A DNA stretch of 64,000 nucleotides from Octopus sinensis (taxonomy: Eukaryota). Location: the NCBI RefSeq assembly GCF_006345805.1, contig NC_043010.1:33294001-33358000 (forward strand), in the 5' to 3' direction. The translations under genes and the position numbers were made by a program. The first letter of the stretch is position 1, and each line of letters starts with the position of its first letter. Below, piece after piece: positions 1-64,000 of this stretch. The notes beneath the pieces were generated by a model. The model did not search any database, was not told the origin of the DNA, and worked only from the letters and a program-made list of their open reading frames with translations.

Positions 1-206
1 CCAAAAAAGTCCCCCACCACCACTCCTTTAAACCTGCCTAAATGTATAAATGCTAATACAATTCTTGTTAAATAGCTTCCTGAAGATTTCTCTTGAATGA
101 AACAGTACTAGTCCTGTAGAAGCTCCTTCTATATAATAAATTAATTTACTCTGCTATGTATTGAGTACCTTACTTACTGTGGTTAACCCCGAATCAATCC
201 GGGACC

Positions 207-210
<4 letters not shown>
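1..210 (+). mobile_element. Penelope-like terminal repeat (pLTR-like) copy 1, cut by the window edge
   Basis: Near-identical to 1710-1919 and matches the inverted copy at 3092-3360. Contains a hammerhead motif and ends at a (TA)n tract. Confidence 0.6.
74..124 (+). ncRNA. Type I hammerhead ribozyme motif, copy 1
   Basis: AGCTTC-CTGAAGA-TTTCTCTTGAAT-GAAA-CAG-TACTAGTC-CTG-TA-GAAGCT. Stem I is AGCTTC/GAAGCT, the CUGANGA and GAAA core boxes are present, stem III is ACAG/CTGT, and the cleavage triplet is GUA. Confidence 0.75.
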
Positions 211-236
<26 letters not shown>

Positions 237-237
<1 letters not shown>

Positions 238-1330
238 CATCATCATCATCATCATCATCATCATTGTTTAGCGTCCGCTTTCCATGCTAGCATGGGTTGG
301 ATGGTTTAACTGGGGTCTGGGATGCTAGAAGGCTGCACCAGGCCCAGTTTGATCTGGCAATGTTTCTACGGCTGGATGCCCTTCCTAACGCCAACCACTC
401 CATGAGTGTAGTGTGTGCTTTTTACGTGCCAGATGAGTCTGGCAAACGGCCACGATCGGATGGTACTTTTTATGTGCCACCGGCACGGGGGCCAGGCGAG
501 GCTGGCAACGGCCATGAACGGATGGTGCTTTTTACGTGCCACCAGCAAGTGGCCAGTCGGGGCGGCGCTGGCAACAGCCACGAAACGGATGGTGCTTTTT
601 ACGTGCCACCGGCACGAGGCCAGTCGGAGCGGCGCTGGCAACGGCCACGTTCTGATGGTTCTCTTACGTTGCACCGGCACTGGTAACTCAGCTGCAATTT
701 CCTTTGATCGATTTCGATTCTGATTCTCACTTGCCTCAACAGGTCTTCACGAGTAGAGTTTTGTGTCCCAAGAAGGGAAGGTATGCATAAGTGGGCTGAC
801 TACATCCCATGTAGAAGGCCACGGGTTATGGTCTCACTTGTCCTGCCGGGTCTTCTCACGCACAGCATACTTCCAGAGGTCTTGGTCTCTAGTCATTTCC
901 TCAGTGAGACCTAAAGTTCGAAGGTCGTGCTTCACCACCTCGTCCCAGGTTTTCCTGGGTCTGCCTCTTCCACAGGTCCCCTCAACCGCTAGGGTGTGGC
1001 ACTTTTTCACACAACTATCTTCATCCATTCTCGCCACATGTCCATACCAGCGCAAACGTCTCTCTTGCACACCACATCTAATGCTTCTTAGGTCCAACTT
1101 TTCTCTCAAGGTACTTACACTCCGTCGGGTATGAACACTGACATTACACATCTATTGGAGCATACTGGCTTCATTTCTTGCGAGCTTACGCATATCCTCA
1201 GCAGTCACGGCCCATGTTTCACTGCCATGTAGCATGGCTGTTCATACACACGCGTCATACAGTCTGCCTTTTACTCTATACGAGAGGCCTTTTGTCACCA
1301 GCAGAGGCAAGAGCGCTGCTGGTGACAATA
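237..1330 (-). mobile_element. 5'-truncated RTE-clade LINE 3' end, copy A
   Basis: ORF 834-1151 (RRLRWYGHVARMDE...GRGRPRKTW) is the typical RTE C-terminus. The 3' UTR has the TTGGCGTTAGGAAGGGCATCCAGC motif and a (GAT)n tail. Confidence 0.9.
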
Positions 1331-1359
1331 TATATATATATATATTATATACATATATA

Positions 1360-1399
<40 letters not shown>

Positions 1400-1645
1400 A
1401 TATATATTATGTGTATATATATATGTGTGTAGATACGTATACATGTGTGTATAGGTATAAGTGAGAATCTCCTTATTTACCTATAACTCTATCCCCCCTT
1501 TTTTTATATATATATTTTTTTATATATATATTTTTTTATATATATTTTTTATTTTTTTATTTTTTTATTTTTTATTTTTTATTTTATTTATTTTTTTATT
1601 TTTTTTAATTTTTATTTTTTTATTTTTTTATTTATCTATTCTTTC
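1328..1645. repeat. (TA)n/(TG)n microsatellite and T-rich low-complexity tract
   Basis: Read directly from the sequence. Confidence 0.9.
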
Positions 1646-1652
1646 ATCTAAC

Positions 1653-1919
1653 TTACCACTGACTCCTTGACCACTCCCCCAAGTATGATATTTTGCGCTA
1701 TGCCTACCCCCAAAAAAGTCCCCCACCACCACTCCTTTAAACCTGCCTAAATGTATAAATGCTAATACAATTCTTGTTAAATAGCTTCCTGAAGATTTCT
1801 CTTGAATGAAACAGTACTAGTCCTGTAGAAGCTCCTTCTATATAATAAATTAATTTACTCTGCTATGTATTGAGTACCTTACTTACTGTGGTTAACCCCG
1901 AATCAATCCGGGACCTACA
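1653..1919 (+). mobile_element. Penelope-like terminal repeat copy 2 (about 267 bp, longest direct copy)
   Basis: Direct repeat of 1-210 at offset 1709, with a hammerhead motif and a (TA)n tail. Confidence 0.6.
1783..1833 (+). ncRNA. Type I hammerhead ribozyme motif, copy 2
   Basis: Identical to 74-124. Confidence 0.75.
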
Positions 1920-1943
1920 TATATATATATATATATATATATA

Positions 1944-3037
1944 TCATCATCATCATCATCATCATCATCATTGTTTAGCGTCCGCTTTCCATGCTAGCAT
2001 GGGTTGGATGGTTTAACTGGGGTCTGGGATGCTAGAAGGCTGCACCAGGCCCAGTTTGATCTGGCAATGTTTCTACGGCTGGATGCCCTTCCTAACGCCA
2101 ACCACTCCATGAGTGTAGTGTGTGCTTTTTACGTGCCAGATGAGTCTGGCAAACGGCCACGATCGGATGGTACTTTTTATGTGCCACCGGCACGGGGGCC
2201 AGGCGAGGCTGGCAACGGCCATGAACGGATGGTGCTTTTTACGTGCCACCAGCAAGTGGCCAGTCGGGGCGGCGCTGGCAACAGCCACGAAACGGATGGT
2301 GCTTTTTACGTGCCACCGGCACGAGGCCAGTCGGGGCGGCGCTGGCAACGGCCACGTTCTGATGGTTCTCTTACGTTGCACCGGCACTGGTAACTCAGCT
2401 GCAATTTCCTTTGATCGATTTCGATTCTGATTCTCACTTGCCTCAACAGGTCTTCACGAGTAGAGTTTTGTGTCCCAAGAAGGGAAGGTATGCATAAGTG
2501 GGCTGACTACATCCCATGTAGAAGGCCACGGGTTATGGTCTCACTTGTCCTGCCGGGTCTTCTCACGCACAGCATACTTCCAGAGGTCTTGGTCTCTAGT
2601 CATTTCCTCAGTGAGACCTAAAGTTCGAAGGTCGTGCTTCACCACCTCGTCCCAGGTTTTCCTGGGTCTGCCTCTTCCACAGGTCCCCTCAACCGCTAGG
2701 GTGTGGCACTTTTTCACACAACTATCTTCATCCATTCTCGCCACATGTCCATACCAGCGCAAACGTCTCTCTTGCACATCACATCTAATGCTTCTTAGGT
2801 CCAACTTTTCTCTCAAGGTACTTACACTCCGTCGGGTATGAACACTGACATTACACATCTATTGGAGCATACTGGCTTCATTTCTTGCGAGCTTACGCAT
2901 ATCCTCAGCAGTCACGGCCCATGTTTCACTACCATGTAGCATGGCTGTTCATACACACGCGTCATACAGTCTGCCTTTTACTCTATACGAGAGGCCTTTT
3001 GTCACCAGCAGAGGCAAGAGCGCTGCTGGTGACAATA
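1944..3037 (-). mobile_element. 5'-truncated RTE LINE 3' end, copy B (tandem duplicate of copy A)
   Basis: ORFs 2004-2393 and 2541-2858 differ from the copy A ORFs at only a few positions. Confidence 0.9.
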
Positions 3038-3053
3038 TATATATATATATATT

Positions 3054-3091
<38 letters not shown>

Positions 3092-3095
<4 letters not shown>

Positions 3096-3360
3096 AGTCC
3101 CGAGTTGATTCGGGGTTAACCACAGTAAATAAGGTACTCAATACATAGCAGAGTAAAATTAATTTATTATATAGAAGGAGCTTCTACAGGACTAGAACTG
3201 TTTCATTCAAGAGAAATCTTCAGGAAGCTAGTTAACAAGAATTGTATTGGCATTTATACATTTAGGCAGGTTTAAAGGGGTGGTGGTGGGGGACTATTTG
3301 AGGGTAGGCATAGCGCAAAAAAATCACTCTTGGGGGAGTGGTCAAGGAGTCAGTGGTAAA
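3092..3360 (-). mobile_element. Inverted Penelope-like terminal repeat copy 3
   Basis: Reverse complement of 1653-1919 with a few substitutions. Confidence 0.6.
3179..3229 (-). ncRNA. Type I hammerhead ribozyme motif, copy 3
   Basis: The reverse complement reads AGCTTC-CTGAAGA-...-GAAA-CAG-TTCTAGTC-CTG-TA-GAAGCT. Confidence 0.7.
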
Positions 3361-3373
3361 TTCTTCTATCTAC

Positions 3374-3572
3374 TTTACCACTGACTCCTTGACCACTCCC
3401 CCAAGTATGATTTTTTTGCGCTATGCCTACCCCCAAATAGTCCCCCACCACCACCCCTTTAAACCTGCCTAAATGTATAAATGCCAATACAATTCTTGTT
3501 AACTAGCTTCCTGAAGATTTCTCTTGAATGAAACAGTTCTAGTCCTGTAGAAGCTCCTTCTATATAATAAAT

Positions 3573-3573
<1 letters not shown>
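3374..3573 (+). mobile_element. Penelope-like terminal repeat copy 4 (3'-truncated), head-to-head with copy 3
   Basis: Forms a palindrome with ~200-bp arms against 3162-3360, separated by a 13-bp spacer. Confidence 0.6.
3505..3555 (+). ncRNA. Type I hammerhead ribozyme motif, copy 4
   Basis: Same core as the other copies, with loop III TTCTAGTC. Confidence 0.7.
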
Positions 3574-3624
<51 letters not shown>

Positions 3625-3670
3625 TATATACATGTACATACATATATACATATACATATATATATATATA

Positions 3671-4070
3671 GGCGCAGGAGTGGCTGTGTGGTAAGTAGCT
3701 TGCTAACCAACCACATGGTTCCGGGTTCAGTCCCACTGCGTGGCATCTTGGGCAAGTGTCTTCTGCTATAGCCCCGGGCCGACCAATGCCTTGTGAGTGG
3801 ATTTCGTAGACGGAAACTGAAAGAAGCCTGTCGTATATATGTATATATATATATATGTGTGTGTGTGTATATGTTTGTATGTCCGTGTTTGTCCCCCTAG
3901 CATTGCTTGACAACCGATGCTGGTGTGTTTACGTCCCCGTAACTTAGCGGTTCGGCAAAAGAGACCGATAGAATAAGTCCCGTGGTCGATTTGCTCGACT
4001 AAAGGTGGTGCTCCAGCATGGCCGCAGTCAAATGACTGAAACAAGTAAAAGAGTAAAGAGTAAAAGAGTA
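3671..4070 (+). mobile_element. tRNA-derived SINE (octopod-type family)
   Basis: tRNA-like head (GGCTGTGTGGTAAG...GGTTCAGTCCC). The same body recurs at 11769, 14349 and in several degraded copies. Confidence 0.75.
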
Positions 4071-4163
4071 TATATATATATATATATATACATATACACA
4101 CACACATATATATATATACATATACATACATACATATATAAATATAGTATCATTATATATAGG

Positions 4164-4230
<67 letters not shown>

Positions 4231-4377
4231 AATATATATTTATATATACAAACTATACTACTCAAAACACCATACCTTCCCACTGCTTCCCCCAAAGAAT
4301 GTGTCTATATGTGTTTAAAATGTTGAAGTATGTATGTATACATCCATAATATGTGCATGTATGTGTATATGTGTGCC

Positions 4378-4410
<33 letters not shown>

Positions 4411-5522
4411 CACCTCAGTTTATGGCGGTGTTTTTGCTTGCACATGGGATCATAGTGCCCTCACATTGGCATTTGATAGCTTGTCCTGGCGTGTCTCTGG
4501 ATCATGTCAACAGGGTGCAAAGGATCAGTAAGGGGTCAGCCAAGCCTTATTGGATTTAAAATTCTAGGTTGTACAATCGCTAGGTAAGTGTCATTTACGA
4601 TACTTGGTCAATTAGGTGGGCCCTGCGGCATGCATGAAGGCCACAGCTGCGAATCTGAATAAAGCTGACCATGAACACAATACTACTTAGAACTGTCCTT
4701 GCAGAAATTTCACATGGTAGATGGTCATTGATGGCCTTTTTTACTCATGAGTGGATAACCATCGTCATCTTCACCATATATACATACACGAAAAATTCAT
4801 GTTTACATATATACATAACTACAAACAATCATACATACACGTATAAATCCAAACATAGGTATACACACACACACATATGTGTGCAAACGTAAACAACAAC
4901 ATACTTAAATACAAATACAACTGTACACATACACCCACGTACATTCATACACATGTATTTATATCCGTATATATGTACATATACATAGCTATCTGCGTAC
5001 CTGCCATTTCTTACACAATGAAACACACATTCAAATGCTGACTCACTATTTCTTTTCTTTAACAATTCTAAAATATCTCAATTTATTGTCATTGAATTTC
5101 TTATCCCTATTCAAATCTTAGGTCAACCTTTTCCGTCAATTTAGAAACACGTATGTATGAATGTATGTGGGTGTATGTATTTAGAAAAAATAGGTAAGAC
5201 CGAAATATGTATACGCTCACACCTATCCATCAATTCATCTATCTGTCTATACATACATGCATATACTCATATATACATATATATATAAATTGAATGTATA
5301 TACATATAAGTATATAATTAGGGGATATGTTAACCTTGTGAAGGGATGGTTGCATTCAAGGAAACACTGGTATTTTGGGGCAATGAAATACCTTTAAAAC
5401 AATAGGTATATATTAAGAATATAGTTTATATCCATTTCAAAAAAGAAAAGAAAATGGAGATAAGGAAGTTGATAGTTGTTTATTGCTTACAAAGTGGTCA
5501 TCTTCGCTGCTTACAATTGTTT

Positions 5523-6077
5523 TGTACTGACGCTATCCAACAGCGCGCGCGCGCGACGCCCTCTCGCGCATACGCGAAGACCGGAAGAGGGAATTAGCTT
5601 ATGTGTCGTTAGCTGATTGGGCGAAGGAACCCCTTGACAGGGCGTACAGAGACGGAGAGAGAAATAGCAGCAGTCAGCGGCGACTTGAGGCACAGCGGTC
5701 GAAGGCACCAGACGTGTAACTCTCTCTCTCTCTCTCTCTCCGGATTTGTTATAGCAGCAGTCAGCAGAAGACTTTCAACCTGACATTTGTTGCAGACCAC
5801 ATCATCTTCTCCCTCCGGACGCCATCTTGGCCAGTGTTGTTTGCATTTGAACATTGTAAAAGATTACAAGCGATAAAGTTCAGCTCTGACACATCCATAC
5901 CAAGCGGAACCAGATATACCACTTATTTCTTACCGTTATAAGAGAATAAAGTATATATTTTTTTTACGTTTGCGTCTTGTTGTTTCTGACTGGTAGAATC
6001 TGGATATTAAAAGCAACGGAAAGTGATTGCACCACTTGCACCCAGCAAGTGCAGGAGGTATATTAGTTCCCGTTACA
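5523..6077 (+). mobile_element. Solo LTR 1 (555 bp), probably Ty3/Gypsy
   Basis: Begins TGTAC and ends GTTACA. 4-bp direct flanks GTTT at 5519-5522 and 6078-6081. CpG-rich 5' half and AATAAA near 5945. Confidence 0.75.
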
Positions 6078-6247
6078 GTTTCAATAAATTAATTTACAAA
6101 TTTGTACATTAATATTGCATTTATGTGACATGAGTATAATTTCATCAGAGAAAAAAAGCTGCTCCTTTTGATGTTATATATGGACCCATCTTCTTTTTTC
6201 CTTTTAAATGGATATAAACTGTGTGTGTGTATATATACATATGTATG

Positions 6248-6280
<33 letters not shown>

Positions 6281-6309
6281 ATGTATATGTATATATCTGT
6301 ACATGTCTC

Positions 6310-7970
6310 TCATTGGACACTAAACTTCGCTTCTCTCCAGGGAGTAGAGTCTTAAGTGTTTCAAACTTTCCCAGTAGCTGAGCTGTTACAAAGAGACGAT
6401 CTTCTTTGTGAATCTTCTCTGGATTGCTTCAAGGTCCACTGTTAATTTCACACTGGTGGGTGGCCGTAGCTGTGAGCAATAATCTAGGCGGCTGAGGACG
6501 AATGTCTGCTAGTGGACCATCATGGTTTCCTTATCTCTGGTTCGGAATGTTCTTAGGATCCATCCAGCCAGTCGTCTGCACTTTGTCGCCATCCTGGTAA
6601 TGAGCACTTGGAAAGAGGTATCATCACTCATGTCTATACCCAGGTCCCTCACTGACTTAGGCTCTGGGGTTGAAATTCCCTGTGGACCAGTGTACCCTGT
6701 AAGTTAGGTTTTGATGCTGGTGGCGCAGGGCTTGGAATTTTTTGGCATTAACCCTTTCGTTACCAAACCGCCCAAAGCCGCCCGAAAAAATTTTGGTTAA
6801 TGTGACCAAACAGCCCAAAGCCGCCCCAAAAAGATTTTGGTTAATGTGACCAAACCACCCAAAGCCGCCCGAATTTACCTATTCATATTTAAATGAGAAT
6901 ATCAGAGCAAATCTCTTTAGTACATTCGTGAAAACACGTGATTATACTTCGTAAACAGTTCATCTACAGTTTTGTACAACGATCGACGTGTAATTTTAAT
7001 TCCCTGAATTTTGGGAGATTTTTTTCCACATTTTTTTCGGCATCGATTTTTCTTCAACTTTGAAAATGGATTGGAGTTTCATGTTATCAAGCATTGATTC
7101 TGAATTGGAAAATTTGTGAAGCAAATACTGGGTACTGTTGTGGATTTAGTTTTTATACAGGGAAACTAATGTTAGTCAGCATGGCTTAGGGTATGATGTG
7201 GTCTGGAAGTTATTGTTTGAAGCGATCAATGCGGAAACAAACTTACGCAAAATGTAAACAAAGACAAAATGGGGGTTCAAATTTCGGAAAATTTGTGAAG
7301 CAAATACTGGGTACTGTTGTGGATTTAGTTTTTATACAGGGAAAATAATGTTAGTCATCATGGCCTAGGGAACGATGTGGTCTGGAATTTATCACTTCCA
7401 TACCATAACCAGAGCCGTATATTATTTTTTGACCGATTTCTTTAGTTCGGTCAAACTTGCGGTGAATTCCAGTATTTCACTTTATTCCACCTTTATGGTA
7501 CATCTGTTGTGCATTAAATTCAACTGATGATATAGTGATGTGCACAATTCTTCTTTATCAAAATTTTGTTGCATACCCATTTGAATATTAGTTGATGATT
7601 CATTTTCTATGGTGATGTTGAAACAAAATTTTAATATTTTTACCTTTTGTTCAATTTAAAATTTTAATATTTTTACCTTTTGCTCAATTTACCTCGATTT
7701 ACCTGTAATTAAAGTCACTTTGAGACAAAAGTTATGCAATAGAATTGATTAAGAAACCTTTCTTTAATTATGTTCCAAATATCACATTAAAATGTTGATA
7801 AGTAAAAAAGTTACAGTTATTTAATGAAACAAGCCTAGATTCATGATTATTTTAGAATTTAATTGAAACTCATGAGGGGTGTATTTTGGTCAGAAATATA
7901 GTAATGAAAGAGTTAAACTGCATATTATTATCCTCAGCCAATCTATAAATGGAGTCCAACTCCTGCTGCT
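6310..7970 (-). mobile_element. Decayed CR1/L2-type LINE fragment, interrupted at a TTAA by a piggyBac-type MITE
   Basis: Minus-strand translation ...AEDNNMQFN|AKKFQAL...DLGIDMSDD...GWILRTFRTRD...SRLDYCSQL...LEAIQRRFTKKI...SYWESLKHLRLYSLE is the CR1-type RT C-terminus. It joins across the insertion. Confidence 0.75.
6752..7912. mobile_element. Non-autonomous piggyBac-type DNA transposon
   Basis: TTAA-CCCTTTCGTTAC ... GTAATGAAAGAG-TTAA termini. Subterminal ~46-bp tandem repeats and an internal ~175-bp duplication. Confidence 0.7.
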
Positions 7971-7989
7971 TATACATATACCTATAGAC

Positions 7990-8470
<481 letters not shown>

Positions 8471-8471
8471 A

Positions 8472-8952
8472 TGTTTTATGATCTAAAATGCTCCAGCTAG
8501 GGCGTGGTTGAACAAATCTTAGGAAATTGAACCATATTCATTATTGAATAGAAATCTAATCTGTTTCTCCTCTAAATATTTAACTTTCTAAGTAAAGCTG
8601 CAACGTGACTTAACTATGAAAATGAGAGGGAGAGACTAAGAGTGAGAGGGCGGGGAGGGAGGGAGAGGCAGACAGACAGGCAGAGGGTGGGTGCAATAAA
8701 GCCTAGAGAGATATAACAACGCAACAACTAAAAAATATCGGACAATGCCTGTCTGTCTGCCTCTCCCTCCCTCCCCGCCCTCTCACTCTTAGTCTCTCCC
8801 TCTCATTCTCATAGTTAAGTCACGTTGCCGCTTTACTTAGAAAGTTAAATATTTAGGGGAGAAAGAGATTAGATTTCTATTCAATAATGAATATGTTTCA
8901 ATTTCGTAAGATTTGTTCAACCACGCCCTAGCTGGAGCATTTTAGATCATAA

Positions 8953-8956
<4 letters not shown>
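8472..8956. mobile_element. Foldback/MITE with ~211-bp terminal inverted repeats
   Basis: 8472-8682 is the reverse complement of 8746-8956 with few mismatches. 63-bp spacer, inserted in a TA tract. Confidence 0.8.
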
Positions 8957-9009
<53 letters not shown>

Positions 9010-11189
9010 TCCTCATCATCATCATCATCATTTAGCGTCCGTTTTCCATGCTAGCATGGGTTGGACGGTTCTACTGGGGTCTGTGAAGCCGGAAGTCTGC
9101 ATCAGGCCCAGTCAGATCTGACAGTGTTTCTACGGCTGGATGCCCTTCCTAACGCCAACCACTCCGTGAGTGTAGTAGGTGCTTTTTACATGCCACCCGC
9201 ACAGGTGCCAGACGGAGCTGGCAAACGGCCACGAACGGATGGTGCTTTTACGTGCCACTGGCACAGGGGCCGGGCGAGGCTGGCAATGGACATGAGCGGA
9301 TGGTGCTTTTTACGTGCCACCGGCACGGGGGCCAGGCGAGGCTGGCAGCAGACACGAACGGAAGGTGCTTTTATGTGCCACCGGCACGGAGGCCAGTTGG
9401 GGCGGCGCCGGCAACGGCCACGATCGGATGGTTCGCTTAACCACAGCTACAACTTCCACTGATGCTGATCTACCTCAATTTTGGTTCTGCTTTCTGATAT
9501 CTGATTTGATTTGGTTTGATTTTCATTTTGATTTTGATTCTGACTGTTCTCATTGGTCTTGCCGGGTCTTCTCACGCACAGCATACTTCCAAAGGTCTCG
9601 GTTCCTTAGTGAGACCTAAAGTTCGAAGGTCGTGCTTCACCACCTCGTCCCAGGTTTTCCTGGGTCTACCTCTTCCACAGGTCCCCTCAACTGCCAGGGT
9701 GTGGCACTTTTTCACACCCCTATCTTCATCCATTCTCGCCACATGACCATACCAGCGCAATCGTCTCTCTTGCACACAACAACTGATGCTTCTTAGGTCC
9801 AACTTTTCTCTCAAGGTACTTACACTCTGTCGATTATGAACACTGACATTACACATCCATCGGAGCATACTAGCTTCATTTCTTGCGAGCTTACGCAAAT
9901 CCTCAGCAGTCACAGCCCATGTTTCACTACCATGTAGCATGGCTGTACGTACACATGCATCATACAGTCTGCCTTTTACTCTGAGCGAGAGGCCTTTTGT
10001 CACCAGCAGGGGTTAAGAGCTCTATAAACTTTGCCCAGGCTATTCTTGCTCTAGCAGTTACACTTTCAGCACACCCACCCCCGCTACTGACTTGGTCACC
10101 TAGGTAACGGAAGCTATCAACTACTTCTAGTTTTTCTCCCTGGAACGTGGTAGAAGTTGGTCTCTGCATATTTTCAGAGTTTATTGCTCCTGAGCATCTG
10201 CCACAGATAAAAACTATTTTCCTAGTTAGTCTTCCTTTGACATTACTACATCTCTTATGTGTCCATAGCTTACATTTAGTGCATCTTATAGAGTTTCTAC
10301 CTACGCCTTTTCTACAGATCGAGCAGGGCCATCTACCTGAAGGCGTTTGTGATTGGTCTACCTTCCTACATATTAGGACTTTGGTTTTGGCTAGGTTGAT
10401 TCTAAGGCCCTTCGATTCTAAACCTTGCTTCCACACCTGAAACTTCTCCTCCAGTTCTGATAGAGACTCAGCAATTAGAGCAAGGTCATCAGCATAGAGG
10501 AGCTCCCAGGGGCATCCTGTCTTGAATTCCTCCGTTATTGCCTGGAGGACTATGATAAATAGGAGGGGACTGAGGACTGAACCTTGGTGGACCCCAACCT
10601 CTACCCGGAATTCTTCACTGTACTCGATGCCAACCCTCACCTTGCTAGCAGCATCTCTGTACATGGCTTGTACAGCTCTCACTAACCATTCATCTATCCC
10701 TAGTTTCCTCATTGACCACCAGATAAGAGATCGGGGGACCCTGTCGAAGGCTTTCTCCATATCAACAAAAGCCAGGTATTGGGGCTTGTCTTTGGCTAGG
10801 TATTTCTCCTGCAGCTGTCTTACCAGGAATATAGCATCAGTAGTATTTTTCCCTAGCACGAACCCAAACTGCATCTCATCTAAGCTAACTCTCTCTCTAA
10901 TTAGTTGGGCTATAACCCTCTCCGTAACCTTCATTACCTGATCCAACAGCTTGATACCCCTGTAGTTATTTGTATCAAGGGCGTCACCTTTACCTTTGTA
11001 ACAGTTGACTATTATGCTGCTACACCAGTCATTGGGTATGACTCCTTCGTGTATCACCTGGTTAACTATACGAGTGACTAGGCTATAGCCGACACTACCA
11101 GATATTTTGAGCATCTCTGCAGTAATTCCTGATGGGCCTGGGGCTTTCCCTGTTTTCATGCTTGTAATTGCCTTAACTACTAAGGAACT
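9010..11189 (-). mobile_element. 5'-truncated RTE-clade LINE with most of the reverse transcriptase (frameshifted)
   Basis: ORF 9960-11306 has KAPGPSGI, YRGIKLL, QFGF, AFVDMEKAFDRV, GVHQGSVLSPLLF and LLYADD motifs. The frame shifts near 10015 and continues in ORF 9572-10003, followed by the RTE 3' UTR and (GAT)n tail. The ORF N-terminus upstream of ~11190 is flanking DNA. Confidence 0.92.
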
Positions 11190-11423
11190 GTTCCTTTCTG
11201 ATAGATTTTTTCCTCTTATCTGCATGATAAGAGGAAAAAATCTATCAGAAAGGAACTCTAATCTCTCTTTAAAAAATATATTTTGATAAGCATAACAAAT
11301 GCGCAACCGGTAAAAAGAACTTCACCTAATTAAATTACTTAAATTACTTAAATTATTTTGTCAGCATTTTCTTCATTTCCTTTTTTATATATCACAACTC
11401 GTGTTCCACTTCTCCTTTTTTAA

Positions 11424-11475
<52 letters not shown>

Positions 11476-11721
11476 GATCGTTGTGGTCCTCAATAAAGAG
11501 TCCTGTGAATTCCATTTTCTGTCTATTTTATATATATGAAAGCATTTGGTGGGGGGGGGGGAACTATACTGCCTATACTGTTTTACATTTATTTACAATA
11601 TATCCAGGTTTTCTGTTACATTGTAAGGTTTATTTGTTTTAGGTGGAATTGATATTTGTTGTCTCTAAGTAGGGTGTGGTTGGCTTTTGCAAACATTTCA
11701 CATGAGTATAAATGGGTGTTA

Positions 11722-11768
<47 letters not shown>

Positions 11769-11771
<3 letters not shown>

Positions 11772-11935
11772 GCAGGAGTGGCTGTGTGGTAAGTAGCTTG
11801 CTAACCAACCACATGGTTCCAGGTTCAGTCCCACTGCGTGGCACTTTGGGCAAGTGTCTTCTGCTATAGCCCCGGGCCGACCAATGTCTTGTGAGTGGAT
11901 TTGGTAGACGGAAACTGAAAGAAGCCCATCGTATA
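11769..11935 (+). mobile_element. tRNA-derived SINE, 5' part
   Basis: Matches 3671-3835. Confidence 0.75.
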
Positions 11936-11977
11936 TATGTATATATATATGTGTGTGTGTGTGTGTGTACATACATA

Positions 11978-13000
11978 GTAGTTGATAGCTTCTGTTACCT
12001 AGGTAACCAAGTCAGTAGTGGGGAGCGGGTGTGCTGAAAGTGTAACTACTAGAATAAGAATAGCCTGGGCAAAGTTCAGAGAACCCTTACCTCTGCTGGT
12101 GACAAAGGGCCTCTCACTCAGAGTAAAAGGCAGACTGTATGACGCATGTGTACAAACAGCCATACTACATGGCAGTGAAACATGGGCCGTGACTGCTGAG
12201 GACATGCGTAAGCTCGCAAGGAATGAAGCCAGTATGCTCCGATGGATGTGTAATGTCAGTGTACATACTCGACAGAGTGTAAGTACCTTGAGAGAAAAGT
12301 TGGACCTAAGAAGCATCAGATGGGGTGTGCAAGAGAGACAATTGCGCTAGTATGGTCATGTAGCGAGAATGGATGAAGATAGTTGTGTTAAAAAGTGCCA
12401 CACCCTAGTGGTTGAGGGAATCTGTGGAAGAGGTAGACCCAGGAAAACCTGGGATGAGGTGGTAAAGCACGACCTTTGAACATTAGGCCTCACCGTGGCA
12501 ATGACTAGTGACTGAGACCTTTGGAAATATGCTGTGTGGGAGAAGACCCTGCAGGACAAATGAGACCATAACTCAAGGCCTTTATCAGGGATGTAGCCAG
12601 TCCACTTATGCATACCTTTCCTTCTTTGGACACTAAACTCTGCTTGCGAAGACCTGTTGAGGCAAGTGAAATCGAAATTGAACCAAATTCGATGACTGCC
12701 ACCTGTGCCAGTGGAGCGCTAACAGCTCCATCCAAGCAAGATCACTGCCAGAGCAGCTGTCATGTTTCCGTGCCGGTGGGCACGTAAAAATCACCATTTG
12801 AGTGTGATCGTTACCTGCATTGCCTTACTGGCACATGAACAAAACATTCGAGCGAGGTCATTACCAGTGCCCCTGGACTGACTCCTGTGCAGGTGGCACA
12901 TAAAAAACACCATTTCGAGTGTGGCCGTTGCCAGTACCGCCAGACTGGCCCTCGTGCTAGTGGCACGTAAAAGCACCCACTACACTTTCGGAGTGGTTGG
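11978..13000 (+). mobile_element. RTE LINE 3' fragment
   Basis: ORF 12018-12350 (LPLLVTKGLSLRVKGRLYDACV...LHGSETW) is homologous to the 9572-10003 region and is followed by the RTE 3' UTR. Confidence 0.85.
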
Positions 13001-14348
13001 GGTTTGTTTAAAGAAGTCTCGCCCTAGTATGTGATGTGTTTTTTATTTTCCCTTGGCGAAGGAGTAATTATCGTAATGCACCTTCGTGCATTAAATATGG
13101 TAATGAACCCCTGGAATGGCCATAGGGAATGTAAATATGGTTTCTTCTTTTTTGCTTGGACACTGTCTTTTCATAATAGGTCTTCCCCTTATCTTAAAAA
13201 ATAATTTTTAATTGAAAAAATTTCTAAACGCTGAACTTTTATCTTACCATATATATTATATAAGTATATATATATGTGTATATATATATGTGTGTATATA
13301 TATATATATGTGCACACACACACACACACACTCATGTGTATTTTACTGTCTTGAGAGGATCGTTACACCAATAACACACACACACACACACACACAAGTT
13401 CAATTCCACTTCTCATACAATGTAAACATGAACATAGTAATAGTGGACTTATGATAATGAACAATATGTCTCCTCTGTGTGAACTATATGAAATAAAGAG
13501 ACATGCATAGGACTTCATGCACTGCATGCAGTTCTCTAGAAAGAAATTACATATAAGAATGTCAGTGGAACCTGCCCTAGACATTGGAGCAGAATACAGA
13601 GGATTTGTGACAGAGCAAACACTTGGTATGAAGCAGATGAATATCAGGGAGTGATGTTTGTAGAGGCTGTGCTGCATTAGAAGTTAGCCCATAAGTTTAG
13701 AAAGGCTCTGAAGGACACCATGCTCAATATTAAGATTGTTGAGAAACTAGTGAGATCCACAATTATGAAAGATGTGTCCCTATGATAAGATCATATGCAC
13801 TAAGAACTGTAGTTTATACTTTTTACTCCACTATTAACTGTAAGACCAGGAATGTGGTCTGCAGCATAAAATGCATGGAGATGGTGTACAAGATACATTG
13901 GAGAGAGTAAATGGACACTGGTGGAAGTATAATGACAGGAGACAGCCATCTATACTCTATCAACATGGTGGCATGGTTGACTGAATTAACATTGATATTT
14001 TGTCTAAACATCCAAGAGACCCTTTGCTTAGACAAATACATTAGAATGTCCTCATAAACAAAACATTACCAATACTGAATAGAAAATACAGATAATAGGT
14101 TGTAGAAATTCAACGTTACTGTTACCACTCATGTAATATGCATACATGGGTGTGGATCAGTAGGCATGTATATGATGATATAGGCAGGTATAAAAAAGGT
14201 TGGGGTAGAATAACAGTAGAATGCAAGTAAGCCCATACAAATAGATACATGTAAGTATGCACAATTGCACACATATAGGCATAGGTAAGTATAAATAAGG
14301 TAGGAAATATGACAGAAGGCTATCAGGGAATGCATACAAATACATTTA

Positions 14349-14720
14349 GGCGTAGGAGTGACTGTGTGGTAAGTAGCTTGCTTAGGAACCACATGGTTCC
14401 GGGTTCAGTCCCACTGCGTGGCACCTTGAGTAAGTGTCTTCTGCTATAGCCTCAGGCTGACCAAAGCCTTGTGAGTGGATTTGGTAGACGGAAACTGAAA
14501 GAAGCCTGTCATATATATGTGTGTCTGTGTTTTTCCCCCCAACATCGCTTGACAACTGATGCTGGTGTGTTTATGTCCCCGTAACATAGCAGTTTGGCAA
14601 AAGAGAATGATAGAATAAGTACTACGCTTACAAAGAATAAGTCCTGGGGTTCGATTTGCTCGACTAAAGGTGGTGCTCCAGCATGGCCGCATTCAAATGA
14701 CTGAAACAAAAGAGTAAGGA
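14349..14720 (+). mobile_element. tRNA-derived SINE
   Basis: Matches 3671-4070. Confidence 0.75.
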
Positions 14721-15079
14721 GTATATAGGTGTGAACAGTTCCTATACACATGCGCACATAAACACACAGAGGAACACAACCACACACATACATGCAAGCA
14801 TACACACAGATTCTTGCTTCTTTAAAAAACTGCCAGATATGCACACACACACATGCTGGAATACACTCTGATAATACATACATACAAACATACTTACTTA
14901 CTCACTGAACTGACTCAACCACACAAATATGCCTCCTAGACCACACAACTGTGCACGATCAGATGCTCACACGTACATCAACCCTGTTCTTCCCTCTCCC
15001 TCCCCACATAAAGAACTACACCCTAAACCCATAAATCTTCATATATGAGACCATATATGAGAACAAAAAGCCAAACCAT

Positions 15080-15470
15080 TAAAGGGGCCATGGATGGCTA
15101 GTGCATACAAGTCCTTGGTTTCAGTGGCTATTGTGCATGATTCTGGCTATGAACTGGTTGATCACCATCCCTATTCTCTTGATCCTATTCTATTGATTTG
15201 GATCCATCTGACAATCATTTGTTCCCCAAATTGAAAATTACTTGGCTGGGAACCAGTATCACAGTGATGATAATGTCATATCTGCTGTTGACTTTTTTTT
15301 ATTAACTGGATGAAAACTTCTTCACTAATGGGATCCAAACACTGCAATGTTGATGGAAGAAGTGTGTGGAGCACAAGAGGGACTATGTTGAAAAATAAAT
15401 CCCATTTGATCACATTCCATGAGAGTATCTTAGTTAGCCAATGAACTTTTCAACTGGTCCTTGGGATCAG
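15080..15470 (+). pseudogene. Mariner transposase C-terminal remnant
   Basis: Translates in pieces as AHKSLVSVAIVHDSGYELVDHHPYS...LAGNQYHSDDNVISAV...ENFFTNGIQ...WKKCVEHKRDYVEK*. Confidence 0.65.
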
Positions 15471-16418
15471 TGTTACTGCAGTAAAATAGATCTATTTTGA
15501 CCAAACATGCAATATTAGTTATATCACTCTAGGTACTGAGTTCAAATCACGCTGGAAATGTCTTGACTTTTTGTTTTTATAGAGTCGGTAAAATAAACAG
15601 AAGACATATATTGAAGTATATTGAAGCCAGCATCCTCCCTCAAAATATGTGGTATTGTGCTAGCAAGCTGGCAGAATCATTATTATGCCAGACAAACTGC
15701 TTAGCTGTATTTTTTCCAGTTTTATGTTTTGAGTTCAAATGTTGCTAAAGTTGATAGTGCCTTTCATCTTTTTGGGGGTCAATTAAATGACTACCAGTTG
15801 AGAATTGGAGTTGATGTAATTGACTAGTCCCCTCTCCTAAAAATATTTCAGGCCTAGTACCTTTAGTAGAAAGAATTATTTTTTAATTTTTATTATTGAG
15901 CATGTAAGTTCCGTAGCTGCTTATAAAAAAGTTTCTGTTTGAGTTTGTGTTTTATATTTGTTAATTAGCCCCAGGTCTGCACTGACTAAGTAATAATTAC
16001 CCCAGAGAAGATTGAGCAACCCCATGTTGAAAATTGTTCTAATCCTGATCATTCCATCTAATTAGGACTACATTACCTGGTGTGTCCTTTCCTTTTAAGG
16101 TAGTGAAGCATTGAGAAAGATTTAGCTATTATTTCCAGCATGTCAAGCAACCACAAAGAGGTTCCCTCATTGGTTTATGTGCTTCAGTTTTAAGTTTCTC
16201 CAGTTTAAGAATACCAGGACCACCATCTCACAACCTGGATACCTTTAGTGCAGTCCATTCTGCTGCAAGCATTCAGAATAAGTCCCCGGTTTAAGGATAT
16301 CTTGATGTGTTTGCTGCAAACTATGACCCATGGGTTTTTATTTCTACCCCTCCTCCAGTTTTAGGTACCCTACAAAAAAAAAAAAAATCAAAGACTGTGC
16401 CCTTCCTCATCTGGTTAA

Positions 16419-16939
16419 CTCTTTAGCATTTAAACTGACCATATCTGGCTAAAATATTCTACCTGTGTTTTGTTCAAACTGGCTAGATCTTGCCTCTCAC
16501 ACCTACCAGATTTTTAAAATAGACAACCACACCATCAATATCTCAAACCTACAAATAATGCGTGATTAATTCAAAACAATGCAAATAAATATGCATTACA
16601 TTTCACAGTAACATCATTAGCGGAAAGTGTAACCTCTCAAAGGAGCTGTTCTTCACTCCTGCTCCAGAGCGTCAGCTGCAGGATCACTCCAAAAAGCTCT
16701 ATCTGCAGCGATTTCATCTCAATCGAAGGAGAGGGGCTTTCTCCGTCCGGTTTGCGGATCCGTGGAATAAGCTGCCAGACGAGATAGTGAAGATGCCGAC
16801 AACCGCTCGGTTCAAAGTCTCTCTTGACCAGAAATGGCATGAACACCACCCTGTACATAACTCCATGTCCCCCTACATGGCCTTGCTTTTTGCTTTTTGA
16901 GCCAAAAAATTAACTTAACTTAATCTGAATGCTAAAGGG
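16419..16939. mobile_element. piggyBac-type MITE
   Basis: TTAA-CTCTTTAGCATT ... AATGCTAAAGGG-TTAA termini. Confidence 0.7.
16625..16922 (+). mobile_element. CR1-type LINE 3' end lying inside the MITE
   Basis: Translates as DHSKKLYLQRFHLNRRRGAFSVRFADPWNKLPDEIV...FKVSLDQKW (CR1 C-terminus) and ends in short TTAAC repeats. Confidence 0.65.
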
Positions 16940-19900
16940 TTAAACCACACACTTCTACAAAACTTTAAATATTGAGATAGTTTAGATTCAGTTTTTTTTT
17001 TTTTTTTTTTCATGTGACTGCTGAGATAACTGTTATATTGACTTAAATTCAGAAGAAAGGGGTTTTGTATGAGTAATAAAAAAAATAGGTGCCCACTCGA
17101 CTTTGGATATCCTGCTGCAGCTGTTGTTCCTTTTGTGCATTGTCCGTTTTTTTTTATTAGAAGCATTCAGTCTGTTTAAATGATTGAATGAAAAAAATTT
17201 AACAACCCACTCTGTAAGTTTGTGTTTGTATAATGATGGGTGGAAAAGCCACAAAAACCATAAAATCAACAAATTTCTATGGTTTTTATTGTTAGCAGAA
17301 ATAGGCTGCAAGCACTTTTAGAGCCCCGCCCAGTGAGTGTCGCAAACCTGTCTAATATTTGTAGGATATGACAGACTCGTTTCTCTTGTGCCGCTTGTGC
17401 GATGACAAAATGGAGTTAATTTATGCTGAGAACACATACTAACCAGCCTGGTGTTGAGTGTAGTGTTGTCTAGCCCTACACTATGACCAATCACATCTAT
17501 GCTGGTAGTAACCAAACACCTACATCAGCAGTGATGTAGGTTAAGCTGGTTGTTCTTACTCAGCAAACCAGTTTGTTTTCTTCTTACTTTCTGACAGTTT
17601 CTAACTTTAAGCAGGAAAAATAAAATTTTAAAAAAAGGTGGTAGGATAAGTAGGAGGTGACTATAGCTGTGATGATGTGGTAGGAGGTGACTATGGTGGT
17701 GGGGAGTAAGAAGGGGTGGCTATAGTGGTGGTAAGGTAAGTAGGGAGTGACTATAGTAGTGGTGGTGAATTGTTTTTCTTATTTACATAAAAACAAGTTT
17801 TTATGTTGTTTAACGTGATTGGACAAGCCCCTGATCCAAAGGTACTCTAGGTGACCATCCAAGTTAGTAGGATTACATTATTTGATGTCATTTATTTACC
17901 GAATACAATAAAGTGTGAATTGAGTGAAAATTTCACTGCTACATTTAGCAGGTCAAGTGACCATCTAGAAGCTTTTTCACAACATAGGTGAAATATATGT
18001 TATGGCATTCATGCCTTTCCAAAAGGTATCAGTTATATATGTTAAACAGTTTCAAATAAGAATTGAAACCATGAATGGCTGCACTACATACCAGCCAAAT
18101 GATGATGATGCCATGATGTTCATGTCTTTCTCAAAAGTATCAATGATTATTGGAATTGAAACTTGGCTGTAGAATGAATAAAATGTCAAGCAACCACCAC
18201 CCTCTAAGATGTTTTTTCATTGTGACTTTGTTCAAAAGTTGTTACAATCAGCAGCATCATCAATATTATAATAGGCACCAGCATTGCTGTGTGGTTAAGG
18301 ATCTTGCTTCCTAACCATGTGGTCTCAAGTTCAATTTCATTATGTAGCAGCTTGGGCAGCCAACCGAAACTTTGTGAATGGATTCGGTAGGCAGAAAATA
18401 GAAATGGCCTGTTGTGTGTGTGCATACATACCCTTATCTTGACATCACATGGTTGTAAATGAGTATCACCATCATACATGTTCATTTAATCTTCCATAAA
18501 GGAAGGACCTTAGAAATTTTGCCACAACATATTTTGTCTGACCCATGCAAGCATGGTAAAGTGGATGTTAAACGATGATGATTTCCATGCTGGCATGGGT
18601 TGGATTGGTCTGCTACACAGCAATTGTAATATTATTTAGAAATTATAGGGCAGCAAGCAGACAGAATTGTTAGCACACTAGGCAAAATGCTTAGCAACAT
18701 TTTGTTGATCTTTATGTTCTGAGTTCAAATTCTGCTGAGGTTGACTTTGTATTTCATTGTTTTGGGGGTCAGTAAAATAAAGACCAGTCGAGAACTGGGG
18801 TTGATGTAACTGACATCCCCCACCTCAAAAATGCTGGTCTTGTGCCAAAATTTGAAACCAATATTATTTAGAGGTTTTGTTGTAGTCATTCCTGATGTAA
18901 TTTGTATTCTGTGCAAAAACAGTTCTCAATGGAATCTAAAACTGATGCAGATGACATTGTTCACAAGAACTTAGGTGTATACCTAAGTACAACAGTTGAG
19001 ATAGAATAACAACAATCGTGTATGTGAGTAGCTTAGCATGTTATTAATATATAATGCATGACTCAGGGTGAGGAAGAATGAGGCAGTTAATTGAGAGTGA
19101 GTTAAAAGGCTGGGTTTCATAGTTAAGATGTTAACTAGATTTAGCTAAAATGAAACAGAAGTCCATATGGCAAACTCATTCAGATGCATTCCAGCATTAA
19201 GAAAACTTGTATTACCTATGAACTCACAGGCACACACACACACACACATATGTATATCATAAAATACACTGATATATATATCAAAATTGCAATATGATCT
19301 ACTGCTGGCTTACTTGAGGGTTTTCTTACATTGTCTGATTTTGTTGTCCTGTACTTTCAGAGATGTTAACTGAATACATTTGTTTCTTCATATTCAGAAG
19401 TATGGCTGTGTGGTTAAGAAGCTTGCTTTGCAACCACATGATTTCAGGTTCAGTCTCACTTCAAAGCACCTTAGGAAAATGTTAGTGAATTTGGTAAATA
19501 GAAACTGTGTTGAAGTACATCATGTATGTGTGTGTGTATGTACATTTTGTATCTCTCCCCTCCACTATTTTACAATGAATGTTGATTTGTTTACATCCTT
19601 GTAACTTAGCAATTCAGCAAAAGATATGAGTTCTGGAGTTGATTTGTTTGGGTAAACCCTTCAAGGTGATACCTCGGCATGATTGCTGTCTAATGACTGA
19701 AACAAGGAAAAGGAATGATAAATATAAATGATACAATATTTTCACAAGTTGATCTATAGTTTGTGTGTGTGAGATAGATAGATAGATGGATGGATGGATA
19801 GATACGTAAACTTGTTGTCTGGTCAGTTTTATCAGTTATTTGGTTTATTTTATGTTTGGGTGCAGACATGTTTTTGTGTAGTTAAGAAACTTGCTTCACA

Positions 19901-20039
19901 ATCTCATAATCCTGTGTTTAATGCCATTGCATGGTACCTTGGACAAGTACTTTTACTGTAGCTTCTTGTTAATCAGTACTTTATGAATGGAATTTGGTAG
20001 AGAGGGAACTGAGCAGTAGCCCCTCGTGTGGTTATATGT

Positions 20040-20256
20040 AGAGCTGGCAGAATCGTTAGCACGCAGGGCGAAATGTGTAGCCGTATTCCGTCTGTTGTCG
20101 AGTGTTCTGGGTTCAAATTCCGCCGAGGTCGACTTTGCCTTTCATCCTTTCGGGGTCGATAAATTAAGTACCAGTTACGCACTGGGGTCAATATAATCGA
20201 CTTAATCCCTTTGTTTGTCCCCTCTATGTTTAGCCCCTTGTGGGTAGTAAAGAAAT
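20040..20256 (+). mobile_element. SINE with the conserved central domain GTCGACTTTGCCTTTCATCCTTTCGGGGTCGATAAA
   Basis: The same family recurs at ~15650, 18655, 26520(-), 26790(-), 31221, 34550 and 37750. Confidence 0.75.
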
Positions 20257-20339
20257 ATATATGTAGAGCTTTTGCCAATGTATATTGGGGAGGGATATAT
20301 ACATTGCTCCCACCTCACTCCTTTGGGATATTTGTTCTA

Positions 20340-20680
20340 CGGACTGGTCCAAAAGTCTTGTCACCACCTGTAAATATTGTTTTTTAATTTTCTATTATCA
20401 AGGAGAGAGTTTCACAAGAGCTATACCAGAATACCTGACAGTTGAAGGATGCTGTTTTGGCAACCTTTGCAACTATTACCAAAGCACAGAACATGGTGCT
20501 GCATCATTTTGTACCATAAAAGTGATGGTGTTTATATAGATCTTCTTGATGTGTGACAATGTCAGTGTCAATGAAAGTGAATATACTAAAACCAGTATAT
20601 GTGTTTGATATTATTATATTGTTCCTCTGTTGTTCATGTTACTTTTTGATAGTGGGTGACAAGACTTTTGGACCACCCTA
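20340..20680. mobile_element. Tc1/mariner-type MITE
   Basis: TA-flanked inverted termini GGTCCAAAAGTCTTGTCACC / GGTGACAAGACTTTTGGACC. Confidence 0.65.
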
Positions 20681-22937
20681 TACATTGAATTACAATCTGT
20701 TGTAATATTCCCTGTCACAAATGCAATGAACCGGTGATGAAGCTGTTGGAAACCTGTCCTTCATAATATGTGGCTATGAGTTTGTATACTTGATTCACAT
20801 TACACATCCATACCAACCACTTCATCTAACCTGCGCCCTTTGGCTGATTTGTTTTATAACTAGGAACTCCTTTGGCCACAGTTGACTCTGGATCTGCATA
20901 TATATGTATGGATATATTGGCAAGTTTTTTTTTTCTTTCAAGTAGAAGACTGACAGTTATCCATGCATGTAAGTCTCCTCTCTCTATGCTACAGATGTTG
21001 TGCAAGGGAAAGGTTTTTGCCTTTTGACCATTATGACTTGGCACCCAGTGTCATTACAGGCTTTAATGTCAAGGACCCTAAAGGCCAGAACAGATACCAC
21101 AAAGCAACCTGTCCGGAGTGTAGAGATTCAGAACAGGTCCTGTTCTATCCAATTTACTATCAAGTTTATTTATTTGTCACTTGATAACTCAGCTGCCTTT
21201 TTGTAAAAATCCTCCCTTTGTATTGTTCAACCTGTATTTCTGGTTCCCACTTCATATTATTTTGAGTGACTAAGTTTTATTCTCATACAGCAACACTGAT
21301 TGTATGTCTGCCCTATCTATCATATCTGTCAGTCACATAAGGAGAAGATTTCAATTCTGGACTTCTGATTTCATTTCAACTTAATTCTAAGCTCCTCTAC
21401 AAGATTGTAAGACATCCTTTTTACTTCAGTGGATCATAGTTCTATGGAAAAAATATTTGTTTTCATTCAGTTAACTTGAAGAGCTTTAAGCTCTTAATAA
21501 TTGATGTCAGTGAATTTGTTAAACTCCATGCTATTCCTCTTTATTTATATTAAGTGAAGGTTTAAGAAAATTAAAAATGTTACAGGATCAAGTTTTTCTT
21601 TTTAATCGGAATCTATCTACATAAGATGTCTATTTTAATCTGCATTTTATAAAAACTTGTTTCTCATAATTATACCACTATTGATGACCAGCACAGTCAT
21701 TGTATGTGTGTGATAGTGAGTTTACAGTCAGTGCAGTGGTGCAACAGCCACTTCTGAAATTTTCTAGGCTATTTTAATTTTCAGTTGGCACAGCCACTTC
21801 ATAGGTGTGGCTAATGTTTTCATCTAGATACATGACTTATATTATTTATTATAAGCTTTCATTTGTACATTTATGGTTGTATGGATAAAGAATTTGCTTT
21901 GCAGTCCCATGGTTTTAGGTTTGGTCCTGCAGTACAGTATCATAGACAAGTGTCTTTTCTTTGTCATTTTTATGAATGACATTTGGTTGATAGAAACTGT
22001 TTGAATATTCATCAGACAAGTCCAAGAACTCCAACACAGCCAGATTTTCACTATTTAGAACTTTTGTGGTTTTTGTATTTTCACAAGTACTTTCATGTTT
22101 TTACAACCACTGTCGGCTAAACCTGTGTGTTGAGTTAAAAGTTCCCTTAAGTCTCTAAAGTAATTACTGGGATCAATATGATCATCAAAGACTCTTGAAA
22201 GCTGTGCCCCATGATAGCTGCAATCCAATAATTGAAAGTAGGTAAAATACCTTTGATTGGGTATAGCACTCATTCATCCATCCTGCCAGCGATATGGTGA
22301 AACGAAAGAAAAGAATGTTATTTATTGTGAGATTCACTGGCGGTGGTGGTGGAGCGAGAAATGCATCCTATGAGAAGCACAATGTAATGGTTATGATGGA
22401 AATTTTTACTTCAGTTGACTGCTAAATTCTTTTATGACTCTCTAATTCCATATAATTAAGTGGCTTCTCAAGTAGGCCTCTTAAAATGACAGATAACTAA
22501 TCCAACTCGTTTGATTTTCCAACAATCATCAAGTGTTCTTGATTTGCTAAACTAGAACTTAATTAATTATGCCAGTGGTTCTCTCCCTAAAACAAAAGAA
22601 ATGGTAACACTGACTATCACTGATTTACTTCCTGTCTTAAACATATTTTCTCTGATGTTGATGCACCAATGGAAGCACTCCGAACAAAATTACGTAAGGG
22701 AAATAATCAATATAGCTATCTTTTACAGTCATTGGATTGTGACCATGCTGGGGTACCACCTTCAAGAATTTAGTGGATCAAATTGACCCCAATTCTTATT
22801 TTTAAGTCTGTTACTTATTCTATCTCTTACTGTTGTCAAACTACTAAATTATGGGGATGTAAACAAACCAACACCAGCAGTGATGTGGGATAAACACACA
22901 CACATATACATACACACACAACACACACACATACACA

Positions 22938-23471
22938 CAGGATGTCCATAAATTACTATACAGTTATTTGTAATAAAGAAATATGATTAGACTAAAAAGA
23001 TTTTCAGAAAATATCGTAACAATATAAGCAATCAATTTTATTTACTACAGTTATGATAAATGTTCAAAATGTAAGCCATTAGCTTCAATGCATTCTCAAC
23101 AAAGTAAAAGCACGCTGTGACAAACTTTGGTACACAAGTTTGGATGAAGGTTAGCAAATGTATCAATAATGTACTGCCGAAGAGCTTCAATACTTCTTGG
23201 CTTCCTCTGATTTACAAACTTGGTTTCCTTGACTTACAAACTGTTCAAAAAATTGAGACCTGTGATCAGGATCATCCTTCAGAAGTCCGTGAATTAGGCG
23301 CGGAATGTAAAGTTTCATATTGAGTTTTGTAAATATTTTATGTAATGATGTTGTTTGATACCAATTTCTGAACTACCACTGTGAATTGATTTCTTTGGGC
23401 TTCTTACATATACCTCAGCAACTGAAGTCATATTTTCTTCAGTCTAACTATATACTAACTTTATGGATGCC

Positions 23472-23474
<3 letters not shown>
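22938..23474 (-). mobile_element. Internally deleted mariner-like element
   Basis: Imperfect TIRs CAGGATGTCCATAAA / TTTATGGATGCCCTG-TA. Minus-strand remnants MKLYIPRLIHGLLKDDPDHRSQFFE and CIEANGLHFEHLS*. Confidence 0.6.
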
Positions 23475-23538
<64 letters not shown>

Positions 23539-24340
23539 ACATCATAAGAATTTATAAAGTTTCTAGATAACATGGAATAACTCTTTTTAGGAATTGGTTC
23601 TTGAAGTACACCTAAAACTATAAGTAATATCATATAAATATTGGGTTGAAAAACCCTTTTTTGATAGGAAAAATCAAAGGCTGCCCCTATGAATCGAACC
23701 CACATCTCCTGTAGACATGACAAGCATTCTACTGTTGTATGAAAACAATCCTTCGAATTTCTTTATCCATTTTAGAAACTGTATTCTCACCAGTGTCAAT
23801 TGTATGCTTGTGTGGGTTGGATGGGTTAGCCAACTCTGAGTCAGTTCTTATTTATGTCCTCTTAGACAAATCAGAATACCATGTCTCTCACTTGTATATT
23901 ACATTTTTGGCTTGTTTTCTACAGTTGCAGACATTGCAGTAATGATTTCCATCATTTGGGAGTAGATTAGACCCAGCTATACCCTGTTTTTTTTTTTTTT
24001 CCTTCGGGAAGCCTTCTTATCTCCCTCAATACTGCACACCCTCAATTTAGGGGTCTTGTCTTGTGAGTTACCTAGAAACTTCACTGTCAGTGCTGCATGA
24101 AAGCACCCTGTACACACTGTAAAGTGGCTGGTATTAGAAAGGGTATCAAGCTGTAAAAATCATGCTAAAGCAGACATTTGAGTTTGGCATAGTCTTCTGG
24201 CATATCTACTTCTGTCAAACTGTCCAACCCCTGCCAGCATGGGATATGGATGTTAAATGATGATGGAGAGAAAAATTTCATTTCAAATCACAAGTGTTAA
24301 ACACATTGCCAAATTTCTTTTAGTAATATGTTTGATTATT

Positions 24341-24373
<33 letters not shown>

Positions 24374-25254
24374 ATGTATGTGTGTGTGTAATGTAAAGCA
24401 GATTGTATGATGCTTGTGTATGAACGGTTGTACTTCATTGTAGTGGGACAGGGACTCTAAATGCAGAAGACATGCATAAACTCGAGAGTAATGAAGCTAG
24501 TATGTTGTAATGCACATGTAACATAAATGTGCATGTACAATAAAGTGTAATAGAGATAAAGAAGTGTCAATCATTTAAAGTTGATGGCAAATATGGAAGA
24601 AGACATGGGATGAAGTAGTGAGGACTGATTACAAGATGTTAGGCTTCACAGACTGAGATGTCTGGTTTTATGAGGTTCTTGAGAAGACCCACCCACCTCA
24701 GCAAAACTGAATTCTAGAAGTACTGTGTTACACCCATATGTAACATTAAAAAGCTTTTCACACACCTTACCCTAATAAACGAAACTACATCTCCCCTTCG
24801 CCTCTTCCTCACTCCTGCAGCCCAGTTCTGTCCTCACTGCCCCACCCACTGTATCATTGTGATCCTGTTTCCCTCCACCCAACCACTCTGTATAACCAAG
24901 GTTTCACTAGATGCTGCATTCCACCCTCCCCGCTTTGCATTCTCATGAATTCTCTACTCATGCACCCTTAGCAATGCTCTACCATCCAATTTGTATTCTC
25001 ATCTCTATACCTTAAGAGTATCTCCTGGCATATCACCACCATCTCTCTCAATCTCGTTCTCTTCCACTCTTGTTTTCCCTCATTCTCAATTACTCTCTCT
25101 ATCTCTCTCTCTCCAACAATGGTAACCATATATCTCTTCTACAGCAAGACACCTGCTTCTGACCCTCTTTTATACTCTAATCCCTCATCACCAGGCACAA
25201 AGGGACATCCTTCAATACCATCCCACCTCTCAGAGGACTTTTGTCTTGCAAGTT

Positions 25255-25975
25255 ACTTGGTAACCTCACTGGTGTTGGTGCCACATAAAAAGCATTCTGT
25301 CCACATTGTAAAGTGGTTGGCATTAGGAAGAGCATCCTGCTGTAAAAGCCATATGCAAAGTAGACCTTACCAGTGCTGGTGCCATGTGAAAAGCATTCAG
25401 TTCACGTTATAAAGTGATTGGCATTAGGAAAGGCATCCAGCTGTAAAAACTGTAGTGATGCTACTGTGTAGGGTTCAGCGCGCATGCGCAGAATGGGACT
25501 ACTTCCGGGTGGCCACCGGAAGTCTTCCCCATGCGCATGTGCAGGAAACGATCCCTAAGGCCCGCTAAACTCGATTCATTCTCTCTGGCCGTCAGCCCTC
25601 GTGAACAGACGTGCATTCGTAGACTCTGATAATTACACCGACTTAGCCGCGGACGACATCGAACCACTTCAACCAACGAACAAGAAGCTGTACAACAGAT
25701 TCGGCTGTCGTTTTCCCATCAGATATACGTACACCATCGCTATTAATAAACAAACTGCTGTCTTTCACCGATAACCTGACTTCGTCCGTTATATCTTACT
25801 AAATTGTATGTGACAGGATCGGATCGACACCCTTTCAGTGATACCGATACCAGATCCTGTTACAAAACCATGCCAAAACAGACAGTGAGGCTTTGTGTAG
25901 TCCTCTGGCTTGCCAGCTCCTGTTGAGCTGTCCAACACATTGGCATGGACAAATGGATGTTAAATGATAATGATA
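25255..25975 (+). mobile_element. Degraded RTE-3'-derived repeat interrupted by solo LTR 2
   Basis: The motif GGCATCCAGCTGTAAAAAC|CATGCCAAA is split exactly by the LTR. Confidence 0.6.
25451..25864 (+). mobile_element. Solo LTR 2 (414 bp), probably Ty3/Gypsy
   Basis: Begins TGTAG and ends GTTACA. 4-bp TSD AAAC at 25447-25450 and 25865-25868, with the empty site reconstructable from the host repeat. AATAAA near 25745. Confidence 0.85.
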
Positions 25976-26989
25976 TATAATCCAAATAAGAGAAAGAAAG
26001 ACTTTGACACATCTTTAATGATCAGTACCAACTCTTTTCTGTACCAACTCTGCTTTGAATGCCAGTTTATGCAAAAGTTCAAAGTGAAAATTTATGTAAT
26101 ATTTGTGATCTTAGACATTAGAGTAGCACTTTCTCAGACCTTTATCAAATGTGCACTTTTACATGGTGTGTCTGCCAGACTTTGCATTTTGCTTATATCA
26201 GGAAGAAACAAAAAGTAAATAAAAGCATGGTTAGGGGATGAAAGAAAAAAATGATGACGAAAGAGGACAAGAACATTAAGAAGTTAAAGATGGAGAATTG
26301 GTAGAAGCAGAAGAAAGAGAAAGCTAAACAAATAGTTGAATGGTAGAAGTGAGTTAGTGTTTACAATTACAAGTAAACCGACAGACGCCAGTATCAAATT
26401 ACAATTGATGGGTGAAATATCATTTCAGTTTAGTACAAGCGACAAAATTAAAAAGGCTAAAAGGGAAAGAAGGATGAAATTAAAAACAATAGCAATACTA
26501 ATAATAGGAAAAGGATAATCCTTACTACTAAATTATGGGGGAATGGACTAGTTGATTATATTGATCCCAATGTTTCACTGGTACTTAATTTATTGACCTC
26601 GAAAGGATGAAAGGCAAAGTCAACCTTGATGGAATTTGAACTCAGAATGTAAAGACACAAAGCATTTTGCCTGGCATGCTAACGATTCTGCCAGCTCACT
26701 GCCTTGATAATAATAATGATACTATTAATAATAAAGACAATAATACTAGTATTATAAATAATGACAATAGCAATGATAATAATCCTTTCTACAAGGCCTG
26801 AAATTTTGGGTAGGGGTCTAGTTGATTACATTGACCCCAGTGTGTGACTGGTACTTATTTTATCAACCCCAATAGGATGGAAGACAGAGTCGACCGGGGC
26901 GGAATTTGAACTCAGACTGTAAGGCAGGAAGAGATACCACTAAGCATTTTGCCTGGCATGCTAATGATTCTGCTAGCTCTCTGCCTTAA

Positions 26990-26994
26990 CAACG

Positions 26995-27030
<36 letters not shown>

Positions 27031-27125
27031 TAATAATAATAATAATAATAATACCACTATTAATAATAATAAAGACAGTAATACTAGTATTATAAATAAT
27101 GGCAATAACAATAATATGAATAATG
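26990..27125. repeat. (AAT)n microsatellite
   Basis: Read directly from the sequence. Confidence 0.9.
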
Positions 27126-28450
27126 ATAATGTTCATTAACCACTAAGGGTTCACAAAAACATTGGGGACAGTACAGGACAATACAATGTGGGGTTAGATA
27201 AAAGGCATGTAAAAAATAAAACAATCTCAATGTAAATTATAACAATGAATAATTCCCCAAAAGAAGGAGACTTCTTAGGGCTGCTTGTGGAGATCCCACA
27301 AAAACCAGGATTGTGCTGACCACTAGGACAAGTGCTCTCTTTACATTGTCCTCCTTCAACTAACAGGTGCATGCTTAGTTGGACCATTCACTTGGACCAT
27401 TCTTGCAACATTCACCCACCTTTTAGTAAAATTATGGGGAAGCAGCACTTCCCTTTCCACCCTCACTTTCCATTTCAAGTTAAGCTTAAGAAGTTGAAGG
27501 CTTGGCCAAAGAGGAAAGTGTCTGTCTTCAGCCCTTTCAATATGGTTCACCACATAACCTCATTTGCTAAGGCTACCGAGCAAAGAAAGACAATCCTGCC
27601 ACCTTCCTTCCTTTCGCTTGGAAGTCCTGCCAGTTACCCCCTGGTAGTACTGCGAAGTCAAGGATTTCTGGAAATTATCCGTAGGCCCTGGCCCAAAAAC
27701 TTGAAACAGACCGACCAGTTGATTCTCACCAACGCCCAGAATCTCCCCGAGAACATCATTGTACTTGCCTGCCACTAACCCTCTATAGAAGGCCGGAGTA
27801 GATCTTCCACTGACTACTTTTCCTGATTGACAGAGGACTGTGAGCACCTGACAACACTCTGTTTATGCTTGATCCAAGACTGCAGCTCAGTCAAAGAGAC
27901 AAACTGCGGAAAATCCCATCTGAAAAACTATGACCATACCTTCTCACCATCAAGGAAGCACTGGAGATGCCATAACTTCAGCACATGTTTGTACATCAGT
28001 AGCCACAGCATGCCCAGCCCTCCATTCAGCAGATTTTTATAGCAAATGGAGCACCTGAACAAAGGAACTCATTCCTTTCACAAAAAAACAGAAGGGTGGA
28101 AAGTAAGCTAGCAGAAGTATTCTGCTGACCTTAGAATGTGACATGCAGAGACATAACAGAAAGGGAGAAAAAGAGGGAAGAAGTTAGTAAGGGGTAGGGT
28201 GTGCCTTAAAGAGTTAGAGTAGAAACTTAAAATTAAGGAAGAAACCAAAATTTGGTTGGGATATTTATTAAATATTTAGTTTTGAATAAACATATAGCTT
28301 GTAATGAAATAGGGTGAATTGAAATTAGATACAATTCAAAATTAAAATATGTCTAGGAACAGTGGTAGAGTACCAAGACAGAGTTGTAAAATAAGGAGAA
28401 AAGTATATAGTGTTGCTATTGCTATATGTAAGAATATACATACTTATATA

Positions 28451-30197
28451 CAGGGGTTGGACAAAATAATGGAAACATCTTAAAATTTCAAAGAAATTTA
28501 TTTTAATATGGGGTAGGACTGCTTTTGGCAGTAATTACAGCTTGAATTCTACGAGGTATGGACTCATACAAATTTTGATTTGTTTCCAAAGGAATTTTTG
28601 TCCATTCTTCAGCTAAATCAGTCTCAAGTCCTTGTAGTGATGATGGTTAGGATATCAACTCCTTACTTGTTTTTCTAAAATGCACCATAAATGTTCAATA
28701 ATATTGAGATCTGGGGACTGTGGTAGCCAGATAAGATGTTCAACTTCACTAGAATTTTCCTCATGCCATTCAGTAATAATTTTAGCTGTGTGAATTGGTG
28801 CATTATCATCCTGAAAGATTGCGTTTCCCTCAAGAAACAGTTCCACAACCATAGGATGAATTTGATCAGATAAAATGCTTAAATAGTCTTGACTATTAAT
28901 TCTGCCTTGAAGAGAAACCATTGGGCCAGCGGATTTCCAAGATATAGACCCCCAGGTCATCACAGATCCTCCTCCATGTTTAACAGTTGGAAGAAGGTAG
29001 TCTGGGTCAAATGCTTCTTTTGGCTGTCTCCACACATATACTTGGCTGGTGGTTGGAAATAAGATAAAGGATGACTTGTCTGAGAAAATAACATTCTTCT
29101 ACTGCTCTAGGGACCAATTCTGTAGGTTTTTACTCCACTCTAAATGCTTTGCAATGTTTGTTTTTGAAAGTAGTAGTTTTCTGATTGCAGCCCTCCCATG
29201 AAATCCAGTTTCATGCAGCTCCTGGTGAACAGTTTTTGTGGAAACTGGGTTCTCGAGGTGGTCATTAAGCTCTGCAGTAATTTTGGGAGCTGTACTGTTG
29301 TGATCCTTTCTAACAATTCACATAAGAGTTCGATGGTCCCCATCTGAAAGTTTTCGTTTTCTTCCAGAGTTTTGTTTTGACGAGATTTTTCCCTCTTTCT
29401 CAAAGACTGTCATTACTTTCGTGATAGTACTTCTTGATACACCAAACATTTCGGCTGTTTTCATTACACTAGTGCCTGCCATATGAGCACCAACAATTTG
29501 ACCTCTTTGAAAGTCCGATAGATCTGTCATTTTAATGAATTTTAATTACCTTTTTATGATGATATCTGAAAAGAAACGGCAATTTTAGCAAAACATTAAG
29601 CAATACTAATAATAAATCAAGAAACATAAAAATAAACAAGCTTTTGACAGTTTTATAGATATTTCAAAATTATGATGCTATTCGAAATCAAAATTAAATT
29701 CAATGACTGGCATCCATGCTAGTGGAGCGCTGAGAGTACCATACGAGCGTGATCATTGCCAGAGCAACAAGCAGGCCTCTGTGCCGATGGCACATAAAAT
29801 GCACCATTTGAGCATGATCGTTACCTACGTCGCCTTACTGGCATTTGCCCTGGTGGCACACGAAAAAACATTCAAACGAGGTTCTTGCCAATGCTGCTGG
29901 ACTGGCTCCTGTGCAGGTGGCACATAAAAAGTACCTGTTGAGCGTGGCCAATGCCAGTACCGCCTGACTGGCCCTCGTGCCGGTGGCACGTAAAAGCACC
30001 CACTACACTCTCGGAGTGGTTAGCATTAGGAAGGGCATCCAGCTGTAGAAACTCTGCCAGATCAGATTGGAGTCTGGTGCAGCCATCTGGTTCGCAAGAC
30101 CTCAGTCAAATCATCCAACACATGCTAGCATGGAAAGCGGACGTTAAACGATGATGATGTTGATGCTAGGTGTTTCCATTATTTTGTCCAACCCCTG
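28451..30197 (-). mobile_element. Full-length but defective Tc1-family transposon (DD36E spacing)
   Basis: TA-flanked ~30-bp TIRs CAGGGGTTGGACAAAATAATGGAAACA. The transposase is in pieces: paired-like HTH (29318-29530), VIFSD, KHGGGSVM and FQDDNAPIH...SPDLNIIE (28655-29035). Confidence 0.92.
29703..30166 (+). mobile_element. RTE 3'-UTR fragment inserted inside the Tc1 element
   Basis: AGGAAGGGCATCCAGCTGTAGAAA motif and (GAT)n tail just inside the right TIR. Confidence 0.8.
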
Positions 30198-31220
30198 TAT
30201 ATCCATCTGTTTAGTTTGTTTTGAGCAAAAGCCTCAGAATGTTCTCTTAAAAGCTCCTATGCTTCTTGTTGTCAGCTACCACCTGTCAGTCTCATCTCCC
30301 AGTGGAATGGTTATACAGGTGGAACTCCTTTCAGCTAAGGATAAATATAATAATAATAATAACTTGTGGATGGTAATTCGAAGGCTATCCCACATGTTTA
30401 TTAGTTAGGAAGTTTTCATATTCATAAGATATCTATCATAATAATGAGCTTGTTTGTAAGTTTGTCCAAAATCATGCAACAAGAGAGTAGACGTCAGCAT
30501 AAGTAAGAGTAAAAAAAAGGGAAGAGACAAAATGGTAATAACAATGAGAGAGGGATTGATATCAAACACCTCTCGCCCTCTCCCTCTCTCTTTCTCTCTC
30601 TGAACAAAAGCCTTTTCACTTTATTGATGAACACTGCCTCGCTCTTTCTCTCACTTTCTATTTACAAATGCGCACACACACTCTCTCTTTGTCTCTCACT
30701 CTTTTCACTCACTCTCTTTCTCTCTCTCAGCAACATTTTCATTTTTATTCAATGAACACTGATTTTTTTCTGATAAACATTAATAACAATATATAAGATA
30801 AGTAAATAAGATTTTTGCACCTCAAAATTATATTTTTTGTGTCTCTATGGATGTTTGACTTTTCTGGAAGATTTTTTTGTTTAAAAGACTGCAAAGTTAA
30901 TAGAATATAAGATAAGTAAATAAGTAGTAATTTTTAAGTCATAAAATTAAAATATTGTCTATTGAAAGAAAGCTTGATAATTGTAGTGGGCTGGATGTGA
31001 TGTACCCACATCCTTTTTTCCAAGCTGAGATTTGAAATCAAATCTAAGGATTCTCACTCATCTGATCCTCCACTAGCCAAACAGGTGTGAAAGAAATTTC
31101 TTTGTCCTGTCAAAAAGTGATGAATGGGTTTCCCTTCAACCTATGACCTGAGCTGTGTCATTTAAGCTTCAAGTGGACAGGAGGTGACCTACATTGGTAG
31201 AAATTACTCTTGTGGTATGT

Positions 31221-31451
31221 CTGGCGGTGAGCTGGCAGAAACATTAGCACGCCAGGCAAAATGCTTAGTGGTATTTCATCTGCCGCTACGTTCTAAGTTC
31301 AAATTCCGCCGAAGTCGACTTTGCCTTTCATCCTTTCAGGGTCGATTAAATAAGTACCAGTTACGCATTGGGGTCGATATAATCGACTTAATCCGTTTGT
31401 CTGTCCTTGTTTGTCCTCTCTGTGTTTAACCCCTTATGGGTAGTAAAGAAA
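31221..31451 (+). mobile_element. SINE (central-domain family)
   Basis: Matches 20040-20256. Confidence 0.75.
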
Positions 31452-31459
31452 AAGTATGT

Positions 31460-32335
31460 CTGTCCTTCTAGCTGTCATGACAACTATAAATACAGTCAGA
31501 CATACGACAGATGACAAACTGCGGCTAGCGCGATGTAGCGGCAGGCCTGTGCAAGGCCTGTGCCGTTCGCCCGCGTCTCCGCCGCCGAACCGTGCGTGAA
31601 ATCGAAAGCACGAAACTAAGCGGGCGGTGTCGGCCACGTACGCGTGGACCTAGCCGCGACCGATGTTGCGAGGTACAGGCGTTCGATACGGCGACGTGGT
31701 CCGTCTCGTAAATTCCCGAAAGATGACAAACTGCGGCCGCTGCCGGTAGCAGCGGGCCTGCGCCTGCCTTCGCCCGCGCCTCCGCCGCGCTACCGCGAGG
31801 CTGAAGTGCGGCTTGAGCGAAGCTGGCGCTCTCGCCCACGTACACGTGGACGTAGGCGCGATCGATGCCGTCAGTCGCCGGGAGTGCGTGGCGATATGCA
31901 CCGGGTAAAAACAGCGACGTGGTCCGACCCGTGAGTTAAGGAGGTGCTCGGACCGTAAGCAACGGATCGGCCCCGGCTGGATAGTCACGCCTCTAGGTGA
32001 CCGTCGCACCCCAAGGGGGTCCAGACTAATATGTAGGGTTGTGGTTGATCGGCATAGGTTAGCGTCTCGGAGGGATGTCCTCGTAGCTCCTTTTCTGACG
32101 ACGGTTAGCTCCCCGTTTGCCGGTGCAAGATCGATTCTACACGGCCGGCGCGTCCTCGAATTTCCGCCGCCGAACCGCCCGCCTTTCAGACGCTGCGTTC
32201 GCCCGCCCGTTGACGCCCGCGTTTGCCCGCCTTCGCCCGCCTTTTGAAGCTCGCCTTTGTCCGCCTTCGCCCGCCTCTGGACGTCCGCTTCTTCACGCCC
32301 GCCTATTAGACGACCAATTTTTTGGTGTATCCAAG
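31460..32335. other. GC/CpG-rich island with an internal ~212-bp diverged duplication, identity unknown
   Basis: Abrupt composition change. The AGATGACAAACTGCGG block is repeated at ~31509 and ~31721, with GCCCGCC repeats at 32170-32325. Confidence 0.6.
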
Positions 32336-34444
32336 AAGTAAATGCAAGTGTTGAGTAAATAAATTATTTAAAACACAATCCGATGCTTTCCCATTGTTTT
32401 ACTTTGATGTCATCCATATGCCTATTTCATCTGCTACCTCAGCATTTTTTGCTACACCATCTCACTACATAATATTGTCTGTTTAAAGAAAGCTAAATAG
32501 AAAAGGAAGGTAATTATAAATATTTACAAATACTTGCCGATACAGTGATGTTTGTAAATATTTATGAATGAAGAATTTTGCTAAGGTGGTAAGAGTGTGA
32601 AAGAGACAGAGATAGAGAATGTGTAGATCTTGCTTGGAAAAAAAAAGTCTCTGTGTATGCCATTAATATAATCCTGTGTAATTTTATACTTTGTATGGTT
32701 GTGTATAGAAATATAAACAAATTAACGTACATACACACACGCACACAAATATACTCATTTGTTTTGAAGTTTGTAATCTGTTGTATTAAATATATTTATC
32801 CACCTGCTATGGAGAATGAATCTGATAGAAGGCGATGGTTAGCCAGAGAGAGAGACAAAGGTGAAGAACAGCCAGTCTCACTCAGGAAGAACTGGATGCA
32901 AGAAGATTAAACAATACATTAAGGTTATTAAATCAATCACGAGAAGTGAGACAAGAGAGATGAGTGCAAAATGCAAGAAGACAGGCTTGAAGACGTCAAA
33001 ATGAAAAGGAGCACCTAATTGCACAAAGGAGAGATATCCAAAAAGAGGGAGAGTGGCACAAAAGTGCCGAGATGAAACAGAAGAGCAAGCAGCAGTGAGA
33101 AGAGAATATCTAAGAATGAAAGCATCACAAAGACGATGATGAAACAGAAGAGGAAGCAGCATAAAGGAGAGAAATCAATGAGAAGAATGGAAGAATTAAA
33201 CGAACCATCCAAAACAAGGCAAACTCATTGCTGGTAGGGTTTTCACTAGAAACGTAGTGCTGAAGCAATTACTGAGATAAAGGTTGTAATGTTTTTATTT
33301 TGATTTTATTATCTGTATCATTTTCATGCTGTCATTTTTGACGGTACGGGTACACAAGTTATCTAAGATTATTCTTAATACACACAAACACAACTCACAT
33401 AATACATATCCACAAGCAATACCACTTGATTCAATAAATGAATACCAGTTGCTTGACCTGCTAGAAATAACAACCGGATCTGTTCAGTTAAGTATGGCTG
33501 TGGAAGTTAAGAAGTTTGCTTTGTAACTAAGTGGTTTTGAGTTTGATCCTGCTGCGCAGCACCTTGGACAAGTGTCTTCTACCTTACCCTCAGGTCAATC
33601 AGAGCTTCTGGAATAAAAACTGGTATATGGAAGCTATATGGATCCCATTAAAGGGGCCATTCTTGGTGATAACGGTAGACTTAATCCTTAACACAACTAC
33701 CTAATCCTTGAGGAACCTTCAACAGAGTCTGCTCTTCTGCTCTGATTTCAGGATAACCTCTTCCCTTCAGTTACATGGGTTCCTGAAATTAATAATGGAT
33801 ACTGTCCTTCTTAATCATTAAAAAGAAAAAAGTTTCTAATAGTCCCTGAGGAATCAAAGTGAGCCATAATGGCCAATTCTGTTTGCTTGTATTCACTGCA
33901 ATCATCAGTACTGTACACCAACCAAAATGAAATACATTCCGATAGTCATGATAAGCACTGCATATATACATGTGCAATGTGGGTCCAGACTAGAACTAAA
34001 CCTTAACAACAGTCAAGTCAGTCACTTTATTGACTGATGGACAAGACTACAGGTTTAGTTTGACTGCTAGAAATAGGGAGAAATCTCCCTCAAATTACAC
34101 CTTACAGTCTGCTTGGTCAAGGATAACATTGGACTAAACAACTACTGCTACTATTGTTGCAACAGATAAGACTGAAGATATATTTGCTATGTCACCTGAC
34201 ACTGTCATGAATAATGATTTCTCTGAAATGCAAAATCAGAAATGTGGAAGAGAAAATAAAAGTTTTAAGAACTGAAACTTTATCCTTATGTTTCACTCTT
34301 TCTACTATTTCCCAGTTTCAGTGCATTTATCACTTCCAGTCACCTCATTACTTTTAAATCCTGCCCAATTCACTACCACTCCAATCTTTGTTTTAAACAA
34401 TAATTGAAATTAAACATTTACAGAAGATATTTCTTCTTTTTCAG

Positions 34445-34545
34445 GACTGAATGTCAAGAACAGATAAATGGTTTCTATGGCGCCAAGTTTAAGAAGTTCA
34501 GTACAGAAGAGGAAGCTCTGGCTTTTGCAGAAATTCCGGCATCAG
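34445..34545 (+). CDS. RNASEH1: RNase H1-like exon: hybrid-binding domain C-half (TECQEQINGFYGAKFKKFSTEEEALAFAEIPAS)
   Basis: Matches the HBD pattern W.EC..Q...F..A.FKKF.T..EA..F. Acceptor ttttcag, donor gtgaat. Confidence 0.9.
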
Positions 34546-37500
34546 GTGAATAGAATTTTAGTGCTGTTTGGTATAATCAGTAGAGTGTTGAATGAATATC
34601 TTGTGGTATTTAGCTCAGTTTTTTACGTTCTGAGTTCAAATCCTAGTTAGGTCAATTAACTTTCATCCTTCTGGGGCTCAATAATGGTCCAGTACTGAGA
34701 TTGATATAGTCAGCTGTTCTCTCATTGTGACTTTGTGTCTGTATCAAAAAATAATTATTGTGCAGGTTTGGTTGTGTTGTGAAGAAGCTTGCTTTGCAAT
34801 CATATGATTTCAGGTTCAGTCCTACAATGCTTGCATTTTGGGCAAGTGTCTTATACTATAGTCCAGGCTGACCAATACCTTGTGAGTGAATTTGGTAAAC
34901 AGAACATGGACGATGCCAGCACCGCCTTGACTGGCTTCCATGCCGGTGGCACATAAAAAGCACCAATCCGATCGTGGCCGTTGCCAGCCTTGCCTGGCAC
35001 CTGTGCTGGTGGCACGTAAAAAGCACCCACTACACTCACGGAGTGGTTAGCATTAGGAAGGACATCCAGCTGTAGAAACATTGCCAGATCAGACTGGAGC
35101 CTGGTGCAGCCTTCTGGCTTCCCAGATCCCCGGTCGAACCGTCCAACCCATGCTAGCATGGAGAACGGATGTTAAACGATGATGATGATGATGGAACTGA
35201 AGCCCATCACACAATGTGTGTCTGTCTTGTGTTTGTGTGCCCACCCACCATTGCTTGACAACCAGAGTTAGTTTGTTTATGTGCCCATAACTTTGTAGTT
35301 TGACAAAAGAAACTGATGTAGTAAGAACCAGACTTTTAAAAGATTAGTACTGGCTCACTTTGTTCAACTAAATCGTTCAAGGCAGTGCATGGCTGCAATC
35401 CAAAAGCTGAAACAAATAAAGATGAAAGATTGCTGTCGTAGTAGGATTAGTAGTGTCAGACAAAATGCTGTGCAGGTTTTGTTCCATCTCTTTCTATTGT
35501 GAGTTTAAATCCCACTATGATAAACTTTGTCTTTTATTTGTTGAGGGCCAATAAAAACAAAGTTCCAGTTAAGTACTATATTGGGCCACCATTAGTCAAG
35601 GTTAACCACATATCTGCTCTCGTGTATGTTTGAACAAGATTTTTGAAGAAGACTAGCAGATACCTATTCCAGTCACCCCATCAACTTGATGCCCTTGTTA
35701 TTTGCAACCCTTAAGCAAGGTAATATTTTCCCTCATAGCCAGACATGTTTTTCACAGGAGATTAGAGATAAATAGCATTGTTTTAATGATGGAGATGTTC
35801 ATTTACAATCATCACATCACACACACACAAGGAACTTCTTTTAGTTTCCATCTTACAAATTCATTCATAAAGCTTTCTTTGGCCCAGGACTATAGCAGAA
35901 GATATTTGGTCTAGGTGCCACTGAACCTGAAACCATGTGGATGACTAACAAATTTCTTAAATACACACACACTCTCTCTGTCTCTCAGTGGATATATATT
36001 TAATAGTCATTTTCCCATTTTTGCTCTCCCAAGTAATTAGTGTTTTTTTTTGTTAATATTATGTAACTAATTTGCTATTTTATTTATATATTAACAGACA
36101 AAACTCTCTCCAGTGTAGCAAAATCTATTCAACCGATTGTGAAAAAACTCATGTCCGGAGTGAAAGAAGTCTCTCCTCTCTGTCAGACACTGGTGTCAAT
36201 GCTGACTGATTTGGATGACTCAGAAGAAAGCAAAGAATTTTCAATATTAGCATATAATGTTGAAAATGATTTGGCTAAGTTGACAACAAGTGTTAAACTG
36301 GCAATTGATTCTAAGCTTTTGACAGGAACTACTAAGAGGAAGGCTTCTGATTCATCTGAAGACGCATCAGAACCTCCTGAAAAGAAGAAGTGTGTTGAAG
36401 AAGAAGGAGGTTTTACTGGTAATGTATCATGTTTTCATTCTCCTTTTAAGAGATTGTTAATATTTTATTATTGTTTTTTGTTAATGAAAACTTGCAGCTT
36501 ATTTTGCTTGGTATGATAAAAAGTGTCAGCTTCTCCTAGCCAGCAGGCTAAAGTGACACTTGTTTACTGATCATGGTTCAAGAACTCTGTGGAGAACTCT
36601 TGCAGTTCCAAGCAATGCTGATTTTTACAGGTGTTCTATTTTTACATTTGTACCAATCTTCTTGAGCTGTATTGGTATTTGATAACTGCTGATTCTTCCA
36701 CCTGCACCAATCACTATTTGTATCATGTCCACTCTCTCCATTGCCCATAACCTGTGTATTTCCCACTTCAATTCATCATAGTTGTTCACTTTTTCTTTTT
36801 CTTTCTCTTCGATCCTGTTATCACCAGACATGCTTGTCAATTATCAGGCATATTTTATTTTATTTTCTGTTCACCACAACAATGTTAGGTTTCCATTGTC
36901 TAATCTGATGATCACACTGAATCATTGTATTTCACAGGGTTTTGCAATCTTCATTCGCAGTAATTCCCTCTGAAATTTGGTCATACCATGTCTGATCTTT
37001 CTAGGCCATAATTTCCACAAATCTCCAACGGATCATTCTTGCCTCATTGTCTTGTCGTCTTTGTATTTACAGTGTGCTGATTTTGGTTATTCACTAACAA
37101 TGCACACTGTTTCACATTTGGCATTTGTCACTCTTAGTTGTGTTATCAATTTTGCACTTTAAATAGTTTGTCCTCAATGCTTGTTCTTGTGCTGTGCATA
37201 TAAGTGCTTCTGTGTCTGTCTTGGAGCTCATATCTCTTGCAAACTGACTGTACTTTTTTTTGTGTTCTTTTCTTCTTTAGATTTCTCTTTCTTAACACAA
37301 TTATCAATTTTGATGATTTTGGACTTCTTCACATGTATCAGCAATGGTTCGGTGGCATTTTTTACATATCATCCTAAGCTGCTTTTCTCTGCTTCAACAC
37401 AATCCCAGCAACTGATCAAATCCTTCCCATCCTTTCTTCTGGACAAGTACAACCTATATGTATCACTCTTGGAATAAATTGCTCCATGCACTGTCAATAG

Positions 37501-40500
37501 TTTCCATGACTTCATAATCATACTCATCAGTCAATAGTTTCTGTGTCTTTGAATCCATACTCATCATCATCATCATCATTATTATTATTGCAATCCCTAC
37601 CAAGATCTACTTTGCCATTCACCTCTCCATGGTTAATAAAATAATGTACTTGTCAGTTACAAGGATTGATTTAATTGACTGATCTCTTCCTGCAAACTTC
37701 AGGTTTTGTGCCTATATTAGAAACAATTATTATTATTGGGGATTGGTAAAATCAGTAGAGCATCAAGAAAATTTCTCACAAGTGTTTGCTCTGGCTCTTT
37801 ATGTCCTGAGTTCAAATTCTGCCAATGCCAACTTTGTCTTTCATCCTTTCAGAGTTGACCTTGAACTCACCAATCAAGTAAGTTTAAGGTCAATGGTTTT
37901 GACTAACCTGCTCCCCTCAAAAATGTTGGCCTTGTACCAAAATTAAAATCATTGGTATAGTCTCTCACCAACACTTCTCAGCCTCTGGGTCACAAACATG
38001 CTATTCCCTCACTCTGCATTTTCTACCACTGATACTGTGGTTTCTGCTCTTTGGAGCTGGCTGGTCTCAAGCTAACTTCTCTCATCTCTATCTTACTCTC
38101 CTCTGCCATATTCTGTCTAACTACTATGCCCAAGCCTACTTCACCAGGACATCAGTCTTTTGAAATCTACTTGCTACTCTTCTTTTCCTGGAGTTGTATA
38201 TAAACATAAACCACATTGATCTCATTGGTTTTGGAAGATTTGTCAGATATTCGTAGAGCCCTTCCTCACAGTAAAATTGATAAAAAAGAAACAGCTTAAC
38301 AATTACATTCACTCATTTGTCTCACCCAAATATTCTCCCTAGAGATTACACTCTCCATAATTTCTAGCCAGTTCATAGATGATTTATATAAAGAGCCAGG
38401 CAACAATATATTTTTTATAATTTCTATAAAGAGCCAAGCTGCAATATATTTTTATATATAATTTATGCAAATTTTTCTTTACAGAGAAAAAATTGGCTCA
38501 TGATTATGGAGTTGTTTTCATTTATGGCAGCTGTCTCAACAATGGTAAACCTGATGCCTCAGCTGGATTTGGTGTCTACTGGGGAGACAGAGAAATGTAA
38601 GTTTTTTGTTGTTGTTTTGTTTCTTGTTAGCGCTTGACTAATTAGTCACATAACAACATGGGATGGATGGGGATAGAGCTAGAAATATAGAATGTGGTCC
38701 CCCATTTCTATTTATTCTTTGGGAACAGAAGGATTATTGTGCCTTTATAGATTTGAATTGTTTCAATATATCGCTTAGTAATGTTTCTATAAGCCATAAC
38801 CTATCTGTCTTTTGTATATTTAGGACTACTTTATATAGTTTATCTTTTATGTAAAACAGTAAGGCTGTGATATGATGGGAAGAAACTTAGCAGATTTTCC
38901 TAGGAGATTGAGTGGGCAGAAACAGCAAGGATGAGGGGGAATAATTTCTTTGGCATCAAGGAGGAATTGCAAGTGAAAAAGCATCTGTTGGGGTACATCT
39001 GTGTTGAGGAAAATAAGGAGTCTCCGATTTTACAAATTTATAGTTATGTCACATTAAATTACTCTTTTGGACTTAAGGGTTGAACTTAGTTTTATATGGG
39101 TTTTTTTAGGTTACATCAGTGGCTGGTTTCAAATTTCACCCTCATGTAATGTGTGGTCCATCCATCACATATAGATTCCTTTGTTTGCTCAGTTGAAGAT
39201 TTTGTCAGTGTCAAGAACAACATTGCCTGGACTGAGTTGCAGTATGGTGGTCATATTAAGATAATGGCACCTAATTTACTCCTTTAATTCATGTATATCT
39301 TTGTCATAATAAATATCCCTCACCCCTCATACTCTCCATCACAAATTAACTGGTAAGTCTTCACTTTATGTATTAAAGTTTGTTAAAATGTTGGTTTGTA
39401 TATTGATAGGTGTTTCAGGGTGTGAACATTGTATATACTCTTTTTGTGTATGAATGTGTGTATATAGTGTGTGTAAATGTGTATATTTGTATGTCTGTAA
39501 ATGTGTATCAATCGTATCATTTTTGTGAAACCTGTCTTCCAGTTCGCTTCACTCACCCCTCTCTGCATGTATATTTGTATAAACACAGATTGGGGGGGGG
39601 CTAGTAGTTAGTGTTGAACTTGTGAATGTGAGATCATTTCCTGGACTGGGCTGCTTGTTGTGTTCTTGAGTAAAACATTTTGTCTCACGTTGCTCTGCAA
39701 TCACTTTGACATCTGATGTATGACACATCATCCATCTGTACAAACAGTGTCAATTTCATGGAGGGAGTGACCTAATGTGCAGTACAAACTTTTGATCTCT
39801 ATAAACATCATCTGTGCAGGTGTTTCATTGAGAGTCCATGTATGTACAGACACACATATATTTCTCAGCACTATTTTTAACACAAAAATATGAATCGCTA
39901 TTCTGTTCACATATCTCTTTCTTTCCCCCTCTCTCTCTCTGTTTGTCTTTCTCTGTATAATGACATGTGTATACACATTCACACAGGTATCATCATCATC
40001 ATCATCATCGTTTAACGTCCGCTTTCCGCGCTATCACGGGTTGGACGGTTTGACCGGGTCTGGGAAGCCAGGGGCCGCACCAGGCTCCAGTCTGAATCTG
40101 GCAGAGTTTCTATGGCTGGATGCCCTTCCTAACGCCAACCACTCCGTGATTGGATTGGGTGCTTTTTACGTGCCACCTGCACAGGGGCCGGAGGGTCCGG
40201 CATCGTCACGATCGGTTCGAGCATTTTAACGTGTCAGCGGCACGGGGGCAACGAGGTCCGGGTACTTTGGGGATCGGGTACTTTGGGGATCCAGGGTACT
40301 TTGGGGATCCGGGGTACATAGAATGGGTAGGGGGTATGTGGAATTGCTGCAGAAAGCAGCCGGGTCTTTGTAGTCACAGCATTTATCGTCACTGAGTAAC
40401 GTAATTAGGTAGAGGAAAGAAATACAGATATTCTAGAGTTGAGTTGGGGAGGGGGGGTCCAGTTGAGGCGGGTAATATAGGAGAGCAACCAGTGGGGAAG

Positions 40501-43500
40501 GTTGGGGTAAGGAGGAACGATGGCAGGAAGGGTTGGTGTAGGTTCCTAAGAAATAAAGACATTCGTTATCGTCACTGAGTAACGTTATTAGGTAGAGGAA
40601 AGAAATACAGATATTCTAGAGTTGAGTTGGGGAGGGGGGGTCCAGTTGAGGCGGGTAATATAGGGGAGCAACCAGTGGGGAAGGTTGGGGTAAGGAGGAA
40701 CGATGGCAGGAAGGGTTGGTGTAGGTTCCTAAGAAATAAAAACGTAGGATATTACGAGGCGGGAGGGTGCTAAAGGGGATGGTCGGAATGAGGCAGTGTC
40801 AGGAGGAAGCGTAAGATCGGTGGGCAGTTGATGAGCTATGGCGCTAGCAGCTTGTCTTTTCACAGTGAAAGCATATGAGGAGAAGGGGTAGTGGTGGGAA
40901 AATGAGGGAGTAGGGCGTACCCGGTGTAGATGAGTAAGGCGTATCCGGTGTAGATGGTGAGAACAGGGTATACTGGTATTGGTGGTGGGGGGTGAGAACA
41001 GTGTTCACCGGTATTGGTGGTGGTGGCGGTGAGAACAGTGTTCACCGGCATTGGTGGTGGGGGTGAGAACAGTGTTCATCGGTATTGGTGGTGGGGTGGG
41101 GGGGGCGGGCAAACCGCCAATGGCTGAAAGATGGGAAGAGATGGGATTACGGCTTGAGGTAGCCTAAGGTTAAATTTTGTAGAGAGAGAGATAGGAAAGA
41201 TAAATCAAGTTATGGCGAAGGCTTGAAAGTAGCCTAAAAGGTTAAATTTTCGTAACAATGTATGAAAAACGTAGTAACAACGAATAAAAATAGTAAGATA
41301 AATTTTTAAGAACTTGCTGCGGACATCGATCGGGAGTTGAAATTGAAGAAGAAAGTAAGTTGAATGGGAATTTAAATTGTAGAATCGTAATGGTAATGGC
41401 GATTTTCAAGTTTTAGCATAAGAAGAAGAAGAGGAGGAAAAAGACCGCCAATGGCTGAAAGATGGAAGAGATGGGATTACGGCTTGAGGTAGCCTAAGGT
41501 TAAATTTTGTAGAGAGAGAGATAGGAAAGATAAATCAATTTTGGCGAAGGCTTGAAAGTAGCCTAAAAGGTTAAATTTTCGTAACAATGTATGAATAAAC
41601 GTAGTAACAACGAATAAAAATAGTAAGATAAATTTTTAAGAACTTGCTGCGGACATCGATCGGGAGTTGAAATTGAAGAAAAAAGTAAGTTGAATTGGAA
41701 TTTAAATTGTAGAATCGTAATGGTAATGGCGATTTTCAAGTTTTAGCATAAGAAGAAGAAGAGGAGGAAAAAGACCGCCAATGGCTGAAAGATGGGAAGA
41801 GATGGGATTACGGCTTGAGGTAGCCTAAGGTTAAATTTTGTAGAGAGAGAGATAGGAAAGATAAATCAAGTTATGGCGAAGACTTGAAAGTAGCCTAAAG
41901 GTTAAATTTTCGTAACATGTATGAATAAACGTAGTAACAACGAATAAAAATAGTAAGATAAATTTTTAAGAACTTGCTTGCGGACATCGAACGGAGTTGA
42001 AATTGAAGAAGAAAGTAAGTTGAATTGGGAATTTAAATTGTAGAATCGTAATGGTAATGGCGATTTTCAAGTTTTAGCATAAGAAAGAAGAGAGGAAGAA
42101 GACCGCCAATGCTGAAGATGGGAAGAGATGGGATTACGGCTTGAGGTAGCCTAAGGTTAAATTTGTAGAGAGAGAGATAGGAAAGATAAATCAAGTTATG
42201 GCGAAGGCTTGAAAGTAGCCTAAAGTTAAATTTTCGTAACAATGTATGAATAAACGTAGTAACAACGAATAAAAATAGTAAGATAAATTTTTAAGAACTT
42301 GCTTGCGGACATCGATCGGGAGTGTAAATTGAAGAAGAAAGTAAGTTGAATTGGGAATTTAAATTGTAGAATCGTAATGGTAATGGCGATTTTCAAGTTT
42401 TAGCATAGAGAAGAAGAGGAGGAAAAAGACCGCCAATGGCTGAAAGATGGGAAGAGATGGGATTACGGCTTGAGGTAGCCTAAGGTTAATTTTGTAGAGA
42501 GAGAGATAGGAAATAATCAAGTTATGGCGAAGGCTTGAAGTAGCCAAAGGTTAAATTTTCGTAACAATGTATGAATAAACGAGTAACAACGAATAAAAAT
42601 AGTAAGATAAATTTTTAAGAACTTGCTTGCGGACATCGATCGGGAGTTGAAATTGAAGAAGAAAGTAAGATGAATTGGTAATTTAAATTGTAGAATCGTA
42701 ATGGTAATGGCGATTTTCAAGTTTTAGCATAAGAGAAGAAGAGAGGAAAAAAGACCGCCAATGGCTGAAAGATGGAAGAGATGGGATTACGGCTTGAGGT
42801 AGCCTAAGGTAAATTTTTGTAGAGAGAGATAGGAAAGATAAATCAAGTTATGGCGAAGGCTTGAAAGTAGCCTAAAAGGTTAAATTTTCGTAACAATGTA
42901 TGAATAAACGTAGTAACAACGAATAAAAATAGTAAGATAAATTTTATAAGAACTTGCTGCGACATCGATCGGGAGTTGAAATTGAAGAAGAAAGTAAGTT
43001 GAATGGGAATTTAAATTGTAGAATCGTAATGGTAATGGCGATTTTCAAGTTTTAGCATAAGAAGAAGAGAGGAAAAAAAACCGCCAATGGCTGAAAGATG
43101 GGAAGAGATGGATTACGGCTTGAGGTAGCTAAGGTTAAATTTGTAGAGAGAGAGATAGGAAAGATAAATCAAGTTATGGGGAAGGCTTGAAAGTAGCCTA
43201 AAAGGTTACTTTTCCGTAACAATGTATGAATAAACGTAGTAACAACGAATAAAAATATAAGATAAATTATTAAGAACTTGCTGCGGACATCGATCGGGAG
43301 TTGAAATTGAAGAAGAAAGTAAGTTGAATTGGGAATTTAAATTGTAGAATCGTAATGGTAATGGCGATTTTCAAGTTTTAGCATAAGAAGAAGAAGAGGA
43401 GGAAAAAGACCGCCAATGGCTGAAAGATGGGAAGAGATGGGATTACGGCTTGAGGTAGCCTAAGGTTAAATTTTGTAGAGAGAGAGATAGGAAAGATAAA

Positions 43501-46500
43501 TCAAGTTATGGCGAAGGCTTGAAGTAGCCTAAGGTTAAATTTTCGAAACAATGTATGAATAAACGTAGTAACAACGAATAAAAATAGTAAGATGAATTTT
43601 TAAGAACTTGCTGCGGACATCGATCGGGAGTTGAAATTGAAGAAGAAGGTAAGTTGAATTGGGAATTTAAATTGTAGAATCGTAATGGTAATGGCGATTT
43701 TCAAGTTTTAGCATAAGAAGAAGAAGAGGAGGAAAAGACCGCCAATGGCTGAAAGATGGGAAGAGATGGGATTACGGCTTGAGGTAGCCTAAGGTTAAAT
43801 TTTGTATAGAGAGAGATAGGAAAGATAAATCAAGTTATGGCGAAGGCTTGAAAGTAGCCTAAAAGGTTAAATTTTCGTAACAATGTATGAATAAACGTAG
43901 TAACAACGAATAAAATAGTAAGATAAATTTTTAAGAACTTGCTTGCGGACATCGATCGGGAGTTGAATTGAAGAAGAAAGTAAGTTGAATTGGGAATTTA
44001 AATTGTAGAATCGTAATGGTAATGGCGATTTTCAAGTTTTAGCATAAGAAGAAGAAGAGGAGGAAAAAGACCGCCAATGGCTGAAAGATGGGAAGAGATG
44101 GGATTACGGCTTGAGGTAGCCTAAGGAAATTTTGTAGAGAGAGAGATAGGAAAGATAAATCAAGTTATGGCGAAGGCTTGAAAGTAGCCTAAAAGGTTAA
44201 ATTTTCGTAACAATGTATGAATAAACGTAGTAACAACGAATAAAAATAGTAAGATAATTTTTAAGAACTTGCTGCGGACATCGATCGGGAGTTGAATTGA
44301 AGAAGAAAGTAAGTTGAATTGGGAATTTAAATTGTAGAATCGTAATGGTAATGGCGATTTTCAAGTTTTAGCATAAGAAGAAGAAGAGGAGGAAAAAGAC
44401 CGCCAATGGCTGAAAGATGGGAAGAGATGCGATTACGGCTTGAGGTAGCCTAAGGTTAAATTTTGTAAGAGAGAGATAGGAAAGATAAATCAGTTATGGC
44501 GAAGGCTTGAAAGTAGCCTAAAGGTTAAATTTTCGTAACATGTATGAATAAACGTAGTAACAACGAATAAAAATAGTAAGATAAATTTTTAAGAACTTGC
44601 TGCGGACACGATCGGGAGTTGAAATTGAAGAAGAAAGTAAGTTGAATTGGGAATTTAAATTGTAGAATCGTAATGGTAATGGCGATTTTCAAGTTTTAGC
44701 ATAAGAAGAAGAAGAGAGGAAAAAGACCGCCAATGGCTGAAAGATGGGAAGAGATGGGATTACTGCTTGAGGTAGCCTAGGTTAAATTTTGTAGAGAGAG
44801 AGATAGGAAAGATAAATCAAGTTATGGCGAAGGCTTGAAAGTAGCCTAAAGGTTAAATTTTCGTAACAATGTATGAATAAACGTAGTAACACGAATAAAA
44901 TAGTATAAATTTTTAAACTTGCTGCGGACATCGATCGGGAGTTGAAATTGAAGAAGAAAGTAAGTTGAATGGGAATTTAAATTGTAGAATCGTAATGGTA
45001 ATGGCGATTTTCAAGTTTTAGCATAAGAAGAAAGAGGAGGAAAAAGACCGCCAATGGCTGAAAGATGGGAGAGATGGGATTACGGCTTGAGGTAGCCTAG
45101 GTTAAATTTTGTAGAGAGAGAGATAGAAAGATAAATCAAGTTATGGCGAAGGCTTGAAAGTAGCCTAAAAGGTTAAATTTTCGTAACATGTATGAATAAA
45201 CGTAGTAACAACGAATAAAATATAGATAAATTTTTAAGAACTTGCTGCGGACATCGATCGGGAGTTGAAATTGAAGAAGAAAGTAAGTTGAATTGGGAAT
45301 TTAAATTGTAGAATCGTAATGGTAATGGCGATTTTCAAGTTTTAGCATAAGAAGAAGAAGAGGAGAAAAAGACCGCCAATGGCTGAAGATGGGAAGAATG
45401 GGATTACGGCTTGAGGTAGCCTAAGGTTAAATTTTGTAGAGAGAGAGATAGAAAGATAAATCAAGTTATGGCGAAGGCTTGAAGTAGCCTAAAAGTTAAA
45501 TTTTCGTAACAATGTATGAATAAACGTAGTAACACGAATAAAAATAGTAAGATAAATTTTTAAGAACTTGCTGCGGACATCGATCGGGAGTTGAAATTGA
45601 AGAAGAAAGTAAGTTGAATTGGGAATTTAAATTGTAGAATCGTAATGGTAATGGCGATTTTCAAGTTTTAGCATAAGAGAAGAAGAGGAGGAAAAGACCG
45701 CCAATGGCTGAAAGATGGGAAGAGTTGGATTACGGCTTGAGGTAGCCTAAGTTAAATTTTGTAGAGAGAGAGATAGGAAAGATAATCAGTTATGGCGAAG
45801 GCTTGAAAGTAGCCTAAAAGGTTAATTTTCGTAACAATGTATGAATAAACGTAGTAACAACGAATAAAATAGTAAGATAAATTTTTAAGAACTTGCTGCG
45901 GACATCGATCGGGAGTTGAAATTGAAGAAGAAGGTAAGTTGAATTGGGAATTTAAATTGTAGAATCGTAATGGTAATGGCGATTTTCAAGTTTTAGCATA
46001 AGAAGAAGAAGGGAGGAAAAAGACCGCCAATGGCTGAAAGATGGGAAGAGATGGGATTACGGCTTGAGGTAGCCTAAGGTTAAATTTGTAGAGAGAGAGA
46101 TAGGAAAGATAATCAAGTTATGGCGAAGGCTTGAAAGTAGCCTAAAAGTTAATTTTCGTAACAATGTATGAATAAACGTAGTAACAACGAATAAAATAGT
46201 AAGATAAATTTTTAAGAACTTGCTTGCGACACATCGATCGGGAGTTGAAATTGAAGAAGAAAGTAAGATGAATTGGGAATTTAAGTTGTAGAATCGTAAT
46301 GGTAATGGCGATTTTCAAGTTTTAGCATAAGAAGAAGAAGAGGAGGAAAAAGACCGCCAATGGCTGAAAGATGGAAGAGATGGGATTACGGCTTGAGGTA
46401 GCCTAAGGTTAATTTTTTGTAGAGAGAGAGATAGGAAAGATAAATCAAGTTATGGCGAAGGCTTGAAAGTAGCCTAAAAGGTTAAATTTTCGTACAATGT

Positions 46501-49500
46501 ATGAATAAACGTAGTAACAACGAATAAAATAGTAAGATAAATTTTTAAGAACTTGCTTGCGGACATCGATCGGGAGTTGAAATTGAAGAAGAAAGTAAGT
46601 TGAATTGGGAATTTAAATTGTAGAATCGTAATGGTAATGGCGATTTTCAAGTTTTAGCATAAGAAGAAGAAGAGAGGAAAAAGACCGCCAATGGCTGAAA
46701 GATGGGAAGAGATGGGATTACGGCTTGAGGTAGCCTAAGTTTAAATTTTGTAGAGAGAGAGATAGGAAAGATAAATCAAGTTATGGCGAAGGCTTGAAAG
46801 TAGCCTAAAAGGTTAATTTTCGTAACAATGTATGAATAAACGTAGTAACAACGAATAAAAATAGTAAGATAAATTTTTAAGAACTTGCTTGCGGACATCG
46901 ATCGGGAGTTGAAATTGAAGAGAAAGTAAGATGAATTGGGATTTAAGTTGTAGAATCGTAATGGTAATGGCGATTTTCAAGTTTTAGCATAAGAAGAAGA
47001 AGAGGAAAAAGACCGCCAATGGCTGAAAGATGGGAAGAGATGCGATTACGGCTTGAGGTAGCCTAAGGTTAAATTGTTAGAGAGAGAGATAGGAAGATAA
47101 ATCAAGTTATGGCGAAGGCTTGAAAGTAGCCTAAAAGGTAAATTTTCGTAACAATGTATGAATAACGTAGTAACAACGAATAAAATAGTAAGATAAATTT
47201 TTAAGAACTGCTGCGGACATCGATCGGGAGTTGAAATTGAAGAAGAAAGTAAGTTGAATTGGGAATTTAAATTGTAGAATCGTAATGGTAATGGCGATTT
47301 TCAAGTTTTAGCATAAGAAGAAGAAGAGGAGGAAAAAGACCGCCAATGGCTGAAAGATGGGAAGAGATGGGATTACGGCTTGAGGTAGCCTAAGGTTAAA
47401 TTTGTAGAGAGAGATAGGAAAGATAAATCAAGTTATGGCGAAGGCTTGAAAGTAGCCTAAAAGGTTAAATTTTCCAAACAATGTATGAATAACGTAGTAA
47501 CAACGAATAAAAATAGTAAGATAAATTTTTAAGAACTTGCTGCGGACATCGATCGGGAGTTGAAATTGAAGAAAGGTAAGTTGAATTGGGAATTTAAATT
47601 GTAGAATCGTAATGGTAATGGCGATTTTCAAGTTTTAGCATAAGAAGAAGAGAGGAGGAAAAAGACCGCCAATGGCTGAAAGATGGGAAGAGATGGGATT
47701 ACGGCTTGAGGTAGCCTAAGGTTAAATTTGTAGAGAGAGAGATAGGAAAGATAAATCAAGTTATGGCGAAGCTTGAAAGTAGCCTAAAAGGTTAAATTTT
47801 CGTAACAATGTATGAATAAACGTAGTAACAACGAATAAAAATAGTAAGATAAATTTTTAAGAACTTGCTGCGCGGACATCGATCGGGAGTTGAAATTGAA
47901 GAAGAAAGTAAGTTGAATTGGGAATTTAAATTGTAGAATCGTAATGGTAATGGCGATTTTCAAGTTTTAGCATAAGAAAGAAGAGGAGGAAAAAGACCGC
48001 CAATGGCTGAAAGATGGGAAGAGTTTGGATTACGGCTTGAGGTAGCCTAAGGTTGAATTTTGTAGAGAGAGAGATAGGAAGATAAATCAAGTTATTGCGA
48101 AGGCTTGAAAGTAGCCTAAAAGGTTAAATTTTCGTAACAATGTATGAATAACGTAGTAACAACGAATAAAATAGTAAGATGAATTTTAAGAACTTGCTGC
48201 GGACATCGATCGGAGTTGAAATTGAAGAAGAAAGTAAGTTGAATTGGGAATTTAAATTGTAGAATCGTAATGGTAATGGCGATTTTCAAGTTTTAGCATA
48301 AGAAGAAGAAAGGAGGAAAAAACCGCCAATGGCTGAAAGATGGGAAGTTTGGGATTACGGCTTGAGGTAGCCTAAGGTTAAATTTTGTAGAGAGAGAGAT
48401 AGGAAAGATAAATCAAGTTATGGCGAAGGCTTGAAAGTAGCCTAAAAGGTTAAATTTTCGTACAATGTATGAATAAACGTAGTAACAACGAATAAAAATA
48501 GTAAGATAATTTTTAAGAACTTGCTGCGGACATCGATCGGGAGTTGAAATTGAAGAAGAGTAAGTTGAATTGGGAATTTAAATTGTAGATCGTAATGTAA
48601 TGGTGGCGATTTTTAAGTTTTAGCATAAGAAGAAGAAGAGGAGAAAAAGACCGCCAATGGCTGAAAGATGGGAAGAGATGGGATTACGGCTTGAGGTAGC
48701 CTAAGGTTAAATTTTGTAGAGAGAGAGATAGAAAGATAAATCAAGTTATGGCGAAGGCTTGAAAGTAGCCTAAAAGGTTAAATTTTCGTAACAATGTATG
48801 AATAAACGTTAGTAACAACGAATAAAATAGTAAGATAATTTTTAAGAACTTGCTTGCGGACATCGATCGGGAGTTGAAATTGAAGAAGAAAGTAATTTGA
48901 ATTGGGAATTTAAATTGTAGAATCGTAATGGTAATGGCGATTTTCAAGTTTTAGCATAAGAAGAAGAAGAGGAGGAAAAGACCGCCAATGGCTGAAAGAT
49001 GGGAAGAGATGGGATTACGGCTTGAGGTAGCCTAAGGTTAAATTTTGTAGAGAGAGAGATAGGAAAGATAAATCAAGTTATGGCGAAGGCTTGAAAGTAG
49101 CCTAAAAGGTTAAATTTTCGTAACAATGTATGAATAAACGTAGTAACAACGAATAAAAATAGTAAGATAATTTTTAAGAACTTGCTTGCGGACATCGATC
49201 GGGAGTTGAAATTGAAGAAGAAAGTAAGTTGAATTGGGAATTTAAATTGTAGAATCGTAATGGTAACGGCGATTTTCAAGTTTTAGCATAGAAGAAGAAG
49301 AGGAGGAAAAAACCGCCAATGGCTGAAAGTGGGAAGAGATGGGATTACGGCTTGATGTAGCCTAAGGTTAAATTTTGTAGAGAGAGAGATAGAAAGATAA
49401 ATCAAGTTATGGCGAGGCTTGAAAGTAGCCTAAAAGGTTAAATTTTCGTAACAATGTATGATAAACGTAGTACAACGAATAAAATAGTAAGATAAATTTT

Positions 49501-52500
49501 AAGATCTTGCTGCGGACATCGATCGGGAGTTGAAATTGAAGAAGAAAGTAAGTTGAATTGGAATTTAAATTGTAGAATCGTAATGGTAATGGCGATTTTC
49601 AAGTTTTAGCATAAGAAGAAGAAGAGGAGGAAAAAGACCGCCAATGGCTGAAAGATGGAAGAGTTTGGATTACGGCTTGAGTGCCTAAGGTTAAATTTTG
49701 TAGAGAGAGAGATAGGAAAGATAAATCAAGTTATGGCGAAGGCTTGAAAGTAGCCTAAAAGGTTAAATTTTCGTCAATGTATGAATAAACGTAGTAACAA
49801 CGAATAAAAATAGTAAGATAATTTTTAAGAACTTGCTGCGGACATCGATCGAGTTGAAATTGAAGAAGAAAGTAAGTTGAATTGGGATTTAAATTAAGAA
49901 TCGTAATGGTAATGGCGATTTTCAAGTTTTAGCATAAGAAAGAATAGGAGGAAAAAGACCGCCAATGGCTGAAAGATGGAAGATGGGATTACGGCTTGAG
50001 GTAGCCTAAGGTTAAATTTTGTAGAGAGAGAGATAGGAAAGATAAATCAAGTTATGGCGAAGGCTTGAAAGTAGCCTAAAAGGTTAAATTTTCGTAACAA
50101 TGTATGAATAAACGTAGTAACAACGAATAAAAATAGTACGATAAATTTTTAAGAACTTGCTGCGGACATCGATCGGGAGTTGAAATTGAAGAAGAAAGTA
50201 AGTTGAATTGGGAATTTAAATTGTAGAATCGTAATGGTAATGGCGATTTTCAAGTTTTAGCATAAGAAGAAGAAGAGGAGGAAAAAGACCGCCAATGGCT
50301 GAAAGATGGGAAGAGTTTGGATTACGGCTTGAGGTAGCCTAAGGTTAAATTTTGTAGAGAGAGAGATAGGAAAGATAAATCAAGTTATGGCGAAGGCTTG
50401 AAAGTAGCCTAAAGGTTAATTTTCGTAACAATGTATGAATAAACGTAGTAACAACGAATAAAAATAGTAAGATAAATTTTTAAGAACTTGCTGCGGACAT
50501 CGATCGGGAGTTGAAATTGAAGAAGAAAGTAAGTTGAATTGGGAATTTAAATTGTAGAATCGTAATGGTAATGGCGATTTTCAAGTTTTAGCATAAGAAG
50601 AAGAAGAGGAGGAAAAAACCGCCAATGGCTGAAAGATGGGAAGAGGGATTACGGCTGAGGTACCCTAAGGTTAAATTTTGTAGAGAGAGATAGGAAGATA
50701 AATCAAGTTATGGCGAAGGCTTGAAAGTAGCCTAAAAGGTTAAATTTTCGTAACAATGTATGAATAAACGTAGTACAACGAATAAAAATAGTAAGATAAA
50801 TTTTTAAGAACTTGCTTGCGGACATCGATCGGGAGTTGAAATTGAAGAAAAAGTAATTTGAATTGGGAATTTAAATTGTAGAATCGTAATGGTAATGGCG
50901 ATTTTCAAGTTTTAGCATAAGAAGAAGAAGAGGAGGAAAAGACCGCCAATGGCTGAAAGATGGGAAGAGATGGGATTACGGCTTGATGTAGCCTAAGGTT
51001 AAATTTTGTAGAGAGAGAGATAGGAAAGATAAATCAAGTTATGGCGAAGGCTTGAAAGTAGCCTAAAAGGTTAAATTTTCGTAACAATGTATGAATAAAC
51101 GTAGTAACAACGAATAAAAATAGTAAGATAATTTTAAGATCTTGCTGCGGACATCGATCGGGAGTTGAAATTGAAGAAGAAAGTAAGTTGAATTGGGAAT
51201 TTAAATTGTAGAATCGTAATGGTAATGGCGATTTTCAAGTTTTAGCATAAGAAGAAGAAGAGGAGGAAAAAGACCGCCAATGGCTGAAAGATGGGAAGAG
51301 ATGGGATTACGGCTTGAGGTAGCCTAAGGTTAATTTTGTAGAGAGAGAGATAGGAAAGATAAATCAAGTTATGGCGAAGGCTTGAAAGTAGCCTAAAAGG
51401 TTAAATTTTCGTAACAATGTATGAATAAACGTAGTAACAACGAATAAATAGTAAGATAAATTTTTAAGAACTTGCTGCGGACATCGATCGGGAGTTGAAA
51501 TTGAAGAAGAAAGTAAGTTGAATAGGGAATTTAAATTGTAGAATCGTAATGGTAAGAGGAGGAAAAAGACCGCCAATGGCAGAAAGATGGGAAGAGATGG
51601 GATTACGGCTTGAGGTAGCCTAAGGTTAAATTTTGTAGAGAGAGAGATAGAAAGATAAATCAAGTTATGGCGAAGGCTTGAAAGTAGCCTAAAAGGTTAA
51701 ATTTTCGTAACAATGTATGAATAAACGTAGTAACAACGAATAAAATAGTAAGATAAATTTTTAAGAACTTGCTGCGGACATCGATCGGGAGTTGAAATTG
51801 AAGGAGAAAGTAAGTTGAATTGGGATTTAAATTGTAGAATCGTAATGGTAATGGCGATTTTCAAGTTTTAGCATAAGAAGAAGAAGAGGAGGAAAACCGC
51901 CAATGGCTGAAAGATGGGAAGAGATGGGATTACGGCTTGAGGTAGCCTAAGGTTAAATTTTGTAGAGAGAGAGATAGGAAAGATAAATCAAGTTATGGCG
52001 AAGGCTTGAAAGTAGCCTAAAAGGTTAAATTTTCGTAACAATGTATGAATATGTAGTAACAACGAATAAAATAGTAAGATAAATTTTTAAGAACTTGCTT
52101 GCTGACATCGATCGGGAGTTGAAATTGAAGTAGAAAGTAAGTTGAATTGGGAATTTAAATTGTAGAATCGTAATGGTAATGGCGATTTTCAAGTTTTAGC
52201 ATAAGAAGAAGAAGAGGAAAAAGACCGCCAATGGCTGAAAGATGGAAGAGATGGGATTACGGCTTGAGGTAGCCTAAGGTTAAATTTTGTAGAGAGAGAG
52301 ATAGGAAGATAATCAAGTTATGGCGAAGCTTGAAAGTAGCCTAAAAGGTTAAATTTTCGTAACAATGTATGAATAAACGTAGTAACACGAATAAAAATAG
52401 TAAGATAAATTTTTAAGACTTGCTGCGGACATCGATCGGGAGTTGAAATTGAAGAAGAAAGTAAGTTGAATTGGGAATTTAAATTGTAGAATCGTAATGG

Positions 52501-55500
52501 TAATGGCGATTTTCAAGTTTTAGCATAAGAAGAAGAAGAGAGGAAAAAGACCGCCAATGGCTGAAAGATGGAAGAGATGGGATTACGGCTTGAGGTAGCC
52601 TAAGGTTAAATTTTGTAGAGAGAGATAGGAAAGATAAATCAAGTTATGGCGAAGGCTTGAAAGTAGCCTAAAAGGTTAAATTTTCGTAACAATGTATGAA
52701 TAAACGTAGTAACAACGAATAAAAATAGTAAGATAAATTTTTAAGAACTTGCTGCGGACATCGATCGGGAGTTGAAATTGAAGAAGAAAGTAAGTTGAAT
52801 TGGGAATTTAAATTGTAGAATCGTAATGGTAATGGCGATTTTCAAGTTTTAGCATAAGAAGAAGAAGAGGAGGAAAAAGACCGCCAATGGCTGAAAGATG
52901 GGAAGAGTTTGGATTACGGCTTGAGGTAGCCTAAGGTTAAATTTTGTAGAGAGAGATAGGAAAGATAAATCAAGTTATGGCGAAGGCTTGAAAGTAGCCT
53001 AAAGGTTAAATTTTCGTAACAATGTATGAATAAACGTAGTAACAACGAATAAAAATAGTAAGATGAATTTTAAGAACTTGCTGCGGACATCGATCGGGAG
53101 TTGAAATTGAAGAAAAGTAAGTTGAATTGGAATTTAAATTGTAGAATCGTAATGGTAATGGCGATTTTCAAGTTTTAGCATAAGAAGAAGAGGAAAAAGA
53201 CCGCCAATGGCTGAAAGATGGGAAGAGTTTGGATTACGGCTTGAGGTAGCCTAAGGTTAATTTTGTAGAGAGAGAGATAGGAAAGATAAATCAAGTTATG
53301 GCGAAGGCTTGAAAGTAGCCTAAAGGTTAAATTTTCGTAACAATGTATGAATAAACGTAGTAACAACGAATAAAATAGTAAGATAAATTTTTAAGAACTT
53401 GCTGCGGACATCGATCGGGAGTTGAAATTGAAGAAGAATAAGTTAATTGGGAATTTAAATTGTAGAATCGTAATGGTAATGGCGATTTTTAAGTTTTAGC
53501 ATAAGAAGAAGAAGAGGAGGAAAAAGACCGCCAATGGCTGAAAGATGGGAAGAGATGGGATTACGGCTTGAGGTAGCCTAAGGTTAATTTTGTAGAGAGA
53601 GATAGGAAAGATAAATCAAGTTATGGCGAAGGCTTGAAAGTAGCCTAAAGGTTAAATTTTCGTACAATGTATGAATACGTAGTAACAACGAATAAAAATA
53701 GTAAGATAAATTTTTAAGAACTTGCTTGCGGACATCGATCGGGAGTTGAAATTGAAGAAGAAAGTAAGTTGAATTGGGAATTTAAATTGTAGAATCGTAA
53801 TGGTAATGGCGATTTTCAAGTTTTAGCATAAGAAGAAGAAGAGGAGGAAAAAGACCGCCAATGGCTGAAAGATGGGAAGAGATGGGATTACGGCTTGAGG
53901 TAGCCTAAGGTTAAATTTTGTAGAGAGAGCGATAGGAAAGATAAATCAAGTTATGGCGAAGGCTTGAAAGTAGCCTAAAAGGTTAAATTTTCGTAACAAT
54001 GTATGAATAAACGTAGTAACAACGAATAAAAATAGTAAGATAAATTTTTAAGAACTTGCTTGCGGACATCGATCGGGAGTTGAAATTTAAAAAGAAAGTA
54101 AGTTGAATTGGGAATTTAAATTGTAGAATCGTAATGGTAATGGCGATTTTCAAGTTTTAGCATAAGAAGAAGAAGAGGAGGAAAAAGACCGCAATGGCTG
54201 AAAGATGGAGAAAGATGGGAAGAGATGGGATTACGGCTTGAGGTAGCCTAAGGTTAAATTTTGTAGAGAGAGAGATAGGAAAGATAAATCAAGTTATGGC
54301 GAAGGCTTGAAAGTAGCCTAAAAGGTTAAATTTTCGTAACAATGTATGAATAAACGTAGTAACAACGAATAAAAATAGTAAGATAAATTTTTAAGAACTT
54401 GCTGCGGACATCGATCGGGAGTTGAATTGGAAGAAGAAAGTAAGTTGAATGATTGGGAATTAAATTGTAGAATCGTAATGGTAACGGCGATTTTCAAGTT
54501 TTAGCATAAGAAGAAGAAGAGGAGGAAAAGACCCCCAATGGCTGAAGATGGGAAGAGATGGGATTACGGCTTGATGTAGCCTAAGGTTAAATTTTGTAGA
54601 GAGAGAGATAGGAAAGATAAATCAAGTTATGGCGAAGGCTTGAAAGTAGCCTAAAAGGTTAAATTTTCGTAACAATGTATGAATAAACGTAGTAACAACG
54701 AATAAAAATAGTAAGATAAATTTTTAAGATCTTGCTGCGGACATCGATCGGGAGTTGAAATTGAAGAAGAAAGTAAGTTGAATTGGGAATTTAAATTGTA
54801 GAATCGTAATGGTAATGGCGATTTTCAAGTTTTAGCATAAGAAGAAGAAGAGGAGAAAAAGACCGCCAATGGCTGAAAGATGGGAAGAGTTTGGATTACG
54901 GCTTGAGGTAGCCTAGGTTAAATTTTGTAGAGAGAGAGATAGGAAAGATAAATCAAGTTATGGCGAAGGCTTGAAAGTAGCCTAAAAGGTTAAATTTTCG
55001 TAACAATGTATGAATAAACGTAGTAACAACGAATAAAAATAGTAAGATAAATTTTTAAGAACTTGCTGCGGACATCGATCGGGAGTTGAAATTGAAGAAG
55101 AAAGTAAGTTGAATTGGGAATTTAAATTGTAGAATCGTAATGGTAATGGCGATTTTCAAGTTTTAGCATAAGAAGAAGAATAGGAGGAAAAAGACCGCCA
55201 ATGGCTGAAAGATGGGAAGAGATGGGATTACGGCTTGAGGTAGCCTAAGGTTAAATTTTGTAGAGAGAGAGATAGGAAAGATAAATCAAGTTATGGCGAA
55301 GGCTTGAAAGTAGCCTAAAAGGTTAAATTTTCGTAACAATGTATGAATAAACGTAGTAACAACGAATAAAAATAGTACGATAAATTTTTAAGAACTTGCT
55401 GCGGACATCGATCGGGAGTTGAAATTGAAGAAGAAAGTAAGTTGAATTGGGAATTTAAATTGTAGAATCGTAATGGTAATGGCGATTTTCAAGTTTTAGC

Positions 55501-58500
55501 ATAAGAAGAAGAAGAGGAGGAAAAAGACCGCCAATGGCTGAAAGATGGGAAGAGTTTGGATTACGGCTTGAGGTAGCCTAAGGTTAAATTTTGTAGAGAG
55601 AGAGATAGGAAAGATAAATCAAGTTATGGCGAAGGCTTGAAAGTAGCCTAAAAGGTTAAATTTTCGTAACAATGTATGAATAAACGTAGTAACAACGAAT
55701 AAAAATAGTAAGATAAATTTTTAAGAACTTGCTGCGGACATCGATCGGGAGTTGAAATTGAAGAAGAAAGTAAGTTGAATTGGGAATTTAAATTGTAGAA
55801 TCGTAATGGTAATGGCGATTTTCAAGTTTTAGCATAAGAAGAAGAAGAGGAGGAAAAAGACCGCCAATGGCTGAAAGATGGGAAGAGATGGGATTACGGC
55901 TTGAGGTACCCTAAGGTTAAATTTTGTAGAGAGAGAGATAGGAAAGATAAATCAAGTTATGGCGAAGGCTTGAAAGTAGCCTAAAAGGTTAAATTTTCGT
56001 AACAATGTATGAATAAACGTAGTAACAACGAATAAAAATAGTAAGATAAATTTTTAAGAACTTGCTTGCGGACATCGATCGGGAGTTGAAATTGAAGAAG
56101 AAAGTAAGTTGAATTGGGAATTTAAATTGTAGAATCGTAATGGTAATGGCGATTTTCAAGTTTTAGCATAAGAAGAAGAAGAGGAGGAAAAAGACCGCCA
56201 ATGGCTGAAAGATGGGAAGAGATGGGATTACGGCTTGATGTAGCCTAAGGTTAAATTTTGTAGAGAGAGAGATAGGAAAGATAAATCAAGTTATGGCGAA
56301 GGCTTGAAAGTAGCCTAAAAGGTTAAATTTTCGTAACAATGTATGAATAAACGTAGTAACAACGAATAAAAATAGTAAGATAAATTTTTAAGATCTTGCT
56401 GCGGACATCGATCGGGAGTTGAAATTGAAGAAGAAAGTAAGTTGAATTGGAATTTAATTGTAGAATCGTAATGGTAATGGCGATTTTCAAGTTTTAGCAT
56501 AAGAAGAAGAAGAGGAGGAAAAAGACCGCCAATGGCTGAAAGATGGAAGAGATGGGATTACGGCTTGAGGTAGCCTAAGGTTAAATTTTGTAGAGAGAGA
56601 GATAGGAAAGATAAATCAAGTTATGGCGAAGGCTTGAAAGTAGCCTAAAAGGTTAAATTTTCGTAACAATGTATGAATAAACGTAGTAACAACGAATAAA
56701 AATAGTAAGATAAATTTTTAAGAACTTGCTGCGGACATCGATCGGGAGTTGAAATTGAAGAAGAAAGTAAGTTGAATTGGGAATTTAAATTGTAGAATCG
56801 TAATGGTAATGGCGATTTTTAAGTTTTAGCATAAGAAGAAGAAGAGGAGGAAAAAGACCGCCAATGGCTGAAAGATGGGAAGAGATGGGATTACGGCTTG
56901 AGGTAGCCTAAGGTTAAATTTTGTAGAGAGAGAGATAGGAAAGATAAATCAAGTTATGGCGAAGGCTTGAAAGTAGCCTAAAAGGTTAAATTTTCGTAAC
57001 AATGTATGAATAAACGTAGTAACAACGAATAAAAATAGTAAGATAAATTTTTAAGAACTTGCTGCGGACATCGATCGGGAGTTGAAATTGAAGGAGAAAG
57101 TAAGTTGAATTGGGAATTTAAATTGTAGAATCGTAATGGTAATGGCGATTTTCAAGTTTTAGCATAAGAAGAAGAAGAGGAGGAAAAAGACCGCCAATGG
57201 CTGAAAGATGGGAAGAGATGGGATTACGGCTTGAGGTAGCCTAAGGTTAAATTTTGTAGAGAGAGAGATAGGAAAGATAAATCAAGTTATGGCGAAGGCT
57301 TGAAAGTAGCCTAAAAGGTTAAATTTTCGTAACAATGTATGAATAAACGTAGTAACAACGAATAAAAATAGTAAGATAAATTTTTAAGAACTTGCTGCGG
57401 ACATCGATCGGGAGTTGAAATTGAAGAAGAAAGTAAGTTGAATTGGGAATTTAAATTGTAGAATCGTAATGGTAATGGCGATTTTCAAGTTTTAGCATAA
57501 GAAGAAGAAGAGGAGGAAAAAGACCGCCAATGGCTGAAAGATGGGAAGAGATGGATTACGGCTTGAGGTAGCCTAAGGTTAAATTTTGTAGAGAGAGAGA
57601 TAGGAAAGATAAATCAAGTTATGGCGAAGGCTTGAAAGTAGCCTAAAAGGTTAAATTTTCGTAACAATGTATGAATAAACGTAGTAACAACGAATAAAAA
57701 TAGTAAGATAAATTTTTAAGAACTTGCTGCGGACATCGATCGGAGTTGAAATTGAAGAAGAAAGTAAGTTGAATTGGGAATTTAAATTGTAGAATCGTAA
57801 TGGTAATGGCGATTTTCAAGTTTTAGCATAAGAAGAAGAAGAGGAGGAAAAAGACCACCAATGGCTGAAAGATGGGAAGAGATGGGATTACGGCTTGAGG
57901 TAGCCTAAGGTTAAATTTTGTAGAGAGAGAGATAGGAAAGATAAATCAAGTTATGGCGAATGTATGTATGTATGAATATGACACAATATTATCTATCTGT
58001 CTGTATACATATGTATGTTTATACAGAAACTCATTTATCAACAAAATCATTAAAGATATTTAGTCAATTGGAGATATGACTATAGAAAGCATGAAATGTT
58101 TTATTTTCGAAAGCATTAGCTTCATTTAACTAAATGTTTCTAACAATCACATAGAGAAATTTGTGTTTATCTGTGTACATACATTCACACATACTGAGAG
58201 ACAGCTAGATAATGAATACAGTTATATTCATAAGAATGTGTATGTGTGTAGTGTATCATTGTATAGGGAATGAAAGACTTGACAGACTGAAAGAATGGAG
58301 ATTCTTATTTTTTTACTTTGAAGGTGCACGATGGTGTATAGTGTGTGTGTGTGTGTATGATGATATATGTCGGATTGTGTGTATGTCTGTAGGTGAGTAT
58401 ATATGATGGTGTATGTTGCTTTGTGTATGTATATGATTGTATTTGAAGATGTATATTGGTTCATTGCTTCATATGATAAAAAGCAGTGTAATTTTTATTA

Positions 58501-61500
58501 GTCAGCAGAATTACTAAGTCTAGCATGCTCTGTTTTTACAGGAACACCAGTGAAAGACTTGGTGGCCGACAAACAAACATTCAGGCTGAAATAAATGTAA
58601 GCCATTCTATTTAAGTTTTCAAGTGAAAGTAATGAGAGAATTATTTGTTGGGAAGCTCCGCATTAATTGACACCTTGTGTGTGGTTTTGGGTGACTTCAT
58701 CTGAAGGCACAAAAACTCTTCCCCTTCTTGCTATTGTAACTTCAACCTTTATATTTAAGCATCTAGAGATGTTTTTTTTTTTTTGTTTAGTCTTTATCTA
58801 AAATGAAATTATTTTGTTTGCAGGCTGCCATTAGAGCTGTTGAACAAGCAAAGGCCAAAAATATTTCAAACCTTACTATCAACACTAGTAGTGAGTTCAT
58901 AATGAACAGTAAGTTATGTTTGTTTCTCCTATGAATCAACTAATCCTTAACCTATTTAGTGTTTGTGGATGTTATTCCCTAACTTCTTTCATTTGGAACC
59001 CAAGTATTTTACTTCCATCAGTGAATGTCCAGAGGATCTCTTAGTGTTGTGTGTGACTGCATCCTATTGCAAAATTATTATATGTTAAGGTTGAAGCAGA
59101 AAATTGTGCATATTATTTTAGCACCAGATCGATGCTGATTGAACAAAGCAGACTATCCTGTTTTGTTTTGTTTTTTTATTTCTTAAATGTATCTAGAACT
59201 ACATTTATCCAATGTGTCTATCCATTTTTAAGATGGTAGGGAATGATTTGAGGGAGATCAGATTGCTATTTCTAGCATGTTAAGTAATTATAGAGCCTCC
59301 CTCATTGGCCTGGGGATTAGGTATTTCCAGAATACCTCTTTTACAATATTCACCTTTAGCAGCAGGGCTTTTTACATGTAGTCTTCCAGGAACAAATTGG
59401 CAGATGTTTATATGTTTATTGGTCAGCTTCATTGTAGCAAATAGCAGCTGGAGCTACACTTATCTTTGCTCTTCACAGAATATTTGTACAAGTAAATCTG
59501 TTACAGGTAATATTTATGTGGAATACTTTTGTTTTTATTTTTCAGTTTGTTTATCTACTTCTCATTCATCATAATATTGTTATTTCTGTTTGTATAGCTG
59601 TGCATGGGGAGACTCATTGAACCAAGTGACACCATAGTCATGACCTTTGCTAGTGTCATGTAAATGGCACCTGTGAAATCGTAGTCATGGCTGTTACTGG
59701 TGTCATGTAAAAGGTGCCCATGCCAGTGGCACATAAAAAAGCACCCATTACACTTTCGGAGTGGTTGGTATTAGAAAGGGCATCCACCTGTAAAAACCAT
59801 GCCAAATCAGACTGGAATCTGGTGCAGCTCTCCAGCTTACCACTTCCAGTCAAACCGTCTAACCCATGCCAGCATGGTAAACAGACATTAAATGATGATG
59901 ATAATGATGATAGCCACACCCACATCTCTCATGTCACAGGTGTTATTTTATTAACCATACATATCTTGGAACTATTGGGTCATGCCATAAATAATGTGGT
60001 TTTTTGTACTTCTTTCATTTTTCAAAATTAAGATAAACAAAATTCTTTTCCAGTCTAAAATATACTCTCCTTCATTTTCTACAATGCTCTTCCATATATC
60101 TGGTACACTTGCCCCTCTTCCAAAATTCACTTGTCTGTGACGAAAAATACTCCTCCAGTACAGTTCTGACCTCATCTGCAAAATTCCTATTTTTTAGCCC
60201 AAATAATTTTGAAGACTGCAGAATAAATGATAATCAGATGGGGCAATGTCCGGTGAATATGGTTTCCCATTCAAACTGCTCCAGCCTTTGGAATGTCATC
60301 CTTGCTATATGTGGCTGAGCATTATTCTGATGGAAGAACACCTTTCGTCTTGAAACCAAAAATAGTTGTTTTTCTTTTAGTGCTGACTTAAGTTGCTCAA
60401 GCTGCTCGCAGTAGATCTCCTTTGTTATTGTTTGGTTTGGGTTTAAAAGTTCAATGTGGACTAAACCTTTCATATCCCACCATACAGATAACAACACATT
60501 ATGTGGTGCCAGTGTTTCTCCTTTTCCTACCCAATGTCTTCAGTGCTTGACATGTTTATAGAGAACCCATTTCTTGTCACCAGTCACTACTTGGTCCAAA
60601 AAAGTTCATTTGTGAGATGTAACAGCAAAGAAGAACACCCATTCACTCTCTGCGCGCAATTAGACTCAGGACGTTTGTGGGGGACCCATTGACCTAATTT
60701 GCTGACTTTTCTAATGGCACACAGGTGTTGATGAATGGTTGAATGACCAAATCCAAGTTTCTCTGCTAGTTCCTCAACAGTTACAATGGGATTTTGTTCC
60801 ACCAGGGTTTGCAGGATGTCCTTGTTGGGCTCTACAGATCTTCCAGAATGAGGCTCGTCTTCTAGGCTGTAGTTTCTGGCTCGGAATTTCTGGAACCACT
60901 GTTGATACTGGCTTATGCTTATTTCTGAACCCCATATACTGCATTAATATACCTTGCAATTTCTGTTGCTTTGTTGCCTTTATTGAACTTATAAAGCATA
61001 ATATACCGAATATGCTCCTTTGTCATTTCCATAACAGCTTTGACAAAATAACTGTTAAAATTGCACTGTACTCTTCAAAACTTGCACTAAGAATAAGCAC
61101 AAGGTAAAATTAGAAACAAAGTGAGGGTTGACAATAGGAAATACATCTGGCTGTAGAAAATCTGCCTTAACTATTTCAGTCTGATCCATGCAAGTATGGA
61201 AAAATGGATGTTAAATTATGATGATGGTGGTTTCTCTGGTGTTTGCTGTCATTATTGACTTCCATGATAATTACTTTGTGTATTTGTGTATCTTAATCAT
61301 GAGAGAAGTGGGGCCTTAACCTGAGCGTCAACACTTCAGAGCTTGCAATAAATTTAAATTAAAAGGAACCAAGAGATTAACACAAATACTTGCAACAGAA
61401 TAAGTTAGAGGCCATTAGTGACCAGAGGGTAGTGTTACGCTGGGTGGGATTTTAAATGTAACACCAAAAAGTTAGGCCTAAGACAATAATGTTAAATCTG

Positions 61501-61725
61501 TTCCTTCTCTCCCTCACACCAGGTATAACTAAATGGTTGGAGGGTTGGAAAAAGAAGAACTGGATGAAATCAAGTGGAGAAGAAGTGACAAACAAAGAAG
61601 AACTGCAGGAATTGGATAAGAAATTGGAGGGAATCAATGTTAAATGGGTAAGTTTAAGCAGGACGAACTGGGAAGCTAAAAGAAAACTCTATCATGACAT
61701 CTAAACCAACTGAAGGATTTTATTC

Positions 61726-61762
<37 letters not shown>

Positions 61763-63966
61763 AAACATGTTTGATTGTGTGCTTTGTTTTTTTTTTCCAT
61801 TGTGGTCTAATTAGAAGAGGTTAAGATTACTTATCAAGGTTTGCAAAGATTTTGGTAAGAGATTAGAAAATCTGACTGTAATTTTGGAGGAGAAAAATTT
61901 TTCAGTCTGTGTGCTTTTTACCTTTCCTACTGATCATCTTGATGATATAGTAGAAGTTGATGATGGTATGAGGGGTTTCTTCCATATGTTGCAGACTGTT
62001 AGGTTTGGTTGTGTGAGCAGTGTGGAAGGACATATCTAGGAGAATGGTTTCAGTCCCACATTTAACTGTCTGATGAGTCAGAGGTGAAACATATGTTGTG
62101 AAGAGTCATCAGTGTAGAACTGGTAGTGTCAACCAGTGAGTTGAGGTACCAGAGAACTGGCAAGGGTTGTTGTGCTTTGATTAGCTGTAAGTTGGAGCAT
62201 TCTGTGAGGTGCAACTCTAAAAATGTTGTTGTTTTAACCCTAGATCAACCCTAATTGAACAGACTTATGATCAAAGGTATTCTAGCCAAGGCCATGCATC
62301 TTTTCTGAAGTATGTCCTATTCCAAGACAGCAGGGTGTGATTTAAGAGAAATTTGGCTTTTTCTAGCAAGTTGTTACTACTTAGATGCTCTCTCCTCCCT
62401 TTTCTCTGATAATGAAGTAAAAGCTTTGAGGTGAGAAATAGATCAATAATTTTTTAATATTTAATTTTATGGATTTGGGCAGGTGACAACACAAATTAGT
62501 GCAAAATTTAGGGATGGAAAACTGCTCATCCTCAACAGTAGCTGCATTGGTGTAGGAGGAGTGAGAGAGGAAAGAAATGTGATGAGAATAAGTACAAAGA
62601 AAGGTGAGGCAAGATGTCATCAGTGTAAAATAATTGGTAGTTGAACTACTGTTGATGTTGGAGAGGTTTGAAGAAAAGTAGTGGTTATAAAGAAACTTAG
62701 CAGGGAGACTTAGAGCCACAGTAACTGGAAGTCTTTTTGCTTCCACTCTCTCCTCTTCTCATCTGGTTATCAACCAAATAATACTTTTCAGTGTGTGAAG
62801 GTGGAATATAGAATGTAGTCTGAACAACAGATGAACTGGAAATAGATGAGAAATAGCTGGCACAGAAAAGAATAAAATTTGAATGAGGGAGGAGAAAAGC
62901 AAGTATGCATATGTACACCCCTGCCACACACATCCTTAACTCTCTTAAGTTTGTTTCAACTACTGAATGAACTAGCACAAAGAATTACAAGGTTCCAGAT
63001 GAACTAGTCTCATTGACAGATTGTCAAAGAACTCTAGAAGAATTAAATGTCATTTTAATCTCTCATCAAAAATTTGAGTAGATGCCTAGAAAATTTTTCA
63101 TGTCTAAAAATGTTAGTAATAACTTTCTATTATTCAAAGAAACAAGAAACTTTTCTTTAATAACCAATGAAAATAGTCATAAACAGTTGTTATTATATAT
63201 TGCCTAGCACTTAGAAGAAAGGGGTTTTAAAGAAAATAGTGTATTTGAATGGTTGTTTTTAATTTAAAAAAACACTATTTTATGAATGAATCAATGCTTA
63301 AAATTTTAGACATGAATTTGAAACAGAAAAGGCAAGATACCTACTTAACTCTTTTGAGAGAAATATTAGTATAATTTGTAACTTGATTAACCAAGGAATG
63401 GTCAGTACTTAATAACAAACCAGTGGGACTGGTTTATTGTAATTAGAATTATTATTAAAAGAAAGAAAAGTGTTGGCCTTGTGCGAAAATTAGAAAGAAT
63501 TATCAATATGAATTGTGTTCATGGCCCATGTAGGCCCTCTAAGAGTGGTTAAGTTGGCTGCTTCAAGTTGATTGCTACAGAAAGAACTAGGGCAGGAAGG
63601 GAATTCCAATGGGATGTTATTCAGGGAAGGGAGGGACTTGGAAATGATTATTGTAGGCCTGGGAATACAATATGCATGTTTCAAATTGGTACTAATAATG
63701 TTTAGAGATTTTTAAAATTATTATTTTATTTAATTTTATAGTTTAATGAGAGTTTCTCTAATTTCTATTCTCAGTCTCTGCATAGGAGAATAAAAATAGA
63801 TAGGCTGTGGATAGCCTCCTCCTCTTTACATTAACAAATAAATATAAAAATTATTTTGATTGTATATTATTTCTATTTCCTAGGTCCATGTGGATAAATG
63901 TTGTGCTGGAATCGAAGCTGCTGAACAATTGGCCAAAAAGGAGGAGAACTTCCTCTACCTGAGTAG
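34445..63966 (+). CDS. RNASEH1: RNase H1-like gene span (7 identified exons, first exon not found, predicted catalytically inactive)
   Basis: Exons 34445-34545, 36098-36418, 38485-38596, 58542-58596, 58824-58908, 61523-61647 and 63884-63966 have AG/GT boundaries and compatible phases. They encode an HBD, a linker and an RNase H domain. Confidence 0.9.
34905..35195 (+). mobile_element. RTE 3'-UTR fragment (intronic)
   Basis: RTE tail motif and (GAT)n. Confidence 0.75.
36098..36418 (+). CDS. RNASEH1: RNase H1-like exon: ~107-aa linker with a bipartite NLS (KRKAS...PPEKKK)
   Basis: Open frame, acceptor ttaacag, donor gtaatg. Phase 1 at both ends matches the neighbouring exons. Confidence 0.75.
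36560..37500 (-). mobile_element. Decayed R4/Dong-type non-LTR retrotransposon 3' end (zinc knuckle plus restriction-like endonuclease)
   Basis: Minus-strand remnants PEGITANEDCK...IQCDHQI...KPNIVVVN and EKVNNYDELKWEIHRLWAMERVDMIQIVIGAGG...SALLGTARVLHRVL*. Confidence 0.7.
38485..38596 (+). CDS. RNASEH1: RNase H1-like exon: start of the RNase H domain (KKLAHDYGVVFIYGSCLNNGKPDASAGFGVYWGDRE)
   Basis: Aligns to human VVVYTDGCCSSNG...RAGIGVYWG. Acceptor tttacag, donor gtaagt. Confidence 0.9.
39988..40240 (-). mobile_element. RTE 3'-UTR fragment
   Basis: (CAT)n followed by the GCTGGATGCCCTTCCTAACGCCAACC motif. Confidence 0.75.
40240..41100. repeat. G-rich minisatellite cluster (~17-bp x3, ~183-bp x2, ~35-bp x4)
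   Basis: GGGTACTTTGGGGATC repeats, the 40383-40740 duplication, and GGTGAGAACAGTGTTCACCGGTATT repeats. Confidence 0.85.
41110..57960 (+). repeat. Satellite array, 333-bp monomer, about 51 copies
   Basis: The anchor CCGCCAATGG recurs at 55528, 55861 and 56195 (333-334 bp spacing). The array is continuous from 41110 to 57960. Confidence 0.98.
58542..58596 (+). CDS. RNASEH1: RNase H1-like exon (55 nt; NTSERLGGRQTNIQAEIN)
   Basis: Aligns to human NVGIRLPGRQTNQRAEIH. Canonical splice sites. Confidence 0.92.
58824..58908 (+). CDS. RNASEH1: RNase H1-like exon (85 nt; AAIRAVEQAKAKNISNLTINTSSEFIMN)
   Basis: Aligns to human [28 protein letters not shown]. Canonical splice sites. Confidence 0.92.
59590..59912 (+). 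mobile_element. RTE 3'-UTR fragment (intronic)
   Basis: RTE tail motif and degenerate (GAT)n. Confidence 0.7.
59975..61100 (-). pseudogene. Mariner transposase pseudogene (intronic)
   Basis: ORF 60587-60802 has the HTH and KLGQWVPH. ORF 60234-60497 has LSVWWDMKG...YCEQL...FHQNNAQPH. One TIR-like end lies at ~59975. Confidence 0.85.
61523..61647 (+). CDS. RNASEH1: RNase H1-like exon (125 nt; SITKWLEGWKKKNWMKSSGEEVTNKEELQELDKKLEGINVKW)
   Basis: Aligns to human [28 protein letters not shown]...DIQW. Canonical splice sites. Confidence 0.95.
63884..63966 (+). CDS. RNASEH1: RNase H1-like last coding exon (VHVDKCCAGIEAAEQLAK...)
   Basis: Acceptor tttcctag. Aligns to human [22 protein letters not shown]. 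The end coordinate assumes a missing A in the A5 run at 63935-63939. Confidence 0.75.
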
Positions 63967-64000
63967 ATTTTCCTGCATGTTGTTAATTGGAATGTCAACA

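Follow-up and report, generated by a model that had tools for sequence, protein, structure and literature searches.

Tandem RNase H1 paralogues with a dismantled active site and a diversifying RNase H domain at the RNASEH1 locus of Octopus sinensis

In animals RNase H1 counts as a housekeeping enzyme, present in single copy and strongly conserved. Nucleic-acid binding by an RNase H-like fold that has lost its catalytic carboxylates is known from the slicer-dead Argonautes. These belong to a different family and are ancient and conserved, whereas the loss described here is recent, affects tandem copies and is accompanied by diversifying selection. Exons that outpace introns, omega values well above 1 and recent tandem amplification are known from the snake-venom PLA2 genes and the conotoxins. 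Those genes encode secreted toxins, whereas the octopus protein has an intracellular nucleic-acid-binding fold without a signal peptide.

Within RNase H1, residues N151, R179, W221/W225 and S233 contact the RNA:DNA hybrid (PMC6846478), and W221 stacks on the deoxyribose (PMC8960830). Human RNase H1 carrying D210N binds hybrids without cutting them, and its hybrid complexes (PDB 2qk9, 2qkb and 2qkk) were among the Foldseek matches obtained in this study. D210N and similar engineered dead enzymes, which have lost an active-site carboxylate, serve as R-loop probes or traps, and the use of purified inactive RNase H1 as a hybrid probe is cited in PMC8960830 (as its reference 33). Expansion of RNase H1 by duplication has been described in Arabidopsis, where RNH1A, RNH1B and RNH1C kept the canonical activity and specialised for nucleus, mitochondrion and plastid (bioRxiv 10.1101/662080). 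The octopus copies, in contrast, lose activity and diversify. Our literature search found no paper on octopus RNase H1, and none on inactive RNase H1 paralogues that occur naturally.

The DNA analysed, called the window below, is a stretch of 64,000 nucleotides of Octopus sinensis chromosome CM016872.1. The RNase H1-like gene in it belongs to a tandem RNASEH1 array, in which it is the distal copy, beside a COMM-domain gene. In both O. sinensis and O. vulgaris the array was flanked by RPS7 and the COMM-domain gene, and the latter species had at least three copies at this locus. A single canonical RNASEH1 was present in the RPS7-COMMD interval of Argonauta, and one canonical gene adjoined RPS7 in O. 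bimaculoides. The array thus sits next to RPS7, the window copy being a duplicate that is not RPS7-proximal. This comparison places the origin of the tandem array at the ancestral RPS7-RNASEH1-COMMD locus and in the Octopus vulgaris/sinensis lineage. Further copies, either alleles or paralogues, were found on other O. sinensis contigs (VCDQ01002559.1 and VCDQ01002521.1). A tblastn search of the window with the human, O. bimaculoides and copy-A proteins detected one RNase H1 exon set and no second. The positional orthologue of the window copy is O. vulgaris copy C, in which the E3 acceptor is deleted and the F-K-K motif is lost. Orthology and branch assignment are uncertain, because gene conversion makes the copies mosaics. 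The sequence L008 is an allele or a paralogue of the window copy, and its downstream flank lies inside the duplication unit.

The window copy encodes an RNase H1-like protein over seven exons bounded by AG and GT on the + strand (34445 to beyond 64000). An AG acceptor precedes all seven, a GT donor follows every internal exon, and the exons join in frame. The spliced product matched P0001 and P0125, two annotated proteins, exactly, and the gene model agreed with the NCBI model of the chromosome. The seven in-frame exons and canonical splice sites given in the preliminary description were therefore recovered. The gene also has an eighth exon, the first, which that description missed; it lies outside the window, about 13 kb ahead of its start.

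The hybrid-binding domain (HBD) has its second half in exon E2 (34445..34545), which encodes (W)TECQEQINGFYGAKFKKFSTEEEALAFAEIPAS and keeps an intact F-K-K motif (Pfam PF01693, E = 5.5e-10; tblastn with P0001, P0012 and P0017); the exon was identical to E2 of L006 and L008. Exon E3 (36098..36418; 99% tblastn identity to P0001) encodes a cephalopod-specific linker, predicted by AlphaFold2 to form a long helical hairpin with helices at residues 36-72 and 77-110 (pLDDT 84-89). The first strand of the RNase H domain is encoded by E4 (38485..38596), with the changes T144I, C147S and H150N in addition to that of the first catalytic aspartate. The junction of E4 with E5 reads GACAGAGAAAT|GAACACCAGTG. 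Exon E5 (58542..58596) encodes NTSERLGGRQTNIQAEIN, with R179, T181 and N182 kept, and differed from O. vulgaris copies B and C by one synonymous base. Exon E6 (58824..58908), encoding AAIRAVEQAKAKNISNLTINTSSEFIMN, was 100% identical to both of these copies. Exon E7 (61523..61647) encodes the basic protrusion, with ITKWLEGWKKKNWMKSSGEEVTNKEE, and W221, W225, S233 and N240 are kept. Intron 4 is 20 kb long because it is filled by a satellite array of 330/333-bp units (41113..57960, about 51 copies by Tandem Repeats Finder). In O. vulgaris copy C, intron 4 contained the same array; neither the other copies nor O. bimaculoides had it.

Exon E8 starts at 63884 and runs past position 64000 to end 12 nt beyond the window. 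It carries a 1-nt deletion in an A-run, where the window has A5 (63935-39) and all five relatives have A6 or AATAAA. The TAG at 63964-66, which had been taken as the end of the gene, is the ancestral stop; in the window copy it is out of frame, and the reading frame ends at a stop 10-12 nt past the window. As a result the last eight residues are swapped for 23 unrelated ones. The same E8 exon is present in L006 and L008 with A6 and an in-frame TAG. The deletion may be a homopolymer error of the long-read assembly.

The window protein is 80% identical to the canonical enzyme of O. bimaculoides (XP_014778914, P0012). With this protein and human RNASEH1 it shares the fold, the order HBD-linker-RNase H, the exon structure, the RPS7 locus and the residues of the basic protrusion and phosphate pocket. 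The human structure 6vrd was matched by HMMER with E = 2.7e-43, and the RNase H domain PF00075 was recognised with E = 1.5e-22 (80.7 bits, cut-off 25.8). The AlphaFold2 prediction of this domain had pLDDT >90, and Foldseek superimposed the predicted structure on human RNase H1-hybrid complexes with a TM-score of 0.9 and an rmsd of 1.2 A.

The active site departs from this. Human numbering was transferred by HMMER alignment to human RNase H1 structures, by Pfam domains and by a MAFFT alignment of 180 homologues. On this numbering the window copy reads Y-E-S-(shortened His loop)-E at D145, E186, D210, H264 and D274, in place of the metal-binding carboxylates D-E-D-D and the loop histidine. D145 is Tyr (FIYG, TAT at 38523-25), E186 is kept (QAEI, GAA at 58588-90), D210 is Ser (NTSS, AGT at 58887-89) and D274 is Glu (GAA at 63923-25). 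The loop is two residues shorter and reads DKCC within VHVDKCCAG, with Cys in place of His. The preliminary description had read all five positions in this way and had concluded that the gene is an RNase H1 paralogue with a dismantled active site rather than the canonical enzyme, and both the readings and the conclusion held. Its count of two base changes between the AGT codon and Asp was too low, since the ancestral codon is GAC in O. bimaculoides and three changes are needed. In the MAFFT alignment, which is mostly metazoan, 163 of the 180 homologues were DEDHD and only the octopus proteins of this family were without D-E-D. The window copy therefore combines homology to an active enzyme with loss of its catalytic residues. 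Since D145 is Tyr, D210 is Ser, the loop His is absent and D274 is Glu, a protein of this sequence, with two of its three essential carboxylates gone, cannot be expected to perform two-metal hydrolysis.

The loss is not confined to the window. D145 and D210 were gone from every array copy other than A, with different replacements (D145 to Y or A; D210 to S or N), and position 186 was E or V. Copy A, directly upstream at the same locus, keeps D-E-D; the preliminary description had proposed to look for a separate active copy.

The surfaces that hold the hybrid in canonical RNase H1 are largely kept. The phosphate-pocket, protrusion and F-K-K residues that had been described as retained are all in place in the window copy (GRQTN, VTNKE, KWLEGW, KSSG and FKKF), including R179, T181 and N240 of the pocket and W221, W225 and S233 of the protrusion. 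Among all paralogues N151, W221, W225, S233 and N240 were invariant, and position 179 was R or K. The Q183-equivalent, F213, T181 and N182 differed from copy to copy, therefore substrate preference may have shifted. The HBD was recognised in E2 with 39.8 bits (PF01693, cut-off 21), and the residues corresponding to W43, F58, K59 and K60 were present. The HBD strands encoded by exon 1 were changed, reading MSDYPVKKGREPGVHETW in the window gene versus MPFYAVKKGRVPGVYETW in the canonical one, with five of 18 residues replaced non-conservatively. Several of the exon-1 repeat units were frameshifted. The upstream ATG of the canonical N-terminal extension, which we take by analogy with mammals to be a mitochondrial targeting peptide, was AAG in all seven exon-1 repeat units, so that the start of the longer isoform is lost and the window protein is probably not mitochondrial. 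The gene models P0005, P0006 and P0124 begin downstream of the HBD. The altered exon-1 part of the HBD and the lost upstream start codon are, like the lineage-specific tandem family and its diversifying selection, features that lay outside the preliminary description.

Substitution rates distinguished the family sharply from canonical RNase H1. The RNase H exons of five paralogue DNAs differed by 82 non-synonymous versus three synonymous unique changes, giving an omega of about 7 (p = 7e-6), whereas omega was 0.03-0.05 (about 0.04) in the canonical lineage. The preliminary description had named dN/dS as a check, and the value in these exons is not near 1. Pairwise omega for E4-E8 was 2-10 or more with NG86, LWL85, YN00 and ML; the HBD and linker gave an omega of about 1. 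Variable sites made up 16.7% of the RNase H exons versus 3.4% of their flanking introns, about five times as many, and 12.6% of all exons versus 5.3% of introns (Fisher p = 3e-12). Some flank alignments are non-homologous through indels (upstream of E2/E3 in copy C, downstream of E6 in the O. vulgaris copies), which inflates intron divergence, and the exon-versus-intron contrast is therefore conservative. In E4, 11-17 of 112 nt differed from the other paralogues, and the 400-nt flanks of this exon differed at 0-5 nt. None of the 117 unique substitutions created a stop codon (P = 0.002 under neutrality). The exon indels in the copies were in-frame apart from the 1-nt deletion of the window.

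Two other sources of this pattern were considered and rejected. A single editing-like or deaminase-like process does not account for the exon hyper-divergence, as the spectrum was mixed (77 transitions and 70 transversions). A low synonymous rate is not the source of the high omega, as dS (about 0.02) was similar to intron divergence (about 0.013-0.035) and dN (0.10-0.19) exceeded both.

Amino-acid divergence among copies was 8-18%, and about 70 of 151 domain positions were altered or variable across them. The selected positions clustered on the substrate face (143-155, 179-188, 206-217, 223-239 and 259-282). These data show that strong diversifying positive selection, centred on the active site and on the face that meets nucleic acid, reshaped the RNase H domain of the paralogues, with the fold core and the DNA-strand contacts held fixed. 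At the family level, omega, the excess of exon over intron variation, the lack of stops and the intact splice sites all point to maintenance by selection. The window copy alone had almost no private substitutions (one synonymous, in E5) and the terminal frameshift. The proposal that the gene is selected and not decaying is upheld at the level of the family.

Our favoured reading, which we hold with somewhat better than even confidence, is that the window family is a selected and diversifying pseudo-nuclease that keeps the RNase H1 fold and would bind hybrids without cutting them. An unlikely alternative is that the window copy, and perhaps every inactive copy, is a pseudogene of the tandem duplication, its changes being decay and the annotated proteins prediction artefacts. 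The C-terminal frameshift, the lost upstream ATG, the frameshifted exon-1 units and the omega of about 1 in HBD and linker agree with it, as do the 17-kb satellite in intron 4 and O. vulgaris copy C with its deleted E3 acceptor and decayed HBD motif. A search by protein of public transcript assemblies also returned no octopus RNase H1 transcripts, the sequences from squid and cuttlefish being all canonical. As a separate observation, the annotated isoforms include an internal E3 splice variant, the sole hint of expression. Decay, however, predicts an omega near 1 and equal divergence of exons and introns, whereas omega was about 7 and exons were five times more variable. It is likewise at odds with the absence of stops in 117 events, with 13 of 13 splice sites intact, with invariant binding and core residues, and with the identity of E2, E4, E7 and E8 between the window and L008 although the compared exon flanks differ by 1.6%. 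The family turns over by birth and death, and the window copy itself may be partly degraded. That the catalytic substitutions are sequencing or assembly artefacts is highly improbable. The O. sinensis sequence comes from an early long-read assembly, and a difference such as A5/A6 is what assemblies of this type tend to miscall. The derived exons recur, however, in the independent O. vulgaris assembly (E6 identical, E5 one synonymous base apart) and on other O. sinensis contigs, in agreement with the preliminary description, which had argued against sequencing error. For the substitutions, as distinct from the 1-nt deletion, this reading is effectively refuted.

Two further alternatives concern what the exons encode. 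Positive selection concentrated on the substrate face, the variation at the Q183-equivalent, F213, T181 and N182, and an HBD that looks relaxed or dispensable (P0005, P0006 and P0124 start after it) would also suit a neo-functionalised RNase H fold that binds dsRNA or structured RNA, or serves as a protein-interaction module, and does not bind RNA:DNA hybrids. We regard this as doubtful: the DNA-strand readers W221, W225 and S233 of the channel and N240 of the phosphate pocket are invariant despite 8-18% amino-acid divergence. It is less probable still that the locus is one compound gene, in which copy-A exons (D-E-D) are spliced to the window E7/E8 and E2-E6 are alternative cassettes. The NCBI models P0126 and P0017 do join copy-A exons to the window E7/E8, P0016 of O. 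vulgaris runs from copy A into the final three exons of copy B, and neither O. sinensis nor O. vulgaris has an annotated RNase H1 protein that is fully canonical. The joining exons differ between the models of the two species, however, as is commonly seen when predictions are fused across tandem duplicates, and the splice would have to skip at least 75 kb and six competent acceptors. Copy A probably carries its own E7/E8, because a separate 99-aa gene call in its region (46593-48985) sits where E7-E8 of O. bimaculoides lie (46659-49109).

If the family is indeed a hybrid-binding pseudo-nuclease, its protein would dock on an RNA:DNA hybrid, or on some duplex close to it, and leave it uncut. By analogy, it would most plausibly work like the engineered dead RNase H1, although the latter consists of laboratory point mutants with binding retained in D210N, and the octopus gene is natural and its binding predicted. 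Such a paralogue would act by occupancy: it would mask or mark hybrids, or compete with active RNase H1. Genetic conflict typically leaves amplification, exon mosaicism and omega well above 1 as its signature, and because all three occur here, a conflict setting seems the most likely one for the paralogue family. The paralogues could be directed at the hybrid intermediates that retroelements or viruses form, or at an inhibitor of RNase H1. Cephalopod genomes are rich in retroelements. More tentatively, and with rather less confidence than in the pseudo-nuclease itself, the O. vulgaris group may possess a tandem family of dead RNase H1 under arms-race-like selection on the binding face, which would form a natural 'dRNH1', a hybrid-directed defence or regulatory module that binds without cleavage, its targets being for instance hybrids formed by retroelements or viruses during reverse transcription or as R-loops. 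On that reading, a module of this kind in animals would be previously undescribed.

Laboratories trap R-loops with an engineered inactive RNase H1, and the octopus family, if this reading is true, would be its first counterpart in nature. The family raises the question of what non-cleaving hybrid binders do in a cell beside the active enzyme. It would also offer a clean case of exons outpacing introns in genes that belong to neither the toxin nor the immune families. The amplification and diversification point to a genetic conflict over RNA:DNA hybrids, which would bear on retroelement control in cephalopods.

A tblastn search of the window, with human RNase H1 serving purely as the probe, detected a single collinear RNase H1 exon set on the plus strand. 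Together with reading of the DNA, it placed E2 at 34445-34545, E3 at 36098-36418, E4 at 38485-38596, E5 at 58542-58596, E6 at 58824-58908, E7 at 61523-61647 and E8 from 63884 to the window end; E2-E3 encode the second half of the N-terminal hybrid-binding domain (HBD) and the linker, and E4-E8 the RNase H domain. AG acceptors were found throughout and GT donors on all internal exons, with compatible phases, and the spliced product is identical to the database proteins P0001 and P0125. The seven in-frame exons of the preliminary description are therefore real, but its gene extent missed a first exon upstream and the frame of E8. The window was assigned to Octopus sinensis GCA_006345805.1, chromosome CM016872.1, its position 1 being position 22955 of the locus record L007.

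The first exon, located some 13 kb 5' of the window, encodes MSDYPVKKGREPGVHETW versus the canonical MPFYAVKKGRVPGVYETW and is part of a tandem array of seven 1.94-kb units (L007 4096-15851). The upstream ATG, which gives a longer N-terminal extension, is present in O. bimaculoides and O. vulgaris copy B and reads AAG in all seven units. Judged from these sequences, the window copy has lost this start codon, presumably that of the mitochondrial isoform. In several units there is also a frameshift or, at the donor, a replacement of Trp by Arg. E8 of the window reads GGCCAAAAAGG, with one base fewer at that site than in all five relatives. Thus, the ancestral ...KKGGELPLPE-TAG reading is lost, and the TAG at 63964-66, previously taken as the gene end, is out of frame; the ORF of the window copy stops 10-12 nt past the window end. 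The difference falls in a homopolymer and may stem from an assembly error.

The spliced protein matched Pfam RNase_H (E = 1.5e-22) and the RNase H1 HBD (E = 5.5e-10), and its best solved relative was human RNase H1 (6vrd, E = 2.7e-43). In the alignment to 6vrd, Y, E, S and E lie opposite human D145, E186, D210 and D274, and DKC-C replaces the His loop PGHSGF. The codons TAT (38523-25), GAA (58588-90), AGT (58887-89) and GAA (63923-25) all occur where they had been reported, in agreement with the described losses of D145 (to Y), D210 (to S), D274 (to E) and the His loop, and with the survival of E186. An AlphaFold2 model had pLDDT above 90 over the whole RNase H domain and superposed on human RNase H1-hybrid complexes with a TM-score of 0.9 and an rmsd of 1.2 A. 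The linker (P0001 residues 36-110, window 36098-36418) was predicted as a long two-helix hairpin (pLDDT 84-89), alignable with those of Argonauta, Sepia and a squid-like transcript; the vertebrate linker is disordered.

Among 180 RNase H1 homologues, mainly metazoan, aligned with MAFFT, 163 displayed the intact order D145/E186/D210/H264/D274 (DEDHD), and D-E-D was missing solely from these octopus proteins. The respective residues are YESCE in the window copy (P0001, P0125), YVNCE in P0124, AVNCE in P0005, AVSCD in P0002, P0004 and P0177-P0179, AESHD in O. vulgaris copy B and AESCN in copy C. All inactive copies share Y143F, T144I, C147S, H150N/K and C217S (human numbering, first letter the canonical cephalopod residue) and a two-residue loop deletion. 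N151, G152, W221, W225, S233 and N240 are invariant across copies, with either R or K at position 179, which supports the earlier proposal that W221, W225, S233 and N240 are retained. Mutagenesis has assigned heteroduplex contacts to N151, R179, N182/Q183, F213, W221/W225 and T232/S233 (PMC6846478); W221 is stacked on a deoxyribose, and the DNA strand is selected by the phosphate-binding pocket (PMC8960830). As read from these alignments, the protein has the RNase H1 fold, lacks the metal-binding carboxylates and keeps the DNA-strand-reading residues.

Argonauta hians displays the order PEX13, RPS7(-), RNASEH1(+), COMMD(-) with a single canonical RNASEH1, and O. bimaculoides has one canonical RNASEH1 adjoining RPS7. 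The RPS7-COMMD interval of O. sinensis is 134 kb and contains copy A and the window copy, with further copies on two unplaced contigs, L006 (P0005) and L008 (P0124); in O. vulgaris the interval measures about 215 kb and carries copies A, B (L004) and C (L005). Copy A of O. sinensis, located upstream at the same locus, displays the motifs FTDG, RAEIY and KTDS and therefore keeps D-E-D intact; it appears to be the separate RNASEH1 sought in the preliminary description. The window is collinear with O. vulgaris copy C (introns 97-98.7% identical), and the two have in common an intron 4 satellite (window 41113-57960; about 51 units of 330/333 bp, 95-96% identity), which fills the intron and is absent from the remaining copies and from O. 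bimaculoides. Neither O. sinensis nor O. vulgaris has an annotated RNase H1 protein that is fully canonical. The only models with D-E-D or D-E alone (P0126, P0017 and P0016) all take their 3' exons from a downstream inactive copy and are probably chimeric; in the NCBI models P0126 and P0017, exons of copy A continue into window E7/E8, and yet the copy-A region has a separate 99-aa gene call at exactly the place that E7-E8 occupy in O. bimaculoides, hence this assessment.

Other features of these loci were recorded. O. bimaculoides, a single-copy species, has a partial E4 duplicate (VVFTDGCCFHNGKHGASAGLGVF; record L003 37206-37274) about 190 bp 3' of the true E4. Intron 1 of the RNase H1-like gene contains a 448-aa ORF with reverse-transcriptase motifs (window 9960-11306, minus strand), which looks like the remnant of a non-LTR retrotransposon. 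A direct duplication of about 1.7 kb (207-3021) has in each copy a GC-rich minisatellite of 62-67-bp units (coordinates listed alongside: 439-680, 2146-2387, 9178-9396), and long TA microsatellites occur at 4069-4248 and 7991-8472.

E2-E8 were compared among five paralogue DNAs (window, L008, L006, L004 and L005) and O. bimaculoides. Pairwise dN/dS by four estimators was 2-10 or more in E4-E8 and about 1 for the HBD plus linker. Window and copy B differ in E4-E8 by 2 synonymous and 35 non-synonymous changes, copies B and C by 0 and 34. With each substitution counted once, E4-E8 had 3 synonymous and 82 non-synonymous changes (omega about 7, binomial p = 7e-6) and E2-E3 had 7 and 25; dS is about 0.02, the same level as the divergence of the introns, and dN goes up to 0.10-0.19. 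Variable sites made up 16.7% of the RNase H exons versus 3.4% of their 250-nt flanks (all exons 12.6% versus 5.3%, Fisher p = 3e-12), and E4 had 11-17 differences per 112 nt versus 0-5 in its 400-nt flanks. The spectrum was mixed (77 transitions, 70 transversions), and none of 117 events created a stop codon (probability under neutrality 0.002). Omega in the same domain of the canonical lineage (O. bimaculoides versus Argonauta) was 0.03-0.05.

Neutral decay of the copies cannot be the origin of this pattern, given omega of about 7, exons more variable than their flanks and the lack of new stop codons; it can be explained by positive selection that diversifies the RNase H domain, in accordance, at the level of the family, with the selected pseudo-nuclease first proposed, whose role as an R-loop reader is putative. 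Signs of degeneration do occur: apart from the 1-nt deletion of the window and an E3 acceptor deletion in copy C, all indels in exons keep the frame, and the terminal frameshift, altered HBD strands, frameshifted exon-1 units and copy C damage suggest birth-and-death turnover of the family. They possibly argue for loss of the window copy itself. Exon types are shared as a mosaic among copies and species: E6 shows no difference between the window and O. vulgaris copies B and C, E5 shows a single synonymous one, and window E2, E4, E7 and E8 match L008. This demonstrates gene conversion or unequal exchange, and that an exon type is conserved once formed.

These comparisons show that the tandem family is recent and has been under strong positive selection. 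Its proteins would bind RNA:DNA hybrids without cleavage and act by occupancy, a binding that we infer by analogy with D210N human RNase H1, which in the 2qk9 crystals holds the hybrid uncleaved. Amplification and diversification suggest genetic conflict, in which the opponent may be an RNase H1 antagonist or the hybrid intermediates of retroelements or viruses.

A literature search found no paper on RNase H1 of octopus or on naturally inactive RNase H1 paralogues; Arabidopsis RNase H1 duplicates, unlike the octopus copies, have kept activity. A HMMER scan over 1.84 billion representatives, together with a survey of residues in 330 domains from 313 proteins, identified degenerate RNase H1 domains in a few proteins of other organisms, such as P0180, with two degenerate domains (VESHR, HEDHE) among three in tandem, and P0015, with one active and one degenerate (SDDES). 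P0180, P0015 and P0182 each have two or three RNase H1 domains in tandem, of which some lack catalytic residues. Active-site loss following duplication may therefore recur outside octopus, though it is rare and undescribed. The finding is larger than the single paralogue first recognized: at the ancestral locus, dead RNase H1 genes form a tandem family that evolves fast.
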